Assembly: GCA_964573295.1 (NCBI GenBank)
Contig: CAZNJE010000002.1
Span: 31,351 to 95,350 of the forward strand
Length of the DNA stretch: 64,000 bases
Source of the DNA: an uncultured bacterium
GTDB taxonomy: Bacteria > Eisenbacteria > RBG-16-71-46 > CAIMUX01 > WJJG01
Reading direction: 5' to 3'
The translations under genes and the position numbers were made by a program. The notes beneath the pieces were generated by a model that was given only the letters and a program-made list of their open reading frames with translations, ran no database searches and was not told where the DNA came from. Below, piece by piece: positions 1-64,000 of this stretch (positions are counted from its first letter, which is position 1; each line of letters opens with the position of its first letter).

Positions 1-1593
1 TGAAGGGAATCGCTTCCAGTGATCCGGCATCAGGATGTAGAGATTCTCGGTAAAGGAGAGGATGCCGTGGGGGTGCGTGTGGATCGGATTGAGCGTCTCG
101 TAGGTGAACAGATAGCGCCAGATCAGGGGGATCGCACAACCGGCACTCACGGCGAGGATCGACTGGCCCACCCGGCGCACGCCTTCAGACCGCCAAGGTC
201 GGAAGAGGAGCATGGCCAGGAAGAAGACGCCCAGCGAGAAGAGCACGTACACCGCCGCGAAGATGTGGGTCGCCGTGGCCCCGAAGGCGGCCAGCGCCAC
301 CACGATGAGCACCTTGCGCCGCCCGATCCGCAGGATGTACTCCAGGGAGCCCGCGAGGGTGGCCCAGGCCAGTACGAACCCCATCTGGCTCCCATAGCCC
401 AGCCGCAGAAACGTACCCCGATTGATTTCTCCAAAGAAGACGAACGCCAAGAACGTGGCGAACAGGGCCGAACCCTCACTGCGCAGGAGCCGGCGGGCGA
501 AGGAGTGGAACACCACCAGCGCCAGAGGCATCAGTAAGCCCGGTAGCAGATCCCACAGGTGCAAGACCGATGTGTGACAGAGCACCGCTTGAACGGCGAA
601 CAAGACATGGAAGAAGCCCTTCCGGGCGTCGACGGCAGCACCGTCACCGTCAATGTAGAAGGTCGTGCGCGGCAGGATGCGGTCACGTTCGACCATCTCG
701 CGCAGAGAACTGACGTGATCCAAAGCGTCGGTGTCGAATCCGAACATACCACCCGCGTAAAACCCCAACGCCGACGCCGATGCCACGAGCACTCCGAGCA
801 CGAGTAGGGTCGCCCAGCGTGGTGCGACCGGGTGATCCTTCTTGTGCTGGTCACCAAGCCGGTAGGCCTCGCGCATGATGCGCTGCATGACCGGGTTGAC
901 CTGCTGTTGGGCCAGAAACAGGTCCGCTTGGGTGGGATCGTCCGCCCCCGCGCTGGCCGCCCCCATGCTGGCCGCGCCCGCGCTAGCCGCGTCCGGCGCG
1001 TTCCCCTCCGGCTCTCCGCCAGACCGCGCGCCGGTTGGCTTCCCACGGGCAGTCCCGGGGCCCCGCTCATCGGCTCCCGATATCTCGAACCCCGGCAGGG
1101 TGGAAGCCGCAACCGCCCTCTCCTCTGCTTCCCGTCGGCGAACCGAACGCGCGTTGCGCAAGTCCCGGACGAGCAGGAGCAGGGCCAATACGAAGACGAC
1201 CCCGGCCAGGGCCCAGATGAGCGTCGAGAGCCGGCCCAGGACGAAGGGGCTCGTGCCGGGGTCCGGCACGGGCCCCAACCCCACATCTCCCCCAAAGAAC
1301 CACCCTACCAGGGCCACGGCGGAGAAGATGAAGACGCTGAGCCCGAACGCCCGTGTCAGTCGGGCCGCCAGTCCGATCGTCGACCGTGGCAGTACGAGCA
1401 GGTGGAGGACCCATCCCGGCAACAAATAAAGGAGCGGGGCACCCAGCAGCACGCGGATGGTCTCGGGCAAGAGGGGCGCCGACAGGTACAGCGCCGGATA
1501 GGCCAATGGGCTGGCCAGCCACATCAGATTGAGTGGACTGATGCGCCGACGCATCAAAGGCGTCTGGTCGACCTCGCGATCCCCGGCTTCCAT
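1..1593 (-). CDS. Polytopic membrane protein (5' partial; runs off window start), possible GT-C-type glycosyltransferase paired with the upstream GT2
   Basis: Hand translation of the minus frame from ATG at 1593 stays open to position 1 (not in the ORF track because no stop lies inside the window). It shows multiple hydrophobic helices and a low-complexity loop (GAASAGAASMGAASAG). It starts 25 nt downstream of the GT2 stop, an arrangement typical of polyprenyl-P-sugar synthase plus membrane glycosyltransferase pairs. Confidence 0.45.
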   Translation of the reverse strand, partial: MEAGDREVDQTPLMRRRISPLNLMWLASPLAYPALYLSAPLLPETIRVLLGAPLLYLLPGWVLHLLVLPRSTIGLAARLTRAFGLSVFIFSAVALVGWFFGGDVGLGPVPDPGTSPFVLGRLSTLIWALAGVVFVLALLLLVRDLRNARSVRRREAEERAVAASTLPGFEISGADERGPGTARGKPTGARSGGEPEGNAPDAASAGAASMGAASAGADDPTQADLFLAQQQVNPVMQRIMREAYRLGDQHKKDHPVAPRWATLLVLGVLVASASALGFYAGGMFGFDTDALDHVSSLREMVERDRILPRTTFYIDGDGAAVDARKGFFHVLFAVQAVLCHTSVLHLWDLLPGLLMPLALVVFHSFARRLLRSEGSALFATFLAFVFFGEINRGTFLRLGYGSQMGFVLAWATLAGSLEYILRIGRRKVLIVVALAAFGATATHIFAAVYVLFSLGVFFLAMLLFRPWRSEGVRRVGQSILAVSAGCAIPLIWRYLFTYETLNPIHTHPHGILSFTENLYILMPDHWKRFPS

Positions 1594-1617
1594 GCCTCGC
1601 TCACGGCCTCCCCGAGA

Positions 1618-2289
1618 TCAACTGAACCGCTTCTTGAATAGGAAAGACAGGTTCTCCCAGCCATCGCGCCATTTGCGGAGCTTCACCTCACCCACTCGCG
1701 GCTCGTACTTGATGTGGTACTCCGCGAATCGCATGTCCGGGTGTCGGGCGGCCTCGATCTTGATCTCCTGCGAGAAAGGCATGCCGTCGCTGGTTACACT
1801 CAGCTTCTCGAGCACCGATCGCTTGAAGACCCACATGCCGGATTGAGAATCGGCCATCTTCTGCCCGAAGAGCAGCCAGGTAACAACGGTGAGCAGCCAG
1901 TTGCCGAACTTGTTGGTGGCATTCATCGCTCGCGGGTCCTTGAGCGGGAAGCGCGCCGCGGAAATAAAGTCGAGTCCTTCGGCGACCAGGTGATCGAGCA
2001 GTCCCGGAATCTCCTCGGGCGGATAGGTGCAGTCGGCATCCATCGTGACGATCACATCCTGCGTGGCCGCCGCCATGCCGGCCTTGTAAGCCGCCCCGTA
2101 TCCCTGGCGCGACTCGAAGACGACCTTGGCACCGAGTTGCTCGGCCACTTCCTGGGTGCGGTCGGTGGAGTTGTTGTTCGCAACCACGATTTCGTCGACG
2201 AAGTCCGGCAAGCGCTTGATGACCGCCTGGATGCCTTCCTCCTCGTTGTAGGCTGGGATCACCACGCTGATCGTAAGATCTTGATACAA
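1618..2289 (-). CDS. Family 2 glycosyltransferase (polyprenyl-phosphate sugar synthase / DPM1-like)
   Basis: ISVVIPAYNEEEGI...TMDADCTYPPEEI motifs (GT-A DxD) with a C-terminal amphipathic tail. Likely TTG start at 2289, directly preceded by GGAGGAGAGG. The ORF-track frame extends to 2346. Confidence 0.85.
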   Translation of the reverse strand: MYQDLTISVVIPAYNEEEGIQAVIKRLPDFVDEIVVANNNSTDRTQEVAEQLGAKVVFESRQGYGAAYKAGMAAATQDVIVTMDADCTYPPEEIPGLLDHLVAEGLDFISAARFPLKDPRAMNATNKFGNWLLTVVTWLLFGQKMADSQSGMWVFKRSVLEKLSVTSDGMPFSQEIKIEAARHPDMRFAEYHIKYEPRVGEVKLRKWRDGWENLSFLFKKRFS

Positions 2290-2726
2290 CCTCTCCTCCT
2301 GGGCCGCATGTGTGAGGATCCGGCCGCTTCCAGCGACCGGCCCCAATTCAAACTGGGCTGTGCGTCAAACAGCAGGTAGCCACCACCCTCCAAAATACGC
2401 TTCCGCCTAGTGTATCGGACGATTCGGTCCGGTTCCAGCACGGCGAGTGACCTGCTGGCGGGCATCCAGCAAGGCGACCGATCGCCCCGAATGGCTGATC
2501 CCCACCAATCCGCCCTTCTGCGCGCAACAGACTTGCGCCCGCAAACCCCTGCAGAAAAGACGATTACAGATATCGCCAGGAGGGAACGATGCATAGATCG
2601 GATGCTAGAATGCGACCGCGGTCTCACCTCAGGCAGGGCACCCGCATTCCTCGGCGGACCAACTGACGGTTCAGTGAACGGGAAACGAGGCCTTCTCGGG
2701 CCGCAACGAGCGAGGAAGTGTACGCG

Positions 2727-4727
2727 ATGAAAAACTGGACGGTGGGCAAGAAGATCACATTCGGCTTCGGATTCGTGGTGTTGGCTCTGGCCGGCGTGTC
2801 CCTGTGGTCGGTCGTGGGCGTGGGCACGATCGTCAAGAACGCCGAGGAGGTCATCGGGGGTAACGTGCTGCGCGGTGAGATGGTCCAGCGTGAAGTAGAC
2901 CATCTCAGCTGGGCCAACGCGGTCAACGCCTTGCTGAACGATGATTCGGTCACCGAGCTGTGCGTCGAGACCGATCCCCACAACTGCGCCTTCGGCCAAT
3001 GGTACTATGGCGAAGGGCGCCAGCACGCCGAAGAGCTGGTGCCGGAGATCGCCGGAGACCTGCGAGCCATCGAGTCGTGGCACGATCAGCTCCACGCCTC
3101 GGCCGCCGAGATCGGCAAGGTCTTCCACCAGGCCGATTTGGGCCTGAGTGCCGAGTTGCAAGCGAAAAAGGTGGACCATCTGCGCTGGGCCGCCGTGATC
3201 CAGGACGCCATGCTCGACCAGAGCTGCACGCATGCCGATGTGCAGACCGATCCCCGCCAGTGCAAGTTCGGCCAGTGGTACTACTCCGACCAGGTGCGTC
3301 GACTACGCTCGGAGGATCCGGAGTTCGATGCGGTCTGCCAAGCGGTCGAGGCCCCGCACCGCAAGCTGCACGAGAGCGCTGTCCACATCAACGATCTCTT
3401 GATCGAGGACCAGCGCGCCGAGGCGCTCGAACACTACAATACGCACACCGCCCTCCTCGCGGATCAAACCTGCCAGGCGATCGACGACATCATCGCCTGG
3501 AACGAGCGGGCCGTCGACGGACTCCAGGCCGCGCAGCAGATCTATGCCCAGGAAACTCAACCTTCGCTCGCGCAGGTGCAGGGATATCTGGGCGCGATTC
3601 GTGACAAGGTAACCGACAACGTCATGACCGATGAGCAGATGCTGGCCAGCGCCACCCAGACCCGCTTCGGCGTACTGGCGATCAGCATCGTCGCCGGTGT
3701 GATCGCCATCCTGCTCGCGATCACGATCACCGCCGGCATCAAGAAGCTGCTCACCCGGATCGCCACCGCACTCGAGGAAGGCGCCGCCCAGGTCTCGAGC
3801 GCCGCCAACCAGGTCTCCAGCTCGAGCCAGTCGCTGGCCGAGGGCTCGGCCGAGCAGGCCGCCTCGATCGAGGAGACCTCCAGCAGCCTCGAGGAACTGG
3901 CCTCGATGACCCGCCGCAACGCCGACAACGCCGGCGAGGCTAACACGCTGGCCGCCACGGCCCAGGCCAATGCCACGAAGGGCGGCGAGGCCATGCAGCG
4001 GATGGGCACGGCCATCGACGACATCAAGGGTTCCTCGGACGAAACGGCCAAGATCGTCAAGACGATCGATGAGATCGCCTTCCAAACAAATCTGCTCGCC
4101 CTCAATGCCGCGGTCGAGGCCGCCCGCGCCGGCGAGGCCGGCAAGGGCTTCGCGGTGGTGGCCGAAGAGGTGCGCACCTTGGCCCAACGTTCGGCCGAGG
4201 CCGCCAAGAACACCGCCGATCTCATCACGCAGGCGGTGACAAAGGCCGAGAGCGGCGTCTCGATCAGCCGCGAGGTGGCCGAGGTGCTGAAGGAGATCGA
4301 CCATGGGTCGACCCGGGTCAACGAACTGATCGGGCAGATCACGACGGCCAGCCGCGAGCAAGCCGAGGGCGTGGACCAGATCAACACCGCCGTCTCTCAG
4401 ATGGACCAGGTGATCCAGTCGAATGCGGCCAACTCTGAGGAAACCGCCGCGGCGGCCGAAGAGATGAGCGCCCAGGCCGAAGAGCTCGACTACAACGTGG
4501 CCGAGCTGCAGCGGATGGTCCGCGGCTACGCGCACGATCGTCCGGGCCGGTCGCGCCGTGGGCCGCAGGCCGCGCGGCAGCGGGCCACGCGGCAGCGGGA
4601 AGAGAGTCCAGTTGAGACGCCGGTGGTCGCTAATCTGGAAATTGATACGGTGCAAACGAGGCAACTGGGGAATGCGGGGATGGTCATCCCAATCGACGAT
4701 CACGAGGAGATCGCCGCGAGCTCTTAG
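2727..4727 (+). CDS. Methyl-accepting chemotaxis protein with tandem CZB-like domains between two TM helices
   Basis: N-terminal TM, then two repeats carrying DHLxW...CxFGQWYY...HxxLH (CZB-like 3His/1Cys signature), a second TM, then the MCP signalling domain ([42 protein letters not shown]). ATG at 2727 lies 8 nt after GAGGAAG. Confidence 0.9.
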
Positions 4728-4862
4728 GAGGTATCCGCCGGGCGTTCAAACGAATGTCCGGCGCGTATTGCGCAGACCGAGGGCTTTCGCGCCACACGGA
4801 GCCGGGCCGGGCCGGGCTGGGCCGGGCCGGGCTGGGCCGGGCCAGCTCGTGTGTGCCCCAGC

Positions 4863-6524
4863 TTAGGAGTCTACGACGGCGTAGTCTCGGGACATCACCG
4901 GCTGCGCACATCTTGACAAGCGGGGCGCCCCCCGAGCAGCCTCGAGCCGGGGAGCATGTGTCGCGGACGAATGGATCTGCCGATCCAGGTGCTGCTCCAG
5001 GTACCGAGCGAACGGCCCCAGGTGCAGATAGAGTGCGGCGAAACTGACGACCGACCGCAGCGCGCGAGGGTTGTGCAGCAGGCAATCGGACAGCGCGCGC
5101 CAGAAGTGCGGGCGCGCCTCTTGATCGCGCACTCCCAGCTGGAAGCCGATCTCGAGGAAGGAGCGCACGTTCCGGACACGAACCCTCAGCGGGCGACGCG
5201 GTCCCGGCCGTGCCATGTTGAGATCGCGCGCCATGCGGCGCACCCGGCCGAAGAAAGCGCTGGGATGGTAGATCGATCGCAGGATATCGCGGTAATCCCT
5301 GAGGACATCCGCGCGCGCCCGGAGGGTCTCGAAGTTCAGTCCAGAGCTACACTGGTCCCCCGCGTCCATCGAAGCGAGGGTGTCTCCATCCACATGAAGG
5401 CGCCCCTCCAACCGCAAGCGTCTAGAAAGCTGCGTATTGGGCAGCGCATAGAGCAGGCCCACCATGCAAACTGGAATGGCCGCCTCCTCGATGCAGGCGA
5501 TCATCCCATCCGAGACGGAACCGTCCTCACCATCGAGCCCCACGATGAAGCCAGCGTTGACAAAGATACCCGCCTGATGAATCCTGCGCACACTTTCCGT
5601 GATGTCCTTGAGGACGTTTTGAGTCTTCTGGGCCTTCAGAAGCGCGCTCTTGTCCGGCGATTCGATGCCGACGAACACAGCGAAGAAGCCGGCGTTGCGC
5701 ATTAGGGACAAGAGGTCCGCATCCTCTGCCAAGTTGATGCTGGCCTCGCTCGTGAACTCAAATGGGATACCCCGGCGCTTCTGCCAGGCACCCAGCGCGG
5801 TGAGGAAGCTTCGTGCAGCCCGGCGATTGCCAATGATGTTGTCGTCCACGAAATCGACATGCCCGCGGTACCCGAGGTCATACAGGCAATCGAGCTCGCC
5901 GAGAATCTGATCGGTCTGCTTGAACCGTGGCACCCGGCCGTTGAGTTCGATGACGTTGCAGAACTCACAATTGTACGGACATCCGCGGGAGAACTGAACG
6001 CCGACGTGCATGTAGTGCTCGAGTTTGAGCAGATCGAAGCGCGGAATCGGTGAGCGCTTCAGATCCGGAAACCCCTCGGCGGTGAAGAGGCCACGGGTGT
6101 CACCACGCCGCCAGGCGGTGACGAACGCATCCATCACGTCCTCGGCTTCACCCAAGACGCGGAACTCGGCCTCCACATAGCGATCGGGACTGGCGGTCAC
6201 GTCCGGACCACCCACTACGACCGGTCTACCCGCCGAATGGGCCCGTTCAATGATCCGCAAAGCGTGGAGCTGCTGGGGCAGCATACTCCCCAACATCACC
6301 AGGTCGGCCCACTCGATGTCGCCATCCAGCAAGTCCTCGGTATTGCAGTCGACCAATCGCACATTCCACTCACGGGGCAGCAGTGCGGCCACGGTGATGA
6401 GACCCAGGGGAGCAGCCAGGTACCGCGCTCCCACGACAGCGCAGGTTTCCTTGTAGTTCCAGAACGAGTGCAGACTGAAGCGTGGACTGACGAGGAGCAC
6501 TCTCGGATCGCATTGTCGGGTCAT
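4863..6524 (-). CDS. B12-binding domain radical SAM protein (DUF4070-type C-terminus)
   Basis: N-terminal cobalamin-binding-like region (LLVSPRF...DLVMLGSM), CxxxCxxC radical SAM cluster motif (RGCPYNCEFC), long C-terminal extension. Confidence 0.85.
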   Translation of the reverse strand: MTRQCDPRVLLVSPRFSLHSFWNYKETCAVVGARYLAAPLGLITVAALLPREWNVRLVDCNTEDLLDGDIEWADLVMLGSMLPQQLHALRIIERAHSAGRPVVVGGPDVTASPDRYVEAEFRVLGEAEDVMDAFVTAWRRGDTRGLFTAEGFPDLKRSPIPRFDLLKLEHYMHVGVQFSRGCPYNCEFCNVIELNGRVPRFKQTDQILGELDCLYDLGYRGHVDFVDDNIIGNRRAARSFLTALGAWQKRRGIPFEFTSEASINLAEDADLLSLMRNAGFFAVFVGIESPDKSALLKAQKTQNVLKDITESVRRIHQAGIFVNAGFIVGLDGEDGSVSDGMIACIEEAAIPVCMVGLLYALPNTQLSRRLRLEGRLHVDGDTLASMDAGDQCSSGLNFETLRARADVLRDYRDILRSIYHPSAFFGRVRRMARDLNMARPGPRRPLRVRVRNVRSFLEIGFQLGVRDQEARPHFWRALSDCLLHNPRALRSVVSFAALYLHLGPFARYLEQHLDRQIHSSATHAPRLEAARGAPRLSRCAQPVMSRDYAVVDS

Positions 6525-6654
6525 CGACGCCCTCCTGCAAGGTCATGCGGGTCTAGCGCAATGTGGTTACGATTCGGGCAAGTTCGTGGGCTGGGGGTGA
6601 GGGTGAGGGTGAGGGGACGCCAACAGGACGCCCCCCCACAAGAACGAATCCGCT

Positions 6655-6936
6655 CTACCAGCGGCCGCGGCCGCCACCCGAGCGATCCTCGCGAGGCTTC
6701 GCCAGGTTGACCTTCAGGTTGCGACCCTGGAAGTCCTTTCCATCAAGACTCTTGATGGCTTCCTGGGCATCCTCCGAGTTGGCCATCTCCACGAATGCGA
6801 ATCCACGGGGCCGGCCCGTATCCCGATCCGTGATGACCTTGGCCGATGTCACCTCGCCGTGAGACTGGAACAGCTCCTGCAAGCTATCCTCGGTGACTTC
6901 GAAGGGCAGATTTCCGACATACAGTTTGTTCGACAT
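6655..6936 (-). CDS. RRM-type RNA-binding protein (glycine-rich tail)
   Basis: RNP2 LYVGNL and RNP1 RGFAFVEM, C-terminal RSGGGRGRW. Internal ATG at 6936 follows AGAGAGG. Confidence 0.9.
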   Translation of the reverse strand: MSNKLYVGNLPFEVTEDSLQELFQSHGEVTSAKVITDRDTGRPRGFAFVEMANSEDAQEAIKSLDGKDFQGRNLKVNLAKPREDRSGGGRGRW

Positions 6937-7316
6937 GACAGAACCTCTCTTGTTGACGACCGGTCGCCGCATCGAACTGCAGTCGTCTCTTTGTACACTG
7001 ACCTGAGATTACCGTGAGGTGAGCTGCGGTAGGACCGCTGGACCATGGATGCGTCTTCAGACCCAAGAGGTGCTGGTATCAGCGCGACGAGGGATGGAGA
7101 GGTTTCGGGTTCAGCAACGAGTCTGACCGGCAGGCCAACTGTGCGGATCGGGTTTGGCTAGCTAACAACTCCTTCGCAAGCCTAGAACTCAGGCTCTTTG
7201 TGCCAGGCGGCATCGCCACTTGCGGCACCACCCAGACACAGAGATAGCATCGACCATGGAGACCCAGAAGTCCAGACATTTCGGACAAAATTGGGCGCCG
7301 GCATGCCAAGATCCAC

Positions 7317-8732
7317 TCAGGCGGCCTCCTCCAGCGGTTCGACCTCTTCGTCACGTCGGTCCGCTGGAGCCATGTCACCGCCGCCGACGACCCCCACCAG
7401 CGCCTGGACCATGACCCTCAACCGTTCCGCGTGGGTCGTGAGTTCCTCGGAGGCACAGGCCGTTCCCTGTGCGCTGTCTCGGGTCTGCTGGGTGACGGTC
7501 GAGACGCGCGTGACGGAGTCGTTCACCTGGGAAATTCCCTGCGCCTGCTCTCTCGAGTTCGAGGCAATCGTATCCACGAGACCCTTGACCGACTCGGCCC
7601 CCTCCGTGATGGAGGTGAGCGCGCCGGCGACCTCGGCACTGATGCGAACGCCGTTAGCAGCCTTCCCCAGCGATGCTTCGATCATCTCAGCAGTGTTTCG
7701 GGCGGCTTCGGCGCTACGCTGCGCCAGGTGGCGAACTTCTTCGGCAACGACGGCGAAGCCCTTTCCGGCCTCCCCGGCGCGGGCCGCCTCGACAGCGGCG
7801 TTGAGGGCCAACAGGTTGGTCTGAAACGCGATCTCATCGATCGTCTTCACGATCTTCGCGGTCATGTCCGAGGAGTCCTTGATCTCATGGATGGCCTGGG
7901 AGAGCTGAGCCATGGCCTGGACACCATGTGCGGCGTCCGTCTTCGACTTTCCGGCCTCGGCACTGGTCGTTTCGGCATCGGAGGCGGCTTGGCTGGTCAT
8001 GATCGTCATCCGCTCCAGGCTGCCGGATGTGTCTTCCAGCTCCGTCGCCTGGATCCGACTGCCTTCGGCCAACGACTGGCTTGTAGCAGAGACACTTCTG
8101 GCAACAGTGGTAAGCAAGGAGCCCACGGTGCGGAGATCTCCGATCACGCTGTAGATCGGCTTCGTGATCCGATGGATGACGAATAGCCCCACCACAGCGG
8201 CACCCACGACGACGATCAGCGCAATGACCGCCGAGGTCGCCGAATTGCGCATCGCCTGGGCTTGAAGAAAGTTTTTCGAGAAGGTCACCCGCAGGAAACC
8301 GTGTTCGGTGCCATCCGAATCTCGAAGGGGCATCACGATGTGCAGGGCCTTGCCCTCGTGGGTCGCGGTCAGCTCCGATGGCGGTTCCTGCAGAGGTTCG
8401 TCCTGATCCGCCCCCGAGAGAGAGGCCACCCACGCTAGGTCTTCATCGTAGACCCAGGCATCGGCAATCGTGGCTTGCTCGCAGTCTTCTTCACTCCGAA
8501 GCGACTCGAGCGTTCGATTCAGAGCCGCCCCTTCGTCGAGGAATGACGATTTCAGGCCCACAATGACATTCTGTGCCAATTGCTCGGTGATAAACCGAGC
8601 ATCGACTTCCAGCATGTCCGTGGCCAGATCCCGCGCCTGGCGGGAAGCAATCACGGTCAGAAGCACGCTAACGAGAACGCCGGTCGAGATCATCACCGCG
8701 GCGAGTTTCACTCGCATCGAAAGCGGCCTCAT
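7317..8732 (-). CDS. Methyl-accepting chemotaxis protein (paralog of 2727-4727)
   Basis: TM1, ~170-aa periplasmic region, TM2, then an MCP signalling domain whose core is identical to the first MCP ([42 protein letters not shown]). ATG at 8732 after GGGAGAG. Confidence 0.85.
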
Positions 8733-8860
8733 GCTGCTCTCCCTATGTGCGACATGCGCGACACTGCTTGTCCCCCCGATTGGCTGCGGCCCAACAGCGC
8801 CCGATGATCCTCCTCTGTGGAAGAGCCTCATGCAAGGAGGCAACAAGGAGGCAAACGTGC

Positions 8861-10924
8861 CTACTGCAGAATCCGGACGCCTCCCACAAAGGTGCGCTCG
8901 ATCGCATCGGCAAAGCCGTACTGCTGTTCGCCATCGCTGAACAGGTTGCGTACGCCCAGGAACGGCATGAGGGATCCACCCACGTGGAAGGCGACCTGGG
9001 CATTGGCGTTCAGCCCGGCGGGGATCGTCGCGACCCCCAGCAGACCGGAGAACTCTTGCTCTCCGGAGAACGTACCGTTTGTGTTGACATCGATCCGGCG
9101 GGATACTCGGTAGTTGAGGTCGAAACCGCCGTAGACCGTCGGGGTCGTCTGGATGGACGTGTCTAGCTCCGATTGAAGCTGGGGTTCGTCATCGTACTGG
9201 GTGTCTTGGAGAGTCGCGAAGAACCGAGCATTCAACCCGCGAAACAGGTCGGCTTCGATAGCCACCGTTCCACAATACTGCGTCGCCCTGAGGTCGTGGT
9301 TGAAGTACTCGTACTCGATGACCAGCACGTCGTCGTCGGTCGAGGTTCCCTTGTAGAGAAGATCGCCGAACTCTTCGAGCTGCGAGACTGAACCCTGGAC
9401 GTCGAGCGTGATCAGGGGCAGCGATGTGGTCCGCCACCCAATTTCGTAGGTGGTCATGTTCAGGGCATGGAGGTCCGGATTGCCTTGATACCGGATCTCC
9501 GCCAGTTCCAGGGACATTCTGTGGTCGATGTGCGTCTCGAGCATGCTGGGTGCCTTGTTCGCATAGTAGGCTACGCCACGGAAGATGTTGCGCACATTGG
9601 GCATGTAGGTCGCAGCGAACTGGAAGGATGGATACATGTTGTCGGTGTGCTCGTAGCGGTCGCCCCGCAGCGCCCCGAGGAAGCGCCAGTGGCCGGCGGG
9701 CTTGTAGTCCAGCAGCAGCGACGCGGCCGCGTTCACGATGCTCTGGGACCCGCCGATGAACGGGCCGTCGTATTCCGCAAGCCGATAGCTGAGGCCGGGC
9801 CGGATCTTCAGTCGCTTCACGTTCAGATCATGCTCGACAACCCCCTCCAGGATGGTCAGGTCATATTGCCAGTCCTCCAGGCCCGCCACCCTCTGATCCC
9901 CTCCCAAGATGGACAGCTGGGCCCGGGTGGCGTCGTTCAGGGTCAGCTTCAGATCCGCATAGCTGCTGGTCGAGCCGTTGGTCGATAGGGGCGTGATCAG
10001 GTTGTTCACATAGACCTTCTGCGCCTCCGAATCCTGCCAACCGGCGCTCAACTCCAAATGGGCGTCGCGACCCAACTGATAGGCCATGAGGCCGTTGAGG
10101 GCGAGCGTCTTCAGAGACCTGTCCGGGTTCGGGTATCGAGCATCGATGTCTGCGACCAGATCGTCGGGAGTCAACACCGAGTGGAGATCGTCGTGCGACA
10201 CGTACCTTCCACTGGACCACTCGTAGTAGGTGTCGGTATGACGGTCACGGGTCTCGTAATTGACCGCGAAGAGCGCAGAGGCTTGCGGTCCCTTGTAGCT
10301 CATGGTCCCGCTGGCCTTGTAGGCGTCATGGCCGGCCACCTGAGAGGCGCCGTTGACCTGCAGGCCCTTCGCCTCGGGCTGAGTGGTGACGATGTTGATG
10401 ACGCCGGCCACGGCGTTGGGACCGTAGAGCGCCGAGGATGGCCCGCGGATGACCTCGATCCGTTTGACGTTGTTGATATCCACCGGCAGGGTGTCCCAGA
10501 ACGTACCACTGGCGAAGTGGTTGTATACAATGCGATAGTCGATCATCACCAGCGTGATGGCGTTCGAGGGCAAGGGCAGCATCGAGTTGACCGTGGCATT
10601 GTCGAACCCGCGCAGATGAACATCGTAGTTGCCGGGACTCTGCTCCCGGACGATCATCCCGGGAACCAGCCGGAGCGCCTCCGGAATGGACGTAGCCCCG
10701 GATTGGATGATTTCATCACGCTGCAGCACCGACACATCGAGGGGGGCCTCGAACAAGACCTCGGGCGTCTTGGTAATCGCCTCGATGACCTCGACGTTCA
10801 TGAGGTCATCCAGGGACAGGTCGGCGTAGTTGCCCTGCGCGATGGCCCCGGACACCGTACCGAAACAGGTCATCAGGACGCAGGCTGCCCGGAATGTCCT
10901 CCGACTCCTCTGCTTTGCTTCCAT
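8861..10924 (-). CDS. TonB-dependent outer-membrane receptor
   Basis: Signal peptide, plug domain ([23 protein letters not shown]...[30 protein letters not shown]), long beta-barrel region. AGGAG SD. Confidence 0.85.
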
Positions 10925-10978
10925 CGTACGCTCCTATGTCATGAATTGCGTGGTCGATTGCAGCCTGGATGGGTTCCC

Positions 10979-12340
10979 CTACGGTAGCTGGCCATGCTCA
11001 TCGAGCCACGACCAGCCCTCTAGCCAGAGATCATCGCCGAAGGAGCCCACGTAGGTGGCCGACGCGTCGAAGAACGGGTCATTCGGGAGTTGATCGGCGT
11101 TCTCAGCCTTGAGCGCCTCGCCTCCCATCGCGGGAAGCGGGTCGATCGACTCACTCCCCAGAGTCATGTCGATCGTTCCCAGTCCGGGGTCGATCTCGCG
11201 CACGCTCAGGAGGGAAACCACGTCGTCGTGAAGGGCGGAGGCCTTGCAGTCATGGATGATACCACTCGGGGAGAAGTAGATCGCGTTGGGTCCGCTGGCC
11301 GGAGCCTCGGCAACGATGAGGTCGAGGGAGGCCTGGTCCTTCACTCGCAGTCCGACGCCGTTCCCATTCAATATCAGTACGTTGCGGAAGTCGCCGCCGG
11401 TCCCCTCGCGCAACCGGATCATCTCGTCAGCGCCATCCCCGTCGGGCGTGCCGCCATCCGGACCCAGAAGCGTCACGTTGCAGAACTGAGGATAGGACCG
11501 GGGCTGAGCATCCATGTTGGAGCCGTCGTTGTCCATCTCGAATCCTCGCCCGCAGAAATCTCGGCCCAGGACGGCGAAGAGGAACTGCCCCTTGCCTTGG
11601 TATCCCAGGTCGCTGTCGAAGCAGTCGTCGCCGCAGTAGGCCGCACACAGATACTTGACGTTCACGGTTCCGCCGAAGAACTCGAAACCATCATCCTGGT
11701 TCCACGCCACTTCGCAGTGTTCAACGACCGTCCCACTGCCGACGCCCGCGAAGGTCATGCCGTTGATCTCATTGCCCTCGCCGATTTCTCGTCCGCCGTA
11801 CCAGACCCGTACGTATCGCAGGATGCCGCTGCTGTCGGTGGGATCATCCCCCCCATAGGACACGCCCGCGATGCCTTCGACGAAGAGTTCCCCGCTTCTG
11901 TTGACGGGAGCCTTGCCCAAGAGTACCAGCCCGCCCCAAAGACCACGCTGCGGGAGGACATCCTCCGAAAACGCGGTGGTGAAGGTAATCGGCTTGTCGC
12001 GGGTTCCATCGGCGATGATCTGTGCCCCGGGTTTGACCACCAACACCGAGGCGCGTCCGACTTGGTCATAGGGCAAGCCCTTGATGACGGTTCCGGGCTC
12101 GATCGTGAGTGTCACCCCTTCATCGACGAAGGTCTGACCGGTGAGGAGGTATTCGTTCTCGGCCGAGAGGTGCATGTCCTCGGCAATCGTGCCACTCAGC
12201 TGAATGACGTCGCTCGATGGTTGCGTAGCGCTGTCCTTGGTGCATCCCGTTGGAACGACTGCGGCCAGACTGAGAAGCGCAAGCGTTCGAATCCAGCGCT
12301 TGCCGCATACCGGCCTGACAATTCTCATCACGGATATCAT
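10979..12340 (-). CDS. Lipoprotein of unknown function (Gly/Asp-rich, possibly beta-helical)
   Basis: Signal peptide with lipobox (VVPTGC) and GGAGG SD. Immediately upstream of, and co-oriented with, the TonB-dependent receptor. Confidence 0.6.
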   Translation of the reverse strand: MISVMRIVRPVCGKRWIRTLALLSLAAVVPTGCTKDSATQPSSDVIQLSGTIAEDMHLSAENEYLLTGQTFVDEGVTLTIEPGTVIKGLPYDQVGRASVLVVKPGAQIIADGTRDKPITFTTAFSEDVLPQRGLWGGLVLLGKAPVNRSGELFVEGIAGVSYGGDDPTDSSGILRYVRVWYGGREIGEGNEINGMTFAGVGSGTVVEHCEVAWNQDDGFEFFGGTVNVKYLCAAYCGDDCFDSDLGYQGKGQFLFAVLGRDFCGRGFEMDNDGSNMDAQPRSYPQFCNVTLLGPDGGTPDGDGADEMIRLREGTGGDFRNVLILNGNGVGLRVKDQASLDLIVAEAPASGPNAIYFSPSGIIHDCKASALHDDVVSLLSVREIDPGLGTIDMTLGSESIDPLPAMGGEALKAENADQLPNDPFFDASATYVGSFGDDLWLEGWSWLDEHGQLP

Positions 12341-12376
12341 CGCCTACCTCCAGTGATCGTATCCACGGCACCTGAC

Positions 12377-12889
12377 CTACTTGTGGATTTGAGCGAGACT
12401 GAGTATGGCTTCATCCCACTCTCGTGATTCCTTCTTCGAGGAGGTCACGTTCAAGAGAATCCTCGGCTTGCTGGCGACTACACCGACTCCCAGGGTCACG
12501 CCCTCTTCCACGAGATGCGGCAGGCCGGTCAAGGAAAGGACATGGTTGGATTGAGTGAACGCCAGCGCGTCGGACAAGCTCGCTTCGTCTCCGATGAACA
12601 TGGCCGCCGGAACGGAGGAAGGCAGGGCATCGCCCTGCTCGACCGATGCAAGCGTGGCCCCGCCAATGCTGCGGCCTTCCAGCTTTTTCAGCTCCTCGGC
12701 CACCGCCGGCGCACCCAGAACATAGATCGTGATGTCTCCTCCCAAGGACTTGTCGAAAGCCATCGCTTTCGAAAGAAGGGCGGCTTGTAGATTGGGAGGC
12801 GCCTCGGTGACTTCCTGTGCCAGCGGATCACTGGGAACTACCAGCAGCGCAAGTACAGCACATAGCCCGATTGCAGCCTTCGTCGCCAT
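12377..12889 (-). CDS. Secreted periplasmic protein, YfiR/DUF4154-like
   Basis: Cleavable signal peptide. Ala/Leu-rich ~150-aa mature region whose hydrophobic periodicity resembles YfiR-type proteins commonly found beside TonB receptors. GAGGGGA SD. Family assignment is tentative. Confidence 0.45.
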   Translation of the reverse strand: MATKAAIGLCAVLALLVVPSDPLAQEVTEAPPNLQAALLSKAMAFDKSLGGDITIYVLGAPAVAEELKKLEGRSIGGATLASVEQGDALPSSVPAAMFIGDEASLSDALAFTQSNHVLSLTGLPHLVEEGVTLGVGVVASKPRILLNVTSSKKESREWDEAILSLAQIHK

Positions 12890-13376
12890 GCTATGTCTCC
12901 CCTCGTAGTGCGTTCGGCACGAGATTGGTTCCTTCTACACGTGCACCGGTTTCGAGGCTCACCTTCCCGGCCATCCAAGGAAGCCGTTGGGACAACGGGG
13001 TATCGACCCGGCTGGCGCAAGATGCCTGTGATGGTGATCTTCTGAGTTCTCGGCCTTCTGCCACCGTCGTCGTACAACCTCTCGCTGCCGGACTCGCTCT
13101 CGTTTGCGGTCGGGGGACGCGTTCGTCCACTACATGTGCTTGATCGGCGAAACCGGCGCACTACTTATGTTAGGAACATGTTAGCATCGTGTGTGCGTCT
13201 TGCTGCTCCGTACTGATCGTGGAGGCCGCGCGAGGACCCACACTGAGATCCGCGCACCCGCGGTCGGCGAGCAGCAAACACACAGTAAACACACGGCAAA
13301 CAGATCCCAATGCAGAAACCCCCTCCACGACTCGCTCACAAGCCGTGGAGGGGGCCGAACTCCAGTCGAGATGCCG

Positions 13377-16127
13377 CTAGCGTACGATCAGGAATCGTCC
13401 CTCCTGCTCCCCACCGCGGCCCGCGACCCGGTAAAGATACATCCCCGCGGTCACCGGCTGGCCGTGCTCGTCGCGGCCGTCCCAGTGAAGGCCCCCGACG
13501 CCCGCGGGCAACAGGCTCTCGAGGCCGCGTACCTGGCGTCCCTGGAGATCGAAGATGCTCGCCCGCACCAGGCCCCCCTGGCCGAGCTCGAAGCGTAGCG
13601 TGGTCGTGCCGGGACCCGGGTTGGGCGCGGCGCCCAGCAGGCGAAGCCCGCTCGCCAGACGGTTCTCCGCGATGCCCTGGCTGCCCTCGACGGCAAAGCT
13701 CGCCGCCGGCATGCACAGGCCCGCTTCTTCGCCGTCATCGGCGTAGGCGCGCCAGAAGTAGGTGCCGTCGGCCAGCGGCGCCGATACGGTCCAAGCTGTC
13801 TCAGATGCGCCTTCGGGCACACCGGCCGTACTCGTGACCAGGTCGGTCAACAACGCGTCCGCGTAGATCTGGAACCCGTAGGTCAACTCGTCGCCGGGAT
13901 CTGGATCGACGGCGTTGCTCACCACGAGCGTCGGCACGGACGTGTGGACGGTCTCGCCCTCACCGGGGCTCACGAGCGCCGGCGCACCCGGCGCCTGGTT
14001 TCCCGAAAGCAGGCTGGAGATGACGACGTCGTCGATATACCAACCCTCGCCGCCGGTGTTGCCGTCGGAGCCGAAGCGGAAACGGAACTGCGCCACTCCT
14101 TCCACCCCATCGAGGGTCACCGTGCCGGCGGTCCAGTCGAAGGAACCCGAGTAAACCGGCGTGTCCTCGGCAAACGGGCCCGGCTGGCTGGAGGCGCGGA
14201 TCGTGTGCGTGTAGCCCTCATCGGGCAGGACCTGCCCCCACGGCGTTCCGTTGACGGTCATCTCCACGATCCCGCCGTCATAGGCCCGGCCGGTCCAATA
14301 ACTGCTATCCTCGGCATCCATCCAGTGCCAGAAGGCGAGCTGCGTCAGGCCACCGATGGTGACCTCGGGGGTCTCGAGCACGCCGTCGGCCAGGCCCGTG
14401 TAGTCACCTGAGCCCGTGCTGCCGAACTTCCAGCTCGTGGCGCCTCCGGCGGTGTGGTTGCGGGTACCGCTCATGTGCCACTCGTCGTTGTAGCCGCTGC
14501 TCTCCACGTGATGGGTCCAGTCGCCTTGGCCGGACTCGATGTCGTCGGCGAAGACGACCGGCAGGTCACCGACCATGTACTCATGCTCGAAGGTGACCTC
14601 GAACCCATCGGCGGTCACCACGAAGCACAAGGGCATCCGATGCCCGGCCGGACAATCGGCGGCCACGGTGAAGCTGAGCGGGTTGCCGGCGTTGTCGCCC
14701 TCGCCGCGGGCCGGAATCCCGCCCAGCGACGCCTGGGCGGCACCCAGCTGCACGTAGGGATCATCGGTTACCAGGGTGACGACCGCGTTGGCGGCCGCCT
14801 CGGCAATCGCATCGTTGCGCAGCGTGAGCACCAGCTCGCAGGTCTCGCCCGGATCGGGCTTCCCGTCCATGTTGCCGCCGCTCAGGGCCAGATCCAGCAG
14901 CGTGAGGTAGATGCCCGCGGTCTTCATCAAGTAGATGTTCTTCGGAATGTTCTCGGCCACCAGGCCGGGGATCTCCGAGTCGGCCGGCCAGAAGCCCGAA
15001 CCGTCGACCTCGGTACAGAAGCTGTAGATCTTCGGCTTGCTCGTCTGCTCACCGTAGGCCCAGTCGGTCGTCGTACCCGAGCAGCTGTAGCCGATCGTCT
15101 CCCCCGCCTGGCCGATCGCATAGCCCGCTGAGCCGTTCATCGCCTGAGCAACCTCGCGGAAGAGGGCGTCATCCTCCGTGTGGGAAGTCGTCCACGACCA
15201 GGGAATGAGAATGGCGCCGTAGACGCTGTGGTAAGAATCGTGCGAGACAAACTCGTGGGCATTGATGAAGTTGACCATTGCCTGCACGCACGGCTCCGAT
15301 GCCGGCTCCGGACCCAGGTAGACGTCGCTGCAGGGATCATAGCTGATACCGCCATGGTCCCACATGTACGGATAGTTGCGGTTCGGGTCCACGCCGTAGC
15401 AGCTGCTGCCGGCGTTGTCTCGCCGGTTCTTGCGCCACATGCCCCCGCCGCCCGGGTAGGTTTGCTCGTTGTACAGATACCCGTCAGGATTGACCACCGG
15501 GACGAAGTAGGTTTGCCGGTTGTCGACCAGGTAGGTGATCTCCGGATCGGTGCCGTAATTTTCGCAGAGGGAACGGATGGTCTCGATCAAGACGTTCACC
15601 GTGATCGGCTCGCGCGCGTGGTGGAGTGCGTCGAAGAGCACCTCGGGCTCGTCGGGCTCGTCGACCTCGACATTGTCCGACAGCTTCACGGCCCAGATGT
15701 GATTGCCTTCGTGCGTGGTCCCCAGCGAGAACTTCTCGCTCAGAATTTCGGGATAGAGCGAGCTGAACTCATCGAGATAACCCACCATCTCAGTGTAGGT
15801 GTAGAAGTCGCCGAAATTGCGCTCCGAAGTACGTTGCGAGGCGTAATGCTCTTCCATGTCCGGGATCTGGATCTCGACGACGAAGCCGAGCCGCTCCAGC
15901 CGGCGGATCTGATCGTCGTGGCTCACCAGGATCAGCTCCTCCCCTGGCACGAACTCCATGATGTCGAGATCGGGAACCTCGCGCGCCAGATTCTGCAGAT
16001 CCGCCGCATCGACCCACTGCAGCCGCACCTGCACTTTGGGGTGAGAACCGGTGTAGGCATCCGCAACGCCGCAGGCGCTGACGCAGATGCCCAAGAGAAT
16101 CATGAACAGGACCAGCCGTGGGTGCAT
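13377..16127 (-). CDS. M14-family zinc carboxypeptidase with C-terminal T9SS-type (Por_Secre_tail / FlgD-Ig-like) sorting domain
   Basis: Lipoprotein-like signal (GICVSAC), M14 motifs (HAREPIT, VNPDGY), C-terminal tail ...APNPGPGTTTLRFEL...IFDLQGRQVRGL...GMYLYRV. Confidence 0.85.
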   Translation of the reverse strand: MHPRLVLFMILLGICVSACGVADAYTGSHPKVQVRLQWVDAADLQNLAREVPDLDIMEFVPGEELILVSHDDQIRRLERLGFVVEIQIPDMEEHYASQRTSERNFGDFYTYTEMVGYLDEFSSLYPEILSEKFSLGTTHEGNHIWAVKLSDNVEVDEPDEPEVLFDALHHAREPITVNVLIETIRSLCENYGTDPEITYLVDNRQTYFVPVVNPDGYLYNEQTYPGGGGMWRKNRRDNAGSSCYGVDPNRNYPYMWDHGGISYDPCSDVYLGPEPASEPCVQAMVNFINAHEFVSHDSYHSVYGAILIPWSWTTSHTEDDALFREVAQAMNGSAGYAIGQAGETIGYSCSGTTTDWAYGEQTSKPKIYSFCTEVDGSGFWPADSEIPGLVAENIPKNIYLMKTAGIYLTLLDLALSGGNMDGKPDPGETCELVLTLRNDAIAEAAANAVVTLVTDDPYVQLGAAQASLGGIPARGEGDNAGNPLSFTVAADCPAGHRMPLCFVVTADGFEVTFEHEYMVGDLPVVFADDIESGQGDWTHHVESSGYNDEWHMSGTRNHTAGGATSWKFGSTGSGDYTGLADGVLETPEVTIGGLTQLAFWHWMDAEDSSYWTGRAYDGGIVEMTVNGTPWGQVLPDEGYTHTIRASSQPGPFAEDTPVYSGSFDWTAGTVTLDGVEGVAQFRFRFGSDGNTGGEGWYIDDVVISSLLSGNQAPGAPALVSPGEGETVHTSVPTLVVSNAVDPDPGDELTYGFQIYADALLTDLVTSTAGVPEGASETAWTVSAPLADGTYFWRAYADDGEEAGLCMPAASFAVEGSQGIAENRLASGLRLLGAAPNPGPGTTTLRFELGQGGLVRASIFDLQGRQVRGLESLLPAGVGGLHWDGRDEHGQPVTAGMYLYRVAGRGGEQEGRFLIVR

Positions 16128-16464
16128 TGTGTGCCTCCTCCTGGTAGGGTGCCGACCATGCCACTCCGTGGATTGTGGGGCGGTCCACGAATCAGGCGAT
16201 GGGCTGGCCGCGGAACAGGCCCCAGACGGGCGACTATACGAGCGTATTCTACCATGAATTCCCTGGATCTGCCTGCCCGATTGACCTTTGACGCGTCTGC
16301 CCCTCGGCCCGTTCGCCCATGGCCCGATTGTCCCTTTGAGCTGATTGACCCTCGTCGGGTCGTCCCGTACATTTCACCGGCACCCGCCGTCGCCGAAGCT
16401 GGCCGCTGCGGGAATGCGGAGTGGGATATCGCGATCAGAAACCAGCCAGGGAGGGGGCTGCGAC

Positions 16465-17229
16465 ATGGCAGAAGAGGCGCGGACTCAAGATCTTGCGGAG
16501 CAGGTGGCCATCGTCACCGGGTCGGCGCGGGGCATCGGCAAGTCGATCGCCTTGGCGCTCGCCCGCCGGGGGGCCGACGTGGTCATCACTGACATCGACG
16601 CAGAGGCCGCCCACGCCACCAGCCAGGAGATCACGGCGCTGGGCCGCCGGTCGCTGGCCATCCGTTGTAACGTTGCCAAGAAGCTCGACGTCGAGGCTCT
16701 GGTCAAGACCACGATCGATGAACTCGGCCGGCTCGACATCTACGTCAACAACGCCGGTATCACCCGCGATGGACTCATGATCCGCATGAGCGAGGAACAA
16801 TGGGATCTGGTGCTGGACATCAACCTCAAGGGCACCTTCTTCGGATGCCAGGTGGCCGGCAAGGCCATGATGAAGGCCCGCCGCGGGCGCATCGTCAATC
16901 TGGCCTCGATCATGGGCCTGGTGGGCAACGTCGGTCAGGCCAACTACGCGGCCTCGAAGGGTGGCGTGATCGCTCTCACCCGCTCGGCCGCGAAGGAGAT
17001 GGCCGCTCGCAACATCAACGTCAACGCCATCGCGCCCGGCTTGATCGAGACCGAGATGACCCGCGAGTTGCCGGAGAAGAGCAGGCAGCAGTTCCTGGAG
17101 ACGGTGCCCCTCAAGCGGGTGGGCCGGCCCGAGGACGTCGCCAATCTGGTATGCTTCCTCTGCTCGCAGGAGTCGAGCTACATCACCGGCCAGGTCATCG
17201 TGATCGACGGTGGGCTGACCATCAGCTAG
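16465..17229 (+). CDS. fabG: 3-oxoacyl-ACP reductase (SDR family)
   Basis: [13 protein letters not shown] Rossmann motif, NNAG, YAASKGG catalytic motif. Near full-length similarity to FabG. Confidence 0.9.
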
Positions 17230-17541
17230 CTGACTGCCCCGGGGAGATGGGCAGACCCCCGGGCGAAGCGCCCCGCATGCCGCAACTCTCAAGTGGGAGT
17301 GCGGTCCGTGGCAGGGGTGCAGTCCACGCAACAGGCAGAGGAGTCGGGATTGGCCGAAAACCACCAGCGCACCGGACACGAGCATCCGGACTCGCCGGAT
17401 CCGGATGCCCCGGGCCTCTTTGATCCGGATCGGCAGCCGCGGGGCAATGAAGGGCCGGACCGCCAACTGCTGAACCTGGACACCGTCTTCGAAGATGACG
17501 AGTTCTGCCGCGCCGAAAGCCGCATTCGCAGCTCGAAGCGC

Positions 17542-18747
17542 ATGCTGGTCGAGCTTCTGGAGGAACTCGTCGCCATCCGATCGGCGAACCCCCCGGGCGA
17601 GAACTACCTGGAGTGCGCCCTGCTCCTCAGCGAACGCTTGCGCGACATGGGTTTCCAGCCCCGCCTGATCGAGGTCCCACTGCACGAACTGCGCCGGATC
17701 GGACTGCCCACGAACCGCCCGCGCCCCTCGGTACTCACCAGCTTCGGCGACGAATCCCCCGAGGCCCCGACGCTGCACTTCCACGCTCATTACGACGTCG
17801 TGCCCGCCGACGGCGATACGCTGTTCGGCTTGCGAGTGGAGGGCGACGATGCACTGGGCCGCGGGACGGCCGACATGAAGGGCGGTATCGTCTCGCTCTT
17901 CTTGGCCCTCTCGGCGTTGAAGCTCCTGCGTCCCCGGCTGCGCGGGCGCGTCTTGCTTTCCCTGGTTCCCGACGAGGAGACCGGCGGTGCAGCGGGTACC
18001 GAATACCTTTTCCGGGCCGGGGTCCTGCCTCGTGGCTCCCTGGGTATGTTGACTCCGGAACCGACGAGCGGCCGTATCTGGCACGGCAACCGCGGCGCGA
18101 TCTCACAGCTCCTCACGGTGAGCGGCGAGATGGCCCATGTCGCCGTGCAGCACCAGGGCCGCAACGCCTTCGAGGGCATGCTCGAGTTGGGTCAGATGCT
18201 CACGGATTTGAAGCAGACCGTCGAGTCTCGCCGCGTCGACGGTCCGGACCTGGGGATCGAGGGGCCGCCCTCGGTTCTTCTCCTGGGCGGCGTGACGCGT
18301 GGGGGCACCAATTTCAATGTGGTGCCCGAGATGGTGAGTTTCTCGGTGGACCGCCGTTTCCACCCGGGGGAGAACCAGCAAGAAGTTGCCCGGGAACTCG
18401 ATCGCCTCTACCGGCGCTTCCGCCGCTCCGGCTGGGACCTGGACGTCCGCTTACTGCAGAAGGGCGCCGCCTCCTTCACCCCCAGCGACACCCCCCTGGC
18501 CGCGAGCCTCGGCCACATGGTACGTGCAGTCACCGGCGAGAGTCCGGGGTTCGGTTTGTGCCCGGGCATTCTCGAGACGCGATTCTTCCTTGAGAACGAC
18601 ACCCCGGCTCTGGCCTACGGACCCGGCGAGCTGGCTGTGAGCCACACCCAACACGAACGGGTGAACCTCACGCGCATCATGGATGTGGCCTGCATCTACG
18701 CTCGGATGGCCTGGGCGCTGCTGGGCGACCACCCTCCGCGGGGCTAG
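17542..18747 (+). CDS. M20-family metallopeptidase (ArgE/DapE/CPG2-like)
   Basis: HFHAHYDVVPA and GRGTADMKGG metal-binding motifs. The N-terminus MLVELLEELVAIRS is typical of M20 proteins. The ORF is open from a GTG at 17293, so an N-terminal extension cannot be excluded. Confidence 0.8.
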   Translation: MLVELLEELVAIRSANPPGENYLECALLLSERLRDMGFQPRLIEVPLHELRRIGLPTNRPRPSVLTSFGDESPEAPTLHFHAHYDVVPADGDTLFGLRVEGDDALGRGTADMKGGIVSLFLALSALKLLRPRLRGRVLLSLVPDEETGGAAGTEYLFRAGVLPRGSLGMLTPEPTSGRIWHGNRGAISQLLTVSGEMAHVAVQHQGRNAFEGMLELGQMLTDLKQTVESRRVDGPDLGIEGPPSVLLLGGVTRGGTNFNVVPEMVSFSVDRRFHPGENQQEVARELDRLYRRFRRSGWDLDVRLLQKGAASFTPSDTPLAASLGHMVRAVTGESPGFGLCPGILETRFFLENDTPALAYGPGELAVSHTQHERVNLTRIMDVACIYARMAWALLGDHPPRG

Positions 18748-18826
18748 GCCGCAACCACTCGCCACAGGCTCAGGCCGCAACCACTCGCCACAGACTCAGG
18801 CCGCGATCCTACGCCGCGGGCCCAGC

Positions 18827-21496
18827 CTACTCCACCACCACGATCCGGCGGGTCATCTCTTGCCCCGAGGCCTGCGCACGGATGAAATAGATACCCGTCG
18901 GCACCGCATGACCCCGCTGGTCGCGTCCATCCCAATTGATGGCCGTCTCGCCCCCGTCGAGCACGCCCAGCAGAAGGGTCCGCACGCGCCGGCCGGCGGC
19001 ATCGAATAGCTCGACCCGCGCCTCGTTCGCCGAAGGCATGCGCAGCCGCAGCGTGGTTTCCCCCGAAGTCAGCGAGGGTTCGGGCCGGCTCAGGTGCAAG
19101 CGTCCTCCCGCCAGAACATCCGGCACGCCCTGCGAGCTGCTCAGAAGATACTCCACGGTGTTCTCGAGAAGCTGGCCGGCCAGGGCGCCATCGGTGAGCG
19201 CATCGTAGTCGATGGCCAGGAACACGATCTGCCCCTCGCCGCGACCGGGCATGTCATAGACCAGGATGCCGGCACCATCCGGATAGCTGCTCGTGCCGTA
19301 GACCACCGTGGCGTCGGCCAGTGGCGAGGCCGCGTCCTGATCGCCGAAGTAGTCGTAGGTCACATCCAGCGTCGACGGCAGCGCGTTTGGCAAGGTGGCC
19401 AGCGGATGGTCGCTCTGGCTCGTCCGCAGCACGAGGTCTCCGGCGTTGTCGGTGTGGTAGTCGGATAGATGCAGCACCTCGCTCGCGATCTCGGGGTAAC
19501 CCGGACTCGAGAGCGCATCGTAGGCCACCTCGCCGCCCTCGACGACCAGCTTGCCGCCGCCGGCCACGTAGCTGAGCATGGCTTCCCGGCGTCCTTCCAT
19601 CCGCAAGGGGTTCTTGTACGAGCCTGCGCTCCAGAACACGAGGTCGTAGCCGCCCCAGGTAGCCGGCTGAGTCGTGACGATCGTCTCGCGCGTCGCGCGG
19701 TAACCGAGCGCGGTTAGATCCTCGGTCACGATATTCGTGGGGTTCTCGTCGGAGACGACCAGAATCTCGGCCCTCGCGGGAGGCAGCGCGAAGTCGAGCG
19801 TCTGGTTGCCGCTCACCGTCTGGGTCTCGGTGACCGACACGTGACCGGGTGCGCTCGCCACGATCTCGTAGGTCCCCGCCGGTACTTCGGCGGTGTACTG
19901 GGCCGTGGTCTCATCGGCTTCCACCTGAAGGAACAGCTCCCCGGTGTCACTCCGGTAGACCGCCACCATGGCACCGGTGAGCGGCTGACCCGTCCCGGCC
20001 TGGTTCACGACGCCCGAGACATCGTACCAGGAACCGGCACGCTGAAGATGCACATCGTGGACCGTCGAGACGCCCTCGCTCACGGCGAGCGGCGACGAGG
20101 TGTAGGGCTGGTAGCCGTAGGACTCGATCTCCAGCGTGTAGGTGCCCGGCTCGAGCATGCGGTGGTAGAAGCCGCCGTGCGCATCGTTGTAGATTGCTTT
20201 GCCGATTTCGCCCACGTCGATCGTCGCTGGTACGGGGTTGCCGGTAGCAGCGTCGGTGATCACGCCCTCGATGCCGTTGCGCGCTTGGGCCAGCAGCCAC
20301 AGCATGGCGTCGCGATTCTCGTCCCAGAAGCTGGGCAGCTGATAGGCCGGCGGCCACTTGACGTTGCTGAGCTCAATACAGAAATGGAGTTCGTTGCGCC
20401 AGTTGTACGCCCAATCCTGGAAGCCGCCGTGGATGACGTACCATTCCCAGCCGATCGTGACGCCCTGGTAGAATTGGCCGCTGTTCCACATCGGCGGGTT
20501 GCGATACGAGTAGCCCAGCGCCAGGTTGTGTATCTGGTCGTGGTCGGGCGTGTATTGCCCGTAGAAGCAGTCCCACGGATAGTTCACCACCAGCGCCCCG
20601 CCGTGGTAGTTGACGCCGATCGTGAAGTTGTAGTCGTACTGCCAGATCATCATGTGCTGGACTTCGGTGGGCCGGCCCTCGGGGTCATCGTTGGGATCCT
20701 CGAGCGGGTCGGGGAAATTGCGGTTCAGGTCGTAACCGCTCGCGTTGTAGCGCGTGCCGGCGGCGTTGCCGTCCGGGTTGTGCAGGGGGCAGATCCAAAT
20801 CTCGAGATCGTCGACCAGGGCGGTCAGGTCCGGGTCGATGCCGTAGTTCTCCACCAAGAGCCGGATCAAATAGACGCACATCTCCATGCCCACCACCTCA
20901 TCACCATGGATCGTGGCGGTGTACTTGAAGGCCGGCTCGGGCTCATCCTCGGTCACGTTGTCCGAGAGCTTGAGCATCCACAGCTCCCGACCCTCCTCCG
21001 ACTGCCCGATCGATGTGAGCATCGCGATATCGGGATGGTCGCTGGCGATCTGCTGCAATTCCGCCGTCAGGGACTCGTAGGTGTGATAGTCCTCACGCCC
21101 CGGGGCGCGCAGGCCGGCGTCGACATCAGCCTTGAACTGCAGGAAGGCCCTACGCGCCTGGTTCGGAATGGCCTGGATCCGGTAGCCCGCCGACTCGAGA
21201 TCGGCGAAGGCGGCGTCATCGACGTAGGCCGTCACCCGCGCCCCGTCGAACTGATCGATATCGATCTCCCCAGCCTCGAGGGCCGACAACTCGAAGGGCG
21301 TGGCCACCTCGATCTGGACCGGGAAACGTCCCGTAAAGGGACAGCGATCCGCCTCGGTCGGCAAAGAGCCCTCGGAGGGAACCGCCTCGGCCAGGGCGAT
21401 CGTCACGGCTCCCCATCCCGTGAACAGAAGCAAGCAGGCCAGCGCGGTTGCGAGGTGCTGGATTGCGTTCGGGAGCCATCGGGCCATTCGGCGCAT
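18827..21496 (-). CDS. M14-family zinc carboxypeptidase with carboxypeptidase-regulatory-like and T9SS-type C-terminal sorting domains
   Basis: Signal peptide, HGDEVVG / NPDG M14 motifs, C-terminal ...TTLRLRMP...VELFDAAGRRVRTL...GIYFIRA tail. AGGAGG SD. Confidence 0.85.
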   Translation of the reverse strand: MRRMARWLPNAIQHLATALACLLLFTGWGAVTIALAEAVPSEGSLPTEADRCPFTGRFPVQIEVATPFELSALEAGEIDIDQFDGARVTAYVDDAAFADLESAGYRIQAIPNQARRAFLQFKADVDAGLRAPGREDYHTYESLTAELQQIASDHPDIAMLTSIGQSEEGRELWMLKLSDNVTEDEPEPAFKYTATIHGDEVVGMEMCVYLIRLLVENYGIDPDLTALVDDLEIWICPLHNPDGNAAGTRYNASGYDLNRNFPDPLEDPNDDPEGRPTEVQHMMIWQYDYNFTIGVNYHGGALVVNYPWDCFYGQYTPDHDQIHNLALGYSYRNPPMWNSGQFYQGVTIGWEWYVIHGGFQDWAYNWRNELHFCIELSNVKWPPAYQLPSFWDENRDAMLWLLAQARNGIEGVITDAATGNPVPATIDVGEIGKAIYNDAHGGFYHRMLEPGTYTLEIESYGYQPYTSSPLAVSEGVSTVHDVHLQRAGSWYDVSGVVNQAGTGQPLTGAMVAVYRSDTGELFLQVEADETTAQYTAEVPAGTYEIVASAPGHVSVTETQTVSGNQTLDFALPPARAEILVVSDENPTNIVTEDLTALGYRATRETIVTTQPATWGGYDLVFWSAGSYKNPLRMEGRREAMLSYVAGGGKLVVEGGEVAYDALSSPGYPEIASEVLHLSDYHTDNAGDLVLRTSQSDHPLATLPNALPSTLDVTYDYFGDQDAASPLADATVVYGTSSYPDGAGILVYDMPGRGEGQIVFLAIDYDALTDGALAGQLLENTVEYLLSSSQGVPDVLAGGRLHLSRPEPSLTSGETTLRLRMPSANEARVELFDAAGRRVRTLLLGVLDGGETAINWDGRDQRGHAVPTGIYFIRAQASGQEMTRRIVVVE

Positions 21497-21841
21497 GTCA
21501 ATTCCTCCTGATCTCCTCCCGCTGCGAGCGGGGTCCCGTGGGCTGCTGCGGCGGTCCTTCTTCGTCTCGAGCGGCCGGAGAGGCCGAAACCGGTTCAGGC
21601 AGACAGAACCGTTTACAATTGTATCATCTCTGAGCCCCTGATTTCATGGGGTTCGCTGCGCAACCCTCCATAACTAAAGGAGCCCAGCACTAAAGGAGTC
21701 AAGCAACTGGCCGATCTCCCAAGCGTGGCGATGCCTCGATGTGGCCGTGGCCCGCCTTCAGCATGATGGATGCTGCATAGATGCTCTTTACTGATTGGTG
21801 TCCACGGATCGGTGCCCACGGAGACTGGAAGGGGGCCCTGC

Positions 21842-22426
21842 ATGCGCCCAGCCATCTCGTCTGCCCAGGAGCTCGCGCTGCGCCGACGCTACGATGCGTG
21901 TCTGGCTCAGATTCTCATCTGGAGCGAGGACATCGCCTCTCCAGACGAGTTCGCTCTGCGCAGCCTTGCGAAGATCGGCGAAACCGCCTCGGTATCAAGG
22001 GCTTACATCTTCCGCTTCGATTACCCGGCCCGACGGATCCGCAACACCCATGAATGGACCGCTCCAGGCATACCGGCGCTCTTGGGCCTCGAGGTGGGCT
22101 TCGACGAGTTCCCCTTCTGGGTGGCCCAGCTCCAGGCCGGCCGGATGATCGTGGGCAGCGAGATCCGGCGGGATCTCCCGGCCGAAGTCCATGAAATTCT
22201 GACGCTTCAAGACATCGTGAGCATACTGGTCGGCCCGGTGAGGCTAGCCCACCGGGTGTGGGGATTCTTGGGTCTCGATGAATGCACCGCACTGCGGGAA
22301 TGGTCACCAGCCGAGATCGAGCTCTTCGGCTGTTTGTGTCGCGCGATGGGGGCGTGTCTGGAGCGGTCGGGCCTCGGGGCGGCAGCTTCCCCGAGAGCCT
22401 CCGAACGCCAGATACCTGCGTCTTGA
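21842..22426 (+). CDS. GAF domain protein
   Basis: ~190-aa product with GAF-like core (SRAYIFRFD...WTAPGIP...GFLGLDE). ATG at 21842 after GGAAGGGGG. Confidence 0.5.
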   Translation: MRPAISSAQELALRRRYDACLAQILIWSEDIASPDEFALRSLAKIGETASVSRAYIFRFDYPARRIRNTHEWTAPGIPALLGLEVGFDEFPFWVAQLQAGRMIVGSEIRRDLPAEVHEILTLQDIVSILVGPVRLAHRVWGFLGLDECTALREWSPAEIELFGCLCRAMGACLERSGLGAAASPRASERQIPAS

Positions 22427-22459
22427 CCCGGTTGCTGCCACAGGATAACTTTCTGACTT

Positions 22460-22978
22460 ATGAACCACACAGATCCCACCCCACAGAAAGCGGTGGCGGA
22501 CGATCAGTTTGCAATTGACGCCGCCCGCATGTTGCGCAACGCGGGATTGAAGGTGACCCGTACGCGGGTTGGTCTTCTCAACCTGCTCGCGCGAAAGAGC
22601 CGTCATCTCACCGCCGACGAGATCACGGCCGGCCTGCATGCCGAGGGCATCCGGCTGGATCGGGTGACCGTCTACCGCAACATCGAACGTCTGCTGGACG
22701 TGGGTATCTTCGTGGCCTCGTTCCTGCCGGGCCGGGCCTTGCGTGTAGGCCTGTGCCGGTGTCCGGATGCCCCCCATCATCATCACATCGTGTGCCTGCA
22801 TTGCGGCAGGCTGGCCGAGACGCAAGGTTGTCTCGTGTCGGATCGCTGGGAAGACCTTCGCCAGGAGCTCGAAGCCCAAACCGGGTTTGCACTGGAAGGA
22901 CACGTCATGCAGTATGTCGGCGTGTGTCCGGAGTGCCGAGCCGCCGGCAAGCGTGGCACCGGTGCCGAATTCCGTTGA
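22460..22978 (+). CDS. Fur-family metalloregulator (Fur/Zur/PerR)
   Basis: N-terminal winged-helix region (LKVTRTRVGLLNLLA...HLTADEI) and C-terminal HHHH...C..C...C..C metal sites. Confidence 0.8.
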   Translation: MNHTDPTPQKAVADDQFAIDAARMLRNAGLKVTRTRVGLLNLLARKSRHLTADEITAGLHAEGIRLDRVTVYRNIERLLDVGIFVASFLPGRALRVGLCRCPDAPHHHHIVCLHCGRLAETQGCLVSDRWEDLRQELEAQTGFALEGHVMQYVGVCPECRAAGKRGTGAEFR

Positions 22979-23038
22979 TCCATTCGTTCCGCAAGAGGTC
23001 GCCTTCGCCCATCGAGGCGGGCGTGGTGGGAGATTTGC

Positions 23039-25117
23039 ATGAAGTGGTGGCGGACGCCCGTTTCCGATAGACCCGTCCTGCCCCTGGCATTCTGGGGCTT
23101 CGCAATCCTGGCCTTCACGATCCTGGCCCCGACCTGGCTCACGGGCTGCACGGGCTCATCCGCTCACCGTCCCGCGCAGGCGGATGCCGGCCCCGCGCCC
23201 GACGGGGATTCATCGAGGACCGAGGATCCGAGCACAACCGATGCGTACGGCCGGACCCTCGGATCCGGCGACCTCGACCCGTCCGGCCGGAACGATGGAG
23301 TCGCCAGGATCGATGCCGCCGGAAGCGACTCTTCACAAACCGATGCCGACTGGCTCATCGACAGTCTCGCCGTACCGGTCGACTCCCTCAATCTTCCGGG
23401 CGCGTTCCAGGTCGATTTGCCGGACATCTCCGACAGCCTGGCCGCCGCTACCGAAGCGCAGCTTCCCTCGGTGGACGAGATCTTCGACTACCCGATCGAG
23501 TTCAACCGCCGCGTGCTGGCGTGGATCGACTTCTATCTGGGTCGCGGTCGGCGCAGCTTCGACCACAGTTTGGAAAGGTCCGGCCGTTACTTGGCGATGG
23601 CGCGCAGGATCTTTGCCGAGGAAGGCGTTCCGCAAGACCTGGCTTCCCTGGCGCACGTGGAGAGCGGATTCCGGCACAACGCGCAGTCACCGGCGCGCGC
23701 CTTGGGGCTCTGGCAGTTCATGCGCGGCACGGCCCGCCGCTACGGACTGCGGTGCGATGCCTATGTCGACGAGCGGCTCGATCCGGAGAAGTCGACCCGG
23801 GCCTGCGCCCAGCATCTCCGCGACCTCTACGCCGAGTACGGCGACTGGTACTTGTCCCTGGCCGCCTACAATGCCGGTGCCGGCAAGGTGAACCGGGCCA
23901 TCCGCAAGACGCGCGAGCGCAACTTCTGGGACATCGCGCGCACCCGCTACCTGGTCAACGAAACACGCAACTTCGTCCCGGCGATCCTGGCGGCAACGAT
24001 CCTGGCCAAGAGCCCAGGTGCCTATGGTTTCAAGGAAACGACCGAGCCACCGCTCGAGTACGACACGATCACGGTCGACACCCCGACCGATCTGCGCGTG
24101 CTCTCGGCCGCCGCGGGCATCCCGCTCGCCGAGCTGGTTGATCTCAACCCCGCGCTGTTGCTGATGCAAACCCCTCGCGGGGAACCCTATACCGTTCACG
24201 TGCCCGCAGGCTTCGGTGAGGCGGTGGCAGCCGCCCTCGGCGAGATTCCGCCCGAGAAACGGCTCGTGCATCACCGGCACGTGGTTCGCAGTGGACAGAC
24301 ATTGGGAGGGCTGGCCCACCGCTATGGCACCACGGTTGGCGCCATTCAGGACGCCAACGGGATGGGCCGCAGAACGACAATCTACGCCGGCGATACGCTG
24401 TTGATCCCCAGTCGTCACGGAGGTCTCGGCGATCTCGCCCTGGCGGCCGGCCCGGACGGCACGATCAAGCATACCGTGCGACGGGGAGAGTGTCTGTCGA
24501 ATATCGCCGCGCACTACCGGGTCAAAGTCGGCGCGATCAGCTCCGCCAACGGACTGGCCGACCCCCGTCGCATCTACCCGGGCCAAGTGCTCGCGATCCC
24601 TTTGCCTCCCGACCGGCTCCTGACCCAGCTCGCCGAACGCGATCCGGTGGGGCTGGGCTCGGGCGGCGCTCTGCCGGTACGCGCTCAGAACAACTCCGAC
24701 TCGCTGGGCCGGGTGGCCAGCACGGCCCACATCGTGGAGCAAGCCCGCGAGGCCATCAAGCTCGAGGAAGCCCGTGCCGCCGAGGAAAACCGCCGGCTAC
24801 CGAGCCCCACACTGCACACGGTGCGGCGCGGTGACACCCTCTCGGAGATCGCCACGCGCTACGACGTGCGCGTATCCGAGTTGCGTCGCTGGAACGGGTT
24901 GGGGCGCTCGAGCTTGATCTATCCCGGCCAGGATCTGCGAGTCGCCCCGCCCGACGGGAACCCCTCCGGCGAATCGCGGGTGCACGTAGTACAGCGCGGT
25001 GAGTCGCTGTGGACGATTGCTCAGCGCTACGGGGTGCGGGTCTCCGATCTCACCCAGTGGAACGACATCAGCCGGGGGGGGATCATCCGGCCTGGCCAGA
25101 AGCTCCTGCTATACTAG
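23039..25117 (+). CDS. mltD: Membrane-bound lytic murein transglycosylase D-like protein (SLT domain plus four LysM domains)
   Basis: Lipobox LTGC. SLT core (ESGF..NAQSPARALGLWQFM...YNAGAGKV). Four C-terminal LysM repeats (HTVRRGDTLSEIA...RWNGL). Confidence 0.85.
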   Translation: MKWWRTPVSDRPVLPLAFWGFAILAFTILAPTWLTGCTGSSAHRPAQADAGPAPDGDSSRTEDPSTTDAYGRTLGSGDLDPSGRNDGVARIDAAGSDSSQTDADWLIDSLAVPVDSLNLPGAFQVDLPDISDSLAAATEAQLPSVDEIFDYPIEFNRRVLAWIDFYLGRGRRSFDHSLERSGRYLAMARRIFAEEGVPQDLASLAHVESGFRHNAQSPARALGLWQFMRGTARRYGLRCDAYVDERLDPEKSTRACAQHLRDLYAEYGDWYLSLAAYNAGAGKVNRAIRKTRERNFWDIARTRYLVNETRNFVPAILAATILAKSPGAYGFKETTEPPLEYDTITVDTPTDLRVLSAAAGIPLAELVDLNPALLLMQTPRGEPYTVHVPAGFGEAVAAALGEIPPEKRLVHHRHVVRSGQTLGGLAHRYGTTVGAIQDANGMGRRTTIYAGDTLLIPSRHGGLGDLALAAGPDGTIKHTVRRGECLSNIAAHYRVKVGAISSANGLADPRRIYPGQVLAIPLPPDRLLTQLAERDPVGLGSGGALPVRAQNNSDSLGRVASTAHIVEQAREAIKLEEARAAEENRRLPSPTLHTVRRGDTLSEIATRYDVRVSELRRWNGLGRSSLIYPGQDLRVAPPDGNPSGESRVHVVQRGESLWTIAQRYGVRVSDLTQWNDISRGGIIRPGQKLLLY

Positions 25118-25353
25118 CCTCGCCTGGTTCCTCGACTGGCTCGGCTGGATTCGCAGAGTAGCCCGGTCCGGCTCGCAGGACCGGCCGGCTGGGATCCGGC
25201 GCGCTCGTACCCTATCGGCGCCCACACTCGACTCCGCGAAGCGTCCGCGGCAGGACCGTGATTCTGTGCCGCTGCCTAGCCCCATGCGCAATGCAAACAG
25301 GCCAAGTGAAGTGGATCGAACTCGCTTTGCCTGGCACGCCGAGGGGGGATCCC

Positions 25354-26802
25354 ATGCACAAGTTTCCGTTCGTTGGGCGGTCGTTCCTGTTCGTTGGCCA
25401 GCCACCCTCGTTCGTTAGGCAGTCGCTCCCCTTTGCTGGACGGCCGCTCCCCTTTGCTGGACAGTCGCTCCCCTTTGCTGGACAGTCGCTCCTGTTCGCC
25501 ACGTTCAGGCTCCTCCTGGCCGGGTTCTCGCTCTGTGCTCTTCTTCCCTCCTCGGCCTTGGCGGAGCACTGGGTGGTCGATCCATCCGGCGGCGGTGACT
25601 TCACCCACATTCAACCCGCCATCGAAGCGGCAACGCCCGGGGACGAGATCGAGGTTCTGGCAGGCACGTATGCGGAGGAACTCGATTACCTGGGCAAGGA
25701 TTTGCGCGTCTTCGCCAGCCAAGGTCCAGATGTCACCGTACTCACCCCTCCCGTCCCGACCACTCGCTCGACCCATCTGGTCACGTTCGCATCGGGTGAG
25801 GGCTCGGCAGCCAGTCTCGAAGGCTTCACGCTCAGCGCTTCCTCGGGGCCTCTCGTCGCGAGCCTGGGCGGTACGGGCGGCGGGGCGATCGGCTGCTACG
25901 GTAGCGAGCCGCAGATCCTCGGCTGCGTCTTCCTGCAGAACGAAGCGGATTACGGCGGGGGCATTCTGCTGATCGACGCCAACCCAACCATCTCGGGATG
26001 CACGTTCCTCGAGAATCTCGCGCATATCAGCGGTTCGGCGATCGCGGGGCCCAATTCGGCGCCGAGCATTCTCGAATGCCGTTTCGAGGACAATGAGGCC
26101 GTGACCGGTTCGGGAACGGTGCAGCTAGCCCTTCCCTGCGACATCGTGGCCTGCGAGTTCATCAACAACCGCGCGCACAGCGGCGGCGCGATCAGCTGTC
26201 CGTACGATACCGCCAACCTCCTCATCAAAGGGTGCACCTTCGAATCGAACCAGTCGACCGTCACCCATGGCGGCGCCATCCGCATTCACGAGGCCAGCCC
26301 AACGATCGAGTCCTGCACCTTCGTCGACAACCGGGCGGCTCTCGACGGCGGCGCGATCTTCACAGTCGATGGCGGTTCGGCCGAGCTGCGCCACTGCACC
26401 TTCTACTTCAACCTTGCCCAGCGCAGCGGAGGCCACCTGGCGGTGCTCAACGGGGCCACCCCCCTGATCGAGAACTGCATTCTCTCCGAGGCCCTGGGCG
26501 GCTACGGCGTCTTCGTCGACAGCGCCCTGCCGGCGTTCGTGTGCAACGCGTTCTGGAACAATCACCCCCTGAACTTCCTGAACTTCGAGGATCCCTCAGG
26601 CACCGACGGCAACTTCACGGCCGATCCTCTGTTCTGTGATGTGTTCAGCTACGACTTCACAATCGATACAAACTCACCCTGCGCCGAAGAAAACAACCCG
26701 CTCTGCGGCCAGATCGGGCGCTTCGGCGTGGCGTGTGGCGGCGTCCGCTGCCATTGCATCAGCTGGGGACACTTGCGAACGCGGTTCGATCCGCGGCCCT
26801 AG
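25354..26802 (+). CDS. Secreted right-handed parallel beta-helix repeat protein with N-terminal heptapeptide repeat array
   Basis: ATG at 25354, 5 nt after GAGGGGGG. N-terminus F[VA]G[RQ]xLP x6 encoded by 21-bp tandem repeats, then a hydrophobic signal/anchor. Many PbH1-like repeats (GGAI.., C.F..N, SGG) follow. Confidence 0.7.
   Translation: MHKFPFVGRSFLFVGQPPSFVRQSLPFAGRPLPFAGQSLPFAGQSLLFATFRLLLAGFSLCALLPSSALAEHWVVDPSGGGDFTHIQPAIEAATPGDEIEVLAGTYAEELDYLGKDLRVFASQGPDVTVLTPPVPTTRSTHLVTFASGEGSAASLEGFTLSASSGPLVASLGGTGGGAIGCYGSEPQILGCVFLQNEADYGGGILLIDANPTISGCTFLENLAHISGSAIAGPNSAPSILECRFEDNEAVTGSGTVQLALPCDIVACEFINNRAHSGGAISCPYDTANLLIKGCTFESNQSTVTHGGAIRIHEASPTIESCTFVDNRAALDGGAIFTVDGGSAELRHCTFYFNLAQRSGGHLAVLNGATPLIENCILSEALGGYGVFVDSALPAFVCNAFWNNHPLNFLNFEDPSGTDGNFTADPLFCDVFSYDFTIDTNSPCAEENNPLCGQIGRFGVACGGVRCHCISWGHLRTRFDPRP
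25365..25500 (+). repeat. 21-bp tandem repeat x6 (in frame, N-terminus of the beta-helix protein)
   Basis: gttcgttgggcggtcgttcct / gttcgttggccagccaccctc / gttcgttaggcagtcgctccc / ctttgctggacggccgctccc / ctttgctggacagtcgctccc x2, seen directly in the sequence. Confidence 0.9.
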
Positions 26803-27075
26803 CCCAAACGCGGCCCTAGCCCAGACGCGGCTCGAGCCCAGACGCGGCTCGAGCCTGAACGCAGCTTCGGCACCAACGGTCGAGGAGACGAAATGCACCC
26901 AGCCCTCCATACCTACCAATCGGCACACCAACACCCCGGTCGCCGCGCGCCGGCATGCATCTCGGTCCACAGAACCACGCCAACCACGCGAACCGGACCG
27001 ACCTCCCCAGCCGCAGCGACCGCGCGAAACGGTGCGACTACGCGAAACGGTGCGACTACGCGAAACGGTGCGCCC

Positions 27076-27786
27076 ATGCCGGCCGGGACGCCCTTGAGAG
27101 CCCGAGCGCTCCCAGGAATCAGGTCACTTCCGCGAACCACGTCGTTCCTCGGGACCTTGGTACCTCTGGTTCCCTTGGTTCCCTTGGTTCCTTTGGCTCC
27201 TTTGGCACTCTTGACTGTTCTCACTCTCACGGCCCTCTGGACGCCGAACGCCACGGCTCAGGTCGAGGCCGCCGACCCGGTCACCGAAAGCGCATCCGCC
27301 CAGGTCGAGGCCGCCGACCCGGTCACCGAAAGCGCATCCGAAGCCGGAGGTGTCAGCAGCACCGCGGCCGATTCTCTGCTCATCCAGGTTCGTAAAGTGA
27401 TTGAGCCCAGCGACGGCACGACAGTGCTCCATTTCCACGCCACCGAGCGTTGCGCCGACTGCATCCTGATCGAGACCTACGCCCGAGACGCGATCGAAGA
27501 GCAGTTCGTCTCAGAGCTCGAGGATGGTCAGCTAACATTCCGGCTGATCAACATCGACGAGCCACGAAACGCTCCTTTGCGCGAGTACTACGACATCGAC
27601 GACACCATGGTCGTGCTGACCCGCTGGCGAGACGGCCAGCAGCTCGAGTGGATGGCCCTTTGGGAGGTCTGGGACTATGTCGAGGATCCTCTCTCGATGG
27701 GCTTGTATGTCACCGACGAAGTATTCAGCTATGTCGAGAAGGACGAGCGCGAGCGGGAGGAAGCCGCCGTTTCGGGTAATGACTAG
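27076..27786 (+). CDS. Secreted hypothetical protein (repeat-containing N-terminus)
   Basis: ATG at 27076. Signal peptide with (LVP)x3 from a 9-bp repeat, AQVEAADPVTESAS x2 from a 42-bp repeat, then a ~150-aa acidic domain (HFHATERCADCILIE...). No family recognised. Confidence 0.5.
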   Translation: MPAGTPLRARALPGIRSLPRTTSFLGTLVPLVPLVPLVPLAPLALLTVLTLTALWTPNATAQVEAADPVTESASAQVEAADPVTESASEAGGVSSTAADSLLIQVRKVIEPSDGTTVLHFHATERCADCILIETYARDAIEEQFVSELEDGQLTFRLINIDEPRNAPLREYYDIDDTMVVLTRWRDGQQLEWMALWEVWDYVEDPLSMGLYVTDEVFSYVEKDEREREEAAVSGND

Positions 27787-27894
27787 CCCCCCGCGCCGGC
27801 TGATACGGCAAACGCCCTGGCGGGAAGTAGACGTTGGAAGGCCTACGCCGTAGGCGGACGGCAGACGCTGGAAGACAAACGCTTATGATCGCCT

Positions 27895-28608
27895 ATGATC
27901 CCTAGAGTCTTGCTCGATCGGGCCCCGGTTCCCCTGAGTTCCGAAGAGCTGCACCTCTACCAGCGCGGCTCGGAGTACTCGATCTGGATCGGCCAGACCC
28001 AGCTCATGACAAGCCAGACACACGGTTCCGAAGAACGGCTTGGGGAGCTGGCCTGCCAACCGCTGGCCACCAAACGGAAGCCCCAACTCCTAATCGGAGG
28101 GCTGGGCATGGGCTTCACGCTGGCGGCGGCCCTACGCCAGCTGCCGCCCGGGGCGCAGGTCACCGTAGCCGAGCTGATCCCCGCCGTCGTGGCTTGGAAC
28201 CGCGGTCCGCTGGCCCATCTCGCCGGTCACCCCCTTGGAGATCATCGAGTCACCGTTCGCGAGATGGACGTCGCTGTCATCCTGAGGACCCCCGACCGGC
28301 CGTTCGATGCGATTCTCATGGACGTCGACAACGGCCCCGAAGGATTGACCCGTGAGGAAAACGACTGGCTCTATGACTTCACGGGTCTGGGCATCACCTA
28401 CGCGGCCCTCAAGCCCGGCGGCGTGCTCACCGTGTGGTCCTCCCACCCCGACCAAGCGTTCACCCGTCGTCTGCGCCAGGTAGGCTTCACCGTGGAGGAG
28501 ATACCCGTGCGGGCGACTGGCGGAGGCAAGGGCGCGCGACACTTGATCTGGGTGGCAAGACGAGCACGCCGGAATGTTGTCAAGGCAAAACGGCGTAACT
28601 CATTCTGA
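27895..28608 (+). CDS. Short spermidine/spermine synthase-like (PABS-fold) class I methyltransferase-family protein
   Basis: LLIGGLGMGFT glycine-rich nucleotide/SAM motif, DAILMDVDNGPEGL acidic motif, ~237 aa. Confidence 0.55.
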   Translation: MIPRVLLDRAPVPLSSEELHLYQRGSEYSIWIGQTQLMTSQTHGSEERLGELACQPLATKRKPQLLIGGLGMGFTLAAALRQLPPGAQVTVAELIPAVVAWNRGPLAHLAGHPLGDHRVTVREMDVAVILRTPDRPFDAILMDVDNGPEGLTREENDWLYDFTGLGITYAALKPGGVLTVWSSHPDQAFTRRLRQVGFTVEEIPVRATGGGKGARHLIWVARRARRNVVKAKRRNSF

Positions 28609-29796
28609 ATCAACGAGTTATCATTGGATTCCGGAATCAAGGCCTAAGTCCTTGCAAGACAAAGAGTTTCGCTGTTTGCCCTTGTCAAATTTGGAGTTCG
28701 CTAAAGTATGTCGTCGTCCAGAAGCGCGACCTCAGGCTGGACAGGGCTGAACCGTGCCGGCCAGCGGCTGACCCATGCCAGCCCGCAGATAACCCGTGCC
28801 AGCCCGCAGATAACCCGTGCCAGCCCGCAGATGGCCGCTTAGCGCCAGCCCCTTTCCCGAAATGGGATGGTGGGCGGGAGCACTCGATCCACGACAGGAG
28901 GCCGCGGAGAATATCAACGCACCCTGGGCTTGTCTCACACGAATCTCAGACGAATCATCGAATTCGGTCTTGGCTTGGCGATTTTGCCAAATTACAATCT
29001 TCCCAATCTTCTTGTTGTTTCCGATCACGCCGTCGAGGAAGCTCCTCATGGATTCCGTACATAGCGCACAGCTCGAGGCACGCGCCCAGACTCTGAAGGC
29101 GATGGCTCGCCCCTTGTGGCCTTGCTCTACGCGGGAGCGGCCGTCAGCGTCCTCGCCATCATTCTCACCGCACGGATCCTGGGCCCGGAGTTCGCCGTCG
29201 AAATCCCATCCGCCCCGGGCGGTGAAGCGCACAGATAGAGAAGGCCGGAGCGATCCCGCCTCCTCCGACAACTCCACCCGGAGCAAGAGCACGAGTCGAT
29301 GGAGTATCTCTTCACAGAGTTGACCAATGCAGTCCAGGGCTCACTGGCCACCGCGTTCTTGGCCGCGCAGGTGGCCGCGCAGGTAGCCGCGCAGGTGGCC
29401 GCGCAGGTGGCCGCGCAGATGGCCGCGTTCACCTCGGGCGTTCTCAGCGTCCTCCTCAGCCCCTGCCGCCTTGCCAGCATCCCGGTCATCGCAGCCCATG
29501 ACAACCGGCTCTATGGCGGAGCCCTGCTGTTGCTCTGCGGTGTGGGGCACCGCGCGGTGATCGTCGCCGCCGGGATCTCGGCCGGCTGGGTGCACCGCGA
29601 CATGAACTGGAACGAGGCCTCCCGAGGCGGCCTCTGGTTGCGCTGCGCGAGGTTCGCTGTCGGGCTCATGGGGACTGGTGCCCACTCTCGGGCCGGATGG
29701 GCTGGTGCCCAGCAATGGACCCGAAGACAAGAGTTCTGAGAACCTGGTTCACACTGCTCGATCGCATGGTCGGGTTGGAAGGAGAACAAGTTCACC

Positions 29797-31002
29797 ATGG
29801 CAACGAAAGCTTGCATCACCAAGGAGCCCACAGGGCTCGGCTTCTTCGAACGCTACCTGACCCTGTGGGTGTTGCTCTGCATCGGCCTGGGGATCGTCTT
29901 GGGCCGGCTCGCGCCGGGGATAGCGCGCACGCTTGATGGTCTCGCGATCTACAGCGACGGCGCGCCGGTCGTCTCGATTCCCATCGCGATCTGCCTCTTC
30001 TTCATGATGTATCCAATCATGGTCAAGATCGACTTCGGGGAGGTGCTGCGTGCGGGGCGCAATGCGAAGCCGGTGACCCTGACGTTGGTCATCAACTGGC
30101 TCGTCAAGCCATTCACGATGTACGCCATCGCGTTCCTGTTCCTGGGGGTGCTCTTCCGGCAGTTCATCGGCCCCGAGGCGGTCGATCACGTCAAGATGCC
30201 CTTGGGACTGGACCTGGCCGTGGGCGAGATCTACGGGTCGGGCCGGGTCGTCCTCGTCGACGGCGTCAAGATGCTGGCCGTACCGCTGTGGCGCAGCTAT
30301 CTGGCCGGATGCCTTCTGCTGGGCATCGCCCCCTGCACGGCGATGGTGCTGGTCTGGGGCCACTTGGCCCGCGGCAACGCCGCCCACACCCTCGTCATGG
30401 TGGCGATCAACTCGCTGACCATGCTCGTTCTCTACGGCGTGCTGGGAGGATTCTTGCTGGGCGTGGGCCGCCTGCCCGTTCCTTGGCAGGCACTGCTGCT
30501 CTCGATCGGCGTCTACGTCGCCCTGCCCTTGGTGGCCGGCTATCTGTCACGCCGATGGGTCGTCTCCGCCAAGGGCGAGGCCTGGTTCCAGGAGAAGTTC
30601 CTGCACATCTTGACCCCCATCACGATCATTGCGCTCCTGCTCACCCTGGTGTTGCTCTTCTCCTTCAAGGGCGATGTCATCCTGGGAAATCCGCTGACCA
30701 TCGTCTGGATCGCGATTCCGCTCTTCTTGCAGACGGTCCTGATCTTCGCCGTGACCTACGCCCTGGCCAAGGTCCTGGGCCTGAGCTATCCGGATGCGGC
30801 CCCGTCGGCGATGATCGGCGCCTCGAACCACTTCGAGGTCGCCATCGCCACCGCGACGATGCTCTTCGGGTTGTCATCGGGCGCCGCGCTCGCTACGGTC
30901 GTGGGCGTCCTGATCGAGGTGCCCGTCATGCTCATGCTGGTGCGCATCTGTCTGCGGACGGCCGGTTGGTTTCGCCATGGGCCGGAGGGGGAAACGCCAT
31001 GA
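29797..31002 (+). CDS. acr3: ACR3-family arsenite efflux transporter
   Basis: 10-TM profile with near full-length similarity to Acr3/ArsB-type proteins ([13 protein letters not shown]..., GIAPCTAMV...). Confidence 0.9.
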
Positions 31003-31415
31003 AGAGCTATCGCAAGGAACTGTGGTTCGATATCAAGCGGCGCCGGGAGCTGATCAACATCACGCCCGATGTGGAGGCCTGCCTGCACGAGAGCGGCATT
31101 CAAGAGGGTCTGCTGCTCTGCAACGCCATGCACATCACGGCCAGCGTCTTCATCAACGACGACGAGTCCGGCCTCCATCACGACTACGAAGTCTGGCTCG
31201 AGAAGCTGGCGCCGGAGAAGCCGCACTCCCAGTACCGTCACAACAACGGCGAGGACAATGCCGACGCCCACCTGAAACGCACGATCATGGGTCGCGAAGT
31301 GGTCGTGGCAGTCACCGGCGGCAAACTGGACTTCGGCCCCTGGGAGCGAATCTTCTACGGCGAGTTCGATGGGTTGCGGCGCAAGCGGGTGTTGGTAAAG
31401 ATCATCGGCGAGTAG
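30999..31415 (+). CDS. YjbQ/UPF0047-family protein (secondary thiamine-phosphate synthase-like)
   Basis: Full-length similarity to YjbQ family ([14 protein letters not shown]......G.L.....HIT.S...N.......D...WLE...P....Y.H...G...AH...). Confidence 0.75.
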
Positions 31416-31455
31416 CGCTGGCGCGGTTGCGGGGCACAATGAGATGCGCTGACGT

Positions 31456-31574
31456 CGCACGATCGGATGCCCCACGATCGGATGCCCCACGATCGGGTGC
31501 CCCACGATCGGATGCCGCACCATCGGATGCCGCACGATCCGACGTCGTATGATCGGTCGTAGCACGATCGGCAC
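31456..31574. repeat. 15-bp tandem repeat x8 (c[ac]cacgatcggatgc) in the intergenic region upstream of the cydA-like operon
   Basis: Read directly from the sequence. Copies degenerate toward the 3' end. Confidence 0.9.
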
Positions 31575-31625
31575 ATCTTCCTACTCATAAGCTACTTAAC
31601 TAGATAGTACCTGGACAAAGTCTCA

Positions 31626-31636
31626 CCCCCCCCCCC
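31626..31636. repeat. Homopolymeric C11 tract
   Basis: Eleven consecutive C at 31626-31636, about 180 nt upstream of the cydA'-like start. Confidence 0.9.
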
Positions 31637-31816
31637 AAGCGCCACCATATTTCAGTTGCGAGCTCCGGCGGCATCCCTATCATGGCCGCCAGTTCCGGCT
31701 ACCCATCCTCAGTGTGCGTCCGCGTCACAGCGCATGCTGCCAGCCACACCCGCAACGGGCCGGGACTCATCGTCAAACCCGTGGTCGTCGACCTCTAGCC
31801 GATCGAGGAATTGCCC

Positions 31817-32881
31817 ATGGATCCCAGCGTGCTGATCCCGATCCCCGACTCGATCCCTGTTCATTGGGGTTGGTTCAAGTTCCTTCTGATCCTGACCTTC
31901 GTGCTCCACCTGCTCCTCATGAACCTCATGCTGGGCGGTGGGCTGCTGGCGCTGGGGCGCCGGCTGCGCGGGCAGGCCCCGACGGAGGAAGCTCGCAGTC
32001 TCCCGGTCTTGATCGCCCTCACGATCAACCTCGGGATCCCGCCGCTGCTCTTCGTGCAGGTGCTCTTCGGCCAGTTCCTCTACAGCAGCTCGGTGCTGAT
32101 GGCCGTGGGGTGGATCCTCGTGATCCCGGTGTTGATCGCCGCCTACTACGCGGCCTATGGGTTCGTGCACGGCGAGAAAGGGGGCGGAACGGCCGGCACG
32201 GTGTGGCTTTTCATCTCGACCCTCTTGATGCTCTTCATCGGGTTCATGCTGTCGAACAACATGACCTTGATGCTGCGGCCCGAGCGTTGGAACGTCTACT
32301 TTGCCCATCCAGGGGGCACCTATCTCAATCTGTCCGAACCGACGCTGATCCCGCGCTACCTGCATTTCGTCATGGCCTCGGTGGCGGTGGCGGGCCTGGG
32401 CCGGGCCATCTACTACCGCGTCCGCGGACCGCGGGCTGGAGAAGACGCCGGGAGCGAGGCCCAACGCGAGAAAGAGGTTCGAGGCGGATTGCGCATCTTC
32501 GGTTGGAGCACGCTTGCACAGATGGCGATCGGGCTCGTCTTCTGGATGCTCTTGCCCGAGCGGATCAACCGCCTCTTCATGGGCACCAGCCTGGTGCACA
32601 CATTCCACCTGTGGATCGGGGTGCTGCTGGCGGCACTGGCCGTCCACTTCGCCTTCCGCGGGCGGGTGTGGCTGACGACAGTCCTGACGCTGGTGACCAT
32701 CGTCTTGATGGTGGTGGTCCGCGACATGGTGCGCACCGCCTACCTGGAGCCGGTCTTCCATCCGGGCGATCTGACGGTCGTTCCGCAGGCAAATTCCCTG
32801 GTCTTCTTCCTGATCTCACTGGTCGTGGTCACCGGTGTCCTCTACTGGATGCTGCGCCAGGCGTGGAAGGCCAAGGCCTGA
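31817..32881 (+). CDS. Cytochrome bd subunit-I (CydA)-like membrane protein, short form lacking Q-loop (CydA'-like)
   Basis: 8-9 TM helices. N-terminal FVLHLLLMNLMLGGGLLALGRRLRG parallels CydA helix-1 heme-ligand His context. ATG at 31817 after CGAGGAA (TTG at 31811 is also possible). Confidence 0.7.
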   Translation: MDPSVLIPIPDSIPVHWGWFKFLLILTFVLHLLLMNLMLGGGLLALGRRLRGQAPTEEARSLPVLIALTINLGIPPLLFVQVLFGQFLYSSSVLMAVGWILVIPVLIAAYYAAYGFVHGEKGGGTAGTVWLFISTLLMLFIGFMLSNNMTLMLRPERWNVYFAHPGGTYLNLSEPTLIPRYLHFVMASVAVAGLGRAIYYRVRGPRAGEDAGSEAQREKEVRGGLRIFGWSTLAQMAIGLVFWMLLPERINRLFMGTSLVHTFHLWIGVLLAALAVHFAFRGRVWLTTVLTLVTIVLMVVVRDMVRTAYLEPVFHPGDLTVVPQANSLVFFLISLVVVTGVLYWMLRQAWKAKA

Positions 32882-32907
32882 GTCCCTAGAACGCACGAGG
32901 TGATGCT

Positions 32908-35595
32908 GTGAACTATCCCTTTTGGCAGGTCCCGGCCATCGGCGGCGGACTGCTCATTGCCATCATTGCCATCCTGCACGTCTACATCGCCCATCTGGCG
33001 GTCGGCGGCGGACTGTTCCTGGTATTGACCGAGCGCAAGGCGCGCCGGGAGCAGGACGAGGGGCTTCTGGCCTACGTCAAGAAGCACACCCGGTTCTTCC
33101 TGCTGCTCACGATGGTCTTCGGCGGGGTCACCGGCGTGGGCATCTGGTTCATCATCTCCCTGGTCCATCCCCAGGGCACCTCGGCCCTGATTCACAACTT
33201 CGTCTTCGGATGGGCCATCGAGTGGACTTTCTTCATCGGTGAAATCGTCGCGCTTCTGCTCTACTACTACCTGTGGGACCGCCTCGCGCCGAAGGTGCAC
33301 ATGGCCCTCGGCTGGCTCTACTTCATCTTCGCCTGGCTGAGCCTCTTCGTCATCAATGGCATCCTGACCTTCATGCTGACCCCCGGACGCTGGTCGGCCA
33401 CGCTGGGGTTCTGGGACGGCTTCTTCAATCCCACCTTCTGGCCGTCCCTTCTCTTCCGCACCGGCATGGCGCTCACGATCGCCGGGATCTTCGGCCTGGT
33501 GACCGCCGCGTTCTCGAAAGAGCCATACCGGCAGAAGGTGATCCGCTATTGCGGCACCTGGATCCTGGTGCCCTTCGCGCTCACGATCGTGGGAGGCCTG
33601 TGGTACCTGGGGAGCATTCCAGCGCAGCCGCTCGAGAATATCCAGATTCGTAACCCCGAAGTGATCCCCTTCACGCACGTCTTCCTGTGGACGAGCGCCA
33701 TCGTCTTCGTGGGCGGGTTGATCGCCTTGCTGCGCCTGTCGCCGGGACTGCAACGGCTGACCGCGGTCGTCGTCATGCTGATCGGTCTCAGCTGGATCGG
33801 CGGATTCGAGTACGTACGCGAGATCGCGCGCAAGCCTTACGTCATCTTCGGCTACATGTACTCGAGCGGGGTCACGCCGGCGCAGGCCGAACAGATGAGC
33901 GAGACCGGATTCCTGTCGCAGGCGAAGTGGGCAGTCCACAAGGAGGTGACGCCCGAGAACCGGATCGAGGCCGGCAAGGAGCTTCTGACCCACCAATGCC
34001 TGATCTGTCACACGGTGGGCGGTTACAACGACGTCCTGAAACAGACCGCGAAACACAATCTGATCGGCATGACCGCCCAGCTCAGCGGCCAGGGCAAGAT
34101 CAACACCTACATGCCGCCCTTCCTGGGCACCGAGGCGGAGAAGGATGCGCTCGCCGGCTACCTCATCGAGGATCTCCATGGCAAGCAGGAGGATCCTTTC
34201 CCGGCCATCGACGTGGCGCGCAAGGAATTCACGGTGCCCGAGTTCGATCCGGAGAATGACGACTATGTCCTCCTCGCCTGGAACGACCTGGGCATGCACT
34301 GCCTCAGTGACAGCGATCCGTGGTGGGTGATCCTGCCCCCGGCGAACTCGCTGTGGGCACAGCTGGTGCGCCGCGGGCCCAGCCCCGAGTTCGTCACCGA
34401 GGGCGTGGAGCTTCGCTATGAGGTCGAGACGGGCTTCGAGCACCCCGAGCGTCACGTCGAGTTCTGGGACCACGTCGCCTCGAACTTCGGCGCCACCCTC
34501 GAGCCGCCGACCGGCCTGGCCGGCAACGCCATGAGCGGCCACATGGAGCCCAAGGAGGGCGTGGCCGCGTTCGTGGCCGAACTGGTGCCGGTCGTGCCCT
34601 ACCCAGACAGCGGCATCTACGACCCCTACCCCACCTTCACGATCGAGGCCTACGACACCGCGACCGGCGAGCGGATCGCCCAGACGCGCATGGTGGCGCC
34701 CACCAGCTCCGAGATGGGTTGCAAAAATTGCCACGGCGGCGAGTGGAGGTTCCAGAATCAGGCCGGCTTCACGGCCGAGACCAGCCGCGACATCCTCCGC
34801 GTGCACGATCGGATGAGCCGCACGAACCTGCTGGCCGAGGCCGAGGCGGGTAGTCCCAAGATCTGCGGCGCCTGCCATCAGGACCTGGCCCTGGGCACCG
34901 AGGGAGATCCCGAGCTACTGAACCTCCCCACCGCCATTCACGGCTTCCACGCCAACTACATGCCCGACATGGAGGAGACCGCATGCCTCCTGTGCCATCC
35001 ATCCCGTTGGGACGGGGCCACCCGTTGCCTGCGAGGCCGGCACGGATCGCAGGTAGGCCTCACCTGCGTCGAATGCCACGGCACCCTGGAGGACCACGCG
35101 CTCTCGCTGGTGAAGCATGAGCACGAGGCGGGCAAGAAGGGCGCAGCCCGGCTCATGGCGCACCTGGAGCCCGATGCGGTGGCTTCGGTGGAGGAGATCA
35201 ACGGCCGGATGCCCTGGATCCACGAGCCCGACTGCCTGAATTGCCATCGCGCCTTCGAGCTACCCGACAGCGTCAAGGCCACCATCACCCACCAGGCCTT
35301 CCTCGACGCCGATGTGATCATGCAGTTCAACGCCTTCAACGAATGGACCACCGGCGGCGACCAGCTCTACCGCAACCGCACCGACTCGCGGGGCGTGATG
35401 TGCATCGCCTGTCACGGATCGCCGCATGCGATCTATCCGGCCGAGAACGCGATGGCCGAGGATCTGGATAACATTCCGCCCTTGCAGTACCAGGGCATCG
35501 CGGGCACCATCGGAACCGAGACAAGCTGCACAGTTTGCCACACGGTCCCGCGGACCCAGGAAGGCCATCACCGCCGCATCCTCTACCGTGATTAG
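32908..35595 (+). CDS. CydA-like quinol-binding membrane domain fused to a periplasmic octaheme c-type cytochrome domain
   Basis: Residues 1-310 align to CydA landmarks (ILHVYIAH helix-1 His; AIEWTFFIGE; LWDRLAPKVHM versus E. coli GWDRLGKVQHM). The C-terminal ~540 aa carry eight CxxCH motifs (CLICH, CKNCH, CGACH, CLLCH, CVECH, CLNCH, CIACH, CTVCH). GTG start with CGAGG SD. Confidence 0.85.
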   Translation: MNYPFWQVPAIGGGLLIAIIAILHVYIAHLAVGGGLFLVLTERKARREQDEGLLAYVKKHTRFFLLLTMVFGGVTGVGIWFIISLVHPQGTSALIHNFVFGWAIEWTFFIGEIVALLLYYYLWDRLAPKVHMALGWLYFIFAWLSLFVINGILTFMLTPGRWSATLGFWDGFFNPTFWPSLLFRTGMALTIAGIFGLVTAAFSKEPYRQKVIRYCGTWILVPFALTIVGGLWYLGSIPAQPLENIQIRNPEVIPFTHVFLWTSAIVFVGGLIALLRLSPGLQRLTAVVVMLIGLSWIGGFEYVREIARKPYVIFGYMYSSGVTPAQAEQMSETGFLSQAKWAVHKEVTPENRIEAGKELLTHQCLICHTVGGYNDVLKQTAKHNLIGMTAQLSGQGKINTYMPPFLGTEAEKDALAGYLIEDLHGKQEDPFPAIDVARKEFTVPEFDPENDDYVLLAWNDLGMHCLSDSDPWWVILPPANSLWAQLVRRGPSPEFVTEGVELRYEVETGFEHPERHVEFWDHVASNFGATLEPPTGLAGNAMSGHMEPKEGVAAFVAELVPVVPYPDSGIYDPYPTFTIEAYDTATGERIAQTRMVAPTSSEMGCKNCHGGEWRFQNQAGFTAETSRDILRVHDRMSRTNLLAEAEAGSPKICGACHQDLALGTEGDPELLNLPTAIHGFHANYMPDMEETACLLCHPSRWDGATRCLRGRHGSQVGLTCVECHGTLEDHALSLVKHEHEAGKKGAARLMAHLEPDAVASVEEINGRMPWIHEPDCLNCHRAFELPDSVKATITHQAFLDADVIMQFNAFNEWTTGGDQLYRNRTDSRGVMCIACHGSPHAIYPAENAMAEDLDNIPPLQYQGIAGTIGTETSCTVCHTVPRTQEGHHRRILYRD

Positions 35596-35606
35596 AGGGA
35601 GCCGTC

Positions 35607-36098
35607 ATGAGCGAACAGAAGTCGACGCACGCGATGGAAGGCGCCGCCGCGAGGTTTGAACAGGTCGAGGGCTTGATCTACGTACTCGCCGGGATTCTGC
35701 TGGCGGTCGTAGCCGTCGTCATCCTCGGCCATGCGGTCTACATGTTCATCGACCACATCATGAAGGGAGACTTCGGCAGCGCGGTGATCACGATGCTCGA
35801 GGAGCTGCTCCTGGGACTCATGGCCGCCGAGCTCCTCTACACGGTCACCGTCTCGCTCCGTACGCACAGCCTCTCGGCCGAACCGTTTCTGATCGTGGGG
35901 ATGATCGCCGCGGTGCGCCGAATCTTGACGATCTCGGTCGAGGCGGCCCACCTGTTCGCCAAGGATCCGGAGAAATTCAAGCTGGCGCTCTATGAGATCG
36001 GCCTGCTGACCGTGGCGGTCTTGATCCTGGTCATCTCCGTCTACGTGCTGCGCAAGGCGCGCCAGACCTCGCCCGGCGATCTGAGACCGGCCGGCTGA
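35607..36098 (+). CDS. PsiE-like (phosphate-starvation-inducible E family) small membrane protein
   Basis: 163 aa, 4 TM, helix pattern resembling PsiE. ATG follows GAGGGA, 12 nt after the cytochrome stop. Confidence 0.5.
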   Translation: MSEQKSTHAMEGAAARFEQVEGLIYVLAGILLAVVAVVILGHAVYMFIDHIMKGDFGSAVITMLEELLLGLMAAELLYTVTVSLRTHSLSAEPFLIVGMIAAVRRILTISVEAAHLFAKDPEKFKLALYEIGLLTVAVLILVISVYVLRKARQTSPGDLRPAG

Positions 36099-36108
36099 TT
36101 CGCACGCC

Positions 36109-37158
36109 ATGGCAGCTCGCGAGGTGGACGTGCAAGCCGGGCAACACCGGCTCCGACTGGACCGATTCCTCCGCGAGGCCTGCCCGGAGCTCAGCCACAA
36201 GGACATCGAGCGGCTGCTACGGACCGGGGCGGTCGAGATCTTCTCGGGATCCTCATCCGGAGTTTCGGAGCAGGGGCACGAGGAGCGGGGCCGAGTCGGT
36301 AACCACCGAACCTATGTGAAGCGGGGTGATCGGGTGCGCATCCGCGACCACCCGCAGGACGCAAAGACCGGTTCCGAACAGCCGGCGGCCCCCCCACGCA
36401 TCCTCGAGCGCTCAGCGCACCTTCTCGTCGTCGGCAAGCCACCCGGCATGCCGACCGTGCCGGTAGCCAGCGAGACGAAGGCCGATGGAAAGAAGGCCGA
36501 CAGGGCGAAGGCCGACAGGGCGAAGGCCGACAGGGCGAAGGCCGGCGCTCGGACGAGTCTCCTCGAGTGGGTTTCCAACGAACTGGCTGGTGAGGAGCCT
36601 CGACTTCATCCGGGCGTCCTCCATCGTCTGGATCAGGCCACCTCGGGGATCCTGCTCTTCTCGCTCAGCCCTACCGGACACCGCGTGGTGACGAGGCTTC
36701 TTCGCCAGCGAACGCTCGAGAAGCGATACCTGGGTGTGATCCGCGGCCAGCTATCACCAGCAACCGGAAGCATAGAACTGCCGCTGATGCGGGATGCATC
36801 GGGGCGGATGCGCGCCGCTGCCGCCGGCGCCCCCAGCCGGACCGGCTACCGCACGATCGAGTCGGGGAATGGGTGGAGCCTCCTCGAACTGGATCTCCAC
36901 ACCGGCCGCTTCCATCAGCTCCGGGCTCATCTGGCCGCGCTCCGCCATCCCCTCCTGGGGGATGACCGCTACGGCAGTCCCACACCCGAACTCACGCCGC
37001 CGCGCTTGTGGCTCCATGCCGCCCGGTTAGCGTTCCCACCCGAAGAGGCAAGGCGGCTTGGAGTACCTGCAACCCTGGTGTGCCCTCTCTGGCCGGATCT
37101 CGAGGCTCACCTTTCCACGTGCCTCCGTACCCACCCACGCGGCCGGGCCGGCAGCTGA
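36109..37158 (+). CDS. RluA-family 23S rRNA/tRNA pseudouridine synthase (S4 domain N-terminus)
   Basis: HRLDQATSGILLF catalytic motif, ...RFHQLRAHL. In-frame (KADRA)x3 insertion from a 15-bp repeat. Confidence 0.85.
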   Translation: MAAREVDVQAGQHRLRLDRFLREACPELSHKDIERLLRTGAVEIFSGSSSGVSEQGHEERGRVGNHRTYVKRGDRVRIRDHPQDAKTGSEQPAAPPRILERSAHLLVVGKPPGMPTVPVASETKADGKKADRAKADRAKADRAKAGARTSLLEWVSNELAGEEPRLHPGVLHRLDQATSGILLFSLSPTGHRVVTRLLRQRTLEKRYLGVIRGQLSPATGSIELPLMRDASGRMRAAAAGAPSRTGYRTIESGNGWSLLELDLHTGRFHQLRAHLAALRHPLLGDDRYGSPTPELTPPRLWLHAARLAFPPEEARRLGVPATLVCPLWPDLEAHLSTCLRTHPRGRAGS

Positions 37159-37219
37159 TCAGATCCCGGCCCGCGTACCCACCCGCGCGGCCGGGCCGGC
37201 AGCTGATCAGGTCCCGGCC
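37126..37219. terminator. Duplicated ~48-bp element with GGCCGGG...CCCGGCC stem-loop between convergent rluA-like and TDT transporter genes
   Basis: Two direct copies (37126-37171 and 37174-37219), each containing a 7-bp inverted repeat flanking a 17-nt loop. Positioned at the 3' ends of both convergent genes. Confidence 0.45.
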
Positions 37220-38229
37220 TCGGCAGCAGCCGTCGCCGCTGGCTTCGGCTCGCCCTCCGGTACGCAGATCTCACCAGCGAAGGCCGCGCGAATCGTGCGG
37301 ATGAGAACGACCACGACGACCACCGTCGCGAATGCCAACATCGCCATGCTGGCGAAGCGCATCACGAGGAAGCCGGTCAAATGGTAGTAGAGCATCGTCG
37401 CGATACTGATGGCCGCCAGGGGGAAGGTGTAGGCCCACCAGGACACGAAGTAGGGCGTCTTGCGGAAGCGGTTGGCCATGGTGAGCAGCAGCAAGAAGGT
37501 GAAGAGCGCCATCATGTAGAGCACCCGGTGGAAGTCGCCGAAGCTGCCGGTCAGCTTGTAGAGGGAGATGAATCCGACCGCCGGTGGGGCCAACATGATC
37601 GCCAGGGTGGGAATGAGCTTCTTCGGCAAGGGATCATGAAAGAAGACGCGGTAGAGCACGATCGCGAACAGCGCGACCCAGTAGAACAGTCCACCACTGA
37701 AGAAGAACCAGGACAGTTCCTTGTTGGCGATGTCAACCCCGGCGACCGGCACCAGGATGTTGCCCACGGCGGGGATGAACCACGCCGGGTTGAAGCTGTG
37801 CACGTGAAGGTCCCGCGTGATCCATTCGTGCAGGATTCGCATCGTGTAGATCAGATGGAGGGGCATGCCGATCCACCACAGCACAGCGGCGAGGCCCGGC
37901 TGCAGATGCATGAATCCAATGGCGAGCAGCAGCAAGGAAATTGAGATCGCCGGAAAGAAGTTTACTTTGACGTCGTGATTGAACTCTTCGGCCACCCGAT
38001 GAGGGTAGCGGCTCAGTTTCGCCACATAGAGCAGGGTCAGGATCACGAACCAGACGGCCGCCACATAAAGGATGACCTGACCGATCACGCCGGGCCAGTC
38101 CAGAATGGCCGCGGCGCGAAGGTAGGCGATCGCCAGGCCGCACAGGCCCATGACCGAGCCGTATAGGGTGATGGGGAAGTGGGCCAACCGTGAAGCCCCC
38201 ATATTGGGGGAAGATGAATGCGCGTTCAT
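37207..38229 (-). CDS. TDT-family (TehA / C4-dicarboxylate / SLAC1-like) anion transporter
   Basis: 10-TM profile and similarity to the tellurite-resistance/dicarboxylate transporter family. ATG at 38229; upstream ORF-track residues lack support. Confidence 0.8.
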   Translation of the reverse strand: MNAHSSSPNMGASRLAHFPITLYGSVMGLCGLAIAYLRAAAILDWPGVIGQVILYVAAVWFVILTLLYVAKLSRYPHRVAEEFNHDVKVNFFPAISISLLLLAIGFMHLQPGLAAVLWWIGMPLHLIYTMRILHEWITRDLHVHSFNPAWFIPAVGNILVPVAGVDIANKELSWFFFSGGLFYWVALFAIVLYRVFFHDPLPKKLIPTLAIMLAPPAVGFISLYKLTGSFGDFHRVLYMMALFTFLLLLTMANRFRKTPYFVSWWAYTFPLAAISIATMLYYHLTGFLVMRFASMAMLAFATVVVVVVLIRTIRAAFAGEICVPEGEPKPAATAAAEAGT

Positions 38230-38525
38230 ACCAGTCCCTTCGTCCTGCTCAATCCGTCTCGTGTTTTCACCGCTCTTTGGCCAGGCGACGACCCGATGCA
38301 AAACCGTAGCAAGACGCTGAAGTTCCCCGCACAGACAGGCTGCGACGATGAAATCGCGATGATACCATCCGGATACGTGCGCCGGGATGGCGGGACCACA
38401 GCTATGCTCGGGACAGCGGCCTCGGAACAGCATCTGACGGCAAGCGAGACGAGGCCGACCTCGCGCGCTAACGTCTTGCTATGCAATGATCTACGAAAAA
38501 CACGGAAGCGTCGGGGAGGAGGGTC

Positions 38526-39458
38526 TTGGATCAGCAATCCAGAGCCTATCTGCACGGACTGGGCGCCGTGCTGGCGTGGTCGACCGTGGCATCGGCCTTC
38601 AAGCTGACGCTGCGGGAGCTGACGCCGGTGGCCATGCTCTTCTACGCGTCCCTGACCTCCCTGCTCATCCTGCTGGCCATCTTGACCTGGCAGGGCCGTC
38701 TGGGGGTCTTGAGGCAGATCCGGGGTCGCGAGTGGCTCGCCTATGCCGGGCTCGGGTTCCTCAACCCGTTTCTCTACTACACGATCCTCTTCCGCGCCTA
38801 CCAGCTCCTGCCCGGCCAGGAGGCTCAGGCTCTCAATTACACCTGGGCCATCACGCTGGCGCTCTTGTCGATTCCGATTCTGAAGCAGCGTATCCGGCCC
38901 GCCAGCCTCGTGGCGCTCGTGATCAGCTTTGCGGGGGTCTGGGTCATCTCCACACGGGGGGACGTGTTCTCGACGCACTTCGCCGAGCCGGTGGGCGTGC
39001 TGCTGGCGGTGGGCAGTTCGGTCGTTTGGGCGCTCTTCTGGATCGGCAACGTGCGCGATCCTCGGGACGAGATCGTCAAGCTGGCCCTGTGTTTCGTCTT
39101 CGGTACCGCCTTCGTGGGCCTCTACGCCCTGGCAACCGGGGATCCCTTGGCGGTGCGGTGGCCGGGGGTCGCCGGGGCAATCTACGCCGGCCTCTTCGAG
39201 ATGGGTCTCACGTTCGTCCTGTGGCTCACGGCCCTGCGGCTCTCACGCACGACCGCGCAGGTAGGCAACCTCATCTTCCTGTCGCCCTTCATCTCACTGG
39301 TGCTGCTTCACTTCGTGGTCGGTGAGGAGATCTTCCGCTCCTCGATCGTGGGGCTGGTACTCATCCTCGCCGGCATCGCCCTGCAGCGGCGCACCGACCG
39401 GATCACTCGGCAAACCGCGCCAGTGAGCCAACCCGCCGCCGGCAGCTGTGATCCGTGA
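38526..39458 (+). CDS. EamA/DMT-family transporter
   Basis: Two EamA-like 5-TM halves. TTG start preceded by GGGGAGGAGGG. Confidence 0.8.
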   Translation: MDQQSRAYLHGLGAVLAWSTVASAFKLTLRELTPVAMLFYASLTSLLILLAILTWQGRLGVLRQIRGREWLAYAGLGFLNPFLYYTILFRAYQLLPGQEAQALNYTWAITLALLSIPILKQRIRPASLVALVISFAGVWVISTRGDVFSTHFAEPVGVLLAVGSSVVWALFWIGNVRDPRDEIVKLALCFVFGTAFVGLYALATGDPLAVRWPGVAGAIYAGLFEMGLTFVLWLTALRLSRTTAQVGNLIFLSPFISLVLLHFVVGEEIFRSSIVGLVLILAGIALQRRTDRITRQTAPVSQPAAGSCDP

Positions 39459-39536
39459 GCCCACCCGCCCGGCCGGCAGCAGTGAACCGTGAGCCACCCG
39501 CCCGGCCGGCGGCCGCGAGACCGCAAGCTGGGCGCG

Positions 39537-40832
39537 TCAATCGGTTGCCTGCACCACGCGACGCATGAACTGATCACCCACCATCAGGCCGAGGGCGCCG
39601 TGCCTGGCCTGTACCTCGTCGAAGGCGGTCGTCTCGTCCGGCTCATCACCGCGCCGCCAGATGGCGACCGGCACCGGATCACGTCCGTGCTGGCCCGTCT
39701 CGACCGGCGTCGGATGATCGGGCAGAACGGCCAGCGTCCACTGCGGGCTGCGGCCCTCGAGGCCTTCCAGGATCGGGCGCACCAGCCGGTCGTCGAGGTA
39801 CTCGATGCAACGGATCTTGAGATCCAGATCGCGCGCGTGCCCCGCCTCGTCCGAAGCCTCCACGTGGACGTAGACGAGATCGTGATCGCGCAGAGCCTCC
39901 AGACAGGCTTCGGCCTTGCCCTCGTAGTTGGTGTCGTGCAAGCCGGTGGCCCCCGGCACCCGGATGACGTCCATGCCGGCATAGACCCCGAGACCCATGA
40001 TCAAGTCCACGGCGGAGATGACGGCGCTGCGAACGCCGTATAGCTCCTGGAGCGTCTTCATCCGGGGCCGGCATCCGGGCGACCAGGTCCAGATGCAGCT
40101 GGCCTCGTCCTGGCCCTTTTCTCTCCGTGCCACGTTGATGGGATGGTCACGCAGGATCTCCAGCGAACGGCGGTAGATCTCGCGCAGGCGCTCAGCGGTT
40201 GCCTCGGGGGCTGGCCCGGCGGTGCCCTCGGCGGTTGGCCCGGCGGTGCCCTCAGCGGCTTCAGTGCCCGCCCGCGGCAGGAGGTCTTCGGCCAGATCGT
40301 CGAGGTGATCGTGCGGTGGCGCGCATACTACCGCCGAGCTGGCCCATCCGCCGCGCAGCAGTAGAAGATGCCGGTAGCTGATTCCCGGATAGAACTGGAT
40401 GGGCCGGTCACCCCGCCCCCCGCCGAGCTCGCGATCCAGATCCCGGATCAAGCGCGAGGCTTCCTCACTCGAGATATGGCCTGCCGAGTGGTTCTTGATC
40501 CGGCGGGAAACCGGCGATACGGCATCGTGGAGGCAGATCAGATTGCAGCGCAGGGCCACGTCATCCTCGGCCACCTCCACCCCCATACTAGCGGCTTCCA
40601 GCACCGCCCGACCCTGGGAGACCTTGGCCGCGTCGTAGCCCAGGACCGCCAGGTTGGCCACAGCCGAGTCGGCTGGGCCCGTCTCCCCAATAGTGCGCAG
40701 GCAGCCCATGCGCCCCTGGCGTGCCACCTGGTCGATGGTGGGCTTCTGGGCCACCATCAACGGGGTCAGGCCGCCAAGGCGTTCGATGGGCACGTCCGAC
40801 ATGCCGTCGCCAAGCACGATGACTGACTTCAT
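39537..40832 (-). CDS. Cofactor-independent phosphoglycerate mutase (ApgM)-family protein; by context the 'proposed homoserine kinase' type
   Basis: Full-length ApgM-family similarity (MKSVIVLGDGMSD...HDTNYEGK...HVEASDEAGH). Immediately downstream of thrC in the same orientation. In-frame (AEGTAGP)x2 from a 24-bp repeat. Confidence 0.8.
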   Translation of the reverse strand: MKSVIVLGDGMSDVPIERLGGLTPLMVAQKPTIDQVARQGRMGCLRTIGETGPADSAVANLAVLGYDAAKVSQGRAVLEAASMGVEVAEDDVALRCNLICLHDAVSPVSRRIKNHSAGHISSEEASRLIRDLDRELGGGRGDRPIQFYPGISYRHLLLLRGGWASSAVVCAPPHDHLDDLAEDLLPRAGTEAAEGTAGPTAEGTAGPAPEATAERLREIYRRSLEILRDHPINVARREKGQDEASCIWTWSPGCRPRMKTLQELYGVRSAVISAVDLIMGLGVYAGMDVIRVPGATGLHDTNYEGKAEACLEALRDHDLVYVHVEASDEAGHARDLDLKIRCIEYLDDRLVRPILEGLEGRSPQWTLAVLPDHPTPVETGQHGRDPVPVAIWRRGDEPDETTAFDEVQARHGALGLMVGDQFMRRVVQATD

Positions 40833-40871
40833 GACTCTCCTCTGCCGACGCGCGGGCGACCGGCATCACCG

Positions 40872-42230
40872 CTATCGGTACGTCCGCACCAGATAGTCCT
40901 TGAACGCGTCGTAGTCGGTCTCGAGTTCGACGTAGTTCTCGCTCTTCTCGTCCAGTCCCTGGAGACTGGCCGGCAGCTCCGGATCGATCTTGATGAGTTC
41001 GCGGATCTCTTCAGGAAACTTCGCTGGGTGGGCGGTCTCGAGCGAGACGGCGATCTGTCCGGCGGCCTGCGGCTCGGCGGTGAGATAACGCTGAAGCCCG
41101 GCCCACCCCACGGCGCCGTGCGGCTCCAGAATGGTCTCATGGTCGGTGTAGGTCCGCACGATCGTCGCACGCGTCGCTTCATCGTCGATGCTGGTAGCAA
41201 AAAGGTCCTCGCGCATGCGCGACAGATCCGGAGCCCGGTGGAGCCGCCCCACCTCATCCATGTGACCGCCGTAGAGATCCACCACCCGGGCCAGGTTCGA
41301 TGGGTGTCCCACGTTCATCGCGTTGCTGATGCAGCGTCGCGAGGGCTCGATCTTCTCGTAGCGACCGGTGGCCAAGAAGCACGGGAACTCATCGTTGGCA
41401 TTGGTGGCGATCACGAAGCGGTGAACGGGCAGGCCCATCTGAAAAGCCAGGAGGCCGCCCATCATGTCGCCGAAATTGCCCGAAGGCACCGAGAAGATCA
41501 CCGGTTGACCGCCAGCCGCATCGGTGAGCTGCACGGCCGCATACACGTAGTAGACCGACTGAGGCAGCAAGCGGCCGATGTTGATCGAGTTGGCCGAAGA
41601 CAGATTCAGATCCACCAGATCCGGATCCGCGAAGGCCTGCTTCACCAACGCCTGGCAGTTATCGAACTTGCTGTCCAGCGCCAGGGTGGCCACGTTGCCG
41701 CCCAAGGTCGTCATCTGACGGCGCTGTCGGTTCGACACCTCGTGGATCGGGAAGAGCACGACCACCCGGATGCCCTCGACGCCCTGGAAGGCGTGGGCGA
41801 TCGCCGATCCGGTATCGCCCGAGGTCGCCGTCAAGATCAGGATCTCCCGCCCCCGCTCGCGCGCCAGGCGCCCCAGTGCCCGGCCCATGAACCGGGCCGC
41901 GAAGTCCTTGAAAGAAGCGGTCGGGCCCTGGTCGAGCCGCATCACGTAGCGATCCCTCTCGACGCGCTCCAGGGGCACCGCGAAGTCGTAGGCGTCGTGA
42001 CAGATCTCGCGCAAGGCGTCGGGTGTGAAGCTGCCGTCGGCGAACGGGGTCATGATCTGGGCCGCCAGTTCCGGGTAGCTTTTCTCACGCGCCGCCTTCA
42101 GGAATCCCGGCCGGAAGCTGGGGATGGGGCGAGGCATGAAGAGTCCCCTGTCGCCGGCTTGTCCCTGAAGCAGCGCGCCGGCCAGATCCGCCTCGGGCAC
42201 GTTGTGATTCGTGCTGTAGTAGGTCGTCAT
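40872..42230 (-). CDS. thrC: Threonine synthase
   Basis: PLP-enzyme motifs (FKDFAARFM, SGNFGDMMGG) with full-length ThrC similarity. GGAGGA SD. Confidence 0.9.
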   Translation of the reverse strand: MTTYYSTNHNVPEADLAGALLQGQAGDRGLFMPRPIPSFRPGFLKAAREKSYPELAAQIMTPFADGSFTPDALREICHDAYDFAVPLERVERDRYVMRLDQGPTASFKDFAARFMGRALGRLARERGREILILTATSGDTGSAIAHAFQGVEGIRVVVLFPIHEVSNRQRRQMTTLGGNVATLALDSKFDNCQALVKQAFADPDLVDLNLSSANSINIGRLLPQSVYYVYAAVQLTDAAGGQPVIFSVPSGNFGDMMGGLLAFQMGLPVHRFVIATNANDEFPCFLATGRYEKIEPSRRCISNAMNVGHPSNLARVVDLYGGHMDEVGRLHRAPDLSRMREDLFATSIDDEATRATIVRTYTDHETILEPHGAVGWAGLQRYLTAEPQAAGQIAVSLETAHPAKFPEEIRELIKIDPELPASLQGLDEKSENYVELETDYDAFKDYLVRTYR

Positions 42231-42257
42231 GGGTCCTCCGCGAGCGGCTGCTCCGCA

Positions 42258-43763
42258 CTAGTTCCCGGGCCTGGCGTAGGATGCGCCTCCCACACTGAAG
42301 GCCGACGGCACACTCACCGTCACCCGCCCGGTGATGGCGGCCAGCGCTTGGTCGAGGTCGGCGATGATATCATCAGTATGCTCGCCACCCACACACAGAC
42401 GCACCAAGTTCGGCGGAATGTCGGCCATTTTGCGTCCTTCTTCACCCTGTTGTGAATGCGTCGAGATCGCCGGGATCGTGGCGACCGACTTGATCCGTCC
42501 CAGGTCGGTGGCCCGCCAGATACGCTGCATGGCATCGAAGACCGTGCGGGTCGGCGCCGCCCCGCCCTTGACGCGGAAGGACATGAGGTGGCCGTAGCGG
42601 TTGACCTTCTCCCCGTACTGCTTATCAAACTCACTGTCGACCAGATACAGATAGCGGCTGGCCAACTCGTGCAGAGGATGCCCGGGGAGACCGAGGTAGT
42701 CGACCTGCTCGATCTGCGGGTGCGAGCCCAGGAATTCAGCCACGGCCATCGTGTTGCGACTGAAGAGATCCACCTTCGACCGTAACGTGCGAATGTCGTT
42801 GAGTGAGAGGATCGCGTTCATGGGCGAGAGGTTCTGCCCGTTGTCGCGGTTGGGCAGCGTCTTCAAGTACATGGCGAAATCGCTGGTCATTTCCTCGGAG
42901 GCATACCGACAGGTCAAGTTCTTGCGCGCGATCACCGCGCCGGCAATGCCGAAGCCCGAGGAGGTCAGCGTCTTGGTCACCGACTGGATGACGACGTCGG
43001 CGCCGTGGCAGAGCGGTCGCAGCAGCGCTGGTGAAGCGACCGTGTTGTCGATGATGAGCGGCAGACCGTGCTGGTGCGCGATCTGGGCTACGCGCTCCAG
43101 ATCGAAGAAGGCCTGGCCGGGATTCGACGGCAGCTCGCCATAGAGAAAGCGCGTGTTCTCATCGATCTTCGAGACCCACTCCTCGGCATCGGCTGAGTTG
43201 ATCACCCACCGGCACTCGATACCCCGCTCCTGCATCTTACGGACGGCAAACTGCTGGAACGTACCGCCGTAGACCTGGCAGGTAGCGACAAAGTTGATCG
43301 GCCGGCTGGGCTCCTTGGAATCGACACACAGGAAGGCGTCGGTGGCACTCAGGATCGCCGCCATGCCCGAGGAGGTGGCCACGCAGGAGGTCTCCCCGTC
43401 GAAACCGTACCCCTCGAGCATCGCCAGGGTGTTCTCGAGATAGTAGAGACTGGGGTTGGCGATGCGCGAATAGCACCAGGTCGGGATCTGGTAGCCGAGC
43501 GCCGCTTCCATCTCGTCGGAATCGCGATAGGCCTGCGAGGACGCCATGTAGATCGGTTCGATGATCGAGCCCTGATTGTGATTCAGAGCCTCGTTCATCG
43601 TGTAGAGGCCGTGGACGGCGATCGTGTCGAATCGGCAGGCGCGCATCTTGCCAAGCGCCTCGGCACGCTGCTGAGCCGCCACCTCGGCCGCCTTCACGTA
43701 ACGGGCCACGCCGCCGTCTCCCGCGCTGCCTGTGTTCTGCTGCTGCATGCTTTCATCCGCCAT
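42258..43763 (-). CDS. PLP-dependent Cys/Met-metabolism enzyme (O-acetylhomoserine aminocarboxypropyltransferase / MetY-like)
   Basis: Family similarity including the SVTKTLTSSG lysine region. AGGAGGGG SD. Confidence 0.8.
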   Translation of the reverse strand: MADESMQQQNTGSAGDGGVARYVKAAEVAAQQRAEALGKMRACRFDTIAVHGLYTMNEALNHNQGSIIEPIYMASSQAYRDSDEMEAALGYQIPTWCYSRIANPSLYYLENTLAMLEGYGFDGETSCVATSSGMAAILSATDAFLCVDSKEPSRPINFVATCQVYGGTFQQFAVRKMQERGIECRWVINSADAEEWVSKIDENTRFLYGELPSNPGQAFFDLERVAQIAHQHGLPLIIDNTVASPALLRPLCHGADVVIQSVTKTLTSSGFGIAGAVIARKNLTCRYASEEMTSDFAMYLKTLPNRDNGQNLSPMNAILSLNDIRTLRSKVDLFSRNTMAVAEFLGSHPQIEQVDYLGLPGHPLHELASRYLYLVDSEFDKQYGEKVNRYGHLMSFRVKGGAAPTRTVFDAMQRIWRATDLGRIKSVATIPAISTHSQQGEEGRKMADIPPNLVRLCVGGEHTDDIIADLDQALAAITGRVTVSVPSAFSVGGASYARPGN

Positions 43764-43766
43764 GGC

Positions 43767-44258
43767 TTACCCCTCCTGTGTGGTCGGGCTGCCGGCCCGG
43801 ACCGACTCGAGTGCGTACCCGTCGTCCTCTTTGACCGTCGAGAGGATCAGGAAGGTCTCCTGCTTCTCGAGGCCGCGGAGACCCGCCAGGGTGTGCTTGG
43901 CGAGCTCGCGGAGGTGATCGATGTCCCGCACGACCACATGCAGGATGTAGTCGTACTGCCCGGTGACGTGGTAGCAGGCCTTCACCTCCGGAACGCTCCG
44001 CACCTGCGCCTCGAAGGCATCGATCACGCCCGGTTCGTGCCGGTTGAGATTGATCTGAACCATGGCCTGCACGTGCAACCCCAGGGCATGGGGATCGAGT
44101 CGCGCGTGATAGCCGGTGATGACACCGCGCTCCTCCAGGCGCCGCACGCGTTCCAAGGTGGTCGAGGGAGCCAAGCCCGACTGGCGTGACAGCTCGACGT
44201 TGGTCACCCTGCCCTGCGCCTGCAACAGAGAGGCCAGTTTGAGATCGGTGGTGTCCAT
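43767..44258 (-). CDS. Lrp/AsnC-family transcriptional regulator
   Basis: HTH (DLKLASLLQAQGRVTNVELSRQSGLAPSTTLERVRRLE) plus RAM domain. Confidence 0.85.
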   Translation of the reverse strand: MDTTDLKLASLLQAQGRVTNVELSRQSGLAPSTTLERVRRLEERGVITGYHARLDPHALGLHVQAMVQINLNRHEPGVIDAFEAQVRSVPEVKACYHVTGQYDYILHVVVRDIDHLRELAKHTLAGLRGLEKQETFLILSTVKEDDGYALESVRAGSPTTQEG

Positions 44259-44541
44259 GGCGGAATCCTATCGTTGAATATTCGTAAATCACAAGCACTC
44301 ACGAGTCCTTTATTCGACAAAGCGGCCGAATTGCAAGATCATTATTCACCTTTATTGCATCCAGATCGAATCTGACTCGATCTCCCCATCACCTACTCCA
44401 GCCCATGAGAATGGCGGCCCCAGCACGCTGCCGGGGCCGCCTCTATTGTCCTCAGACTGATCCGCAATCGCTTCCGCAATCGCTCGGCAATCGCTCCGCG
44501 ATGTCTCCGGGATGTCTCCGCGATTCTCCGCTACTCCTCCG

Positions 44542-45366
44542 CTACTTCTCCGCCTGATGCATCACGACCTGCGGGAAGGGAATCTCGATGCCGTTGGTGT
44601 CGAACTCCTCCTTGATCTTGCGCGTCAGGTCGAACTTGACGCCCCAGTAGTCGGAGGTCTTCACCCAGGGACGAGCGACCAGGTTCACACTGGAGTCGGC
44701 CAGCTCGGATACGGCGATCTGATACGCCGGATCTTTGAGCACGCGCTCGTCGGACTCGAAGGTCTTCTTGATGATCTCCTCGGCCTTGGCGATCGAGGAG
44801 CCGTAGCCGATGCCGAAGACCATGTCGACCCGGCGGGTGTCGTTGGCGGTGATGTTCTTGATCGTGTCGCCGAAGATCTTGCTGTTGGGAATCATGATCC
44901 TGATGTTATCCGGCGTGGTCATCTCGGTCGTGAAGATGCCCATGTCCCGGATCGTGCCGGCGGCCCCGCCCGCGTCCACGTAGTCACCGATCTTATACGG
45001 CCGGAACACCAGCAGCATGATCCCGGCCGCGAAGTTCGAAAGCGAGCCCTGCAGCGCAAAACCGATGGCGAAGCCGGCCGCACCCAAGACGGCGACCAGC
45101 GAGGCGGTCTCGACCCCGAAGTTGCCCAAGGCGGCCACCACCGCGAAGATGATCACCAGGTAGTAGACGATTGCGCTCGTGAAACCCACGATGGCCGGAT
45201 CGGTCTTCGAACGGGTCATGGCGTTTCGAACCAACTTGCGCGCCCAGCCAGCAACGATGCGACCGGCGATCAGCACCAGAATGGCGCCGATCACACTTAT
45301 CCCGTAGGTGGTCGCGAACTTGACGATCGTGTTCATGATCTGTTCCATCGTGCTCAGTTCTTCCAT
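44542..45366 (-). CDS. MscS-family small-conductance mechanosensitive channel
   Basis: 3 TM plus MscS beta-domain (FRPYKIGDYVDAGGAAGTIRDMGIFTTEMTTPDN). GAGGAGGAGAGG SD. Confidence 0.85.
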   Translation of the reverse strand: MEELSTMEQIMNTIVKFATTYGISVIGAILVLIAGRIVAGWARKLVRNAMTRSKTDPAIVGFTSAIVYYLVIIFAVVAALGNFGVETASLVAVLGAAGFAIGFALQGSLSNFAAGIMLLVFRPYKIGDYVDAGGAAGTIRDMGIFTTEMTTPDNIRIMIPNSKIFGDTIKNITANDTRRVDMVFGIGYGSSIAKAEEIIKKTFESDERVLKDPAYQIAVSELADSSVNLVARPWVKTSDYWGVKFDLTRKIKEEFDTNGIEIPFPQVVMHQAEK

Positions 45367-45468
45367 CTGCCTCTCCTCCTCACCGGCGCCGCCCGGGGCG
45401 CCTCACTTGTGTCGATCTCGTGATCGCGATACCGATCTCCTGGTCGTCCTCTCTAGCACCAAGAGGGG

Positions 45469-46395
45469 TTAGAACAGCGTGTAGCTCAAGCCCAAACCCA
45501 ACGTCTCGCGGAACCGGCCACGCTCGTCGATCTCCTTGTCGTACAGCAGCTCGGCAAACAGGCTCACCTGGATGTATTTGGCGACATTGGCCGAGAAGGT
45601 GTTCTCCCAGGCCAGGTCAGCGGTCTTCCAGTCGTCGTTCTCGAACTCGTCTTCTTCGGAGTTGAAGAGCGCTTGGAAGACGCGCAGCTTCGAGACGTAC
45701 TTCAGGTTGTCGCCGCCGAAGGTGTGGGCGAAATCGGTGACCCACTCCAGGCCGCCGTCGGTGACGCTCTCGCTGTCGACCTCCTCGGGATCATAGTCGA
45801 CGACATTCTTCATGAGATGCTGCCGCATGGCGAAACCGACGCGGGAGAAGAGCTCAGTCTGCTCATTCTTGAGGATGCTGCGCCCCAGGCCCACCGATTC
45901 GGTCAAGGTGATCGGGTCGAGGGCCTTATTCAAACTCTGCGTCGAATCCGCCTCGTTCGTGTGCACCTTGTAGAACTGACTCTCGAAGGTGAACGCGGCA
46001 TAGGGGTCGGCGAAATAGCCCAGGGTCATTCGCAATAACGACTCGAAAAACATCCGGTCGGTCGACTTCTCCGGCGACTCCCATTGGCGCTTGCGGTCAT
46101 CACCGATGTACTCGTTGTGCGTCTGCCCGAAAGCCAGCTTCAGTGTGTTACGCCAGTCGAACTGCTCGCTGAGCCTTTTCTCGGCCGTGACGTTGGCCTT
46201 GGCCGTCCAGATGATCGAGCCGTTCTCCTCGCCATCCCACGAATCGCTGTAGCTGGCCTGGTTGAGGTTGAGCGACAGATCCGCCGTCGTCTGCCAGCCG
46301 GTCACGGGTTCTTCCTGCCCGGCCGCCACGCCTACTCCCATACCCGCTGCCATCAGCAGCCCTACCCACAGCGACACCATCATCCTCGTCTTCAT
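45469..46395 (-). CDS. Putative outer-membrane beta-barrel protein
   Basis: Signal peptide, alternating amphipathic beta-strand pattern, C-terminal ...LGLSYTLF aromatic terminus. GGAGG SD. Confidence 0.55.
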   Translation of the reverse strand: MKTRMMVSLWVGLLMAAGMGVGVAAGQEEPVTGWQTTADLSLNLNQASYSDSWDGEENGSIIWTAKANVTAEKRLSEQFDWRNTLKLAFGQTHNEYIGDDRKRQWESPEKSTDRMFFESLLRMTLGYFADPYAAFTFESQFYKVHTNEADSTQSLNKALDPITLTESVGLGRSILKNEQTELFSRVGFAMRQHLMKNVVDYDPEEVDSESVTDGGLEWVTDFAHTFGGDNLKYVSKLRVFQALFNSEEDEFENDDWKTADLAWENTFSANVAKYIQVSLFAELLYDKEIDERGRFRETLGLGLSYTLF

Positions 46396-46732
46396 GGCAC
46401 AAGATCCTCCCTGGCGTGACCAGATCTCGGCCGTGCCACGACCCGTCCGGGCACGACACGTCCCCGTGATGAATTCACGCCCCTTTTGGGGTTCTCCTAT
46501 CGAGAGTGGTCTTGAGATTGCACTCTACGTTTCACACGTTCTGCGGGGCCGGAGAAGCGCACGGCCCGCCCACTTCACGGCCAGCATGATGAAGCGAACC
46601 ATCGTTGCAAGAGAAGGTTCCGTCCCGCGGAGCCTGGGAATGGTGGAGGACAACGCTTGCCGATGTCAAGCGCGCGTGGCCGGAGATGCCTGTCACGAGA
46701 GGGCCCGAGGCCACCTAAGCGCAAGCCCCGAG

Positions 46733-46864
46733 GGCCCATCTGCGCCGCCCCCGAGCCTCCTTGGCGCCAGCCCGGCGGCCCATCTGCGCCGCCCCCGAGC
46801 CTCCTTGGCGCCAGCCCGGCGGCCCATCTGCGCCGCCCCCGAGCCTCCTCAGCGCCGGCTGGTC
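46733..46864. repeat. 44-bp tandem repeat x3 downstream of glnS
   Basis: cccatctgcgccgcccccgagcctccttggcgccagcccggcgg repeated with a 44-nt period (46735, 46779, 46823). Confidence 0.9.
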
Positions 46865-48569
46865 AGGGTTGTATCGACTTCTTGATCTTCGCCCAAGTGT
46901 CGCGCAGGGTCACCGTCCGGTTGAACACGGGCGCCGCGGGACTCGAGTCTTCCGAATCCATGCAGAAATAACCCTGGCGCTCGAACTGCAGAAAATCCCC
47001 TATTCGAGCCTCGGCCGCCGCGGGCTCGACCTTGCAACCTGGCAGAACCGTGAGGGAGTCGGAATTGATGCTGTCGACGAACGACCCCCCCTCGGGCACC
47101 TCCTGCGGGTTCTCCTTGGTGAAGAGGTGGTCGTAGAGGCGGACCTCGGCATCATGGGCGTGCTGAGCCGATACCCAGTGCAACGTAGCTTTCACCTTGC
47201 GGCCGTCGGGCGCGTTCCCGCCCCGCGTGGCAGGATCATAGGTGCAGCGCAACTCGACGATCTCGCCGGTGGCTGGGTCCTTGACGACTTCCTCGCACTT
47301 GATGAAATAAGCGTAGCGCAGGCGCACCTCCCGGCCGGGGCCCAGACGGAAGAACTTCTTGGGCGGGTCCTCCATGAAGTCATCACGCTCGATGTAGAGC
47401 TCACCGGAGAACGGGACCATTCGAGTACCGGCCGAAGCGTCCTCGGGGTTGTTGATGCACTCGACCTCTTCGGCCTCATTCACCGGGTAGTTCGTGATCA
47501 CGACCTTGAGCGGCTTGAGAACCGCCATGAGCCGCTGGGCCCGCTTGTTCAGGTCCTCCCGCAGGCAGAACTCGAGCAGGGCCAGGTCCACCACGTTCTC
47601 GCGTTTGGCGATTCCGATACGTCCCAGGAAGTCGCGGATCGCGGGCGGCGAATAGCCCCGCCGACGCATCCCCTTGAGGGTGGGCATCCGTGGGTCGTCC
47701 CAGCCGGCCACGTAGCCTTCCTCCACGAGCTGGCGCAGACGACGCTTGCTCAGCACCGTGTTGGTCATGTTCATGCGGGCGAACTCATACTGCTTCGAGG
47801 GAAAGACCCCCAGGGTCTCGATGTACCAGTCGTAGAGCGGCCGGTGATCGACGAACTCGATCGAACACAGCGAATGGGTCACCCGCTCGATCGAATCCGA
47901 CAGGCAGTGGGTGAAGTCGTACATCGGGTAGATGCACCATGTGTCCCCGGTCCGGTGGTGGTGCGCACGAAGGATGCGGTAGACCACCGGATCGCGCATG
48001 TTTAGGTTGCCGGCCGCCATGTCGATCTTCGCCCGCAGGGTCCGGGACCCGTCGGGAAATTCCCCGGCTCGCATGCGCGTGAACAGATCCAGGTTCTCCT
48101 CGATCGAGCGATCTCGGAAGGGGCTCTCCTTGCCCGGCTCGGTGAGCGTGCCCCGGTACTCGCGCATCTGGTCGGGTGTGAGGTCGCAGACGTAGGCCTT
48201 GCCCATCTTGACCAGCTGGATCGCGTAGTCGTAGAGCTGCTCGAAGTAGTCGGAGGCGAAGTAGAGCCGGTCCTCCCAGTCGTAGCCGAGCCAGCGAATG
48301 TCGGCCTGGATGCCGTCGACGAACTCCTGCTCTTCCTTGATCGGGTTGGTGTCGTCGAAGCGCAGGTTGCACTGGCCACCGAATTCCTCGGCCACGCTGA
48401 AGTTCAGGTGAATCGCCTTGGCGTGCCCGATGTGGAGATATCCGTTCGGCTCCGGGGGAAAGCGAGTCTGAACGGTCTCGTGCTTCCCCGCGGCCAGATC
48501 GGTCTGGATGATCGCCCGCACGAAATCCACCTGGGCCGTCTCGTTCGAGTTCTTCGTCGGATCGCTCAT
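46863..48569 (-). CDS. glnS: Glutaminyl-tRNA synthetase
   Basis: HIGH ([12 protein letters not shown]) and KMSKS-like (VLSKRR) motifs, anticodon-binding beta-barrels. ATG at 48569. Confidence 0.9.
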
Positions 48570-48678
48570 GTGAACATCTCTCCCGCGCGAGGCCTTCGCG
48601 CTCCATGTCTCCGCAGCGACTCTCCGGGGCATTCGTGTGATGCCATCGGGCTCGCCCTCGGCCGCCCGATCGCGCTCT

Positions 48679-48750
48679 CCCTCGCTGGTCGGACCGGGTG
48701 CCCCCTCGCTGGTCGGACCGGGCACCCCCCCGCTGGTCCGACCGGGCCGA
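48679..48750. repeat. 24-bp tandem repeat x3 between gltX and glnS
   Basis: ctcgctggtcggaccgggtgcccc-like units at 48681, 48705 and 48729. Confidence 0.85.
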
Positions 48751-48756
48751 CCCGAC

Positions 48757-50250
48757 CTACTCACCTCCGAAGAGAGCGGCGTACTCCTTCTCCAGTTTCT
48801 TGAGCCGTTTCGAGGAGACGCCACCCAGCAGCTCGATCGCCCGGCGCAATCGCATGCGCACCATGTCCGAGCCCAGCACCTCCATCGAGCCGTAGAGCGG
48901 CGTCCACACCTTGGTGCCACTCAAGGCCACATAGAGCGGCAAATTGAGGTCGCGGACCTTGACCTCGATCCGCTCGGCGATCTGCTTCAGGCAACCCTCG
49001 ATCCGTTCGGCGGTGAACTCCCGCAGCTTCTCGAGCTCCCAGACCACCATCTGCAGAATCGCTACCAGGTCTTCCACCTCCTTGCCCTTCATTTTCAGCT
49101 GCTCGAGATCCACCGCCACCTCGTCGCTGAAGAAGGGTGCGGTCAAACGGCCCCAGTCGGCCATCGTCTCGAGCCGGGGATGGATCAAGGGCATGATGCG
49201 GTCGAAAGTCTCGGTGTTCAAGGCCCAGGCTTCGAGCTGGCGCCGCAGGCCCTGGTCGTCGTAATCCTCGCGCAGGTACCGGCCGTTGAGCCAGCGCAGC
49301 TTGTCGGTGTCGAAGACCGGCCCGCCCAGGGAGATATCCTCCAGCTTCAGGTGCTCGGCCATCTGCTCGCGGGTGAACTTCTCCTCCCCATCGGGCATCA
49401 ACCAGCCCATCATCCCCAGGAAGTTCAGCAGCGCTTCGGGCAAATAGCCGGCGCGCCGGTAGTAGTGGATCGAGGTCGGGTTCTTGCGCTTCGAGAGCTT
49501 GGTCTTGTTGGCATCGTTGTTGCGCAAGAGGGGCAGGTGGCAGAAGACCGGAGGCTCCCACCCGAAATGCTCGTAGAGCTTCAGGTGCTTCGGCACCGAG
49601 TTGATCCACTCCTCGCCGCGGATGACGTGGGTCACCCCCATCAGATGGTCATCGACCACGTTGGCCAGATGGTAGGTCGGCAACCCGTCGGACTTCATGA
49701 TCACCTGGTCGTCGACCGAGGCCCAGTCCTTGCGAATCTCGCCGCGCAGGAGATCGTGCATCACGCACTCGCCTTCCAGCGGGATCTTAATCCGGACCAC
49801 GTGCGGCTCTCCCGCCTTCGCCCGGCGTTGCGCCTCTTCGGGCGGGATCGACCGGCAGTGGCGGTCGTAGCCCAACTGGGAGGCCTTCTCGGCCTGCAGG
49901 CGGACCCGCATCTCATCGAGCCGCTCCTTCGTGCAGAAGCAGCGGTAGGCGTGCCCGGCCTCCAGCAGGCGCTCCACGTGCTCGGTGTAGATTGCCGAGC
50001 GCTCGCTCTGGCGGTATGGCGCGTGCGGACCGCCCACATCGGGCCCTTCGTCCCACTGCAACCCGAGCCAGCGCAGCGAGGAAAGGATGGCCTCCTCGGA
50101 CTGCTTGGTGGAACGTACCTGGTCGGTGTCCTCGATGCGAAGGATGAACGTGCCGCCGCGGCCCTTCGCGAAGGCGTGGTTGAACAGCGCCTGGTACGCC
50201 GTACCGACGTGGGGATCCCCGGTCGGCGAAGGCGCGATGCGGGTGCGCAC
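48757..50250 (-). CDS. gltX: Glutamyl-tRNA synthetase
   Basis: HIGH ([12 protein letters not shown]) and KLSKR motifs. A GTG at 50250 gives the canonical (M)[11 protein letters not shown]-terminus. The ORF stays open to 50457, encoding a Pro-rich low-complexity extension. Confidence 0.85.
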
Positions 50251-50690
50251 CTCAGTTGATGGTGATGGTGTCGGGGGTGGCGGTACCGGCGGTGGTGTCG
50301 GCGGTGGCGGTGGTGGCGGTGGTGGCGGTGCCGGCGGTGGTGTCGGCGGTGTGGACGATGCCATGGAAGACCTCATGATGGTGTCCCACGTGGAACGACC
50401 TGCCTCGCAATTGCCTACGAAAAGTCCCTGCAAGAGCCCCTGCAAGAGCCCCTGCAAGAGCCCCTACGAAGAGCCCCTGCGAAAAGAGCTGATACCGCAT
50501 GCGGGCCCGATGTGGGCCCGCATGTGAAGAGAGAATGTTCGGGGTTTCAAGGGCCGGAGTCAAGCCAAGCCTGGAACGGCTCGACTCACGCGGCCCACCG
50601 TCCGGTCGATAGGGACCGTCGTAGAACACAAAGAGGTCGCCGGCGTCACCCTCAGGCAACCGCCGTCCGAGACCAACCGCCCAACGTCCT

Positions 50691-53657
50691 CTACCGCGAG
50701 ATCACGATCCGCGCCGTCCGATCCAGACCCTGGTCCCGGGACGCCAGACGCAGGAAATACACACCGCTACCAGCCGTCTGCCCCGCCTGATCCCGGCCGT
50801 CCCAGCGCAACAAGTGCAGGCCGCCGTCCAGATGGCCGTCGTGCAGGGTGCGCACTCGCCTACCACCGGCATCGTAGAGGGCCAGCTCCACATCGGCGCC
50901 CTGCGGCAAGGCCAGGCGAATATGGCTGCCGCCGAGGGTGGGGCTACTGGCACTGAAACTGAGCGCGGAGGCGAAGGCCGTCTCACCCGGCACCGAGGAA
51001 ACCGCGTCACCGAAGTTGAAGGTCACCTCATCGATCCAGAAACCAGGACCGTTGACGTATCCGTCCGAGCCAAACTGCACGCGGAAGGCGAACTCCTCGG
51101 AGGCATACTCGGAGACATCGAAGACCGCGCCGGTCCACTCTCCGGTCGAACCCGACCAACCCGGCTCGTAAGCGATGCCCGAGAGCGAAACCGACGGGTA
51201 ACCGCCATAGGGGTGTACGGTCACCCACGCATTCGTGGCCGCCGACCACACCTGGACGTTGGCGCCGTCGTAGCCGGTCTCGGTCTCGCACCAGTAGTGG
51301 AAACTCAGGAAGAACACCTCTTCGCCGGAGAAGTCGTAGGTGGGGCTGGTCAGAAGCCCGTAGACGTTGTCACCGTAGTTGGCGTCCATGCCAACGCCGA
51401 AGCAGTAGTCACCGCTGAAGCCCGCGGAGGGCCCGCCGGCGGTCGGCGTGGCACGCTCCCAGATCGGATCGGAGGCGAACCCGCCGTCGCCTCCCTCGAA
51501 GTCCTCCTCAGCCGGTGAGAGCTGCCCGATCAGGCTGAACTCGGTGCGAACGTCTTCGGGAATCACCAGGCTGTCGACGTCGGCCCCGTAGCCGGGCAGA
51601 TCGTCGAAGCGGAAGGTGTACGTGCGCCCGGCCGGGAAGCCGGCCAGTGTCCAGCGGCCGTCGGAGCCGGTGAGGGTGGGTTCGATCGGCGCGTCCATGG
51701 GCGTGACCCGTACACCGGCCAGTGGCGTAGCGCCATCGTCGGCGAACGCGTAACCGCGCACATCGACGAGCGTCCGCGGCTCGAGAGCGAGGTCGCCCGG
51801 CGTGGTGACGCCGCCTTCAATCATGACCGGCACGACCGCCGGCTGATGGTAGTAGGCATCGAAGGTGAGGGTATAAGCATCCGCCAGCAGCGGCAGCTCG
51901 TAGATGCCGTCGGCTCCGGTCATGGTGAATGCGCCGGTCTCCGCCACCCGCACCATCACCCCCTGGAGCGCCTCGCCGGTGACCGCATCGGTCACCTGGC
52001 CGGCCACCTCGCCGATACCGCTCTGGGCCAAGGTCCAGGCGGCGGTCAGATCCGGCCGCGGGCCGATCTGCTTCCACCCGGTCTGCGGCGTTCCGGTGGC
52101 CACGAGGATGTCCCGCGCCAGCTTGGCGTTGAGCTCGATTCCGTAGGCCGCTTTGCTGAGACCCTGGAGCACGGCCACCGAACCGGTCACGATCGGCGAC
52201 GCGCTGGAGGTACCGCTGAAGCCGGCCGTGTACCACTCGGTCTCGTCCCCGCCCTGCAGGTCACCGTACCCGGTGGTGACGACCGAGTACCCCCAGCCGT
52301 GCAGATCCACTCGGCTGCCGTAATTCGTGAACCAGGCCGGTTCGAGTTCCTCTCCGTTGGTGGCGCCGCAGATGATTGCCCCCGAATCCCGGAAGTCGCG
52401 GTCGAAGAGGTTCTGGTAGACCGGGTCGTCCAGATCCTGCTCGCCGTTGCCGGCCGCCTCTACGCAGATGCGGCCGCTGGCGGTGGCCAGCAGGATCGCG
52501 TCGAAGTTATCCTGCCAGAATTCCATGCAGACATAGCCGTGCTGGCCCGAGCCGGTGGCGTTGGGGCCGGGGGAATGCAGCTCGATCAGGAAGATGTCGC
52601 CCTCATCCAGCGCCGCGGCGCATGTGTTGATGGCATCGGCCACCGAGAGTTCAGCGATCGAGACGCCGCCGACCTCGACCTCGTGGGCAATACCGGTGAC
52701 GCCGAAACCGTTGCTCACGCCGCGGATCTCACCCACCACCGCAGTGCCGTGATTACGCCAGCCGACATCGTTGTAGCTGCCGCCGGCCGTGAAGAACGGA
52801 TCCGGCAGGTCCTCGTGATCCCACTTCCAGGCGCCCTCGATGTCGAGGACCTTGACCGACTCGCCCTTGCCACCCGGTAAGGCCCAGACACCTTCGGCGT
52901 CCACGCCGGTGGGCGCCGGGTCCAGATAGCCCTGCTGGTATTCGAAGTTGGGGGTCGGGGGGATGGGATCGCCTCCGGCCAGGGGCACGAGGACGGGCAA
53001 GCCATCGGCCACACGGGACTCCGCGGACGCCTCGGGGGCTGCCACGCCACGGACGGCCAATTCGGCAGCTGCGGCGCGGGGGTCATAGGTGCCGGTGAAC
53101 GCATCGAACCCGAGCGCGGCGGGCACGGCCACCGGCTCGAGGAAGGCCGTCTCGACGGCCGGGTCCCTGAGCAGCTCTTCCAGAAGCGCCAGCAGCTCCT
53201 CCCGCTTGGGCTCAACCTGCGGCACGAGCCGGACGTAGCGATTGAGATTGGGCAGGTCCAGACCTGTGCGCGCCTCGGCGCGGGCCCGCTCGGCGTCGAT
53301 CGCCTCGGGACTGCGCGAGAAGTGCCGCTTGACCTCGAAAGGCACCGCCTGCGACGCCATCAGATGCGCGATCCGCGTGCGGGCGGCTTCGGCGGCGGAG
53401 ACTTCCGGCCCAGCGCCTGCGGTGGCGCCCAGGACGGTCAGACGGCCATGATTGGCCTCCAGGCCGGAATCCTCGGCGAACTTGACCACGATGCGCCCCG
53501 TGGGCGCGGCGGTCTGGTGATCCAGCGCCGAGGCCTTCGGCGCGGCGCCCCACCCCAGCGCCGCCGCCGGCGAAAGGTTCGCCAGTGTCACTGCGACCAC
53601 GGTCACCAGAGCCAACAATGAGATCGCGCCCAAGGCGCGGAACGTCTTCGAGTTCAT
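50691..53657 (-). CDS. S8-family subtilisin-like serine peptidase with C-terminal T9SS-type sorting domain
   Basis: Signal peptide from ATG 53657 (SD GGAGGGGGG), His (HGTAVVGEI) and Ser (GTSSASP) catalytic motifs, C-terminal ...IRLALPQGADVELALYDAGGRRVRTL...GVYFLRL tail. Confidence 0.85.
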   Translation of the reverse strand: MNSKTFRALGAISLLALVTVVAVTLANLSPAAALGWGAAPKASALDHQTAAPTGRIVVKFAEDSGLEANHGRLTVLGATAGAGPEVSAAEAARTRIAHLMASQAVPFEVKRHFSRSPEAIDAERARAEARTGLDLPNLNRYVRLVPQVEPKREELLALLEELLRDPAVETAFLEPVAVPAALGFDAFTGTYDPRAAAAELAVRGVAAPEASAESRVADGLPVLVPLAGGDPIPPTPNFEYQQGYLDPAPTGVDAEGVWALPGGKGESVKVLDIEGAWKWDHEDLPDPFFTAGGSYNDVGWRNHGTAVVGEIRGVSNGFGVTGIAHEVEVGGVSIAELSVADAINTCAAALDEGDIFLIELHSPGPNATGSGQHGYVCMEFWQDNFDAILLATASGRICVEAAGNGEQDLDDPVYQNLFDRDFRDSGAIICGATNGEELEPAWFTNYGSRVDLHGWGYSVVTTGYGDLQGGDETEWYTAGFSGTSSASPIVTGSVAVLQGLSKAAYGIELNAKLARDILVATGTPQTGWKQIGPRPDLTAAWTLAQSGIGEVAGQVTDAVTGEALQGVMVRVAETGAFTMTGADGIYELPLLADAYTLTFDAYYHQPAVVPVMIEGGVTTPGDLALEPRTLVDVRGYAFADDGATPLAGVRVTPMDAPIEPTLTGSDGRWTLAGFPAGRTYTFRFDDLPGYGADVDSLVIPEDVRTEFSLIGQLSPAEEDFEGGDGGFASDPIWERATPTAGGPSAGFSGDYCFGVGMDANYGDNVYGLLTSPTYDFSGEEVFFLSFHYWCETETGYDGANVQVWSAATNAWVTVHPYGGYPSVSLSGIAYEPGWSGSTGEWTGAVFDVSEYASEEFAFRVQFGSDGYVNGPGFWIDEVTFNFGDAVSSVPGETAFASALSFSASSPTLGGSHIRLALPQGADVELALYDAGGRRVRTLHDGHLDGGLHLLRWDGRDQAGQTAGSGVYFLRLASRDQGLDRTARIVISR

Positions 53658-53950
53658 AGCTTTCCCCCCTCCGGCCTCGACCCTCCCTAGTGAGGGCCGG
53701 TGGGCACTCGGATACGTTCCACAATTATACCGCATCCGAGGGCCGTCCCCGCCGGTGACGCCACGGGAGTGGCGCATTCCACGCAAGACCTCCACTCCCG
53801 CAACCCCCTGGCGCGGAAATGTTTCCGTCCGTGAGGCTGAAGGCGGCCGGATGGAACGTCGTCTCAATGCGCGCCCTGGGCGTGGCTCTCCGGCTGCCCG
53901 TGGGGCCGGCGAGCGCCGCCCCCCAGGTGTCTCCTGGTGCCTGAGCGGTC

Positions 53951-54379
53951 GTGGCCGCGCAAGCCAAGAAGTTGCGGTGGCAGCCACCCGAACCACAGAA
54001 TCAACCCCAACCGGCCACTGGCAGCCCTTTGGGCAGCTGCGCGGATTGGAGCGATCAAGACACGGTGTACAAAGGAGACGAGGAGTTCGGACAACTCCGC
54101 GAACTGAGTCGGGCGTACACGATGGTGGTCAGCGATTCAGTTCGCGTGCAGAACCGGATCAAGAGCCTCTATCGTTCGCGAGGGATTCCTGCCATCGGCA
54201 AGGAGGTCTACGCGCCAGCGGCACGGGAGAAGTCGCTGCGGAAGCTTCCCGCGAAAACGCGCCCCCTGGCGGCGCTCCTTTACCAGGAACTTGACGGAGT
54301 GCGCGATCTGCAGAAGCGGTCGGAGAAGGAGATGCTCGCCGAAGCCCGCCAGCACAAGATCACCCACGTTCTGTGGTGA
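53951..54379 (+). pseudogene. IS110-family transposase remnant (central linker region only)
   Basis: 142-aa ORF resembling the region between the DEDD and Transposase_20 domains of IS110-family transposases (LRELSRAYTMVV..VRVQNRIKSLY...LRKLPAKTRPLAALLYQEL). It lacks both the catalytic N-terminus and the C-terminal domain. It sits at the edge of a lower-GC segment. Confidence 0.35.
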
Positions 54380-54495
54380 ATGTCGAACTTAGCGGCCAGT
54401 TCCTCGGTGATCTTGTCCTCTCCCCAACCGGGCGTGTCGGCAGAGATGCGTTTGATGAAGGCGCGGACCACGCCGGCCAGCAACGTCGCCTCGTT

Positions 54496-55731
54496 TCAGT
54501 CCGTCCACCTGCCAAACATTGGCACAACTTCCAGCGGCCTGCCGATCAGGTCTTCCGCGTCACGGCCGTTGCCGTCTGGTGGCCCCGCGTTGAAGGCCTT
54601 CTCGACCGGCTTCCAGTTGCGGCAAAGAACGACGTCATCGGTGCTCAACCAGAAGACCCGGTCGACGGCTGGGTCGCAATCGAGTACGACCTGAACTTGC
54701 TCGCAGAAGATCCCGTTCCGATCGAATACATCCCAGACCTGGTAGATTCCTGGCGGCGGATCCAGGGCGCCACGACTCGGCAGCACCCAGAGCTTCCCAT
54801 CGGCGGCGATGCGCATGTCCATGATGTCAGGATCCGTCGGGGCCTCCCGGTACTCCATCACCAGACATCCACCCACTGATACCGATCGCACCGTGTGAAT
54901 GCTGTCCCGTTCGGAGGGGCGCCGAGAACGTGAGGGGTACTCGCGCGTGATTTTCCTGATGACATCTCCGCTCACCGATGTTTGCGTGATGCTGTAGTCA
55001 TTTCGTTCCCCCGCGAGATAGACTGACGTGTCATCGCAAGCGAATCCTGAGATCTGGTACTGCTCGGTCTCGTGACAGACCGGTACATCATCCGAGTAGA
55101 AGAAGTCGCACGTGGCAACATGATACACGGGACCGGGCGAGAAACCGAGCCGCACGCGAAGGAGGTGGCTTCTCGTTCGCGAGCCGGCCCTCCCCGCTTC
55201 GCGAATGGGATCCACATCTGCGCGGAGCGCGACAAGAAAGCCCCTGTTCCCGGCAAGATCATCCGCGACCACCTGATGGCCGGTTCCCGGAATGAACTCA
55301 CTTCCCAAATGCACGCCCTCAGTGCTGTACATGTGAATCGCGGCCGGACGGTGATCCAGAATGCAGACGGTGCTGTCATCCATCGCCAGAAGCTTCCATG
55401 GTACACGAAAGTCACCGGGGCCCTCGCCCGATTGACCAAAGCTCGCCACGCATTCCCCCCAGCGGTCAAACGCATGAACGGCGCACAATTGCCGGTCCAG
55501 CAAAAGCAAGCAGTCCCCAGCGTTGGTAAACGAGACTGGATAGCCAACCAAGCAATTGGCCCCGTCGGTGTCCAGCGGGCGACCCGACTCGAAGCCAAGT
55601 GTCTTGAGTCCCTGAGCCGGCTCGTCAGGGTTCTGGACAACCACAACGGCTCCCACAAGAGCACTCTGGGCGAGCAAGAATGCAACGCACAGAAGTAGCC
55701 TCAACACGGGCTTGTTCCCTCGCAAACGCAC
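54496..55731 (-). CDS. Secreted NHL-repeat six-bladed beta-propeller protein
   Basis: NHL-like repeats (FGQSGEGPGDFRVPWKLLAMDDSTVCILD; ...GIYQVWDVFDRNG). Putative signal peptide (R)LRGNKPVLRLLLCVAFLLAQSALVG starts at GTG 55731, or at a TTG at 55704 that overlaps the upstream stop as TTGA. Lower GC (~57%) than surroundings. Confidence 0.6.
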   Translation of the reverse strand: MRLRGNKPVLRLLLCVAFLLAQSALVGAVVVVQNPDEPAQGLKTLGFESGRPLDTDGANCLVGYPVSFTNAGDCLLLLDRQLCAVHAFDRWGECVASFGQSGEGPGDFRVPWKLLAMDDSTVCILDHRPAAIHMYSTEGVHLGSEFIPGTGHQVVADDLAGNRGFLVALRADVDPIREAGRAGSRTRSHLLRVRLGFSPGPVYHVATCDFFYSDDVPVCHETEQYQISGFACDDTSVYLAGERNDYSITQTSVSGDVIRKITREYPSRSRRPSERDSIHTVRSVSVGGCLVMEYREAPTDPDIMDMRIAADGKLWVLPSRGALDPPPGIYQVWDVFDRNGIFCEQVQVVLDCDPAVDRVFWLSTDDVVLCRNWKPVEKAFNAGPPDGNGRDAEDLIGRPLEVVPMFGRWTD

Positions 55732-55916
55732 AGGCCACTTGGCAAGAGACGGTAGAGGCACATTGTCTCGGTCGCAACGGAAACGCAGTGTCCGGCGGCA
55801 TTGCAGCCGAGCTTGGGACAAGGTGTCGGCTCGGAAGGTTGCTCTTCCGCCTGAGGCAGGACCAGAGCAGTGAAGATGGCAATCAGCAAGAGCACGCAGC
55901 ACAGAAGAGGTCTCAT
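55701..55916 (-). CDS. Small secreted cysteine-rich protein (71-aa precursor)
   Basis: ATG at 55916, 5 nt after AGGAGG. Signal peptide MRPLLCCVLLLIAIFTALVLPQA, mature ~47 aa with 7 Cys (CPKLGCNAAGHCVSVATETMCLYRLLPSGLCVCEGTSPC). Its stop overlaps the downstream propeller gene start. Confidence 0.5.
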   Translation of the reverse strand: MRPLLCCVLLLIAIFTALVLPQAEEQPSEPTPCPKLGCNAAGHCVSVATETMCLYRLLPSGLCVCEGTSPC

Positions 55917-55975
55917 GATATCCTCCTTCATATGTGTGAACTTCGGCACAGCACAGGACAGCAGGAGGGTTACAG

Positions 55976-56369
55976 AATGAAACTAGGCTGCGTGCAGCGT
56001 GTTCGTCAAGGCGCAACACGACTGTGCACGCCGCAATGCCGATCGGCCGTACTCAGCAGGAACTCCGTAAAGCACTCACGGACAGTAGTTTGGCAGATCG
56101 GCCTTCACGGTTATGGAAGACCCTACCTCTATGTCCGCGAGATCGCCCGCGTGGGCCGCCGGCCCGCGACCCTCGAACGGGTCGCGTCCACCCCTCTGGC
56201 AGATGTGCGAGAGGATCGCTGCTGGGAGGACCACATCTACCGCTACGCCAACACCGTTCCCCTGGTGGAGGAGGAAGACGCGCTGAAGGTCAACTGGTGC
56301 GAGGTAACCGTTACCTCAAAGAAGGGCAAACTCGGCCACGGCAAACAGCACCTCTCATCCGTGCCCTGA
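55976..56369 (+). CDS. Hypothetical small protein (131 aa), divergent from the Cys-rich peptide gene
   Basis: ATG 9 nt after GGAGGG. The C-terminal half has genome-typical high-GC3 codon usage. No recognisable domain. Confidence 0.3.
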
Positions 56370-56806
56370 CTCACTACATGTGCTTCCCTTCCTGGAAGGC
56401 ACTCATGGAGTTCATGATGCGTGGACTGGAGATCGGCCCGTACGAGGTCAAATGAGCCGCCCTCAGGGCGAGCTATGCCCGGGCGACTTCACTCACAGCT
56501 ATTGGGGCCCTCGCGACTGAGAAGTGACGCCCGCAACCGCGCTAACGCAGCCCCTTAGCGCCTCTCTTTCACCCCCAACCGGTCCACACCGGGGCCACGG
56601 CCCGGCCCCTCTGGACCCTTGGCCTTCTCCTGGATCCTGGGTAGCGGGATCTGCACGCCAGAATGAGAATTGCTGCGTGGGCTGCGGCTCCGCTTGATGT
56701 TTGGCTGCCGATTGCCGACTATCGGCAGAATCGCCGGCGGCCGGCCCGCGGCGACCCTGGCCAGGGTGGGGCCGCCACCATCTCAACCTCCAATCGAGGA
56801 ACGATC

Positions 56807-58201
56807 ATGAGCGAGAAAGCCTACAGCGGCAGCTGGAAGGAACAGCCCGAAGCCGCCGCCTACCTGGATGGTCTTTTCCATTCCTGCTTGCGGCACTTCC
56901 CGGCCTTGGAATGCTTGGCAGGCCGCGTGCTCGATGAAACCAGCTCGCGACTCTACGACTATGTCGACGCCTTCGTCCTGCCGGACACCGACGCGGTGAC
57001 CGGCCGGTTCGTGGAGCTCGGGTTCGCGGAAGAGCCCGGCGTGGCATGCGCGCCGACAGAGACGAGCTTCCATCACCCCGGCGCGATCTTCCCGCGCATA
57101 CTTCTGCGTTCGGGCGCCGGCGGCGACACGCCCCTCGGCATTCACCTACAGGTCGAGAGTCTCTCGCGCTGCCTGGCGGCGATCGGCCGGACGGCGGTGA
57201 TCGCAGGCGATCCGCTGGCCCCCTACCGCCGGGCCGTCCTGACCTCGACCGGCGAGTTGGAGTGGGTGCTGAGTGAGCGCCGCGGCACGCTCGATCACGT
57301 TCCGCCGCGGACGGCACCGGACCACGCGCACCGCTACCTCCTGGGAGTCGAGCGGTGGCTGCATCGCCAGCGCCGCTACGACCGCCTGGAAGACGGCCTG
57401 ACCGCGACCCTGAAACTGGCTCGCGATCTGGTGACCGACTTCGGCCGCGACGAAGCAGCCTGGATCGCCTTCGAGGCCGAGCGCATCTACTGGGAGCAGC
57501 GCAATCTGACCGCGCGCACGCAGAAGCGCCGTCTGGACGCTCTGGGCCTGGGCTGGGCCAACCATGATCACCACACCTTCCGCAGCTCGCGGCAGGCGTT
57601 CCCGCACCTCATCGAGACCCTCGAGACCTTCGGCTTCCAGTGCCGCGAGCAGTTCTACGCTGGGCGCGAGGCCGGCTGGGGCGCACAGGTTCTGGAGCAC
57701 CCGGTGTGCCGCATCGCCATCTTCGCCGACGTGGATCTGGCGCCCGAAGAGGTGGAGGGCGACTTCGCGCACAAGCCACTGCCCCCACGCGCAGAGCTGG
57801 GCACGGTGGGCCTCTGGTGCGCCCTCCACGGCGAGTCGATCCTGGAGGCGGGCCTCCACCACCTGGCCGGCCGGTTCGAATTCGACCGCTTTCGTGAAGA
57901 CATCACGCGCGAGGGCCGGGGAATGCTCGATCCGTTCGCCAACACCGACCTGCTGCGCCAGGCCTTCTCCGAAGGCGAGCGCTGGGCCGTCCCGCGGGAC
58001 CGCTTGGAGCGACTCGTCGCGCAGAAGGTCATCGATCAGGAGCAAGCCGACCGCTTCGGGACCCAGGGGGTGATCGGCAGCCACATCGAGAACATCCAGC
58101 GCGGACTGGGTTTCAAAGGCTTCAGCCAGAAGAGCGTGAGCGACATCATCCGGCGTACCGATCCCCGGGCCGAGGGCGCGAGCGCGGGAGGAGGCCAATG
58201 A
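56807..58201 (+). CDS. Hypothetical 464-aa protein, possibly DUF1338/HglS-like (not verified)
   Basis: ATG at 56807 after GAGGA. His-rich NHDHHTFRS segment. Its stop overlaps the start of the downstream 2-hydroxyacid dehydrogenase (ATGA). Confidence 0.6.
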   Translation: MSEKAYSGSWKEQPEAAAYLDGLFHSCLRHFPALECLAGRVLDETSSRLYDYVDAFVLPDTDAVTGRFVELGFAEEPGVACAPTETSFHHPGAIFPRILLRSGAGGDTPLGIHLQVESLSRCLAAIGRTAVIAGDPLAPYRRAVLTSTGELEWVLSERRGTLDHVPPRTAPDHAHRYLLGVERWLHRQRRYDRLEDGLTATLKLARDLVTDFGRDEAAWIAFEAERIYWEQRNLTARTQKRRLDALGLGWANHDHHTFRSSRQAFPHLIETLETFGFQCREQFYAGREAGWGAQVLEHPVCRIAIFADVDLAPEEVEGDFAHKPLPPRAELGTVGLWCALHGESILEAGLHHLAGRFEFDRFREDITREGRGMLDPFANTDLLRQAFSEGERWAVPRDRLERLVAQKVIDQEQADRFGTQGVIGSHIENIQRGLGFKGFSQKSVSDIIRRTDPRAEGASAGGGQ

Positions 58202-59367
58202 GCGACGCCTACGACAGCAGCAGGTCAGATGCGGTCTCCGATCCCTACGATGTGTTCTTCTACGAGGCCTTCGAGGAGGAGGCCGATTTGCTGGGGCAGT
58301 ACCTGCCCACCGACCTGCGTGCCGGCTTCACCTGGAAGACCATTCAAGAAACCGGCCAGGTCGAGCCAGCGGCGCCCATCATCAGTACGCGCACCCAGTC
58401 GGTCCTGCCCCCGGCCTGGGCGCCCAAGCTGCAGGCAATCCTGAGCCGCAGCACCGGTTACGACCACCTGATCCACTACCGGGAGACCACCGGCATCTCG
58501 CTGCCGTGCGGCTACCTGCCGCGCTACTGCCACAGGGCGGTTGCGGAGCAGGCCATGCTTCTGTGGACGGCCCTGCTACGCCGGCTCCCACGTCAGATCG
58601 AGCAGTTTCGCCACTTCGAGCGCGACGGGCTCACCGGCGCCGAGTGCAAGGGCAAGACCCTGATCGTGGTGGGCGTCGGCAACGTGGGCTCACAGGTCGT
58701 CCGTATCGGACAGGGTCTGGAGATGCGGGTCATCGGCGTCGACCTCGAGCCGAAGGACGACTCTGTGCCCTATGAGCCCATCGAGAAGGCGCTACCGCAC
58801 GCGGATGTGATCGCCTGCTGCATGAACCTGACGCCGGAGAACGTGGGCTACTTCAGTCGCGAGCGCCTGCTGGCGGCGCCGCGGGGCGTCGTGTTCGTCA
58901 ACGTCGCCCGCGGGCAGATGGCGCCCTCGCGAGTGTTGCTACCGTTGCTGAGAGACGGACACCTGGGCGGCGTGGGGTTGGACGTCTTTGCCGAGGAGAG
59001 CGCGCTCGCCGTTCAGCTCCGCGGGGAAGTGCCGGGGCAAGCCATCGCGGGCGTCGGCGATGCGAGCCCGTGCGCAACCGACACCGATGAAGCCGGACCT
59101 GGCGAAGCCGGACCTGACAAGACCGGACCTGACAAGACCGGCCCTGACGAGACCGGCCCTGGCAAAACCGGACCTGGCGAGACCGGTTCCGGTGAGGTGG
59201 CCGCGGAGGTGCGCGCCACACTCGAGTTGGCGCGCACGGCCGGCGCGATCCTGACCCCGCACAACGCCTTCAACAGTGTCGAAGCCGTGGATCGCAAGGC
59301 GCAGCAGAGCATCGAGCAGATCGAGGCGTTTCGGGGCGACGGCGCGTTTCTGTGGCCGGTGCCATAG
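58198..59367 (+). CDS. D-isomer-specific 2-hydroxyacid dehydrogenase family protein (NAD-binding) with a repeat-encoded loop insertion
   Basis: GKTLIVVGVGNVGSQV Rossmann motif, catalytic region (VNVARG...D, LTPHNAF His). In-frame (E/K)(A/T)GPx x7 insertion from a 15-bp repeat at 59089-59193. Confidence 0.8.
   Translation: MSDAYDSSRSDAVSDPYDVFFYEAFEEEADLLGQYLPTDLRAGFTWKTIQETGQVEPAAPIISTRTQSVLPPAWAPKLQAILSRSTGYDHLIHYRETTGISLPCGYLPRYCHRAVAEQAMLLWTALLRRLPRQIEQFRHFERDGLTGAECKGKTLIVVGVGNVGSQVVRIGQGLEMRVIGVDLEPKDDSVPYEPIEKALPHADVIACCMNLTPENVGYFSRERLLAAPRGVVFVNVARGQMAPSRVLLPLLRDGHLGGVGLDVFAEESALAVQLRGEVPGQAIAGVGDASPCATDTDEAGPGEAGPDKTGPDKTGPDETGPGKTGPGETGSGEVAAEVRATLELARTAGAILTPHNAFNSVEAVDRKAQQSIEQIEAFRGDGAFLWPVP
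59089..59193 (+). repeat. 15-bp tandem repeat x7 inside the 2-hydroxyacid dehydrogenase coding region (in frame)
   Basis: gaagccggacctggc / gaagccggacctgac / aagaccggacctgac / aagaccggccctgac / gagaccggccctggc / aaaaccggacctggc / gagaccggttccggt. Confidence 0.9.
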
Positions 59368-59432
59368 CGGCCGGCACAGCCCGGGGATGTTCTGGCCCGA
59401 TCACGAGAGCGCCCGCCTTTCGAGTCCGCGAG

Positions 59433-61484
59433 CTAGGCGCCGAACGCCTCGTCGATCGCGCCGCGCACCGTGTCCGCATCGGCTTCCGCCGCCAGGGTGA
59501 CCTGCATCCCTTCCTCCGCGCCCGCGGCGCGCTCGACCGCGTAGCGCGCGCCCGGATTGCCGGCCCATGCGCGGCGGGCCAGGCCGTGCGAAACGTCCCA
59601 GGAGAGCATGCCGCGGGCGCGCCGGTCGGCCTCGGCCGATCCGTCGAGCACCATACCGAAACCACCGTTGATGACCTCACCCCAGCCCACGCCGCCGCCA
59701 TTGTGAAGCGACACCCACGTGGCGCCGCGGAACGCGTCGCCCACGAAGTTCTGCACGGCCATGTCGGCGGTCAGTTGCGAGCCATCGAGGATGTTGGCCG
59801 TCTCGCGGTACGGCGAATCGGTCCCCGAGACGTCGTGATGGTCCCGGCCCAGCACGATCGGCGCGGTGACGCGTCCTGCGCGGATCGCCGCGTTGAAGGC
59901 CAGCGCGATATCGATCCGTCCTTGCCGGTCCGCATAGAGGATGCGGGCCTGCGAGCCGACCACCATGCGGTTCTCCTCGGCCTGTCGGATCCAGCGCACA
60001 TTGTCGAGCATCTGCTGCTTGATCTGCTCGTCCGCACTCGCGGCCATCTCTTCCAGGATTCCGGCGGCGAGCCGGTCGGTCGTGTGAAGGTCGGCCGGGT
60101 TGCCGGAGGTACAGACCCAGCGGAAGGGCCCGAACCCGTAGTCGAAGCACATCGGTCCCATGATGTCCTCGACGTAGGAGGGATAGGTGAAGCCGCCGTC
60201 TGGGCGGTTGATCCCCGGGGCCCCGGCGCGCGAGGCCTCGAGCAAGAAAGCGTTGCCGTAGTCCCAGAAGTTCATGCCGCGTGCGTGCAGGGAATGGATC
60301 GCGGCCACCTGGCGGCGCAGCGATTCCTGCACGCGCTCCGCGAAGCCCTCGGGATCGGCCGTCATCATGCGGTTGCTGTCTTCGAAGGGCAACCCGGCCG
60401 GGTAGTAGCCACCCAGGTAGGGATTGTGAAGCGAGGTCTGATCGCTCCCCAGCTCGACCGAGATGCCCTCCTTGGCAAGCCGCTCCCACAAGTCGACGAT
60501 GTTGCCCAGGTAGCCGATCGACACCGGCTTGCGCTCGGCCACGGCGCGATCGATGCGCGAGAGCAGTTTGTCCAGGTCCTCTTCGTATTCGTCCAGCCAG
60601 CCCTGTTCGTGACGGGTCTTGAGCGGCTTGGGGTTGATCTCGGCAATGACACCCACCGCGCCGGCGATCACCGCCGCCTTCGCCTGCGCGCCGCTCATGC
60701 CGCCCAGGCCGGAGGTCACGAACAGCTTTCCCTCCAGGCCCTGGCCGGGTTCGAGGCCGAGATACTTGCGGCCCGCGTTGAGCAGCGTGATGGTCGTGCC
60801 GTGGACGATCCCCTGCGGGCCGATGTACATGAAACTGCCGGCAGTCATCTGCCCGTAGCTGGTAACGCCCAGGGCCGAGAGCCGGTCGTACTCGGCCCGC
60901 GAGCTGTAGTTGGGAATCACCATGCCGTTGGTGACAACCACCCGTGGCGCTTCCGGGTGCGAGGGGAACAGGCCCAGCGGGTGCCCCGAGTAGAGCACCA
61001 GCGTCTGCTCCTCGGTCATCTCACAGAGGTACTTCATCGTCAGCAGGTACTGCGCCCAGTTCTGGAAGACCGTGCCGTTGCCGCCGTAGGTCACCAGCTC
61101 GTAAGGATGCTGCGCGACCCGCTTGTCGAGGTTGTTCTGGATCATCAGCATGATCGCGGCGGCCTGCTTCGTTCGGGCGGGGTAGTCGCCGATCGGACGG
61201 GCCTTCATCTCGTAACTCGGGCGAAACCGGCGCATGTAGATGCGTCCATCGTTGGCCAGCTCGCGCGCGAACTCCGGCGCCAGGCTCTCGTGCATGGTTT
61301 GGGGGAAGTAGCGCAGCGCGTTCTGCAGCGCCAGCTCCTGCTCCCGCCGGGACAACACCTGCGGACGGACCGGCGCGTGGTTGATGCCCGGTTCCTCGGG
61401 GGGCATCTCGGGGATCGACGCCGGGATCCCCTGCCGGATGGCATCCTGGAACGATTGGCGCACCTGGGTGTCGCTGCTTGTCAT
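59433..61484 (-). CDS. hutU: Urocanate hydratase (long form)
   Basis: Full-length urocanase similarity (YGGNGTVFQNW, GQMTAGSFMYIGPQGIVHGT, NAD-binding GLGGMSGAQ). ATG at 61484 after GGGAGG. Confidence 0.9.
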   Translation of the reverse strand: MTSSDTQVRQSFQDAIRQGIPASIPEMPPEEPGINHAPVRPQVLSRREQELALQNALRYFPQTMHESLAPEFARELANDGRIYMRRFRPSYEMKARPIGDYPARTKQAAAIMLMIQNNLDKRVAQHPYELVTYGGNGTVFQNWAQYLLTMKYLCEMTEEQTLVLYSGHPLGLFPSHPEAPRVVVTNGMVIPNYSSRAEYDRLSALGVTSYGQMTAGSFMYIGPQGIVHGTTITLLNAGRKYLGLEPGQGLEGKLFVTSGLGGMSGAQAKAAVIAGAVGVIAEINPKPLKTRHEQGWLDEYEEDLDKLLSRIDRAVAERKPVSIGYLGNIVDLWERLAKEGISVELGSDQTSLHNPYLGGYYPAGLPFEDSNRMMTADPEGFAERVQESLRRQVAAIHSLHARGMNFWDYGNAFLLEASRAGAPGINRPDGGFTYPSYVEDIMGPMCFDYGFGPFRWVCTSGNPADLHTTDRLAAGILEEMAASADEQIKQQMLDNVRWIRQAEENRMVVGSQARILYADRQGRIDIALAFNAAIRAGRVTAPIVLGRDHHDVSGTDSPYRETANILDGSQLTADMAVQNFVGDAFRGATWVSLHNGGGVGWGEVINGGFGMVLDGSAEADRRARGMLSWDVSHGLARRAWAGNPGARYAVERAAGAEEGMQVTLAAEADADTVRGAIDEAFGA

Positions 61485-61836
61485 GTCTGCCTCCCAGAAG
61501 TCATTGGCATCGGTCGTGTTGTGCGGCTTGGCCGCGTGACAGCGTTCCACGCATCTCCCACGCACCCGAGGGCGCGTACACGTGTCACCGGCGCGGAATC
61601 AGAGCCTGCCGTCAGCGCGGGCGATGATAGCGCGGATGCGGCGGAGCTGGCCACTCTGTTCTGTCCGAGGGCTCAGGCTGCACCACCGTACTGACGATGG
61701 GGGTACCAGAGAGGCGACTCAGCGCACCCGGAAGCAACAGGCAGCCCGGCCAGCCTGGCCACCCGACCCGGCCCGGCCCGGGAGTAGCCCGGACGCCCCG
61801 CAGGCCGCCATTCGTTCTCGACCGAAGGAGCCAGAT

Positions 61837-63243
61837 ATGCCAAGACGCTTCCGCGATCTCGATCGATGGTCGCATCCAACATCAGCCTGGAAAAAGGTGG
61901 CCACTCTCGCAGGCCTCCTGGTGTTCCTCGCACCGGTCTCCTGCGAAGACGATCACGGCACCGTGCCCACCACAGACGACCCGGAACTCACGCCCGCGGG
62001 CGGCACCCTGATCACGCACGTGGCCTCACCGGAGAACGGCCTCATCGCCGTTCGCGTGGCGCTCCCCGATGCTCCGCGCTACCCCGAAGGGGCGCCGGTG
62101 GTGGTGCACGCCTCCACGTTCTTCGCGGGCGAGCGCACCTTCCACCAGCACTTCGACTCCCCGCGCGTCGGCGCCATCGCGGTCTCCTACCTCCGTCCCG
62201 GAATCACCGACCCCCAGACCGGGGCCAGCAGCAGCGGAACGACCGACTACGGAGGCCCGAATCACCTGGCGGCGCTACGCGATGTGATCCGCTTCGCCTG
62301 CGGCGCGACTCCCGACACGGCGGGCCGCACGATCGACGAGCTGGTGGCCGTGACACCGCTCACCGGCAACGTCGGTCTGTTCGCATCCTCCCATTCAGGG
62401 ATCGTGGCCACGAACGTTCTGGCCCATCACGGGGATCAGATGCCCAAGCTCCAGTATCTGGTGGGGCGCGAAAACCCCACGCGTGACGAGATGTACCCGC
62501 TCGAGATCGGCCACTTCACCGATACGCGGGAACAGATCGACAACCCGCACTATCACGCCGAGGAGTACACGCCCACCACCATCGTGGTCGACTATACCGG
62601 GTTGGCCTGGATCGACGATGGCATCACCCCCCACGGTCGGCCCGACTACGTCGACGGCGAGGGCAACCCGCTGGGCTACTTGCATCCGGTGATCTGCCCC
62701 AAGATGTGGAACCGGCGCTACTACTCCCGAAGTCTAACGGCTGCGCTCGTCGACAGCGGCGTGCTGGACCCGGAGACCAACTGGCCGGCCGATCTCGCCA
62801 CGCCGCAGCAGGCGCGCGAGGCGTGGTCCGAGCGAATCACCGTGCACAACTACCCCCGAATCCCCGCGGCCCTCTCCCAACTCAGAGTAATGCTCGTCTT
62901 CGCGGAGAAGGACCACGTGCAGGCCGCCCCCGACAAACCCCACATTCGGCAGGCCTACGACGGGTTCACCAACGGCGCCTCCCTACCCTGGGTACGGCTC
63001 AACCCGGACCGGGTCTACGCCCAGGCCGTCAATCCGGCCTACGGAAGCGAGATGCCCGACACGCCCGCCAACACGCCGCCTGATGACTGGATGAACGCGG
63101 AGGCCTTCGGCTTCCCCGACGTGACGGCCGATACGAAGTACGAGATCCCGCTGGCCGCCATCGCCGAGATGGCCGACCGGGTGCGAAGTGAGGACTGGAG
63201 CCCGAACCTGAATGCGATGTTGTACGAATACGAGGCCGATTAG
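61837..63243 (+). CDS. Lipoprotein of unknown function
   Basis: ATG at 61837, 8 nt after AAGGAG. Signal peptide with LAPVSC lipobox. ~450-aa mature domain without recognised motifs. Confidence 0.6.
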   Translation: MPRRFRDLDRWSHPTSAWKKVATLAGLLVFLAPVSCEDDHGTVPTTDDPELTPAGGTLITHVASPENGLIAVRVALPDAPRYPEGAPVVVHASTFFAGERTFHQHFDSPRVGAIAVSYLRPGITDPQTGASSSGTTDYGGPNHLAALRDVIRFACGATPDTAGRTIDELVAVTPLTGNVGLFASSHSGIVATNVLAHHGDQMPKLQYLVGRENPTRDEMYPLEIGHFTDTREQIDNPHYHAEEYTPTTIVVDYTGLAWIDDGITPHGRPDYVDGEGNPLGYLHPVICPKMWNRRYYSRSLTAALVDSGVLDPETNWPADLATPQQAREAWSERITVHNYPRIPAALSQLRVMLVFAEKDHVQAAPDKPHIRQAYDGFTNGASLPWVRLNPDRVYAQAVNPAYGSEMPDTPANTPPDDWMNAEAFGFPDVTADTKYEIPLAAIAEMADRVRSEDWSPNLNAMLYEYEAD

Positions 63244-63324
63244 GGGACGGTCTGCTGGCGAGAGCGCCGCAGATGAAATGACCGCCGGCGGAAAGTCCGC
63301 CGGCGAGCGAGACGCATCGCGCTT

Positions 63325-63990
63325 CTAGGATTCCTCGCGCGAGTCGGGCTCGGCGCCTGTCCCGGGCCCCGTGCGGCCCCGACCCTCCATCCACCGGTCC
63401 ATCAATCGGCCGGCGTGTTCACGGCATCCCAGACCAAAAGCCAGCGCGGCCGCCAGAGCCACGGCCCCGATGGTGATGCCGAAGAGCAGCCTTACGATAT
63501 CGCCGGCGATGCCCATCTGATCGAGCGCCATGAAGACGGCCAGCACCACCACGGCCACGCGGGTCACCGGGGCAAGCGAGGGGATCCGGTCGCCGACGAT
63601 CCCACCCACCGCATCCCCGGCCAGTCGGGCTACATAGAGGCCCAGGCCCAGAACGGCCAGGCCGAGCAGCACGTCTGCACCAAAGGCCAGGAAGCGGGTC
63701 ACCAGCTCCACGCCGAGCTGAAAGCCGATCAGGTCGCAGGCTTCGACCACCGCGAAGAGCAGGATCGCGGCGACGGTGATGTTCGCCGCGATCCGCGACG
63801 GCGCGCGCTTCGGATCCGGCGCTGGCACCCCGATCATGCGCGCGATGCGTTCGTCGCCAACCGCGCGCACCACCCGGGCCACCAGTTTGCCCAGCAGGCG
63901 GGCCGCCACATAGCCGACCGCCAGAACCAGCACCGCCAGTCCCAGATTCACCAGGTCATCGCCGAATTGATAGGTAAATTCTTCGAACAT
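63325..63990 (-). CDS. Membrane protein with conserved-TM-helix repeats (MscS-associated 'TM_helix' type)
   Basis: Three similar ~25-aa helices each followed by G-D/E motifs (LGLAVLVLAVGYVAARLLGKLV; ITVAAILLFAVVEACDLIG; AVVVLAVFMALDQMGIAG). GGAGA SD. Confidence 0.55.
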   Translation of the reverse strand: MFEEFTYQFGDDLVNLGLAVLVLAVGYVAARLLGKLVARVVRAVGDERIARMIGVPAPDPKRAPSRIAANITVAAILLFAVVEACDLIGFQLGVELVTRFLAFGADVLLGLAVLGLGLYVARLAGDAVGGIVGDRIPSLAPVTRVAVVVLAVFMALDQMGIAGDIVRLLFGITIGAVALAAALAFGLGCREHAGRLMDRWMEGRGRTGPGTGAEPDSREES

Positions 63991-64000
63991 GTCTGTCTCC

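Follow-up and report, generated by a model that had tools for sequence, protein, structure and literature searches.

Tandem repeats in bacterial genomes

The contingency loci of Haemophilus, Neisseria and Campylobacter consist of units of 1-7 bp whose copy number is altered by slippage, shifting the reading frame or the promoter spacing of surface and virulence genes. The MIRUs of mycobacteria are dispersed members of one family with a common consensus, and MIRU-VNTR loci have units of minisatellite size (tens of bp) that often lie at gene boundaries or in intergenic DNA and vary between strains. To our knowledge, there is no natural lineage in which a genome-wide excess of tandem repeats has been tied to single-strand exonuclease genes. 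The archetype of VNTR-rich bacterial genomes is provided by Burkholderia pseudomallei and B. mallei, in which a 'preponderance' of arrays is found, the majority being intergenic and those in coding DNA mostly multiples of three, with isolates polymorphic in copy number, a variation attributed to slipped-strand mispairing (U'Ren et al. 2007, PMC1853098). The same two species have been named as an outlier for STRs (PMC12699852). RecA-independent rearrangement of tandem repeats has been described in E. coli by the Lovett laboratory (Feschenko et al. 2003, cited in PMC3753628), where units too long for mismatch repair are expanded or deleted by slippage and the process is limited by single-strand exonucleases.

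The stretch analysed here, a 64,000-nt sequence from an uncultured bacterium termed the window, shares with Burkholderia the abundance and mainly intergenic position of its arrays, the multiples of three in coding DNA and the polymorphism in copy number, although the two densities are not directly comparable because detection criteria differ. It departs from Burkholderia in having 9-48-bp units in 2-8 copies, exclusively local families and no enrichment of short motifs, and in a host that is free-living in sediment and no pathogen. Unit size, position at gene boundaries and strain variability recall the MIRU-VNTR loci, but the units here are unrelated to one another. The window also resembles contingency loci in the alteration of copy number by slippage; units of the 1-7-bp type, however, are no commoner than chance predicts, and the arrays preserve the frame. 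The E. coli rearrangements offer a likeness in the gain and loss of mid-size units, but they were studied in a laboratory reporter system.

Array density in the window, background and relatives

At a TRF score of at least 50, the window contains 26 merged arrays with periods of 9-48 bp and 1.9-8.6 copies, which occupy 1805 bp (2.8% of bases) and are spread over all four quarters (4, 10, 6 and 6 arrays; Table 1); one of the 26, at 50495-526, is in truth a hairpin. Markov simulations of the window (order 1, 3 and 5) yielded 0.35-0.85 arrays and never more than 3. A diverse background searched with the same settings (1.34 Mb from 79 genomes) holds 3.6 arrays per 64 kb, with a median locus of 0 and a maximum of 17.5 per 64 kb among loci of at least 15 kb, and arrays cover 0.47% of its bases compared with 2.8% in the window. 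A GlnRS search gave 80 matches, spanning many phyla at 58-70% identity; one of them, L005, is a true relative, and the others served as background. Loci with a GC content above 0.60 have 6.0 arrays per 64 kb under the same settings, a Ralstonia megaplasmid 7.7 and E. coli K-12 1.3. Array density is approximately sevenfold that of the diverse background and tenfold that of the syntenic relative, and the original prediction, which had noted at least 20 arrays of 9-48-bp units in 64 kb and a density atypical for bacteria, is confirmed in both respects, with all 11 coordinates that it named matching TRF arrays. Two more arrays lie in the 3.7 kb past the right end of the window, which brings the DNA surveyed from this genome to about 68 kb.

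Only some members of the clade show the excess, and their arrays occupy non-orthologous sites. Over an orthologous 22-23 kb, the window contains 13 arrays and the syntenic relative L086, one of three nearly identical sequences (L085, L086 and L087), contains 1 (p = 0.0012), and low numbers are also seen in L088 (0), L091 (1) and L089 (3). L092 (3 arrays in 7.9 kb) and L005 (6-7 in 13 kb), in contrast, are repeat-dense, at sites that differ from those of the window. The host probably belongs to the FCB group (Fibrobacterota-Chlorobiota-Bacteroidota), near Gemmatimonadota or Krumholzibacteriota, as suggested by named ThrC homologues at 71-73% identity and FlgD_ig C-terminal domains only. It is a free-living sediment bacterium.

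Table 1. Tandem arrays and related features of the window, with positions counted from its first nucleotide.
Position	Strand	Array	Context	Further observations	Basis
942..990	-	15 bp x3.3, AASAG units	In frame in 531-aa membrane protein		TRF
4568..4599	+	15 bp x2.1	C-terminal tail of methyl-accepting chemotaxis protein (MCP), past MCPsignal domain		TRF, domain scan
4801..4843	.	GGGCCGGGCCGGGCT x2.7	Intergenic, convergent MCP / radical-SAM genes	Copies 100% identical; G-quadruplex motif match	
6595..6615	.	GGGTGA x3.5	Intergenic, upstream of radical-SAM gene	TRF score 42; G-quadruplex motif match	
15084..15135	-	21 bp x2.4, old, 72% match	Within M14 peptidase domain	Length equal in relative L084	
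18746..18804	.	26 bp x2.3	Intergenic, convergent M20 / M14 peptidase genes	Period not a multiple of 3	
21673..21705	.	16 bp x2.1	Divergent promoter region		
25367..25492	+	21 bp x6, 7-aa units	N-terminal region of secreted beta-helix protein, ahead of signal-peptide core	L095 +2 units	
26792..26866	.	17 bp x4.4	Across beta-helix stop codon into intergenic DNA	L095 +4 units (8.0 copies)	
27023..27072	.	18 bp x2.8	Upstream of hyp197-like gene	Copies 100% identical; surrounding 180 bp missing from L095	
27155..27213	+	9/27 bp, LVP units	Start of hyp197-like gene		
27259..27340	+	42 bp x2.0 (QVEAADPVTESASA)	hyp197-like protein	L095 3.0 copies	
28752..28832	.	21 bp x3.9	Decayed intergenic stretch	Syntenic relative L086 has ArsR/ArsP/thioredoxin genes there	
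29360..29427	+	12 bp x5.7, AAQV units	Inserted in truncated DsbD_TM homologue	Region missing from L095	
31443..31577	.	15 bp x8	Intergenic, directly downstream of yjbQ (30999-31415)	L095 +15 bp, plus extra neighbouring array	
36476..36544	+	15 bp x3.5-4.6, KADRA units	Loop ahead of HRLD motif, RluA-type pseudouridine synthase	L095 +3 units	
37121..37219	.	48 bp x2	Across RluA stop codon, between convergent genes	GC-rich hairpin per unit (fold z = -4.3)	
39423..39510	.	34 bp x2.7	Across EamA stop codon, between convergent genes	17-mer CCCACCCGCNCGGCCGG common to 37121 array	
40191..40260	-	24 bp x2.8, AEGTAGP units	11-24-aa insertion, interdomain linker of phosphoglycerate mutase ApgM	Identical in independent Logan contig	
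44461..44553	.	Three abutting 11-bp arrays	From mscS stop codon to asnC/lrp-type regulator gene		
46725..46858	.	44 bp x2.8-3, 97% match	Intergenic, directly downstream of GlnRS		
48679..48747	.	24 bp x2.9	GluRS stop codon to conserved GlnRS start	Leader or N-terminal extension	
50260..50358	-	9 bp x9.6	Possible Pro-rich N-terminal extension or leader of GluRS	Window 33 bp longer than L082	
50414..50480	.	12 bp x4.5	Upstream of GluRS	Window +1 unit vs L082	
50495..50526	-	Not a tandem array: 12-bp-stem hairpin, then T-rich run	Likely terminator of S8 peptidase gene	z = -3.9	
59093..59186	+	15 bp x6.3, GPDKT units	2-hydroxyacid dehydrogenase	Identical in independent Logan contig	
59459..59521	-	27 bp x2.3, old, 75% match	Urocanase C-terminal tail	Length equal in strains L082/L083	

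Coding context and copy-number turnover

Non-coding DNA makes up 12% of the window yet holds 13 of the 23 classified arrays (p = 5e-7), arrays being about nine times denser there than in coding DNA. Periods divisible by three are found in all ten secure coding arrays compared with 7 of 13 non-coding ones (Fisher p = 0.019). The secure coding arrays sit in tails, linkers or loops, and comparison with PDB homologues and orthologues confirmed the in-frame insertions in enzymes; the 2-hydroxyacid dehydrogenase, for instance, has a single GPDKT unit in relatives at 95% identity (354 vs 389 aa). Since the 7 of 13 exceeds the expected one third, some of the 'non-coding' arrays may be translated leaders, N-terminal extensions or otherwise constrained.

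Compared with the strains L082, L083 and L095 (dS ~0.1), the window differs in copy number at most of its high-identity arrays, by entire units and with collinear flanks, whereas low-identity arrays show no length variation between strains. The strains carry 2 more units of 21 bp, 4 of 17 bp, 3 of 15 bp and 1 of 15 bp at some arrays and, at others, 1 unit of 12 bp, 33 bp or 7 units of 15 bp fewer, and the 42-bp array has 3.0 instead of 2.0 copies. All these numbers derive from metagenomes assembled out of short reads (~5x coverage for the comparison strain), and those of arrays near k-mer length could be mis-resolved. A 107-bp indel between strains is flanked by microhomology and also points to slippage-type events. 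The arrays display features by which VNTRs are recognised, namely head-to-tail copies above chance, whole-unit differences between strains, coding periods in multiples of three and a non-coding excess, and the active slippage-type process that had been proposed finds support in the strain differences. The rate that follows, alteration of most high-identity arrays over a dS of ~0.1, is a lower bound only; this minimum is modest and far below that of classical hypermutable VNTRs, so that the excess could stem from arrays being lost slowly and not from their being made fast.

Unit relatedness and comparison with known elements

Perfect duplications with units of at least 9 bp number 19. Duplications with 7-8-bp units and microsatellites of 1-4 bp show no excess in the window, both being at or below Markov expectation, and this chance level of microsatellites speaks against a signature of mismatch-repair loss. 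The mean similarity between units (5.81) equals that of GC-matched controls (5.80 +/- 0.12) and the repeat families are local, which leaves no room for a shared core motif or a dispersed element; a core motif common to the units, for which the original prediction had suggested a search, was not found against these controls. A single shared 17-mer, CCCACCCGCNCGGCCGG, joins just two loci, the arrays at 37121 and 39423. Hairpins are ruled out as a general driver of the arrays, as 2 of the 11 tested fold better than shuffles (37115-37225 and the hairpin at 50495-526).

Other classes of repeat element are likewise set aside. In contingency loci, length changes in units of 1-7 bp alter the frame or the promoter spacing, whereas the units here are of at least 9 bp and in frame, with microsatellites at or below Markov expectation. 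The dispersed families REP/BIME, MITE and MIRU are excluded by the lack of a common consensus, the local nature of the families and the low proportion of well-folding arrays. Among 40 ORFs scanned with Pfam, none showed a domain of a reverse transcriptase, a recombinase or a Cas protein. CRISPR arrays are rejected because the units abut without spacers and no Cas domain was detected in these ORFs, and diversity-generating retroelements because the ORFs scanned lack a reverse-transcriptase domain and the repeats are tandem, differ by whole units and are scattered over intergenic DNA and numerous unrelated genes; such a retroelement would instead pair a template with a variable repeat and show adenine-specific differences. 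No known RNA or tRNA features were found in the window, and no targeting of arrays to surface genes was seen. With no core motif, no such targeting, none of these domains in the 40 ORFs and microsatellites at chance, the suggestion of an unidentified diversity mechanism found no support.

Origin of the arrays

The arrays are probably minisatellite-class VNTRs produced by slippage or tandem duplication. In a restricted clade they would accrue at an unusually high rate or be retained for an unusually long time, with selection acting as a filter. Slippage as the mechanism is what we infer from the patterns above. An array would be born by local head-to-tail duplication of whatever 9-48-bp sequence stood at the site, where short homologies allow replication slippage independent of RecA, or tandem duplication. 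Later gains and losses of units would come from this slippage too, or from unequal exchange. Frame-breaking or harmful arrays would be purged by selection, most of those present would be neutral or nearly so, and dedicated machinery would not be involved. The high standing density would then reflect a raised birth rate or a lowered removal of mid-size tandem duplications in the lineage. Because copy numbers change between strains, what the window shows is an extreme form of a familiar phenomenon, ordinary slippage, and not a new mechanism.

That the arrays were made or mis-sized by short-read metagenome assembly or binning would fit the metagenome-assembled source, the ~5x coverage of the comparison strain and the ability of De Bruijn assemblers to mis-resolve arrays longer than k. 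This is nevertheless extremely improbable, given that at four arrays, those at 40191, 59093 and 59459 among them, the window is matched with 100% identity by Logan contigs of independent assembly (L081, L096 and L097), so that the artefact raised in the original prediction is excluded for the checkable arrays. The same arrays also recur with diverged units and other copy numbers in assemblies of other samples, the frame-keeping pattern is biological, and arrays of 32-135 bp that are mostly imperfect can be spanned by reads. Adaptive variability, in which copy number is selected to vary loops, leaders and promoters as contingency or tuning loci, possibly with an unrecognised driver, draws on the strain differences, on the several arrays in 5' leaders, promoters or secreted proteins and on the three abutting 11-bp arrays upstream of an Lrp-type regulator gene. 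We regard it as very unlikely, since units of at least 9 bp that keep frame make on/off frameshift switching impossible, and since arrays are just as much a feature of housekeeping enzymes of the cytosol (RluA, ApgM, the dehydrogenase, urocanase) and of the DNA between convergent gene ends, at positions not conserved among relatives. The chance level of microsatellites, the lack of a motif common to the units and the lack of reverse transcriptase, recombinase or Cas domains in the 40 ORFs scanned weigh against it as well.

Relaxed selection or a small effective population size, under which slightly harmful insertions and gene decay build up with the mutation process unchanged, is somewhat less remote, though still unlikely. 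Some decay is visible: a 22-codon ArsR remnant is left, the ars/thioredoxin block of L086 is absent, and a DsbD_TM homologue is ~85 residues short and interrupted by an AAQV x5 insertion; housekeeping enzymes tolerate insertions, and the 2-hydroxyacid dehydrogenase has a dN/dS of 0.34. Against this, dN/dS is a normal 0.03-0.16 in 11 of 14 gene comparisons (dS 0.1-1.1), indicating that purifying selection is intact, coding density is 88%, and every secure coding array keeps frame; the relaxation of selection that had been put forward was thus not borne out. Drift alone would also not explain why microsatellites and 7-8-bp duplications are not enriched. A further reading is a natural 'minisatellite mutator' sub-lineage, comprising the window species, L092 and perhaps L005, that would have lost or altered a replication or repair function specifically limiting tandem duplications of at least 9 bp while mismatch repair is intact, with the redundant single-strand exonucleases RecJ, ExoI, ExoVII and ExoX or a property of the replisome or polymerase as candidates. 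Such a sub-lineage is offered tentatively, as the less expected outcome; if real, it would explain why 9-48-bp arrays are enriched 7-10-fold relative to the syntenic sister lineage and microsatellites are not.

Implications

The arrays affect annotation: ORFs become longer, start codons are harder to place (GluRS, GlnRS, beta-helix protein) and enzymes acquire extra loops. They would also serve as strain markers for typing in metagenomes. Mid-size tandem duplications escape mismatch repair, and should the rest of the genome prove equally dense in arrays, the lineage would offer, next to its low-density syntenic relatives, a natural contrast from which to learn what controls the birth and loss of such duplications in bacteria.

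Array density and authenticity

At the standard Tandem Repeats Finder (TRF) score of at least 50, calls in the window merge to give 26 arrays, 1805 bp in all (2.8% of its bases), with periods of 9-48 bp and 1.9-8.6 copies; a score of at least 30 lists 72 rows. Arrays occupy all four quarters (4/10/6/6), and two more lie in the 3.7 kb adjoining the right end. Every array position in the original prediction, which had called the repeat density atypical, coincides with a TRF array, and the density is borne out: Markov simulations of orders 1, 3 and 5 produce 0.35-0.85 arrays (maximum 3), and a background drawn from 79 loci around GlnRS in diverse bacteria (1.34 Mb) has, under identical TRF settings, 3.6 per 64 kb, with arrays making up 0.47% of its bases. 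The median background locus has none and the highest among loci of at least 15 kb has 17.5 per 64 kb, the values for loci with GC above 0.60, E. coli K-12 and a Ralstonia megaplasmid (GC 0.69) being 6.0, 1.3 and 7.7 under the same settings. The array density of the window is therefore real and unusual. The TRF call at 50495-50526 was rejected as a tandem array, being a hairpin with a 12-bp stem and a T-rich run after it, which together probably terminate transcription of the S8 peptidase gene.

Three contigs of an independent Logan assembly (run SRR7048224) match the window at 100% identity across 39921-43008, 56410-59964 and 61054-64000, stretches containing the ApgM, dehydrogenase and urocanase arrays, which argues against an assembly artefact.

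Placement in genes and spacers

Non-coding DNA makes up 12% of the window and holds 13 of the 23 classified arrays (p = 5e-7), a density about nine times that of coding DNA. Periods are divisible by three in 10/10 securely coding arrays vs 7/13 intergenic or leader arrays (Fisher p = 0.019), and three further arrays straddle stop codons, rewriting the C-terminal tails of a beta-helix protein, RluA and EamA. Arrays within proteins lie in tails, linkers or loops: in ApgM, a 46-residue stretch (27 in the structure) between two aligned blocks cannot be aligned to PDB 2zkt and holds the 11-aa gap seen against an orthologue, RluA has about 29 residues more than PDB 2i82, KADRA repeat units included, directly before the HRLD motif, and GPDKT-like units number seven in the 2-hydroxyacid dehydrogenase but one in relatives of 95% identity. 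At GluRS, GlnRS and the hyp197-like gene, arrays precede the conserved start and may be leaders rather than coding sequence. The longest GluRS and GlnRS open reading frames begin 40-120 codons before the conserved N-termini and run through arrays, and automated start-codon calls therefore vary between strains. One helical turn of DNA is about 11 bp, the period of three abutting arrays upstream of an AsnC/Lrp-type regulator gene (Table).

Change between strains

Three close strains, known from contigs of other samples (L082, L083 and L095; 84-97% identity, dS ~0.1), differ from the window at arrays mainly by whole units (Table), copy numbers being taken from short-read assemblies with a comparison strain coverage of ~5x. 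They have extra arrays of their own and lack two window arrays, and the old, low-identity arrays at 15084 and 59459 do not vary. The whole-unit differences support the proposal of slippage as the repeat-generating process. Larger differences also occur, among them a 1.85-kb segment that is a strain-specific gene gain or loss.

Arrays and other features of the window (copy-number changes are those of a relative against the window)
Position	Feature	Observation
25420	array, 21-bp unit	+2 units
26792	array, 17-bp unit	+4 units
27259	array, 42-bp unit	3.0 copies; window 2.0
31451	array, 15-bp unit	+15 bp (one unit)
36476	array, 15-bp unit	+3 units
50266	array, 9-bp unit	-33 bp
50414	array, 12-bp unit	-1 unit
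59093	array, 15-bp unit	-7 units
54336-54442	107-bp indel vs L082	microhomology GAGATGC at flanks
56056-56531	476-bp segment	missing in L082
61532-63385	1.85-kb segment	also in Logan contig L096; unrelated 159 bp in L082/L083 (92-97% identity)
61582-63243	553-aa ORF in that segment	strong coding signal; no Pfam match
44461-44553	three abutting arrays, 11-bp period each, 93 bp	not alignable to equivalent spacer in L086
46863-50457	GluRS adjoining GlnRS	as in relative L005
27895-28608	methyltransferase-like gene	in place of L086 ars/thioredoxin genes
29048-29113	ArsR remnant	22 codons
29299-29739	DsbD_TM homologue	truncated, ~85 residues missing
13377-16127, 18827-21496, 50691-53996	large secreted peptidases (two M14, one S8)	each ends in FlgD_ig
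31811-32881	conserved ~350-aa protein	no Pfam family; always precedes cytochrome fusion in loci here
32908-35595	895-aa fusion	cytochrome bd subunit-I-like membrane domain and multihaem cytochrome c domains

Dense and sparse relatives

A graded series of relatives was gathered via the cytochrome fusion protein, which has more than 4000 homologues at E <= 1e-20 in several phyla. Relatives L085-L087 (75% amino-acid identity, GC 0.63) share synteny with 23-46 kb of the window and have one array there vs 13 in the window (p = 0.0012); in ~22.6 kb each, L088 has none and L091 one. L092 (80% amino-acid identity) has three in 7.9 kb, its RluA orthologue carrying a 12-bp x11.8 array at a site different from that of the KADRA array, and L005, syntenic over GluRS-GlnRS-EamA, has in its 13 kb six short-unit arrays and a single 126-bp repeat of a protein domain. 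Pooled density is 26.6 arrays per 64 kb in the dense genomes and 3.5 in the sparse relatives. The excess is therefore limited to part of the clade and, because array positions are non-orthologous, reflects a continuing process rather than inherited arrays. A second related species (L090, Logan SRR7048224; L089, GCA_964585945.1; 63% identity in the cytochrome marker) and the window organism share one sequencing run; array density in L089 is lower yet not negligible (three in 22.6 kb, clustered at 7084-7772).

Gene content and host

Scoring by GC3 and codon usage with Pfam domain searches gives a normal bacterial gene map, 88% coding, with chemoreceptors, a TonB-dependent receptor, an SLT-LysM lytic transglycosylase, PsiE, an RluA-type synthase, SLAC1, EamA, ApgM, ThrC, a Cys/Met PLP enzyme, AsnC, MscS, GlnRS, GluRS, a 2-hydroxyacid dehydrogenase, urocanase, and M14 and S8 peptidases, each type with FlgD_ig C-terminal domains; searches of the window for tRNA and Rfam families found none. 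Named ThrC homologues (71-73% identity) carry the labels Gemmatimonadales and Candidatus Krumholzibacteria, which makes membership of the FCB group probable for the organism. FlgD_ig is a C-terminal sorting-type domain, and the peptidases that end in it suggest that the organism belongs to the FCB group and has type-IX-like secretion. A JGI sample with contigs named 'MLSed' is the source of one close relative.

Origin of the arrays

Relaxed selection, also put forward in the original prediction, is not supported: dN/dS is 0.03-0.16 in most genes against the close strains (dS ~0.1) and 0.12-0.17 against more distant relatives, showing ordinary purifying selection with no sign of general relaxation. 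Decay is local, as at 26803-29739, where L086 (3180-7125) has ArsR, an ArsP permease, two thioredoxins and DsbD_TM; the window has lost this ars/thioredoxin block, a case of local gene decay or replacement. A dedicated diversity mechanism is not supported, the units having no common element. Pairwise, their consensus sequences are no more alike (mean similarity 5.81) than GC-matched random segments are (5.80 +/- 0.12), leaving no core motif, repeat families are local, and for nine of the 11 non-coding arrays tested the folding does not surpass that of shuffled sequence. The 17-mer CCCACCCGCNCGGCCGG (5 matches vs 0.6 expected) is common to only two arrays, 37130-37194, a strong hairpin (z = -4.3), and 39460-39509, both between convergent gene ends; these may represent a small terminator-associated element duplicated in tandem. 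Ten canonical G-quadruplex motifs occur vs 3.8 expected, at sites including 4804-4841, 6588-6609, 37165-37184 and 61762-61779; half are within arrays, a telomere-like GGGTGA repeat among them.

The patterns agree with a model of minisatellite-class VNTRs, which would be born by RecA-independent replication slippage or tandem duplication and would next expand and contract, frame-breaking events being purged by selection. Only larger units are in excess. Perfect tandem duplications with units of at least 9 bp number 19 in the window, two in 22.7 kb of L086 and none over 50 kb of E. coli; neither 7-8-bp units nor 1-4-bp microsatellites exceed Markov expectation in the window. Loops of minisatellite-unit size evade mismatch repair, and the missing microsatellite excess argues against loss of that system. 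The cause may, speculatively and on ~68 kb of the genome, lie in the single-strand exonuclease class or in replisome properties; such repeats are stabilised by single-strand exonucleases in E. coli (Feschenko et al. 2003, as cited in PMC3753628). The implied minimum rate of change is modest, most arrays being altered over dS ~0.1, and slow removal of arrays is therefore as possible as fast creation.

Repeat-rich bacterial genomes were previously known, and the window is a fairly extreme case. Burkholderia pseudomallei, the STR outlier of a tree-of-life survey (PMC12699852), is described as having a 'preponderance' of arrays, which lie mostly between genes and, where coding, come in multiples of three (PMC1853098), and the window is alike in all three respects. 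The finding is of value chiefly because it sets dense sister lineages against sparse ones.

Follow-up and report, generated by a model that had tools for sequence, protein, structure and literature searches.

Studied CZB domains are cytoplasmic sensors of zinc or HOCl in host-associated bacteria. The 64-kb stretch of DNA analysed here (the window) encodes a methyl-accepting chemotaxis protein (MCP) that stands in contrast to them: its putative metal site is predicted to be periplasmic, is repeated, is wired without a HAMP domain to kinase control, and recurs in a family found in many environmental anaerobes. How is such a sensor built, in which organisms is it found, and to what cue might it respond? 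If Zn-thiolate chemistry is indeed used by this receptor, the protein would reveal a way for anaerobes to detect oxidants, sulfide or the availability of metals at their surface.

A chemoreceptor with two tandem CZB modules

According to the list of open reading frames, the chemoreceptor gene runs from an ATG at 2727 to a stop codon at 4725-4727 (Table 1). Between this ATG and an alternative in-frame GTG upstream of it (2718), the former is preferred as the start because homologues begin with MxWK. The N-terminus obtained in this way is MKNWTVGKK, to be compared with the homologue pattern MxWKxxxLGxK, and the sequence GAGGAAG lies 8 nt upstream of the ATG. A sigma-28-type promoter pattern was not found upstream of the gene (2300-2730). 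Long antisense ORFs over the gene (e.g. 3303-4703, minus strand) were dismissed as high-GC artefacts.

The preliminary description of this locus had placed two tandem CZB modules, each with DHLxW, CxFGQWYY and HxxxH motifs, between the two transmembrane (TM) helices, and the Pfam scan bears this out. The CZB model (PF13682) matched the whole protein in two stretches with 92.9 bits, against a gathering score of 29.4. This cut-off was exceeded by each module separately: scanned alone, module 1 (aa 37-143) scored 55.8 bits (6e-15) and module 2 (aa 144-238) 50.0 bits (4e-13). All motifs were located, namely, DHLSW (58-62), CAFGQWYY (87-94) and HDQLH (119-123) in the first copy, and DHLRW (150-154), CKFGQWYY (179-186) and HRKLH (211-215) in the second, so that the two ligand sets follow each other with a period of exactly 92 aa. 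The modules align without gaps (38% identity over 82 aa, E = 3e-20), and both satisfy the 3His/1Cys pattern Hxx[WFYL]-x(21-28)-Cx[LFMVI]Gx[WFLVI]-x(18-27)-HxxxH with spacers of 24 and 26 residues. The two-module match is far beyond chance; no further CZB motifs were found elsewhere in the window.

All eight ligand residues are invariant in the two-module homologues (24 of 24), and the modules agree with the four-helix-bundle fold known from the CZB domain of DgcZ. We consider it likely that a metal site is present in each module. Each module would bind one Zn(II), giving two ions per subunit and four per receptor dimer. Extra cysteines were also considered as partners in a conserved disulfide, an idea that was rejected: C79 and C167 are unique to the window protein, and C204 and C249 co-occur only in its nearest clade.

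Table 1. Positions of the chemoreceptor features and of a second MCP gene in the window (AF2, AlphaFold2)
Feature	Residues	Position	Strand	Basis
Chemoreceptor CDS, complete	666 aa plus stop	2727..4727	+	Pfam MCPsignal and two CZB
TM1	~12-36	2760..2834	+	Hydropathy window >1.6; within continuous AF2 helix 6-71
CZB module 1, probably membrane-proximal	37-139	2835..3143	+	Pfam CZB when scanned alone; ligands invariant in 24 homologues
Putative metal ligands of module 1	H59, C87, H119, H123	2901-2903, 2985-2987, 3081-3083, 3093-3095	+	
CZB module 2, probably membrane-distal	140-229	3144..3413	+	Pfam CZB when scanned alone; ligands invariant
Putative metal ligands of module 2	H151, C179, H211, H215	3177-3179, 3261-3263, 3357-3359, 3369-3371	+	
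Return helix, two 36-aa repeats	R2, 233-268 (ALEHYNTHT...); R1, 269-304	3423..3638	+	AF2; repeat register
Hinge VMTDEQML at the junction of return helix and TM2	299-306	3621..3644	+	AF2 break 299-301; conserved
TM2	~314-340	3666..3746	+	Hydropathy peak 2.96; AF2 helix 302-347
Kinase-control (methyl-accepting) domain	341-600	3747..4526	+	Pfam MCPsignal 408-563; co-linear NCBIfam alignments
Basic low-complexity C-terminal tail with degenerate terminal pentapeptide		4527..4724	+	Sequence
Second MCP		7317-8846	minus	

Topology and predicted structure

Kyte-Doolittle analysis detected exactly two hydrophobic segments, which correspond to TM1 and TM2 and flank the CZB repeats. Lysine and arginine residues precede TM1 (K2, K9, K10) and follow TM2 (K339, K340, R344). 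The kinase-control domain can only be cytoplasmic; with a single TM helix between it and the repeats, the latter should face the periplasm, as had been proposed, and the charged flanks agree with this orientation. This topology was derived from hydropathy, the positive-inside rule and the functional logic of MCPs. That the host has an outer membrane and a periplasm follows from a gene in the window (8861-10924, minus strand) whose product is a TonB-dependent receptor containing a Plug domain. Hydropathy and charge flanks give the order TM1, periplasmic sensor, TM2 and cytoplasmic domain, and the assignment of the protein to the class-I (two-TM) MCPs is strongly supported. We hold the architecture and topology described here with high confidence.

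AlphaFold2 was run on aa 1-348 with a 24-sequence alignment and produced a model with a mean pLDDT of 92.2. TM1 and alpha-1 form one continuous helix (6-71), which carries H59. It is followed by a 16-residue non-helical stretch, by two short helices (88-93, with C87 at its start, and 97-104) and by helix 106-132, which carries H119 and H123. Module 2 repeats this pattern with helices 140-163 (H151), 180-185 (C179), 188-196 and 198-226 (H211 and H215). These results strongly support the view that each CZB repeat provides three helical elements together with a complete His-Cys-His-His site. The return path consists of a single 69-residue helix (230-298, pLDDT >90), which is interrupted at 299-301 and gives way to the helix that spans TM2 (302-347). 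There is likewise strong support for one long return helix, composed of two 36-aa repeats, that runs back along both modules to an [IV]MTDxxML hinge and TM2. The family consensus of the hinge is MTDxxM, and most full-length sequences in the alignment contain [IV]MTD. The repeats R1 and R2 would each supply the fourth helix of one bundle.

An extensible arrangement of CZB modules

A word-indexed search returned 79 relatives, in all of which CZB is located at the N-terminus between two TM segments. A profile search covering 1.84 billion representatives yielded 7222 clusters (50% identity) at E <= 1e-3, 2285 at E <= 1e-10 and 988 at E <= 1e-30. The gene is thus far from singular: it is one unremarkable representative of a large family already recognised by automated annotation. 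Complete metal motifs were counted in the top 150 profile matches, considering only proteins with TM2 present; two motifs were found in 90 of them, three in 25 and five in one (P0081). Within the same 150 matches, 18 proteins with a single regex motif show the spacing of two or three modules, and the examples inspected have degenerate, off-pattern or interrupted modules. P0086 has three modules by motif count and four CZB stretches by Pfam, which confirmed three, four and five stretches in the relatives tested.

Sensor length grows with module number in a regular manner. TM2 starts at about aa 185, 312, 440, 560 and 689 in proteins with one, two, three, four and five modules, respectively, the increment of +127 aa per module being made up of 92 aa of CZB and 36 aa of another element. 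These 36 aa are a repeat, A..IY..ET.P.L..VQ..L, located in the segment that returns to TM2. Its copy number equals the number of CZB modules in relatives, and consecutive copies are exactly 36 aa apart wherever the pattern detects them. In the AlphaFold2 model of the three-module relative P0005 the return segment is a single 105-residue helix (321-425, pLDDT >90), and a straight helix of this length fits only end-to-end stacking of the bundles. We infer a nested order M1-M2-R2-R1, in which one CZB repeat and one return-helix repeat would make up a bundle with a height of ~50 Å per module; stacking and site geometry are deduced here from helix lengths and from the scaling with copy number. This extensible stacked-CZB design, with one to five modules of 92 + 36 aa each, appears to be undescribed and is, in our opinion, the most interesting outcome of the analysis. 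The 92 + 36 aa rule represents an unusually clean natural case of an extensible helical sensor.

Module 1 of the window protein shares 43-52% identity with the lone module of one-module relatives and 56-66% with M1 of multi-module relatives, whereas M1 and M2 inside one protein share 30-40% identity. Judging from these sequence identities, module 1 is orthologous across proteins that differ in module count. Since M1 is closer between proteins than M1 is to M2 within one protein, the duplication must be old. The H-C-H-H tetrad is complete in 572 of the 607 modules present in 301 family proteins. All four ligands have been lost in a few modules (M2 and M3 of P0117, M1 of P0121), which nevertheless keep the scaffold, and therefore the fold can work without metal. 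In three relatives an sCache_2 domain is inserted within module 2.

Signalling domain and C-terminus

The MCPsignal domain (PF00015) was identified at aa 408-563 (2e-45) and contains the conserved 22-letter hairpin tip motif. A search for a HAMP domain after TM2 gave no Pfam match at E <= 1. Equivalog models from NCBIfam for receptors of E. coli and Salmonella can be aligned co-linearly, without any net gain or loss of length: aa 338-622 correspond to Tcp 258-543, and further alignments pair aa 342-594 with 263-515 and aa 345-593 with 262-510. TM2 thereby adjoins the equivalent of Tcp residue 258. The alignments strongly support an arrangement in which TM2 would meet the methylation helix at the point where HAMP ends in Tar/Tsr and the signalling domain would belong to the E. 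coli length class. Thus, the window receptor resembles E. coli Tar/Tsr/Tcp in having a co-linear signalling domain without net indel and a conserved hairpin tip, and differs from them in the absence of both a HAMP domain between TM2 and the methylation helices and an NWETF-like pentapeptide. In most relatives the C-terminus consists of a stretch of acidic residues and then [FY]xx[FY], a pentapeptide resembling the CheR/CheB tether; by the sequence of its tail, the window copy has lost it.

Relationship to known CZB domains and helical sensors

Perkins et al. (2021, mBio, PMC8262984) surveyed 10,140 CZB sequences, 384 of which are putative periplasmic domains of membrane-bound chemoreceptors. 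The periplasmic location of CZB in chemoreceptors has therefore already been reported on bioinformatic grounds. In the same survey the periplasmic group is assigned to a variable 'cluster III', with Ala or a poorly conserved residue at position 2 of the Cys motif, and the window motifs CAFGQW and CKFGQW conform to this. Like the window protein, members of that group, as presented there, have an N-terminal CZB between the MCP TM helices and an invariant Cys motif. The window protein differs in having two modules (one to five in relatives) and matched 36-aa repeats, and tandem or stacked CZBs are not described in the text of PMC8262984 that was searched. The preliminary description had stated that CZB domains are normally cytoplasmic and single. 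This holds for the majority but not for the 384 periplasmic sequences of the survey, nor for the best 80 loci discussed below, all of which carry the two-module sensor. Neither intramolecular tandem CZBs nor experiments on a periplasmic CZB were found in the literature searched, in which the 2021 survey was the sole source on tandem or periplasmic CZBs. The 'two CZB' of a TlpD preprint were considered as a tandem precedent and rejected, as the phrase refers to the two subunits of a dimer.

Solved CZB structures are limited to DgcZ and, in a 2026 preprint, TlpD. The CZB domains of E. coli DgcZ (PDB 3T9O/4H54) and of H. pylori TlpD are cytoplasmic and single per chain, the former attached N-terminally to GGDEF and the latter C-terminally to the MCP coiled coil. 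They share the Cys motif CxFGxW with the window sensor; unlike in DgcZ and TlpD, the fourth helix of each window bundle would come from the shared return helix leading into TM2. Beyond this motif, similarity is too low for phmmer or hmmsearch: in PDB sequences, neither phmmer with the sensor nor hmmsearch with the 24-sequence profile found CZB structures, and the matches returned were insignificant, including TM2-HAMP of Tsr at E = 0.16.

In its overall organisation the window sensor is like McpS HBM (2YFA), PilJ (7ZJR/8WDF) and TorS (3O1H), which are periplasmic, all-helical, ~100 Å long and built of a membrane-proximal and a membrane-distal bundle within a two-TM receptor. Structural matches to these sensors are weak to moderate, and the Foldseek match to McpS (2yfa) is not significant (E = 0.1). 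HBM has two long helices that span both of its modules and four short ones, whereas the window sensor has one long periplasmic helix (230-298). In contrast to HBM, PilJ and TorS, the window modules are sequence repeats, each with its own putative metal site, and their copy number reaches five in relatives. Membership in HBM (PF16591) was rejected, there being no match at E <= 1 and a single long helix in the AlphaFold2 model. The same applies to 4HB_MCP_1 (PF12729), which matched only aa 3-43, the TM1 region, with 23.5 bits, below the cut-off of 27. The tandem modules were previously suggested to take the place of a canonical 4HB or Cache sensor, and consistent with this the models for 4HB_MCP, HBM and Cache gave no match over the sensor.

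Distribution and gene neighbourhood

A taxonomic survey of MCPs with periplasmic CZB, performed with one genome per species, gave at least 561 confirmed relatives. The best 80 of these at least 561 loci were analysed further; they come from many, mostly anaerobic phyla and are near full-length matches to the query with 41-83% identity. All but five of the 80 have exactly two metal motifs by motif scan, and TM2 starts at aa 305-330 in all except the 5'-truncated L035. Among the best 80 loci, the closest sensor orthologue comes from a MAG (L001; 83% identity over the first 348 aa, that is, the sensor plus TM2), followed by another MAG and by Pirellulales, Brocadiaceae and Phycisphaerae MAGs at 56-61%.

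Hosts include Planctomycetota (Pirellulales, Phycisphaerae, Sedimentisphaerales, Brocadiaceae) and Desulfobacterota (Desulfovibrio, Maridesulfovibrio, Pseudodesulfovibrio, Desulfobulbaceae, Desulfuromonadales), as well as Spirochaetia, Bacteroidales, Zixibacteria, Latescibacterota, Krumholzibacteriia, Ignavibacteria, Nitrospirota, Fibrobacterota, Ectothiorhodospira and Magnetococcales. Cultured hosts are few, Dethiosulfatarculus sandiegensis and Pseudodesulfovibrio pelocollis being among them. Most hosts are anaerobic taxa of sediments and the subsurface. Relatives carry the NCBI label 'CZB domain-containing protein'.

The distance from TM2 to the hairpin falls into at least three classes in the 80 loci: ~105 aa without HAMP (33 loci, with the window chemoreceptor in this class), ~141 aa (28 loci) and 155-214 aa (seven loci), the longest class being the one that HAMP-containing relatives fit. 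Since the sensor is joined to several lengths of signalling domain, with or without HAMP, it behaves as an input cassette, which suggests that the CZB sensor is self-contained and transferable.

Neighbourhood clustering over the 80 loci revealed CheW adjoining the receptor in 16 of 80 and CheA in seven of 80 as recurrent neighbours. No recurring transporter, binding protein or redox partner was found in these loci, nor are zinc-uptake or efflux genes conserved beside the receptor. These data bear on the possibility that zinc is only structural. The bundles would then take up some organic or ionic ligand, at the dimer interface or in a pocket of the bundle, in the manner of Tar, McpS (HBM), PilJ and NarX-type four-helix sensors, or would dock a periplasmic binding protein, as TorS docks TorT. 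We regard this as unlikely: no conserved binding-protein gene adjoins the receptor in the 80 loci, and the most conserved positions are those of the metal tetrad and the residues around it.

In the window itself the genes next to the receptor, which encode a GT2 glycosyltransferase, a B12-radical SAM protein and an RRM protein, are unrelated to it, and there are no che genes within its 64 kb. The gene might then be read as a decaying or orphan paralogue without function, to which the C-terminal aromatic pentapeptide, present in most relatives but degenerate here, would also point. MCP genes, however, are commonly scattered away from che operons, and a second MCP is encoded nearby (Table 1). 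In addition, the 666-aa ORF is intact, its functional motifs are all conserved, and the sensor plus TM2 is 83% identical to that of the L001 orthologue, so that we find loss of function extremely improbable.

Possible stimuli and signalling mechanism

Our working explanation is that two CZB four-helix bundles, stacked linearly, make up the periplasmic sensor, which signals by Zn-thiolate chemistry; taken as a whole, we give it about an even chance of being correct. For the natural stimulus we tentatively put forward a redox or thiol-reactive cue, a part of the explanation that may well turn out otherwise. No chemistry other than oxidation or modification of the Cys has been demonstrated for CZB domains (TlpD, DgcZ). 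According to this proposal, reactive oxidants or thiol-reactive compounds entering the periplasm would oxidise or modify Cys87 and/or Cys179. The Cys-Zn lid would then be broken, the short Cys-bearing helix would loosen and the bundle would repack, displacing or rotating the shared return helix. This movement could be passed via the hinge and TM2 directly to the methylation helices, altering the control of CheA. With a single output helix common to both modules, their signals would add up. Two considerations count against an oxidant cue: Zn-thiolates react slowly with O2 and H2O2, and reversing the oxidation of a periplasmic Cys would need a reductase. HOCl in particular is consistent with the chemistry of the family but ecologically unlikely for these hosts, since they are mostly environmental anaerobes that would not be expected to meet HOCl of the neutrophil type.

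Alternatively, the receptor could be a reversible periplasmic metal sensor, in which occupancy of the 3His/1Cys site by Zn2+ or by another soft metal such as Cu, Cd or Co guides swimming in gradients of bioavailable metal; with tandem sites the response would be cooperative or would cover a wider dynamic range. Sulfidic habitats, in which hosts of the family are enriched (Desulfobacterota, Ectothiorhodospira, Magnetococcales), contain extremely little free Zn2+. The putative site faces a periplasm equilibrated with the environment, copy number ranges from one to five, and DgcZ is regulated by zinc occupancy (PMC8262984). The same paper gives a sub-femtomolar affinity for a characterised CZB domain, however, and off-rates would therefore be too slow for chemotaxis on the scale of seconds, unless the periplasmic sites are much weaker. 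Furthermore, the Cys is essentially invariant even though three His would suffice for zinc, and zinc-uptake or efflux genes are, as described, not conserved beside the receptor in the 80 loci. On balance, metal sensing appears rather unlikely.

A related possibility is that HS-, low-molecular-weight thiols or polysulfides displace the Cys thiolate from Zn, which would provide a fast reversible switch for taxis in sulfide gradients. The taxa are strongly weighted to sulfur-cycle and anaerobic sediment bacteria, and the zinc site is covered by the Cys as a 'lid' (PMC8262984). Yet this idea is purely inferential, a precedent was not found in the literature searched, and some hosts of the family (Planctomycetota, Spirochaetia and Bacteroidales) have no special sulfur metabolism; we consider it very unlikely.

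Compared with the two-bundle Zn-thiolate explanation, a broader one would treat the whole family as a modular 'stack' sensor, with one to five Zn-thiolate bundles placed on one output helix, a dedicated chemoreceptor that in sulfidic or anoxic sediments would respond to the bioavailability of metals or to fronts of sulfide or oxidants. This is improbable in our estimate. With ~50 Å per module, as deduced from the helix models, such stacks might extend up to ~250 Å, and module number could tune cooperativity or the depth of periplasm sampled. If true, it would represent the first defined metal- or sulfide-specific class of chemoreceptors and a new rule for extensible sensors. Because the signalling domain has the E. 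coli length, Tar/Tsr-type chimeras are straightforward and make the question testable.

Variation of the sensor among relatives

The number of periplasmic CZB modules reaches five in the relative P0081 (1028 aa) and four in P0086 (899 aa), and the stacks of these two proteins are predicted to rise to ~200-250 Å, similar to the width of the periplasm. In three other relatives (P0145, P0183 and P0203), an sCache_2 domain is inserted into module 2, in the interval between the first helix and the Cys motif; their sensor is thus a hybrid of helical stack and Cache. Modules may also lose the metal site altogether. All four ligands are gone from modules 2 and 3 of P0117 and from module 1 of P0121, being replaced by other residues (H by L, I or F, C by T or S, and H by Y), while the scaffold and its register are still kept.

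Two-module receptors occur as two paralogues per genome in several genomes. Among the best 80 of at least 561 species-representative genome matches, loci L005 and L018 lie on one Sedimentisphaerales contig with ~8 kb between them, and the pairs L009/L013 and L025/L036 are each found within a single MAG.

Additional cysteines and C-terminus of the receptor

In addition to the ligands, the window receptor has four periplasmic cysteines (see table). C204 and C249 occur together in its nearest relatives, and this pair might form a disulfide. In most relatives the protein ends in an acidic run and an aromatic pentapeptide, [FY]xx[FY] (e.g. DFEEF, GFDRF), which is a probable CheR/CheB tether, whereas the window receptor has lost the aromatic residues of this pentapeptide.

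Other genes of the window

Overlapping the receptor gene are long ORFs of up to 466 aa on the opposite strand and in other frames. None has family support and such ORFs are usual for DNA of 64% GC. The second MCP (509 aa) has MCPsignal as its sole Pfam domain; it lacks HAMP, and its periplasmic region of ~140 aa matched no Pfam family. Its gene is directly adjoined by that of a TonB-dependent receptor. The three large peptidases are probably secreted; two belong to the M14 zinc carboxypeptidases and the third is an S8 subtilase. The GlnRS and GluRS genes are neighbours. As called, the GlnRS ORF encodes 685 aa, ~115 aa more than its homologues (563-575 aa), and therefore the true start is internal; the NCBI protein P0222, encoded on a contig of 197 kb, is 100% identical to the window GlnRS.

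Features of the window receptor and of other genes
Feature	Window position	Strand	Remarks
Cys79	2961-2963	+	window receptor alone
Cys167	3225-3227	+	window receptor alone
Cys204	3336-3338	+	HxxxH helix of module 2
Cys249	3471-3473	+	return repeat R2
Receptor C-terminal end	4686-4724	+	13 residues
Overlapping ORF (example)	3303-4703	-	
Second MCP	7317-8846	-	
TonB-dependent receptor	8861-10924	-	
Large peptidase	13377-16127	-	
Large peptidase	18827-21496	-	CarboxypepD_reg, C-terminal FlgD_ig-like domains
GlnRS	46863-48920	-	
GluRS	48757-50457	-	
Large peptidase	50691-53996	-	CarboxypepD_reg, C-terminal FlgD_ig-like domains

Follow-up and report, generated by a model that had tools for sequence, protein, structure and literature searches.

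Why would a gene for an exported protein carry a tandem array of 21-bp repeats between its start codon and the hydrophobic core of its leader, and does the number of repeats matter? We address this question for a beta-helix gene in the window, by which we mean the whole 64-kb stretch of DNA that was analysed. The reading we favor, to which we assign a probability of about 0.7, is that the array is an in-frame coding minisatellite (VNTR) in the n-region of a signal peptide, and that its copy number is a slippage-driven, tolerated and nearly neutral leader length polymorphism of a repeat-prone genome. Most of the evidence is comparative. We use three close relatives (L004, L006 and L007), a syntenic orthologue that is 81% identical (L002), and a set of 18 more distant orthologues. 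All of the sequences are short-read metagenome assemblies, some with about 5x coverage.

Architecture of the leader

ATG 25354 opens a leader made of MHKFP, six 21-bp units and a seventh that is degenerate, followed by a hydrophobic core of 12 residues and an ALA/E cleavage site (Table 1). The repeat structure and its reading frame are directly established. The six units are 64-100% identical to each other and the whole array spans 126 bp. Tandem Repeats Finder reports positions 25420-25492 with period 21, 3.5 copies, 92% matches and a score of 132, which corresponds to the three youngest units and their flanks, and a repeat search of the window finds five overlapping 42-nt copies, in register and spaced by 21 (family D3). 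If as many as 3 mismatches are allowed, the window has 3 occurrences of the unit pattern, where shuffles give an expectation of 0.01. The earlier note described six 21-bp repeats with the consensus F[VA]G[RQ]xLP. The count stands, but the consensus is exact in units 4 and 5 only, and each of the remaining four has 1-3 deviating positions; a looser pattern, hydrophobic-x-G-R/Q-x-L-P with no acidic residue, describes the units. A dispersed repeat or mobile element is ruled out, as the search for one finds this unit nowhere in the window outside the array, and each repeat family of the window is local with its own unit. A protein search using the 70-aa leader as the query gives zero matches, with the query's own protein also not returned, and a metagenome scan with ATGCACAAGTTTCCGTTCGTTGG gives zero matches as well.

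Table 1. Coordinates of the features of the beta-helix gene and its surroundings, in window positions.
Feature	Position	Strand	Remarks
Shine-Dalgarno-like GAGGGGGG	25341..25348	+	5 nt 5' of ATG, read directly
Start codon and invariant MHKFP (ATG CAC AAG TTT CCG)	25354..25368	+	15 nt identical in L004, L006, L007
Variable array, six in-frame 21-bp units: FVGRSFL FVGQPPS FVRQSLP FAGRPLP FAGQSLP FAGQSLL	25369..25494	+	
Degenerate terminal unit / junction FATFRLL	25495..25515	+	
h-region LLLAGFSLCALL, 12 residues	25510..25545	+	aligns with the h-regions of 18 orthologues
c-region PSSALA, predicted signal peptidase I site after Ala70 (ALA/EH)	25546..25563	+	small residues at -3 and -1; Pro at -6
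Mature right-handed beta-helix / POMP-repeat protein, stop codon included	25564..26802	+	PF13229, PF02415, TIGR01376
17-bp tandem array from the last codons/stop codon of the beta-helix gene	26792..26866	+	copy-number variable

The leader is predicted to be a cleavable Sec-type signal peptide with the n-h-c architecture. Residues 1-70 include K3, R9, R22, R30 and R52 and no D or E, which makes the n-region positive. The length of the hydrophobic core falls within the roughly 7-15 residues expected of an h-region, and the Kyte-Doolittle mean over 11 residues peaks at 2.43, at residue 54 in LLLAGFSLCALL, versus at most 1.46 within the repeat part. Arg52 (AGG, 25507-25509) is immediately 5' of this core. 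The leader-mature junction reads PSSALA/EHWVVD, and the cleavage site has small residues at -3 and -1 in all five alleles (ATA/EH in L002), from which we infer Sec export and cleavage after Ala70. Sec signal peptides are usually about 18-30 residues long, and the 70 residues of the window leader are outside this range. Three other identities of the leader, Tat, lipoprotein and ESPR, are ruled out with their defining features absent. An RR motif in residues 1-70 is missing from every allele. The lipobox pattern [LVI][ASTVI][GAS]C is not found in the leader, whose sole Cys is in F-S-L-C, with Leu at -1. A Pfam scan at E<=0.01 has no match to ESPR (PF13018) and gives Beta_helix, Chlam_PMP and DUF5123 alone.

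Downstream of the leader, the mature protein matches PF13229 with 58 bits (cut-off 25.9), PF02415 with 41.3 (20.6) and TIGR01376 with 30.3 (15), all over the curated cut-offs. Its orthologues measure 424-447 aa, and its best named relatives are from Candidatus Eisenbacteria, at 42% identity. For GlnRS, the named matches, at about 70-73%, are spread over several phyla. Neither a beta-barrel translocator nor a TpsA-type secretion domain turns up in Pfam and NCBIfam scans of the beta-helix protein, whose C-terminus comes about 25 residues past its last Cys; this Cys is itself about 50 residues past the last beta-helix repeat.

The start codon

ATG 25354 with its Shine-Dalgarno sequence had been called strongly supported from the window by itself, and the relatives confirm it. 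GAGGGGGG(G) is kept upstream of the start in L002, L004, L006 and L007, with a G-run that is 6 long in the window and 7 long in L004, L006 and L007, and the ATG is retained as far away as L002. In L004, L006 and L007 the frame is closed by a stop at -48 or -78, and no ATG, GTG or TTG comes between that stop and the start. These stops, together with the 1-nt difference in the G-run, mean that the upstream frame is not conserved, and they rule out the upstream starts TTG 25327, GTG 25306, ATG 25291 and GTG 25258. On the other side, an enumeration of all in-frame codons finds no ATG, GTG or TTG between 25354 and 25558, and no Shine-Dalgarno-like sequence 5' of the CTG codons at 25387, 25492 and 25516, which rules out a downstream or non-canonical start. 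The first candidate starts 3' of the array are inside or after the cleavage region, and a protein starting there would be deprived of the conserved signal peptide. On this comparative evidence translation securely begins at ATG 25354 and runs through the array, which forms an N-terminal extension ahead of the hydrophobic segment, as the earlier note had proposed.

Copy-number alleles and their history

The array has 1 unit in L004, 5 in L007, 6 in the window and 8 in L006, and at the DNA level every junction is in register. In assemblies of this kind, any one copy number could be wrong (the contig names give a coverage of about 5x for L004, L006 and L007); a Logan contig identical to the window may stem from the same reads. 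The corresponding leaders have 35, 63, 70 (window) and 84 residues, and that of L002 has 23. The proteins of the 90%-identity cluster measure 447, 475, 482 and 496 aa, with a spacing of exact multiples of 7. None of the 20 units in the four alleles has a stop or a frameshift. With 2 to 10 Lys+Arg and neither Asp nor Glu, the four leaders have a charge of +2 to +10, and they precede a hydrophobic core, an ALA/E site and a mature protein that stay constant. The suggestion that changes in repeat number alter the length and charge of the n-region is thus borne out by relatives 95-97% identical that have 1, 5 and 8 units where the window has 6. In 18 of 18 orthologues at 38-83% identity, the leaders are repeat-free and about 20-35 aa long.

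The copy-number alleles and the order of their descent are directly established. In the mature part, the window is 94.6-94.8% identical to L004, L006 and L007, L004 is 97.1-97.3% identical to L006 and L007, and L006 and L007 are 99.76% identical; L004 and L006 share 17 derived sites, versus 3 for the window and L004. Orthology between the window and L006 covers units 1-3; being common to separate lineages, these units make the array older than the split of these lineages. The single unit of L004 looks like a fusion of the 5' part of unit 1 with the last unit's 3' part, and L007 is three units short of its near-twin L006 (5 versus 8). Judging from these alignments, the array has both expanded and contracted since the lineages split, in one case at merely 0.24% divergence. 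Across the 63 nt of the orthologous units 1-3 there are 6 differences, 5 of them non-synonymous, and the mature part is about 5.4% different. This suggests that the repeat peptide is under relaxed constraint and evolves faster than the mature protein, mostly by non-synonymous change. Some observations point the other way. A multi-unit array has been kept across about 5% nucleotide divergence, which runs counter to neutrality, and the loose unit pattern without acidic residues could reflect some selection. Directly before the hydrophobic core, the three alleles with several units have the Arg codon AGG, where L004, with its one unit, has the Met codon ATG; this single contrast is a hint that the leader has co-adapted to the array.

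In sequence terms, the locus has what is looked for in a phase-variable locus, a 5' coding repeat that differs among close relatives. It also has what is looked for in an in-frame coding minisatellite, namely head-to-tail units of a multiple of three and whole-unit, in-register differences between strains. The phase variation that the earlier note envisaged is impossible in the on/off sense, since the array is downstream of the start and copy changes of a 21-nt unit, a multiple of three, never shift the frame; every allele is in frame. The effect on export efficiency that the note tied to it is speculative, and the one hint of frequent, reversible change within a population is the 8 versus 5 units at 0.24% divergence.

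Tandem arrays elsewhere in the window

The excess of tandem arrays in the window and their placement are also directly established. The 64 kb include 26 arrays with a score of at least 50, where Markov-3 shuffles have a mean of 0.9 and triplet shuffles of 0.35. The density of 4.1 per 10 kb is 10-20 times higher than those of 50 kb of E. coli K-12 (0.2) and 50 kb of S. meliloti pSymB (0.4). No array is dispersed, and no two have a unit in common. Twelve of the 26 are intergenic, though intergenic sequence is 9% of the window, and gene cores are depleted, with 7 arrays versus 17.7 +/- 2.4 by random placement. In 6.75 kb of the syntenic region, the 81%-identical sister lineage has no array with a score of at least 50. 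Over 8 kb, the window and L006 differ by 11 indels of at least 3 nt, several of them at tandem arrays, and two are whole-unit indels, of 42 = 2 x 21 and 68 = 4 x 17. The 17-bp array at the end of the beta-helix gene has 1 copy in L002 and L004, 4.4 in the window, and about 8 in L006 and L007, and the leader of the next gene has further variable repeat insertions. Variable arrays at the stop codon and in the next leader point to a genome-wide process, not to a device specific to this gene. The Logan contig of the locus terminates within a perfect 18-bp array at 27052.

Proposed origin and alternative explanations

In the reading we favor, a 21-bp stretch just 3' of the start codon would have been duplicated head to tail, and whole units would then have been gained and lost by replication slippage or unequal recombination, the seven-codon unit leaving the beta-helix gene in frame after each change. 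Arrays would arise genome-wide and survive where extra sequence is tolerated, that is, in intergenic spacers, gene ends, leaders and linkers. As the array would be removed with the leader, it could not diversify the mature protein, and copy number would have at most a quantitative effect on translation or export kinetics. We infer both the slippage mechanism and the near-neutrality.

A different role, which we consider unlikely, is that of a tuning device in which copy number is a heritable rheostat of the speed or route of export (SRP versus SecA/SecB) or of the time that the protein spends tethered to the inner membrane, by analogy with the extended signal peptides of autotransporters. Near-identical strains do differ (8 versus 5 units at 99.76% identity), the leader charge varies widely with zero acidic residues, the Arg 5' of the core is limited to the multi-copy alleles, and a beta-helix / POMP-repeat cargo is of the type for which long leaders have been described (PMC2805444). 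Against this, ordinary leaders suffice in the 18 orthologues and in one close relative, an ESPR match is absent, the repeat peptide outpaces the mature protein in change, mainly non-synonymous, and similar variable arrays occur in the surrounding non-coding spacers, so the variability requires no selective explanation. We regard as more doubtful still a broader version, in which hypervariable minisatellites of this uncultured lineage are contingency elements and in-frame leader arrays, as one class of them, act as reversible heritable rheostats of how fast envelope proteins are exported or how long they dwell in the membrane, with unaltered mature products. The arrays concerned are in the n-region of the beta-helix protein, in both the n- and h-regions of its ArsF-like neighbor, and perhaps in the h-region of the SLT/LysM lipoprotein upstream. 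Control at the RNA level, where the CUCCCC present in most units would pair with the G-rich Shine-Dalgarno sequence and copy number would set translation initiation, is very improbable. When the leaders of the window and L006 are folded, GAGGGGGG does pair with the CUCCCC of a unit in both the MFE and the centroid structure, but sequestration by CUCCCC is unsupported, as fold energies do not beat those of shuffled controls and accessibility is indistinguishable from theirs. The folds are not more stable than shuffles (z of +1.86, +0.31 and +1.15), and the predicted unpaired probability of the Shine-Dalgarno sequence is low in all alleles, including those with 0 and 1 copies (0.00-0.17), and as low with shuffled downstream sequence (0.11-0.15 +/- 0.1).

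The remaining two alternatives question the array itself. That the array or its copy number was made by short-read assembly seems hardly credible, even with the low coverage of L004, L006 and L007, and even though the end of the Logan contig in an 18-bp array means that repeats do break assemblies at this locus. The units are diverged and the array fits within one read or read pair, orthologous first units are found in assemblies from separate studies, and the unit of L004 shares about 8-10 nt with either parent at its junction, probably too short for a k-mer shortcut. The least plausible explanation is the alternative given in the earlier note, in which the array is a tandem operator, or some other DNA site, and translation starts 3' of it, at a non-ATG codon downstream of 25500. 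Nothing but the repetitive appearance of the DNA favors it, and it is refuted by the absence of a canonical start before 25558 and by the conservation of SD-ATG-MHKFP. The unbroken frame of 20 of 20 units in four alleles also argues against it, as does the variation of the units in sequence and number between strains, unlike a binding-site array.

Relation to known systems

The closest described cases each share part of this arrangement. In Neisseria opa (P.II), CTCTT pentamer repeats within the stretch that codes for the leader peptide vary by slipped-strand mispairing (PMC3960869, PMC3899988). As in the window, a gene for a surface or secreted protein has a short tandem repeat after its start codon and before its signal peptide ends, and the copy number varies among close strains. 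The opa unit of 5 nt shifts the frame and switches the gene on and off, whereas the 21-nt unit is always in frame and changes leader length and charge only; in addition, the repeats of opa supply part of the hydrophobic core and those of the window are in the n-region. ESPR is a conserved, non-repetitive family in the leaders of autotransporter and two-partner secretion proteins (PMC2805444). Leaders of this type and that of the window have more than 50 residues, with an N-terminal extension followed by an ordinary n-h-c part and a beta-helical passenger-like protein. Unlike ESPR, the window extension consists of tandem heptads without a Pfam ESPR match, is missing in orthologues, and has a strain-variable length, and unlike the type V proteins that bear ESPR, the window protein is without a beta-barrel translocator domain. 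A third group is formed by the in-frame coding VNTRs of surface proteins in bacteria and fungi, with arrays concentrated in genes for secreted and surface proteins (reviewed in PMC3899988). They too have a unit of a multiple of three and produce strain length variants by whole-unit gain and loss; they are in the exposed mature part, where they change what is displayed, while the window array lies wholly in the predicted removed leader and leaves the mature product unchanged. Our literature search found no paper on in-frame tandem repeats within a bacterial signal peptide and no paper connecting Eisenbacteria with tandem repeats.

Significance

Even on a conservative reading, the locus illustrates how much variation a Sec signal peptide may tolerate in its n-region. 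Natural leaders of 35 to 84 residues and charges of +2 to +10 before one unchanged core, site and cargo provide a ready allelic series, usable to test the effects of n-region length and charge on targeting and translocation. For annotation, tandem arrays routinely extend leaders, gene ends and spacers in this lineage, and tools for gene calling and signal-peptide prediction that are tuned to short leaders may annotate such proteins wrongly. Dense, strain-variable minisatellites in an uncultured bacterium also raise questions about its repair and replication genes and offer markers for strain typing, and they are worth a genome-wide look.

An in-frame heptapeptide array in the leader of a beta-helix protein

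Reading directly from the ATG at 25354, we find six contiguous 21-bp units and a degenerate one ahead of a signal-peptide core (coordinates of this and other repeats are in the table below). The six-unit heptapeptide array that the earlier note placed before the signal peptide is confirmed by this reading and by repeat searches. Tandem Repeats Finder (TRF) gives the youngest part of the array a score of 132 (period 21, 92% matches), a repeat-family search finds five overlapping in-register copies at spacing 21, and in a scan of the whole window with up to 3 mismatches the unit has three occurrences, against 0.01 expected by chance, and none outside the array. The proposed consensus, F[VA]G[RQ]xLP, holds in part: two of the six units fit it exactly, and the other four depart from it. 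The gene product is a right-handed beta-helix/POMP-repeat protein, with PF13229, PF02415 and TIGR01376 each above cut-off. Its C-terminus (26770-26799) carries a tail, SWGx[LIV][KR]xx[FY]R, conserved in 19/19 orthologues and lying shortly after a conserved Cys-rich segment; the tail may act as a signal for sorting or anchoring. Longer homologues contain FlgD_ig (PF13860) domains.

Coordinates of the leader, its array and other repeats in the window
Feature	Position	Strand	Sequence or remark
Shine-Dalgarno	25341-25348		GAGGGGGG; 5 bases 5' of ATG
Start and MHKFP	from 25354	+	ATG CAC AAG TTT CCG
Six 21-bp units	25369-25494	+	FVGRSFL, FVGQPPS, FVRQSLP, FAGRPLP, FAGQSLP, FAGQSLL
Degenerate unit	25495-25515	+	FATFRLL
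Hydrophobic stretch	25510-25545	+	LLLAGFSLCALL
PSSALA	25546-25563	+	then EHWVVDPSGGGDF...
17-bp tandem array	26792-26866		CCGCGGCCCTAG...; starts within the beta-helix gene's final codons and stop codon
Adjacent ArsF-family gene (NF040494)	26893-27786		arrays 27023-27072, 27155-27213, 27259-27340
15-bp x 8 intergenic array	31443-31577		CACGATCGGATGCCC
48-bp x 2 array	37121-37216		straddles a gene 3' end
34-bp x 2.7 array	39423-39510		straddles a gene 3' end
24-bp x 2.9 array	48679-48747	-	leader region upstream of GlnRS start (48569)
Glutamyl-tRNA synthetase-like gene, repeat regions	50266-50351, 50414-50526	-	

The ATG at 25354 had been proposed as the true start, with a tandem operator and a downstream start as the alternative. 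No in-frame ATG, GTG or TTG occurs between 25354 and 25558, and the next candidate starts lie within or past the cleavage region, where the signal peptide would be lost. Three loci from relatives 95-97% identical (L004, L006 and L007) share GAGGGGGGGATCTC-ATG-CAC-AAG-TTT-CCG; in each of them an in-frame stop lies 48 or 78 nt 5' of the ATG with no start codon between, so that the ATG is their sole possible start. The syntenic locus L002, which shares the gene order GAF, FUR, SLT/LysM, beta-helix and carries the closest distinct orthologue (P0002; 83% protein and 81% DNA identity), has GAGGGGGGACCGCATG upstream of the start where the window has GAGGGGGGATCCCATG. The Shine-Dalgarno G-run (window 25343-25348) is 6 long in the window and 7 in the three relatives, so that their ribosome-binding sites differ in homopolymer length, and because of this one base the upstream frame is not conserved. 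The lack of internal starts and the conserved Shine-Dalgarno-ATG in the relatives show that the array is translated; the start at 25354 stands, and the operator with a downstream start is refuted.

Copy-number alleles and their history

In all 18 orthologues at 38-83% identity the hydrophobic core comes after Met and a few residues, one of them Lys or Arg, and repeats occur in none of the 18 leaders. At 90% identity the window protein falls in a cluster of four, with lengths of 447, 475, 482 and 496 aa that are separated by exact multiples of seven. The predicted change in repeat number is borne out by these close alleles, which have 1, 5, 6 and 8 units and differ in leader length and charge; none of their units has a stop or frameshift, and every unit is in register. 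The array is thus lineage-specific and variable in copy number. The window's six units are matched exactly in the Logan assembly of SRR7048224, which may share the window's reads; the alleles and all other evidence come from short-read metagenome assemblies. Among named organisms, Candidatus Eisenbacteria come closest by this protein, with 42% identity.

Repeat units and leader properties in the window and related loci
Locus	Source	Units	Leader (aa)	Lys+Arg
L002		0	23	1
L004	MAG contig CAZZIF010000423.1	1	35	2
L007	ENA ERZ10759765	5	63	7
Window		6	70	5
L006	ENA ERZ10759785	8	84	10

None of these five leaders has an acidic residue. The repeat part, with an 11-residue Kyte-Doolittle maximum of 1.2-1.6 against 2.2-2.8 for the core, is too weakly hydrophobic to serve as the signal-peptide core. 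Core and A-L-A|E site are identical in the four close alleles, and L002 has a similar core with an A-T-A|E site at the equivalent position. From sequence, cleavage is predicted to remove the array with the leader, so the array could not alter the mature protein. The residue directly before the core is Arg (AGG) in the three multi-copy alleles and Met (ATG) in single-copy L004, one contrast only, which may reflect leader co-adaptation. We find no twin-arginine motif, lipobox or ESPR match in the leader.

Identity in the mature coding part is 94.6-94.8% between the window and L004, L006 and L007, 97.1-97.3% between L004 and the other two, and 99.76% between L006 and L007. When L002 is taken as the outgroup, L004 and L006 share 17 derived sites and the window and L004 share 3; these values together give the tree (window,(L004,(L006,L007))). 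Units 1-3 are orthologous between the window and L006 (FVGRSFL/FVGRSLL, FVGQPPS/FIGQSPS, FVRQSLP/LVRQSRP), and the last unit and junction are also common to both, so the common ancestor had at least 3 or 4 units. The middle units differ, so the middle of this ancestral array was amplified independently in the two lineages. The single unit of L004, a derived contraction, begins as the 5' part of unit 1 and continues as the 3' part of the final unit; L007 lost three units in register at only 0.24% divergence from L006. Orthologous units differ at 6/63 nt, five of them non-synonymous, while the mature part has diverged by about 5.4%, so the repeat peptide is weakly constrained.

Tandem arrays elsewhere in the window

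The 17-bp array, by which the 3' end of the beta-helix gene is duplicated into the spacer, has 4.4 copies in the window against a single one in each of L002 and L004; L006 and L007 each have about 8. The n-region of the ArsF-family protein has, in the window only, a 62-residue insertion, part of which is encoded by a perfect 18-bp x 2.8 array (27023-27072). L001, a Logan contig matching window 24369-27052, terminates within that array, so its copy number in the window may be underestimated. The hydrophobic segment of the same protein has four LVP (9-bp) repeats in the window and two in L004, L006 and L007, the LAPLAL stretch that follows is missing in L006 and L007, and downstream of the segment a 14-residue unit occurs twice in the window and three times in relatives. 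Upstream, the SLT/LysM lipoprotein has a 37-residue leader (MKWWRTPVSDRPVLPLAFWGFAILAFTILAPTWLTGC), against 27 in L002. The hydrophobic core of the 37-residue leader contains an imperfect 15-nt duplication (AFWGF/AILAF/TILA; 23087-23128), which may be fortuitous, as there are only two copies and they are 78% identical. The glutamyl-tRNA synthetase-like gene (- strand) has a Pro-rich N-terminal extension (PPTPPPAPPPPPPPPPPTPPPVPPPP) encoded by 9-bp repeats, with a 12-bp x 4.5 and an 11-bp array directly upstream. The long ORF containing the array before GlnRS extends too far upstream, since both gene callers and homologues begin at MSDPTKNS. L006 lacks a 506-bp segment of the window (29136-29641); within it lies a 12-bp x 5.7 array (29360-29427), whose translation in a small ORF would give AAQV repeats. 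In the spacer matching the 15-bp array, L006 (6254-6313) has a different 60-nt repetitive insertion (ATGAGCTACTTGTTC...). Both arrays that straddle gene 3' ends carry CCCACCC..GGCCGGCAGC within their units and may be duplicated terminator-like sequence.

At TRF score >=50 the window has 26 distinct arrays (periods 11-48 nt, 2.8% of bases), 30-70 times the number expected by shuffling (on average 0.9 for third-order Markov, 0.35 for triplet). Density per 10 kb is 4.1, or 10-20 times that of 50-kb samples of E. coli K-12 (0.2) and S. meliloti pSymB (0.4), the latter of similar G+C. The unit is particular to each array, and we find no dispersed repeat family in the window. Twelve of the 26 are intergenic, in 9% of the window, and by a rough gene model only 7/26 are centred over 60 codons away from a gene end, against 17.7 +/- 2.4 by random placement (0/5000 trials as low), so the arrays are depleted from gene cores. 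Aligning 8 kb of the window to L006 gives 11 indels of 3 nt or longer. Several coincide with tandem arrays, and two amount to whole-unit differences (42 = 2 x 21; 68 = 4 x 17). In the sister lineage L002, the 6.75 kb of syntenic sequence contains no array scoring >=50, so repeat richness looks specific to the window's clade.

Interpretation

The mechanism and class, an in-frame coding minisatellite, are already known; in the searchable literature we found no description of a minisatellite wholly within a predicted-cleaved bacterial Sec leader with a natural series of 1 to 8 copies. The phase variation suggested in the earlier note is excluded in its on/off form, since all alleles are in frame. 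In Neisseria opa a 5-nt leader repeat shifts the frame (PMC3960869, PMC3899988), whereas here the downstream gene is never disrupted because the 21-bp unit is seven codons. That the array might affect export quantitatively, in the way discussed for long autotransporter leaders (PMC2805444), is speculation, for which the copy-number variability itself and the Arg/Met contrast before the core are the sole support. An effect at the RNA level, by pairing of CUCCCC with the G-rich Shine-Dalgarno, is unsupported: the pairing is present in predicted folds, but the effect is indistinguishable from shuffled controls and is seen equally in 0- and 1-unit alleles.

The best-supported explanation of the leader array is this lineage's high rate of short tandem duplications. 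Such duplications would arise often, would grow and shrink by whole units, and would persist where additional sequence does no harm, the n-region of a signal peptide being such a site.

Follow-up and report, generated by a model that had tools for sequence, protein, structure and literature searches.

Tandem repeats between yjbQ and a conserved predicted promoter are probably hypervariable spacer DNA in an uncultured bacterium

Several bacteria carry repeats whose length changes by slippage close to promoters. In Neisseria and Haemophilus, promoter-spacer SSRs include the poly-G/C tracts of porA and opc and the TA repeats of hif, and an upstream SSR is the TAAA repeat of nadA. The spacer type needs a location between the -35 and -10 hexamers, and the upstream type acts via defined regulator or IHF sites. 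In Bordetella pertussis, the poly(C) tracts of fim2 and fim3 determine where BvgA~P sits with respect to RNA polymerase, and altering the tract by one C abolishes transcription; strains have this tract in common (PMC10172299). The VNTRs of Burkholderia pseudomallei are mostly intergenic, highly polymorphic arrays, mostly without a known phenotype (U'Ren et al. 2007, PMC1853098).

Here we compare with these systems a repeat-rich leader from an uncultured bacterium, found in a 64,000-nt stretch of DNA that was analysed as a whole (the window). The G + C content of the window was 64.3%, lower than the ~68% given in the initial annotation. Upstream of the leader lies yjbQ/UPF0047 (30999–31415, + strand, 138 aa; Pfam PF01894, E 1.9e-36), whose ATG overlaps the stop codon of an SBF-family symporter gene (29797–31002). 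Downstream lies an operon. Its first gene (31817–32881, + strand) encodes a 354-aa polytopic membrane protein belonging to no Pfam family, and its second (32908–35595, + strand) an 895-aa protein in which a CydA-like N-terminal membrane domain is fused to a multihaem cytochrome c (PF01654, PF14522, PF22113 and PF14537). The operon had been called cydA-like from its first gene onward. The Cyt_bd_oxida_I domain is indeed present, but in the second gene; the first had no Pfam match, and its product showed only a faint N-terminal likeness to that of the next gene (BLASTP E 0.15). Homologues of the 354-aa protein numbered 874 at E <= 1e-20. A PsiE gene (35607–36098) completes the operon. The pair of genes for the 354-aa and 895-aa proteins is very widespread: the genome collection has at least 589 such loci, spread over Bacteroidota, Desulfobacterota, Ignavibacteria and others. 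Neither product has a functional name in the protein sources.

Elsewhere in the window there were three genes for large secreted peptidases, two M14 and one S8 (13377–16127, 18827–21496 and 50691–53996). The second M14 and the S8 peptidase carried C-terminal FlgD_ig domains. FlgD_ig-tailed secreted peptidases are typical of some uncultured FCB-group-like lineages.

The gap between the stop codon of yjbQ (31415) and the ATG at 31817 measured 401 nt. The 395 bp reported for it before refer to a real gap, counted to an upstream TTG at 31811. After the yjbQ stop, the leader consisted of a short unique stretch, a GC-rich array of eight units, a 50-nt AT-rich segment and a run of eleven C (C11). No intrinsic terminator was predicted after yjbQ.

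The array (31456–31575, no strand assigned) is made of eight head-to-tail 15-bp units with the consensus CCCACGATCGGATGC, as seen by TRF and in a table of the units, and so agrees with the initial annotation. The unit formula proposed there, c[ac]cacgatcggatgc, was slightly wrong, the second base being g or c. TRF reported a period of 15 and 8.1 copies at 31451–31571, and within these a core (31458–31539) whose 5.5 copies are 92% identical. From the first to the eighth, the units matched the consensus at 14, 15, 14, 15, 13, 11, 9 and 9 of 15 positions. Units 1–5 were thus near-perfect and units 6–8, at the 3' side, degenerate. GATC or near-GATC was found in all eight units. They have in common the core CACGA(T/G)C(G/C)G, with a CGATCG palindrome per unit in the lineage of the window. 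The period corresponds to 1.4 helical turns, so the units are not in helical phase. Eight copies is the highest number among the arrays of the window. Unit length and partial degeneracy (8 x 15 bp, 9–15 of 15 positions matching) are those of an intergenic VNTR or minisatellite, with units of ~10–100 bp. A second assembly (Logan, SRR7048224; L001), possibly made from the same reads as the window, had the identical eight units and C11. Within the segment that follows the array there was one copy of an AT-rich 15-mer, CTCATAAGCTACTTA (31584–31598, no strand assigned), recognized from alignments and the unit table.

The eleven consecutive C reported earlier were found at 31626–31636 (+ strand), starting 50 nt beyond the last array unit. 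No homopolymer of the window other than C11 was longer than 8, and C11 exceeds the length at which phase-variation SSRs of any type can slip (about 8 or more). Such runs had been described as rare, which holds as far as they are uncommon: under a first-order Markov model, 64 kb would be expected to hold ~0.13 C/G runs of this length or longer. C11 is not unique at genome scale, since the other fetched bacterial loci (1.39 Mb) contained four C/G runs of at least 9, one of them of at least 11. That one was a C15 at 12710 of L059, a locus of a Desulfomicrobium MAG with a homologous operon. The two assemblies having C11, which possibly share reads, agreed in its length.

A consensus scan of 31300–31900 recognized a single sigma-70-like site, compared with 0.2 expected from shuffles. 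This predicted promoter (31656–31683, + strand) has a -35 hexamer TTGCGA (31656–31661), a 16-nt spacer and a -10 hexamer TATCAT (31678–31683). The same site was present in a contig of a sister population (L084, see below). Judging from its position, transcription would start near 31690, and the putative 5' UTR (31684–31816, + strand) includes a Shine-Dalgarno sequence, GAGGA, at 31805–31809. Directly upstream, and abutting the -35 hexamer, the alignment and the comparison of leaders revealed a conserved block, AAGCGCCACCATATTTCAG (31637–31655, + strand), whose (A/T)TTTC part was retained in distant relatives. A sigma-54 motif (TGGCAC-N5-TTGC) was not seen by eye.

Homologous leaders were collected by protein-guided locus searches and exact-protein look-ups. 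The motif TTGC(G/A)n-N16-TAT(C/G)AT was present in nine of the ten leaders compared, in relatives down to ~63% protein identity, and its spacer was invariably 16 nt. The carriers were the window, L084, L087, L002, L003, L094, L092, L096 and L082, with the motif 53–134 nt 5' of the start codon. It was kept even where the upstream gene was not yjbQ, namely a C25 peptidase (L092), an ABC transporter (L096) or a FlgD_ig-tailed protein (L082). In L003, L094 and L082 the motif begins ~20–25 nt past the upstream stop codon, leaving no space for repeats. It was preceded by (A/T)TTTC and followed downstream by a GGTYCCGG-like sequence. The resulting block of ~60 nt, (A/T)TTTC-TTGC(G/A)n-N16-TAT(C/G)AT-...GGTYCCGG, was located at 31637–31700 in the window, at ~1170–1230 in L002 and at ~8755–8810 in L003, as well as in the leaders of L094, L092, L096 and L082. 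This pattern of conservation provides the best evidence for the operon's promoter, which the block probably is, perhaps with an operator as well.

Relative to this promoter, C11 ends 19 nt and the array 80 nt upstream of the -35 hexamer. Counted from the presumed start, C11 would span about -64 to -54, the array about -234 to -115. The predicted promoter being downstream of both, neither can change the -35/-10 spacing. The spacer was 16 nt and non-repetitive in all nine loci having the element, with no tract between the hexamers. These data speak against the phase-variable promoter spacing that the initial annotation had proposed. A start of transcription downstream of both elements was among the observations named there as refuting the proposal, and this is where the predicted promoter puts it. 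Any effect on expression would be indirect, through what lies upstream of -54. A tract of the activator-phasing type separates a defined activator site from the RNA polymerase contacts; among the relatives compared there was no conserved sequence upstream of the C tract, where a site of this kind may or may not be present.

The upstream part of the leader had a different history. Five contigs from other samples (L084, L085, L086, L090 and L091) form a sister population with 93–95% nucleotide identity to the window and a 97% identical 354-aa protein. Promoter and 5' UTR were almost identical between the two, and the part upstream had diverged. In a 90% relative (L087–L089), a 65-nt stretch of the 5' UTR was absent. 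The position of C11 was occupied by CCACCG in the sister population and by CTCCC in the 90% relative. The AT-rich 15-mer was present in five tandem copies (TTCATAAGCTACTTG x5) in the sister population versus one in the window, which lacks 60 nt (4 x 15) in the alignment. The GC-rich arrays of the sister population were built from other unit variants, for example CACGAGCCGACGCCG and CACGAGCCGACATCG, and GATC was gone from most units. L084 had 8 units and L085 had 7, whereas the array of L090, of different composition, had no fewer than 7; the difference between L084 and L085 rests on metagenome assemblies of ~5x coverage. The first and last units were common to both lineages, and the inner units were homogenised differently. 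A conserved edge with differently homogenised inner units is the usual signature of minisatellite turnover. Both copy number and unit composition therefore differ between close genomes, as in VNTRs, with the reservation that these are metagenome assemblies, some at ~5x.

Sister contigs had longer leaders (456 and 441 nt) than the window (401 nt). Shorter ones, of 177, 303 and 184 nt, were found in the 90% relative, an 80% relative (L002) and a 75% relative (L003), respectively, and these three had neither array nor C tract. A search of the 90% relative for a proto-unit that could have seeded the array gave an 8-nt match only. The view that these are sites of slipped-strand mispairing is supported on an evolutionary scale, by the length differences of the sister leaders at the array, the AT-rich 15-mer and the C tract. 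L086, L090 and L091 break inside the arrays; we attribute the breaks to repeated k-mers, and they are not evidence of heterogeneity. Regarding further strain variants, a metagenome scan gave two distant loci only, and an exact look-up of the YjbQ protein gave no match.

Tandem repeats were frequent throughout the window. TRF, run with the same settings on all sequences, found 26 loci per 64 kb (0.41/kb), compared with 0.46–0.70/kb in the sister contigs, 0.40/kb in L002 and 0.05/kb in L003. In 80 loci from other bacteria (1.3 Mb) the density was 0.065/kb, so the window is about six times denser. Based on a rough gene map, drawn from ORF length and GC3 with starts corrected by homologues, ~17 of the 26 loci fell in the ~16% of the window outside GC3-supported ORFs. 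The density was 1.7/kb in noncoding versus 0.17/kb in coding DNA (binomial p 1.6e-8). The leader array is thus one of many such loci, mostly intergenic. Although it has the most copies in the window, it otherwise behaves like them, and nothing ties it specifically to the cytochrome operon, which it had been suggested to control.

Window and sister contigs could be aligned over ~25.4–38.7 kb. There, nearly all indels of at least 3 nt were in or beside tandem repeat loci and mostly comprised whole units: 42 nt (2x21) at 25445, 68 nt (4x17) at 26807, 42 nt at 27289, 21 nt at 28780, 60 nt (4x15) at 31587, and 45 or 30 nt (3x15 or 2x15) at 36542. The last site belongs to an in-frame 15-nt repeat (GAAGGCCGACAGGGC x3.5, 36476–36544) in the N-terminal part of an RluA-like pseudouridine synthase gene (36109–37158). 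The sister genes were 30 or 45 nt longer, encoding 359 and 364 aa versus 349 aa in the window.

Other repeats were recorded along the window. A gene-poor region of ~1.2 kb (28609–29796), flanked by the SBF symporter gene and one resembling a spermidine synthase gene, contained a 21-mer x3.9 and a 12-mer x5.7. Four of its blocks, of 42–215 nt, were absent in L084, where the 146-aa ORF at 29299–29739 was uncalled. Two different convergent intergenic regions held the repeats 37126–37219 (48-mer x2) and 39423–39510 (34-mer x2.7). These have the common core CCCACCCGC(G/C)CGGCCGG...CAGC, showing that some repeat units recur at separate loci; both repeats could be terminator-associated. The longest ORF of the GlnRS gene measured 685 aa (46863–48920, - strand), and the identical database protein has 568 aa, which places the true start near 48569. 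A 24-mer x2.9 repeat (48679–48747) is consequently upstream of the gene and not within it. The best named matches of GlnRS were ~70% identical and belonged to mixed phyla.

Among the described systems, the VNTR load of genomes rich in repeats and in GC, such as that of B. pseudomallei, is the closest match. Both have many short-period arrays, mainly intergenic, whose copy number varies between strains, and in both some unit motifs recur at other loci (here 37126–37219 and 39423–39510). The periods differ, being mostly 11–48 bp in the window and 6–9 bp in B. pseudomallei, and so does the material, since polymorphism was seen in isolates there and is deduced from metagenome assemblies in the uncultured lineage here. 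With B. pertussis fim2/fim3 the locus has in common a C homopolymer of similar length in a promoter region. However, the Bordetella tract lies inside the promoter, with the activator site on one side and the polymerase contacts on the other, whereas C11 lies upstream of a canonical-looking -35 hexamer. The Bordetella tract is conserved, and C11 was absent from all relatives compared; an activator site was not identified in the leader. As in Neisseria and Haemophilus, near-promoter repeats change length by slippage, but neither C11 nor the array is between -35 and -10, and no regulator or IHF site was identified. The locus has the defining features of a VNTR and not that of promoter-spacer phase variation.

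Because the repeats lie upstream of the conserved promoter, are absent in close relatives and have many similar counterparts in the genome, they are most likely ordinary spacer DNA. We consider it probable that array and C11 are hypervariable VNTR/SSR spacer DNA upstream of a conserved operon promoter, and that they belong to an excess of short tandem repeats extending over the whole genome of this uncultured lineage. They would be young, lineage-specific and generated by slippage, a minisatellite/VNTR in one case and a homopolymeric SSR in the other. Such repeats would have accumulated in the DNA that separates yjbQ from the sigma-70-type promoter, and would grow, shrink and homogenise through slipped-strand mispairing or unequal recombination, making 31416–31636 expandable spacer DNA. 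The operon of the 354-aa and CydA-multihaem proteins would be driven by the conserved promoter at 31656–31683, and the repeats would be largely neutral for its expression, although they may tune the promoter. A point against neutrality is that both 15-mer arrays and the C tract are clustered in one 180-nt stretch just 5' of the promoter.

This clustering of three different length-variable elements directly upstream of one promoter would fit a contingency or rheostat locus. There, C11 and possibly the arrays would set the distance or helical phase between the core promoter and a site further upstream, either architectural or bound by an activator, that might lie in the AT-rich 15-mer, for instance. 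Slippage would then tune or switch expression of the respiratory operon. In model bacteria, alpha-CTD or class I activators act in the zone just upstream of -35. The C tract falls in this zone and borders the conserved promoter block, so that its length may affect expression; it is long enough to slip, and no other run in the window exceeds 8. The fim poly(C) of Bordetella offers a precedent (PMC10172299). We nevertheless regard such a locus as unlikely here. The tract is upstream of the -35 hexamer and outside the spacer, and relatives that retain the promoter have neither the tract nor the two arrays. Upstream of the tract no conserved site was found, the sister populations have different array units, most comparable repeat loci are equally variable, and the two assemblies having C11 showed no length difference. 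A wider form of the idea, in which the GC-rich array, the AT-rich array and the poly-C together make up a contingency module that diversifies expression of the respiratory complex within the population, has in our view a small chance of being right. If it were true, SSR-based bet-hedging, as in host-associated pathogens, would extend to energy metabolism in free-living bacteria, and the locus would exemplify how SSRs diversify the expression of respiratory genes in an environmental bacterium.

The regular head-to-tail units, each with the core CACGA(T/G)C(G/C)G and a CGATCG palindrome, resemble a multimerised operator, in which eight 15-mers would bind a transcription factor regulating the operon or yjbQ. 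Site multimerisation had also been put forward in the initial annotation, with a search for further copies of the 15-mer as a check. An iterated operator would be expected to be conserved at orthologous promoters or to recur elsewhere. In the sister population the units had turned into CACGAGCCGACATCG and others with GATC mostly lost, and the array was absent at 90%, 80% and 75% identity (L087, L002 and L003) and from the leaders of L094, L092, L096 and L082. Allowing up to 2 mismatches, the 13-mer core of the array had 7 matches in the 64-kb window, 5 of them in the array itself, compared with 3.9 expected; the 2 outside were no more than in shuffles. The other fetched loci gave single near-matches only. 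With the array 115–234 nt upstream of the predicted start and its period out of helical phase, an operator is very unlikely. An action at the RNA level was considered as well: on transcripts reading through from yjbQ, which is followed by no predicted terminator, the units (CCACGAUCGG) could mask the Shine-Dalgarno sequence via CCGAUCGAGG, or the intercistronic RNA could be structured. Three array units (CCACGATCGG, 31472–31511) were indeed complementary at 9 of 10 nt to CCGATCGAGG (31799–31808), at the Shine-Dalgarno sequence of the gene for the 354-aa protein. This complementarity comes mainly from the 6-nt palindrome CGATCG and was lost in the sister arrays, and transcripts starting at the conserved promoter would not include the array. 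Rfam gave no match for 31300–31900 at E <= 1, and neither 31416–31640 (z -0.34) nor the putative 5' UTR (z 0.03) folded better than shuffles, as a structured leader or riboswitch would. We judge an RNA element to be extremely unlikely. That the array and C11 are an artefact of assembly or sequencing is hardly credible. Related contigs (L086, L090 and L091) do break inside arrays and some assemblies have low coverage, but the same eight units and C11 were present in a second assembly, homologous arrays were found in five contigs of other samples, the unique flanks of array and C tract aligned cleanly, and a typical read pair spans more than the 120 nt of the array.

Two further candidates were rejected. 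An iteron-type replication origin is excluded by the GC skew, which is uniformly negative and has no switch across the window; there was also no initiator gene, near relatives lacked the array, and its neighbours are the symporter gene, yjbQ and the cytochrome operon. A 38-aa ORF (MAASSGYPSSVC..., 31682–31798), with an ATG overlapping the -10 hexamer, was examined as a leader peptide. Five of its seven substitutions relative to the sister population fell in one codon phase, but its frame was broken in L087 by the 65-nt gap and had no stop in L002. This ORF is probably not a gene. In L084 and L085, 88-aa gene calls start inside the AT-rich array.

The outcome for the leader is routine: the feature is real and its mutability supported, and a role as dedicated regulator is not. 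A striking repeat beside an unusual operon appears here as a genome-wide habit outside the promoter core, and should not be annotated as a regulatory switch. The tandem repeats also account for the intergenic breaks in assemblies of this lineage. As by-products, the comparison yielded a well-footprinted predicted promoter block for a widespread, uncharacterised operon, and a lineage in which the density of tandem repeats is about six times that of comparable loci. Most of the repeats compared differ between populations, and they could serve as strain markers in metagenomes.
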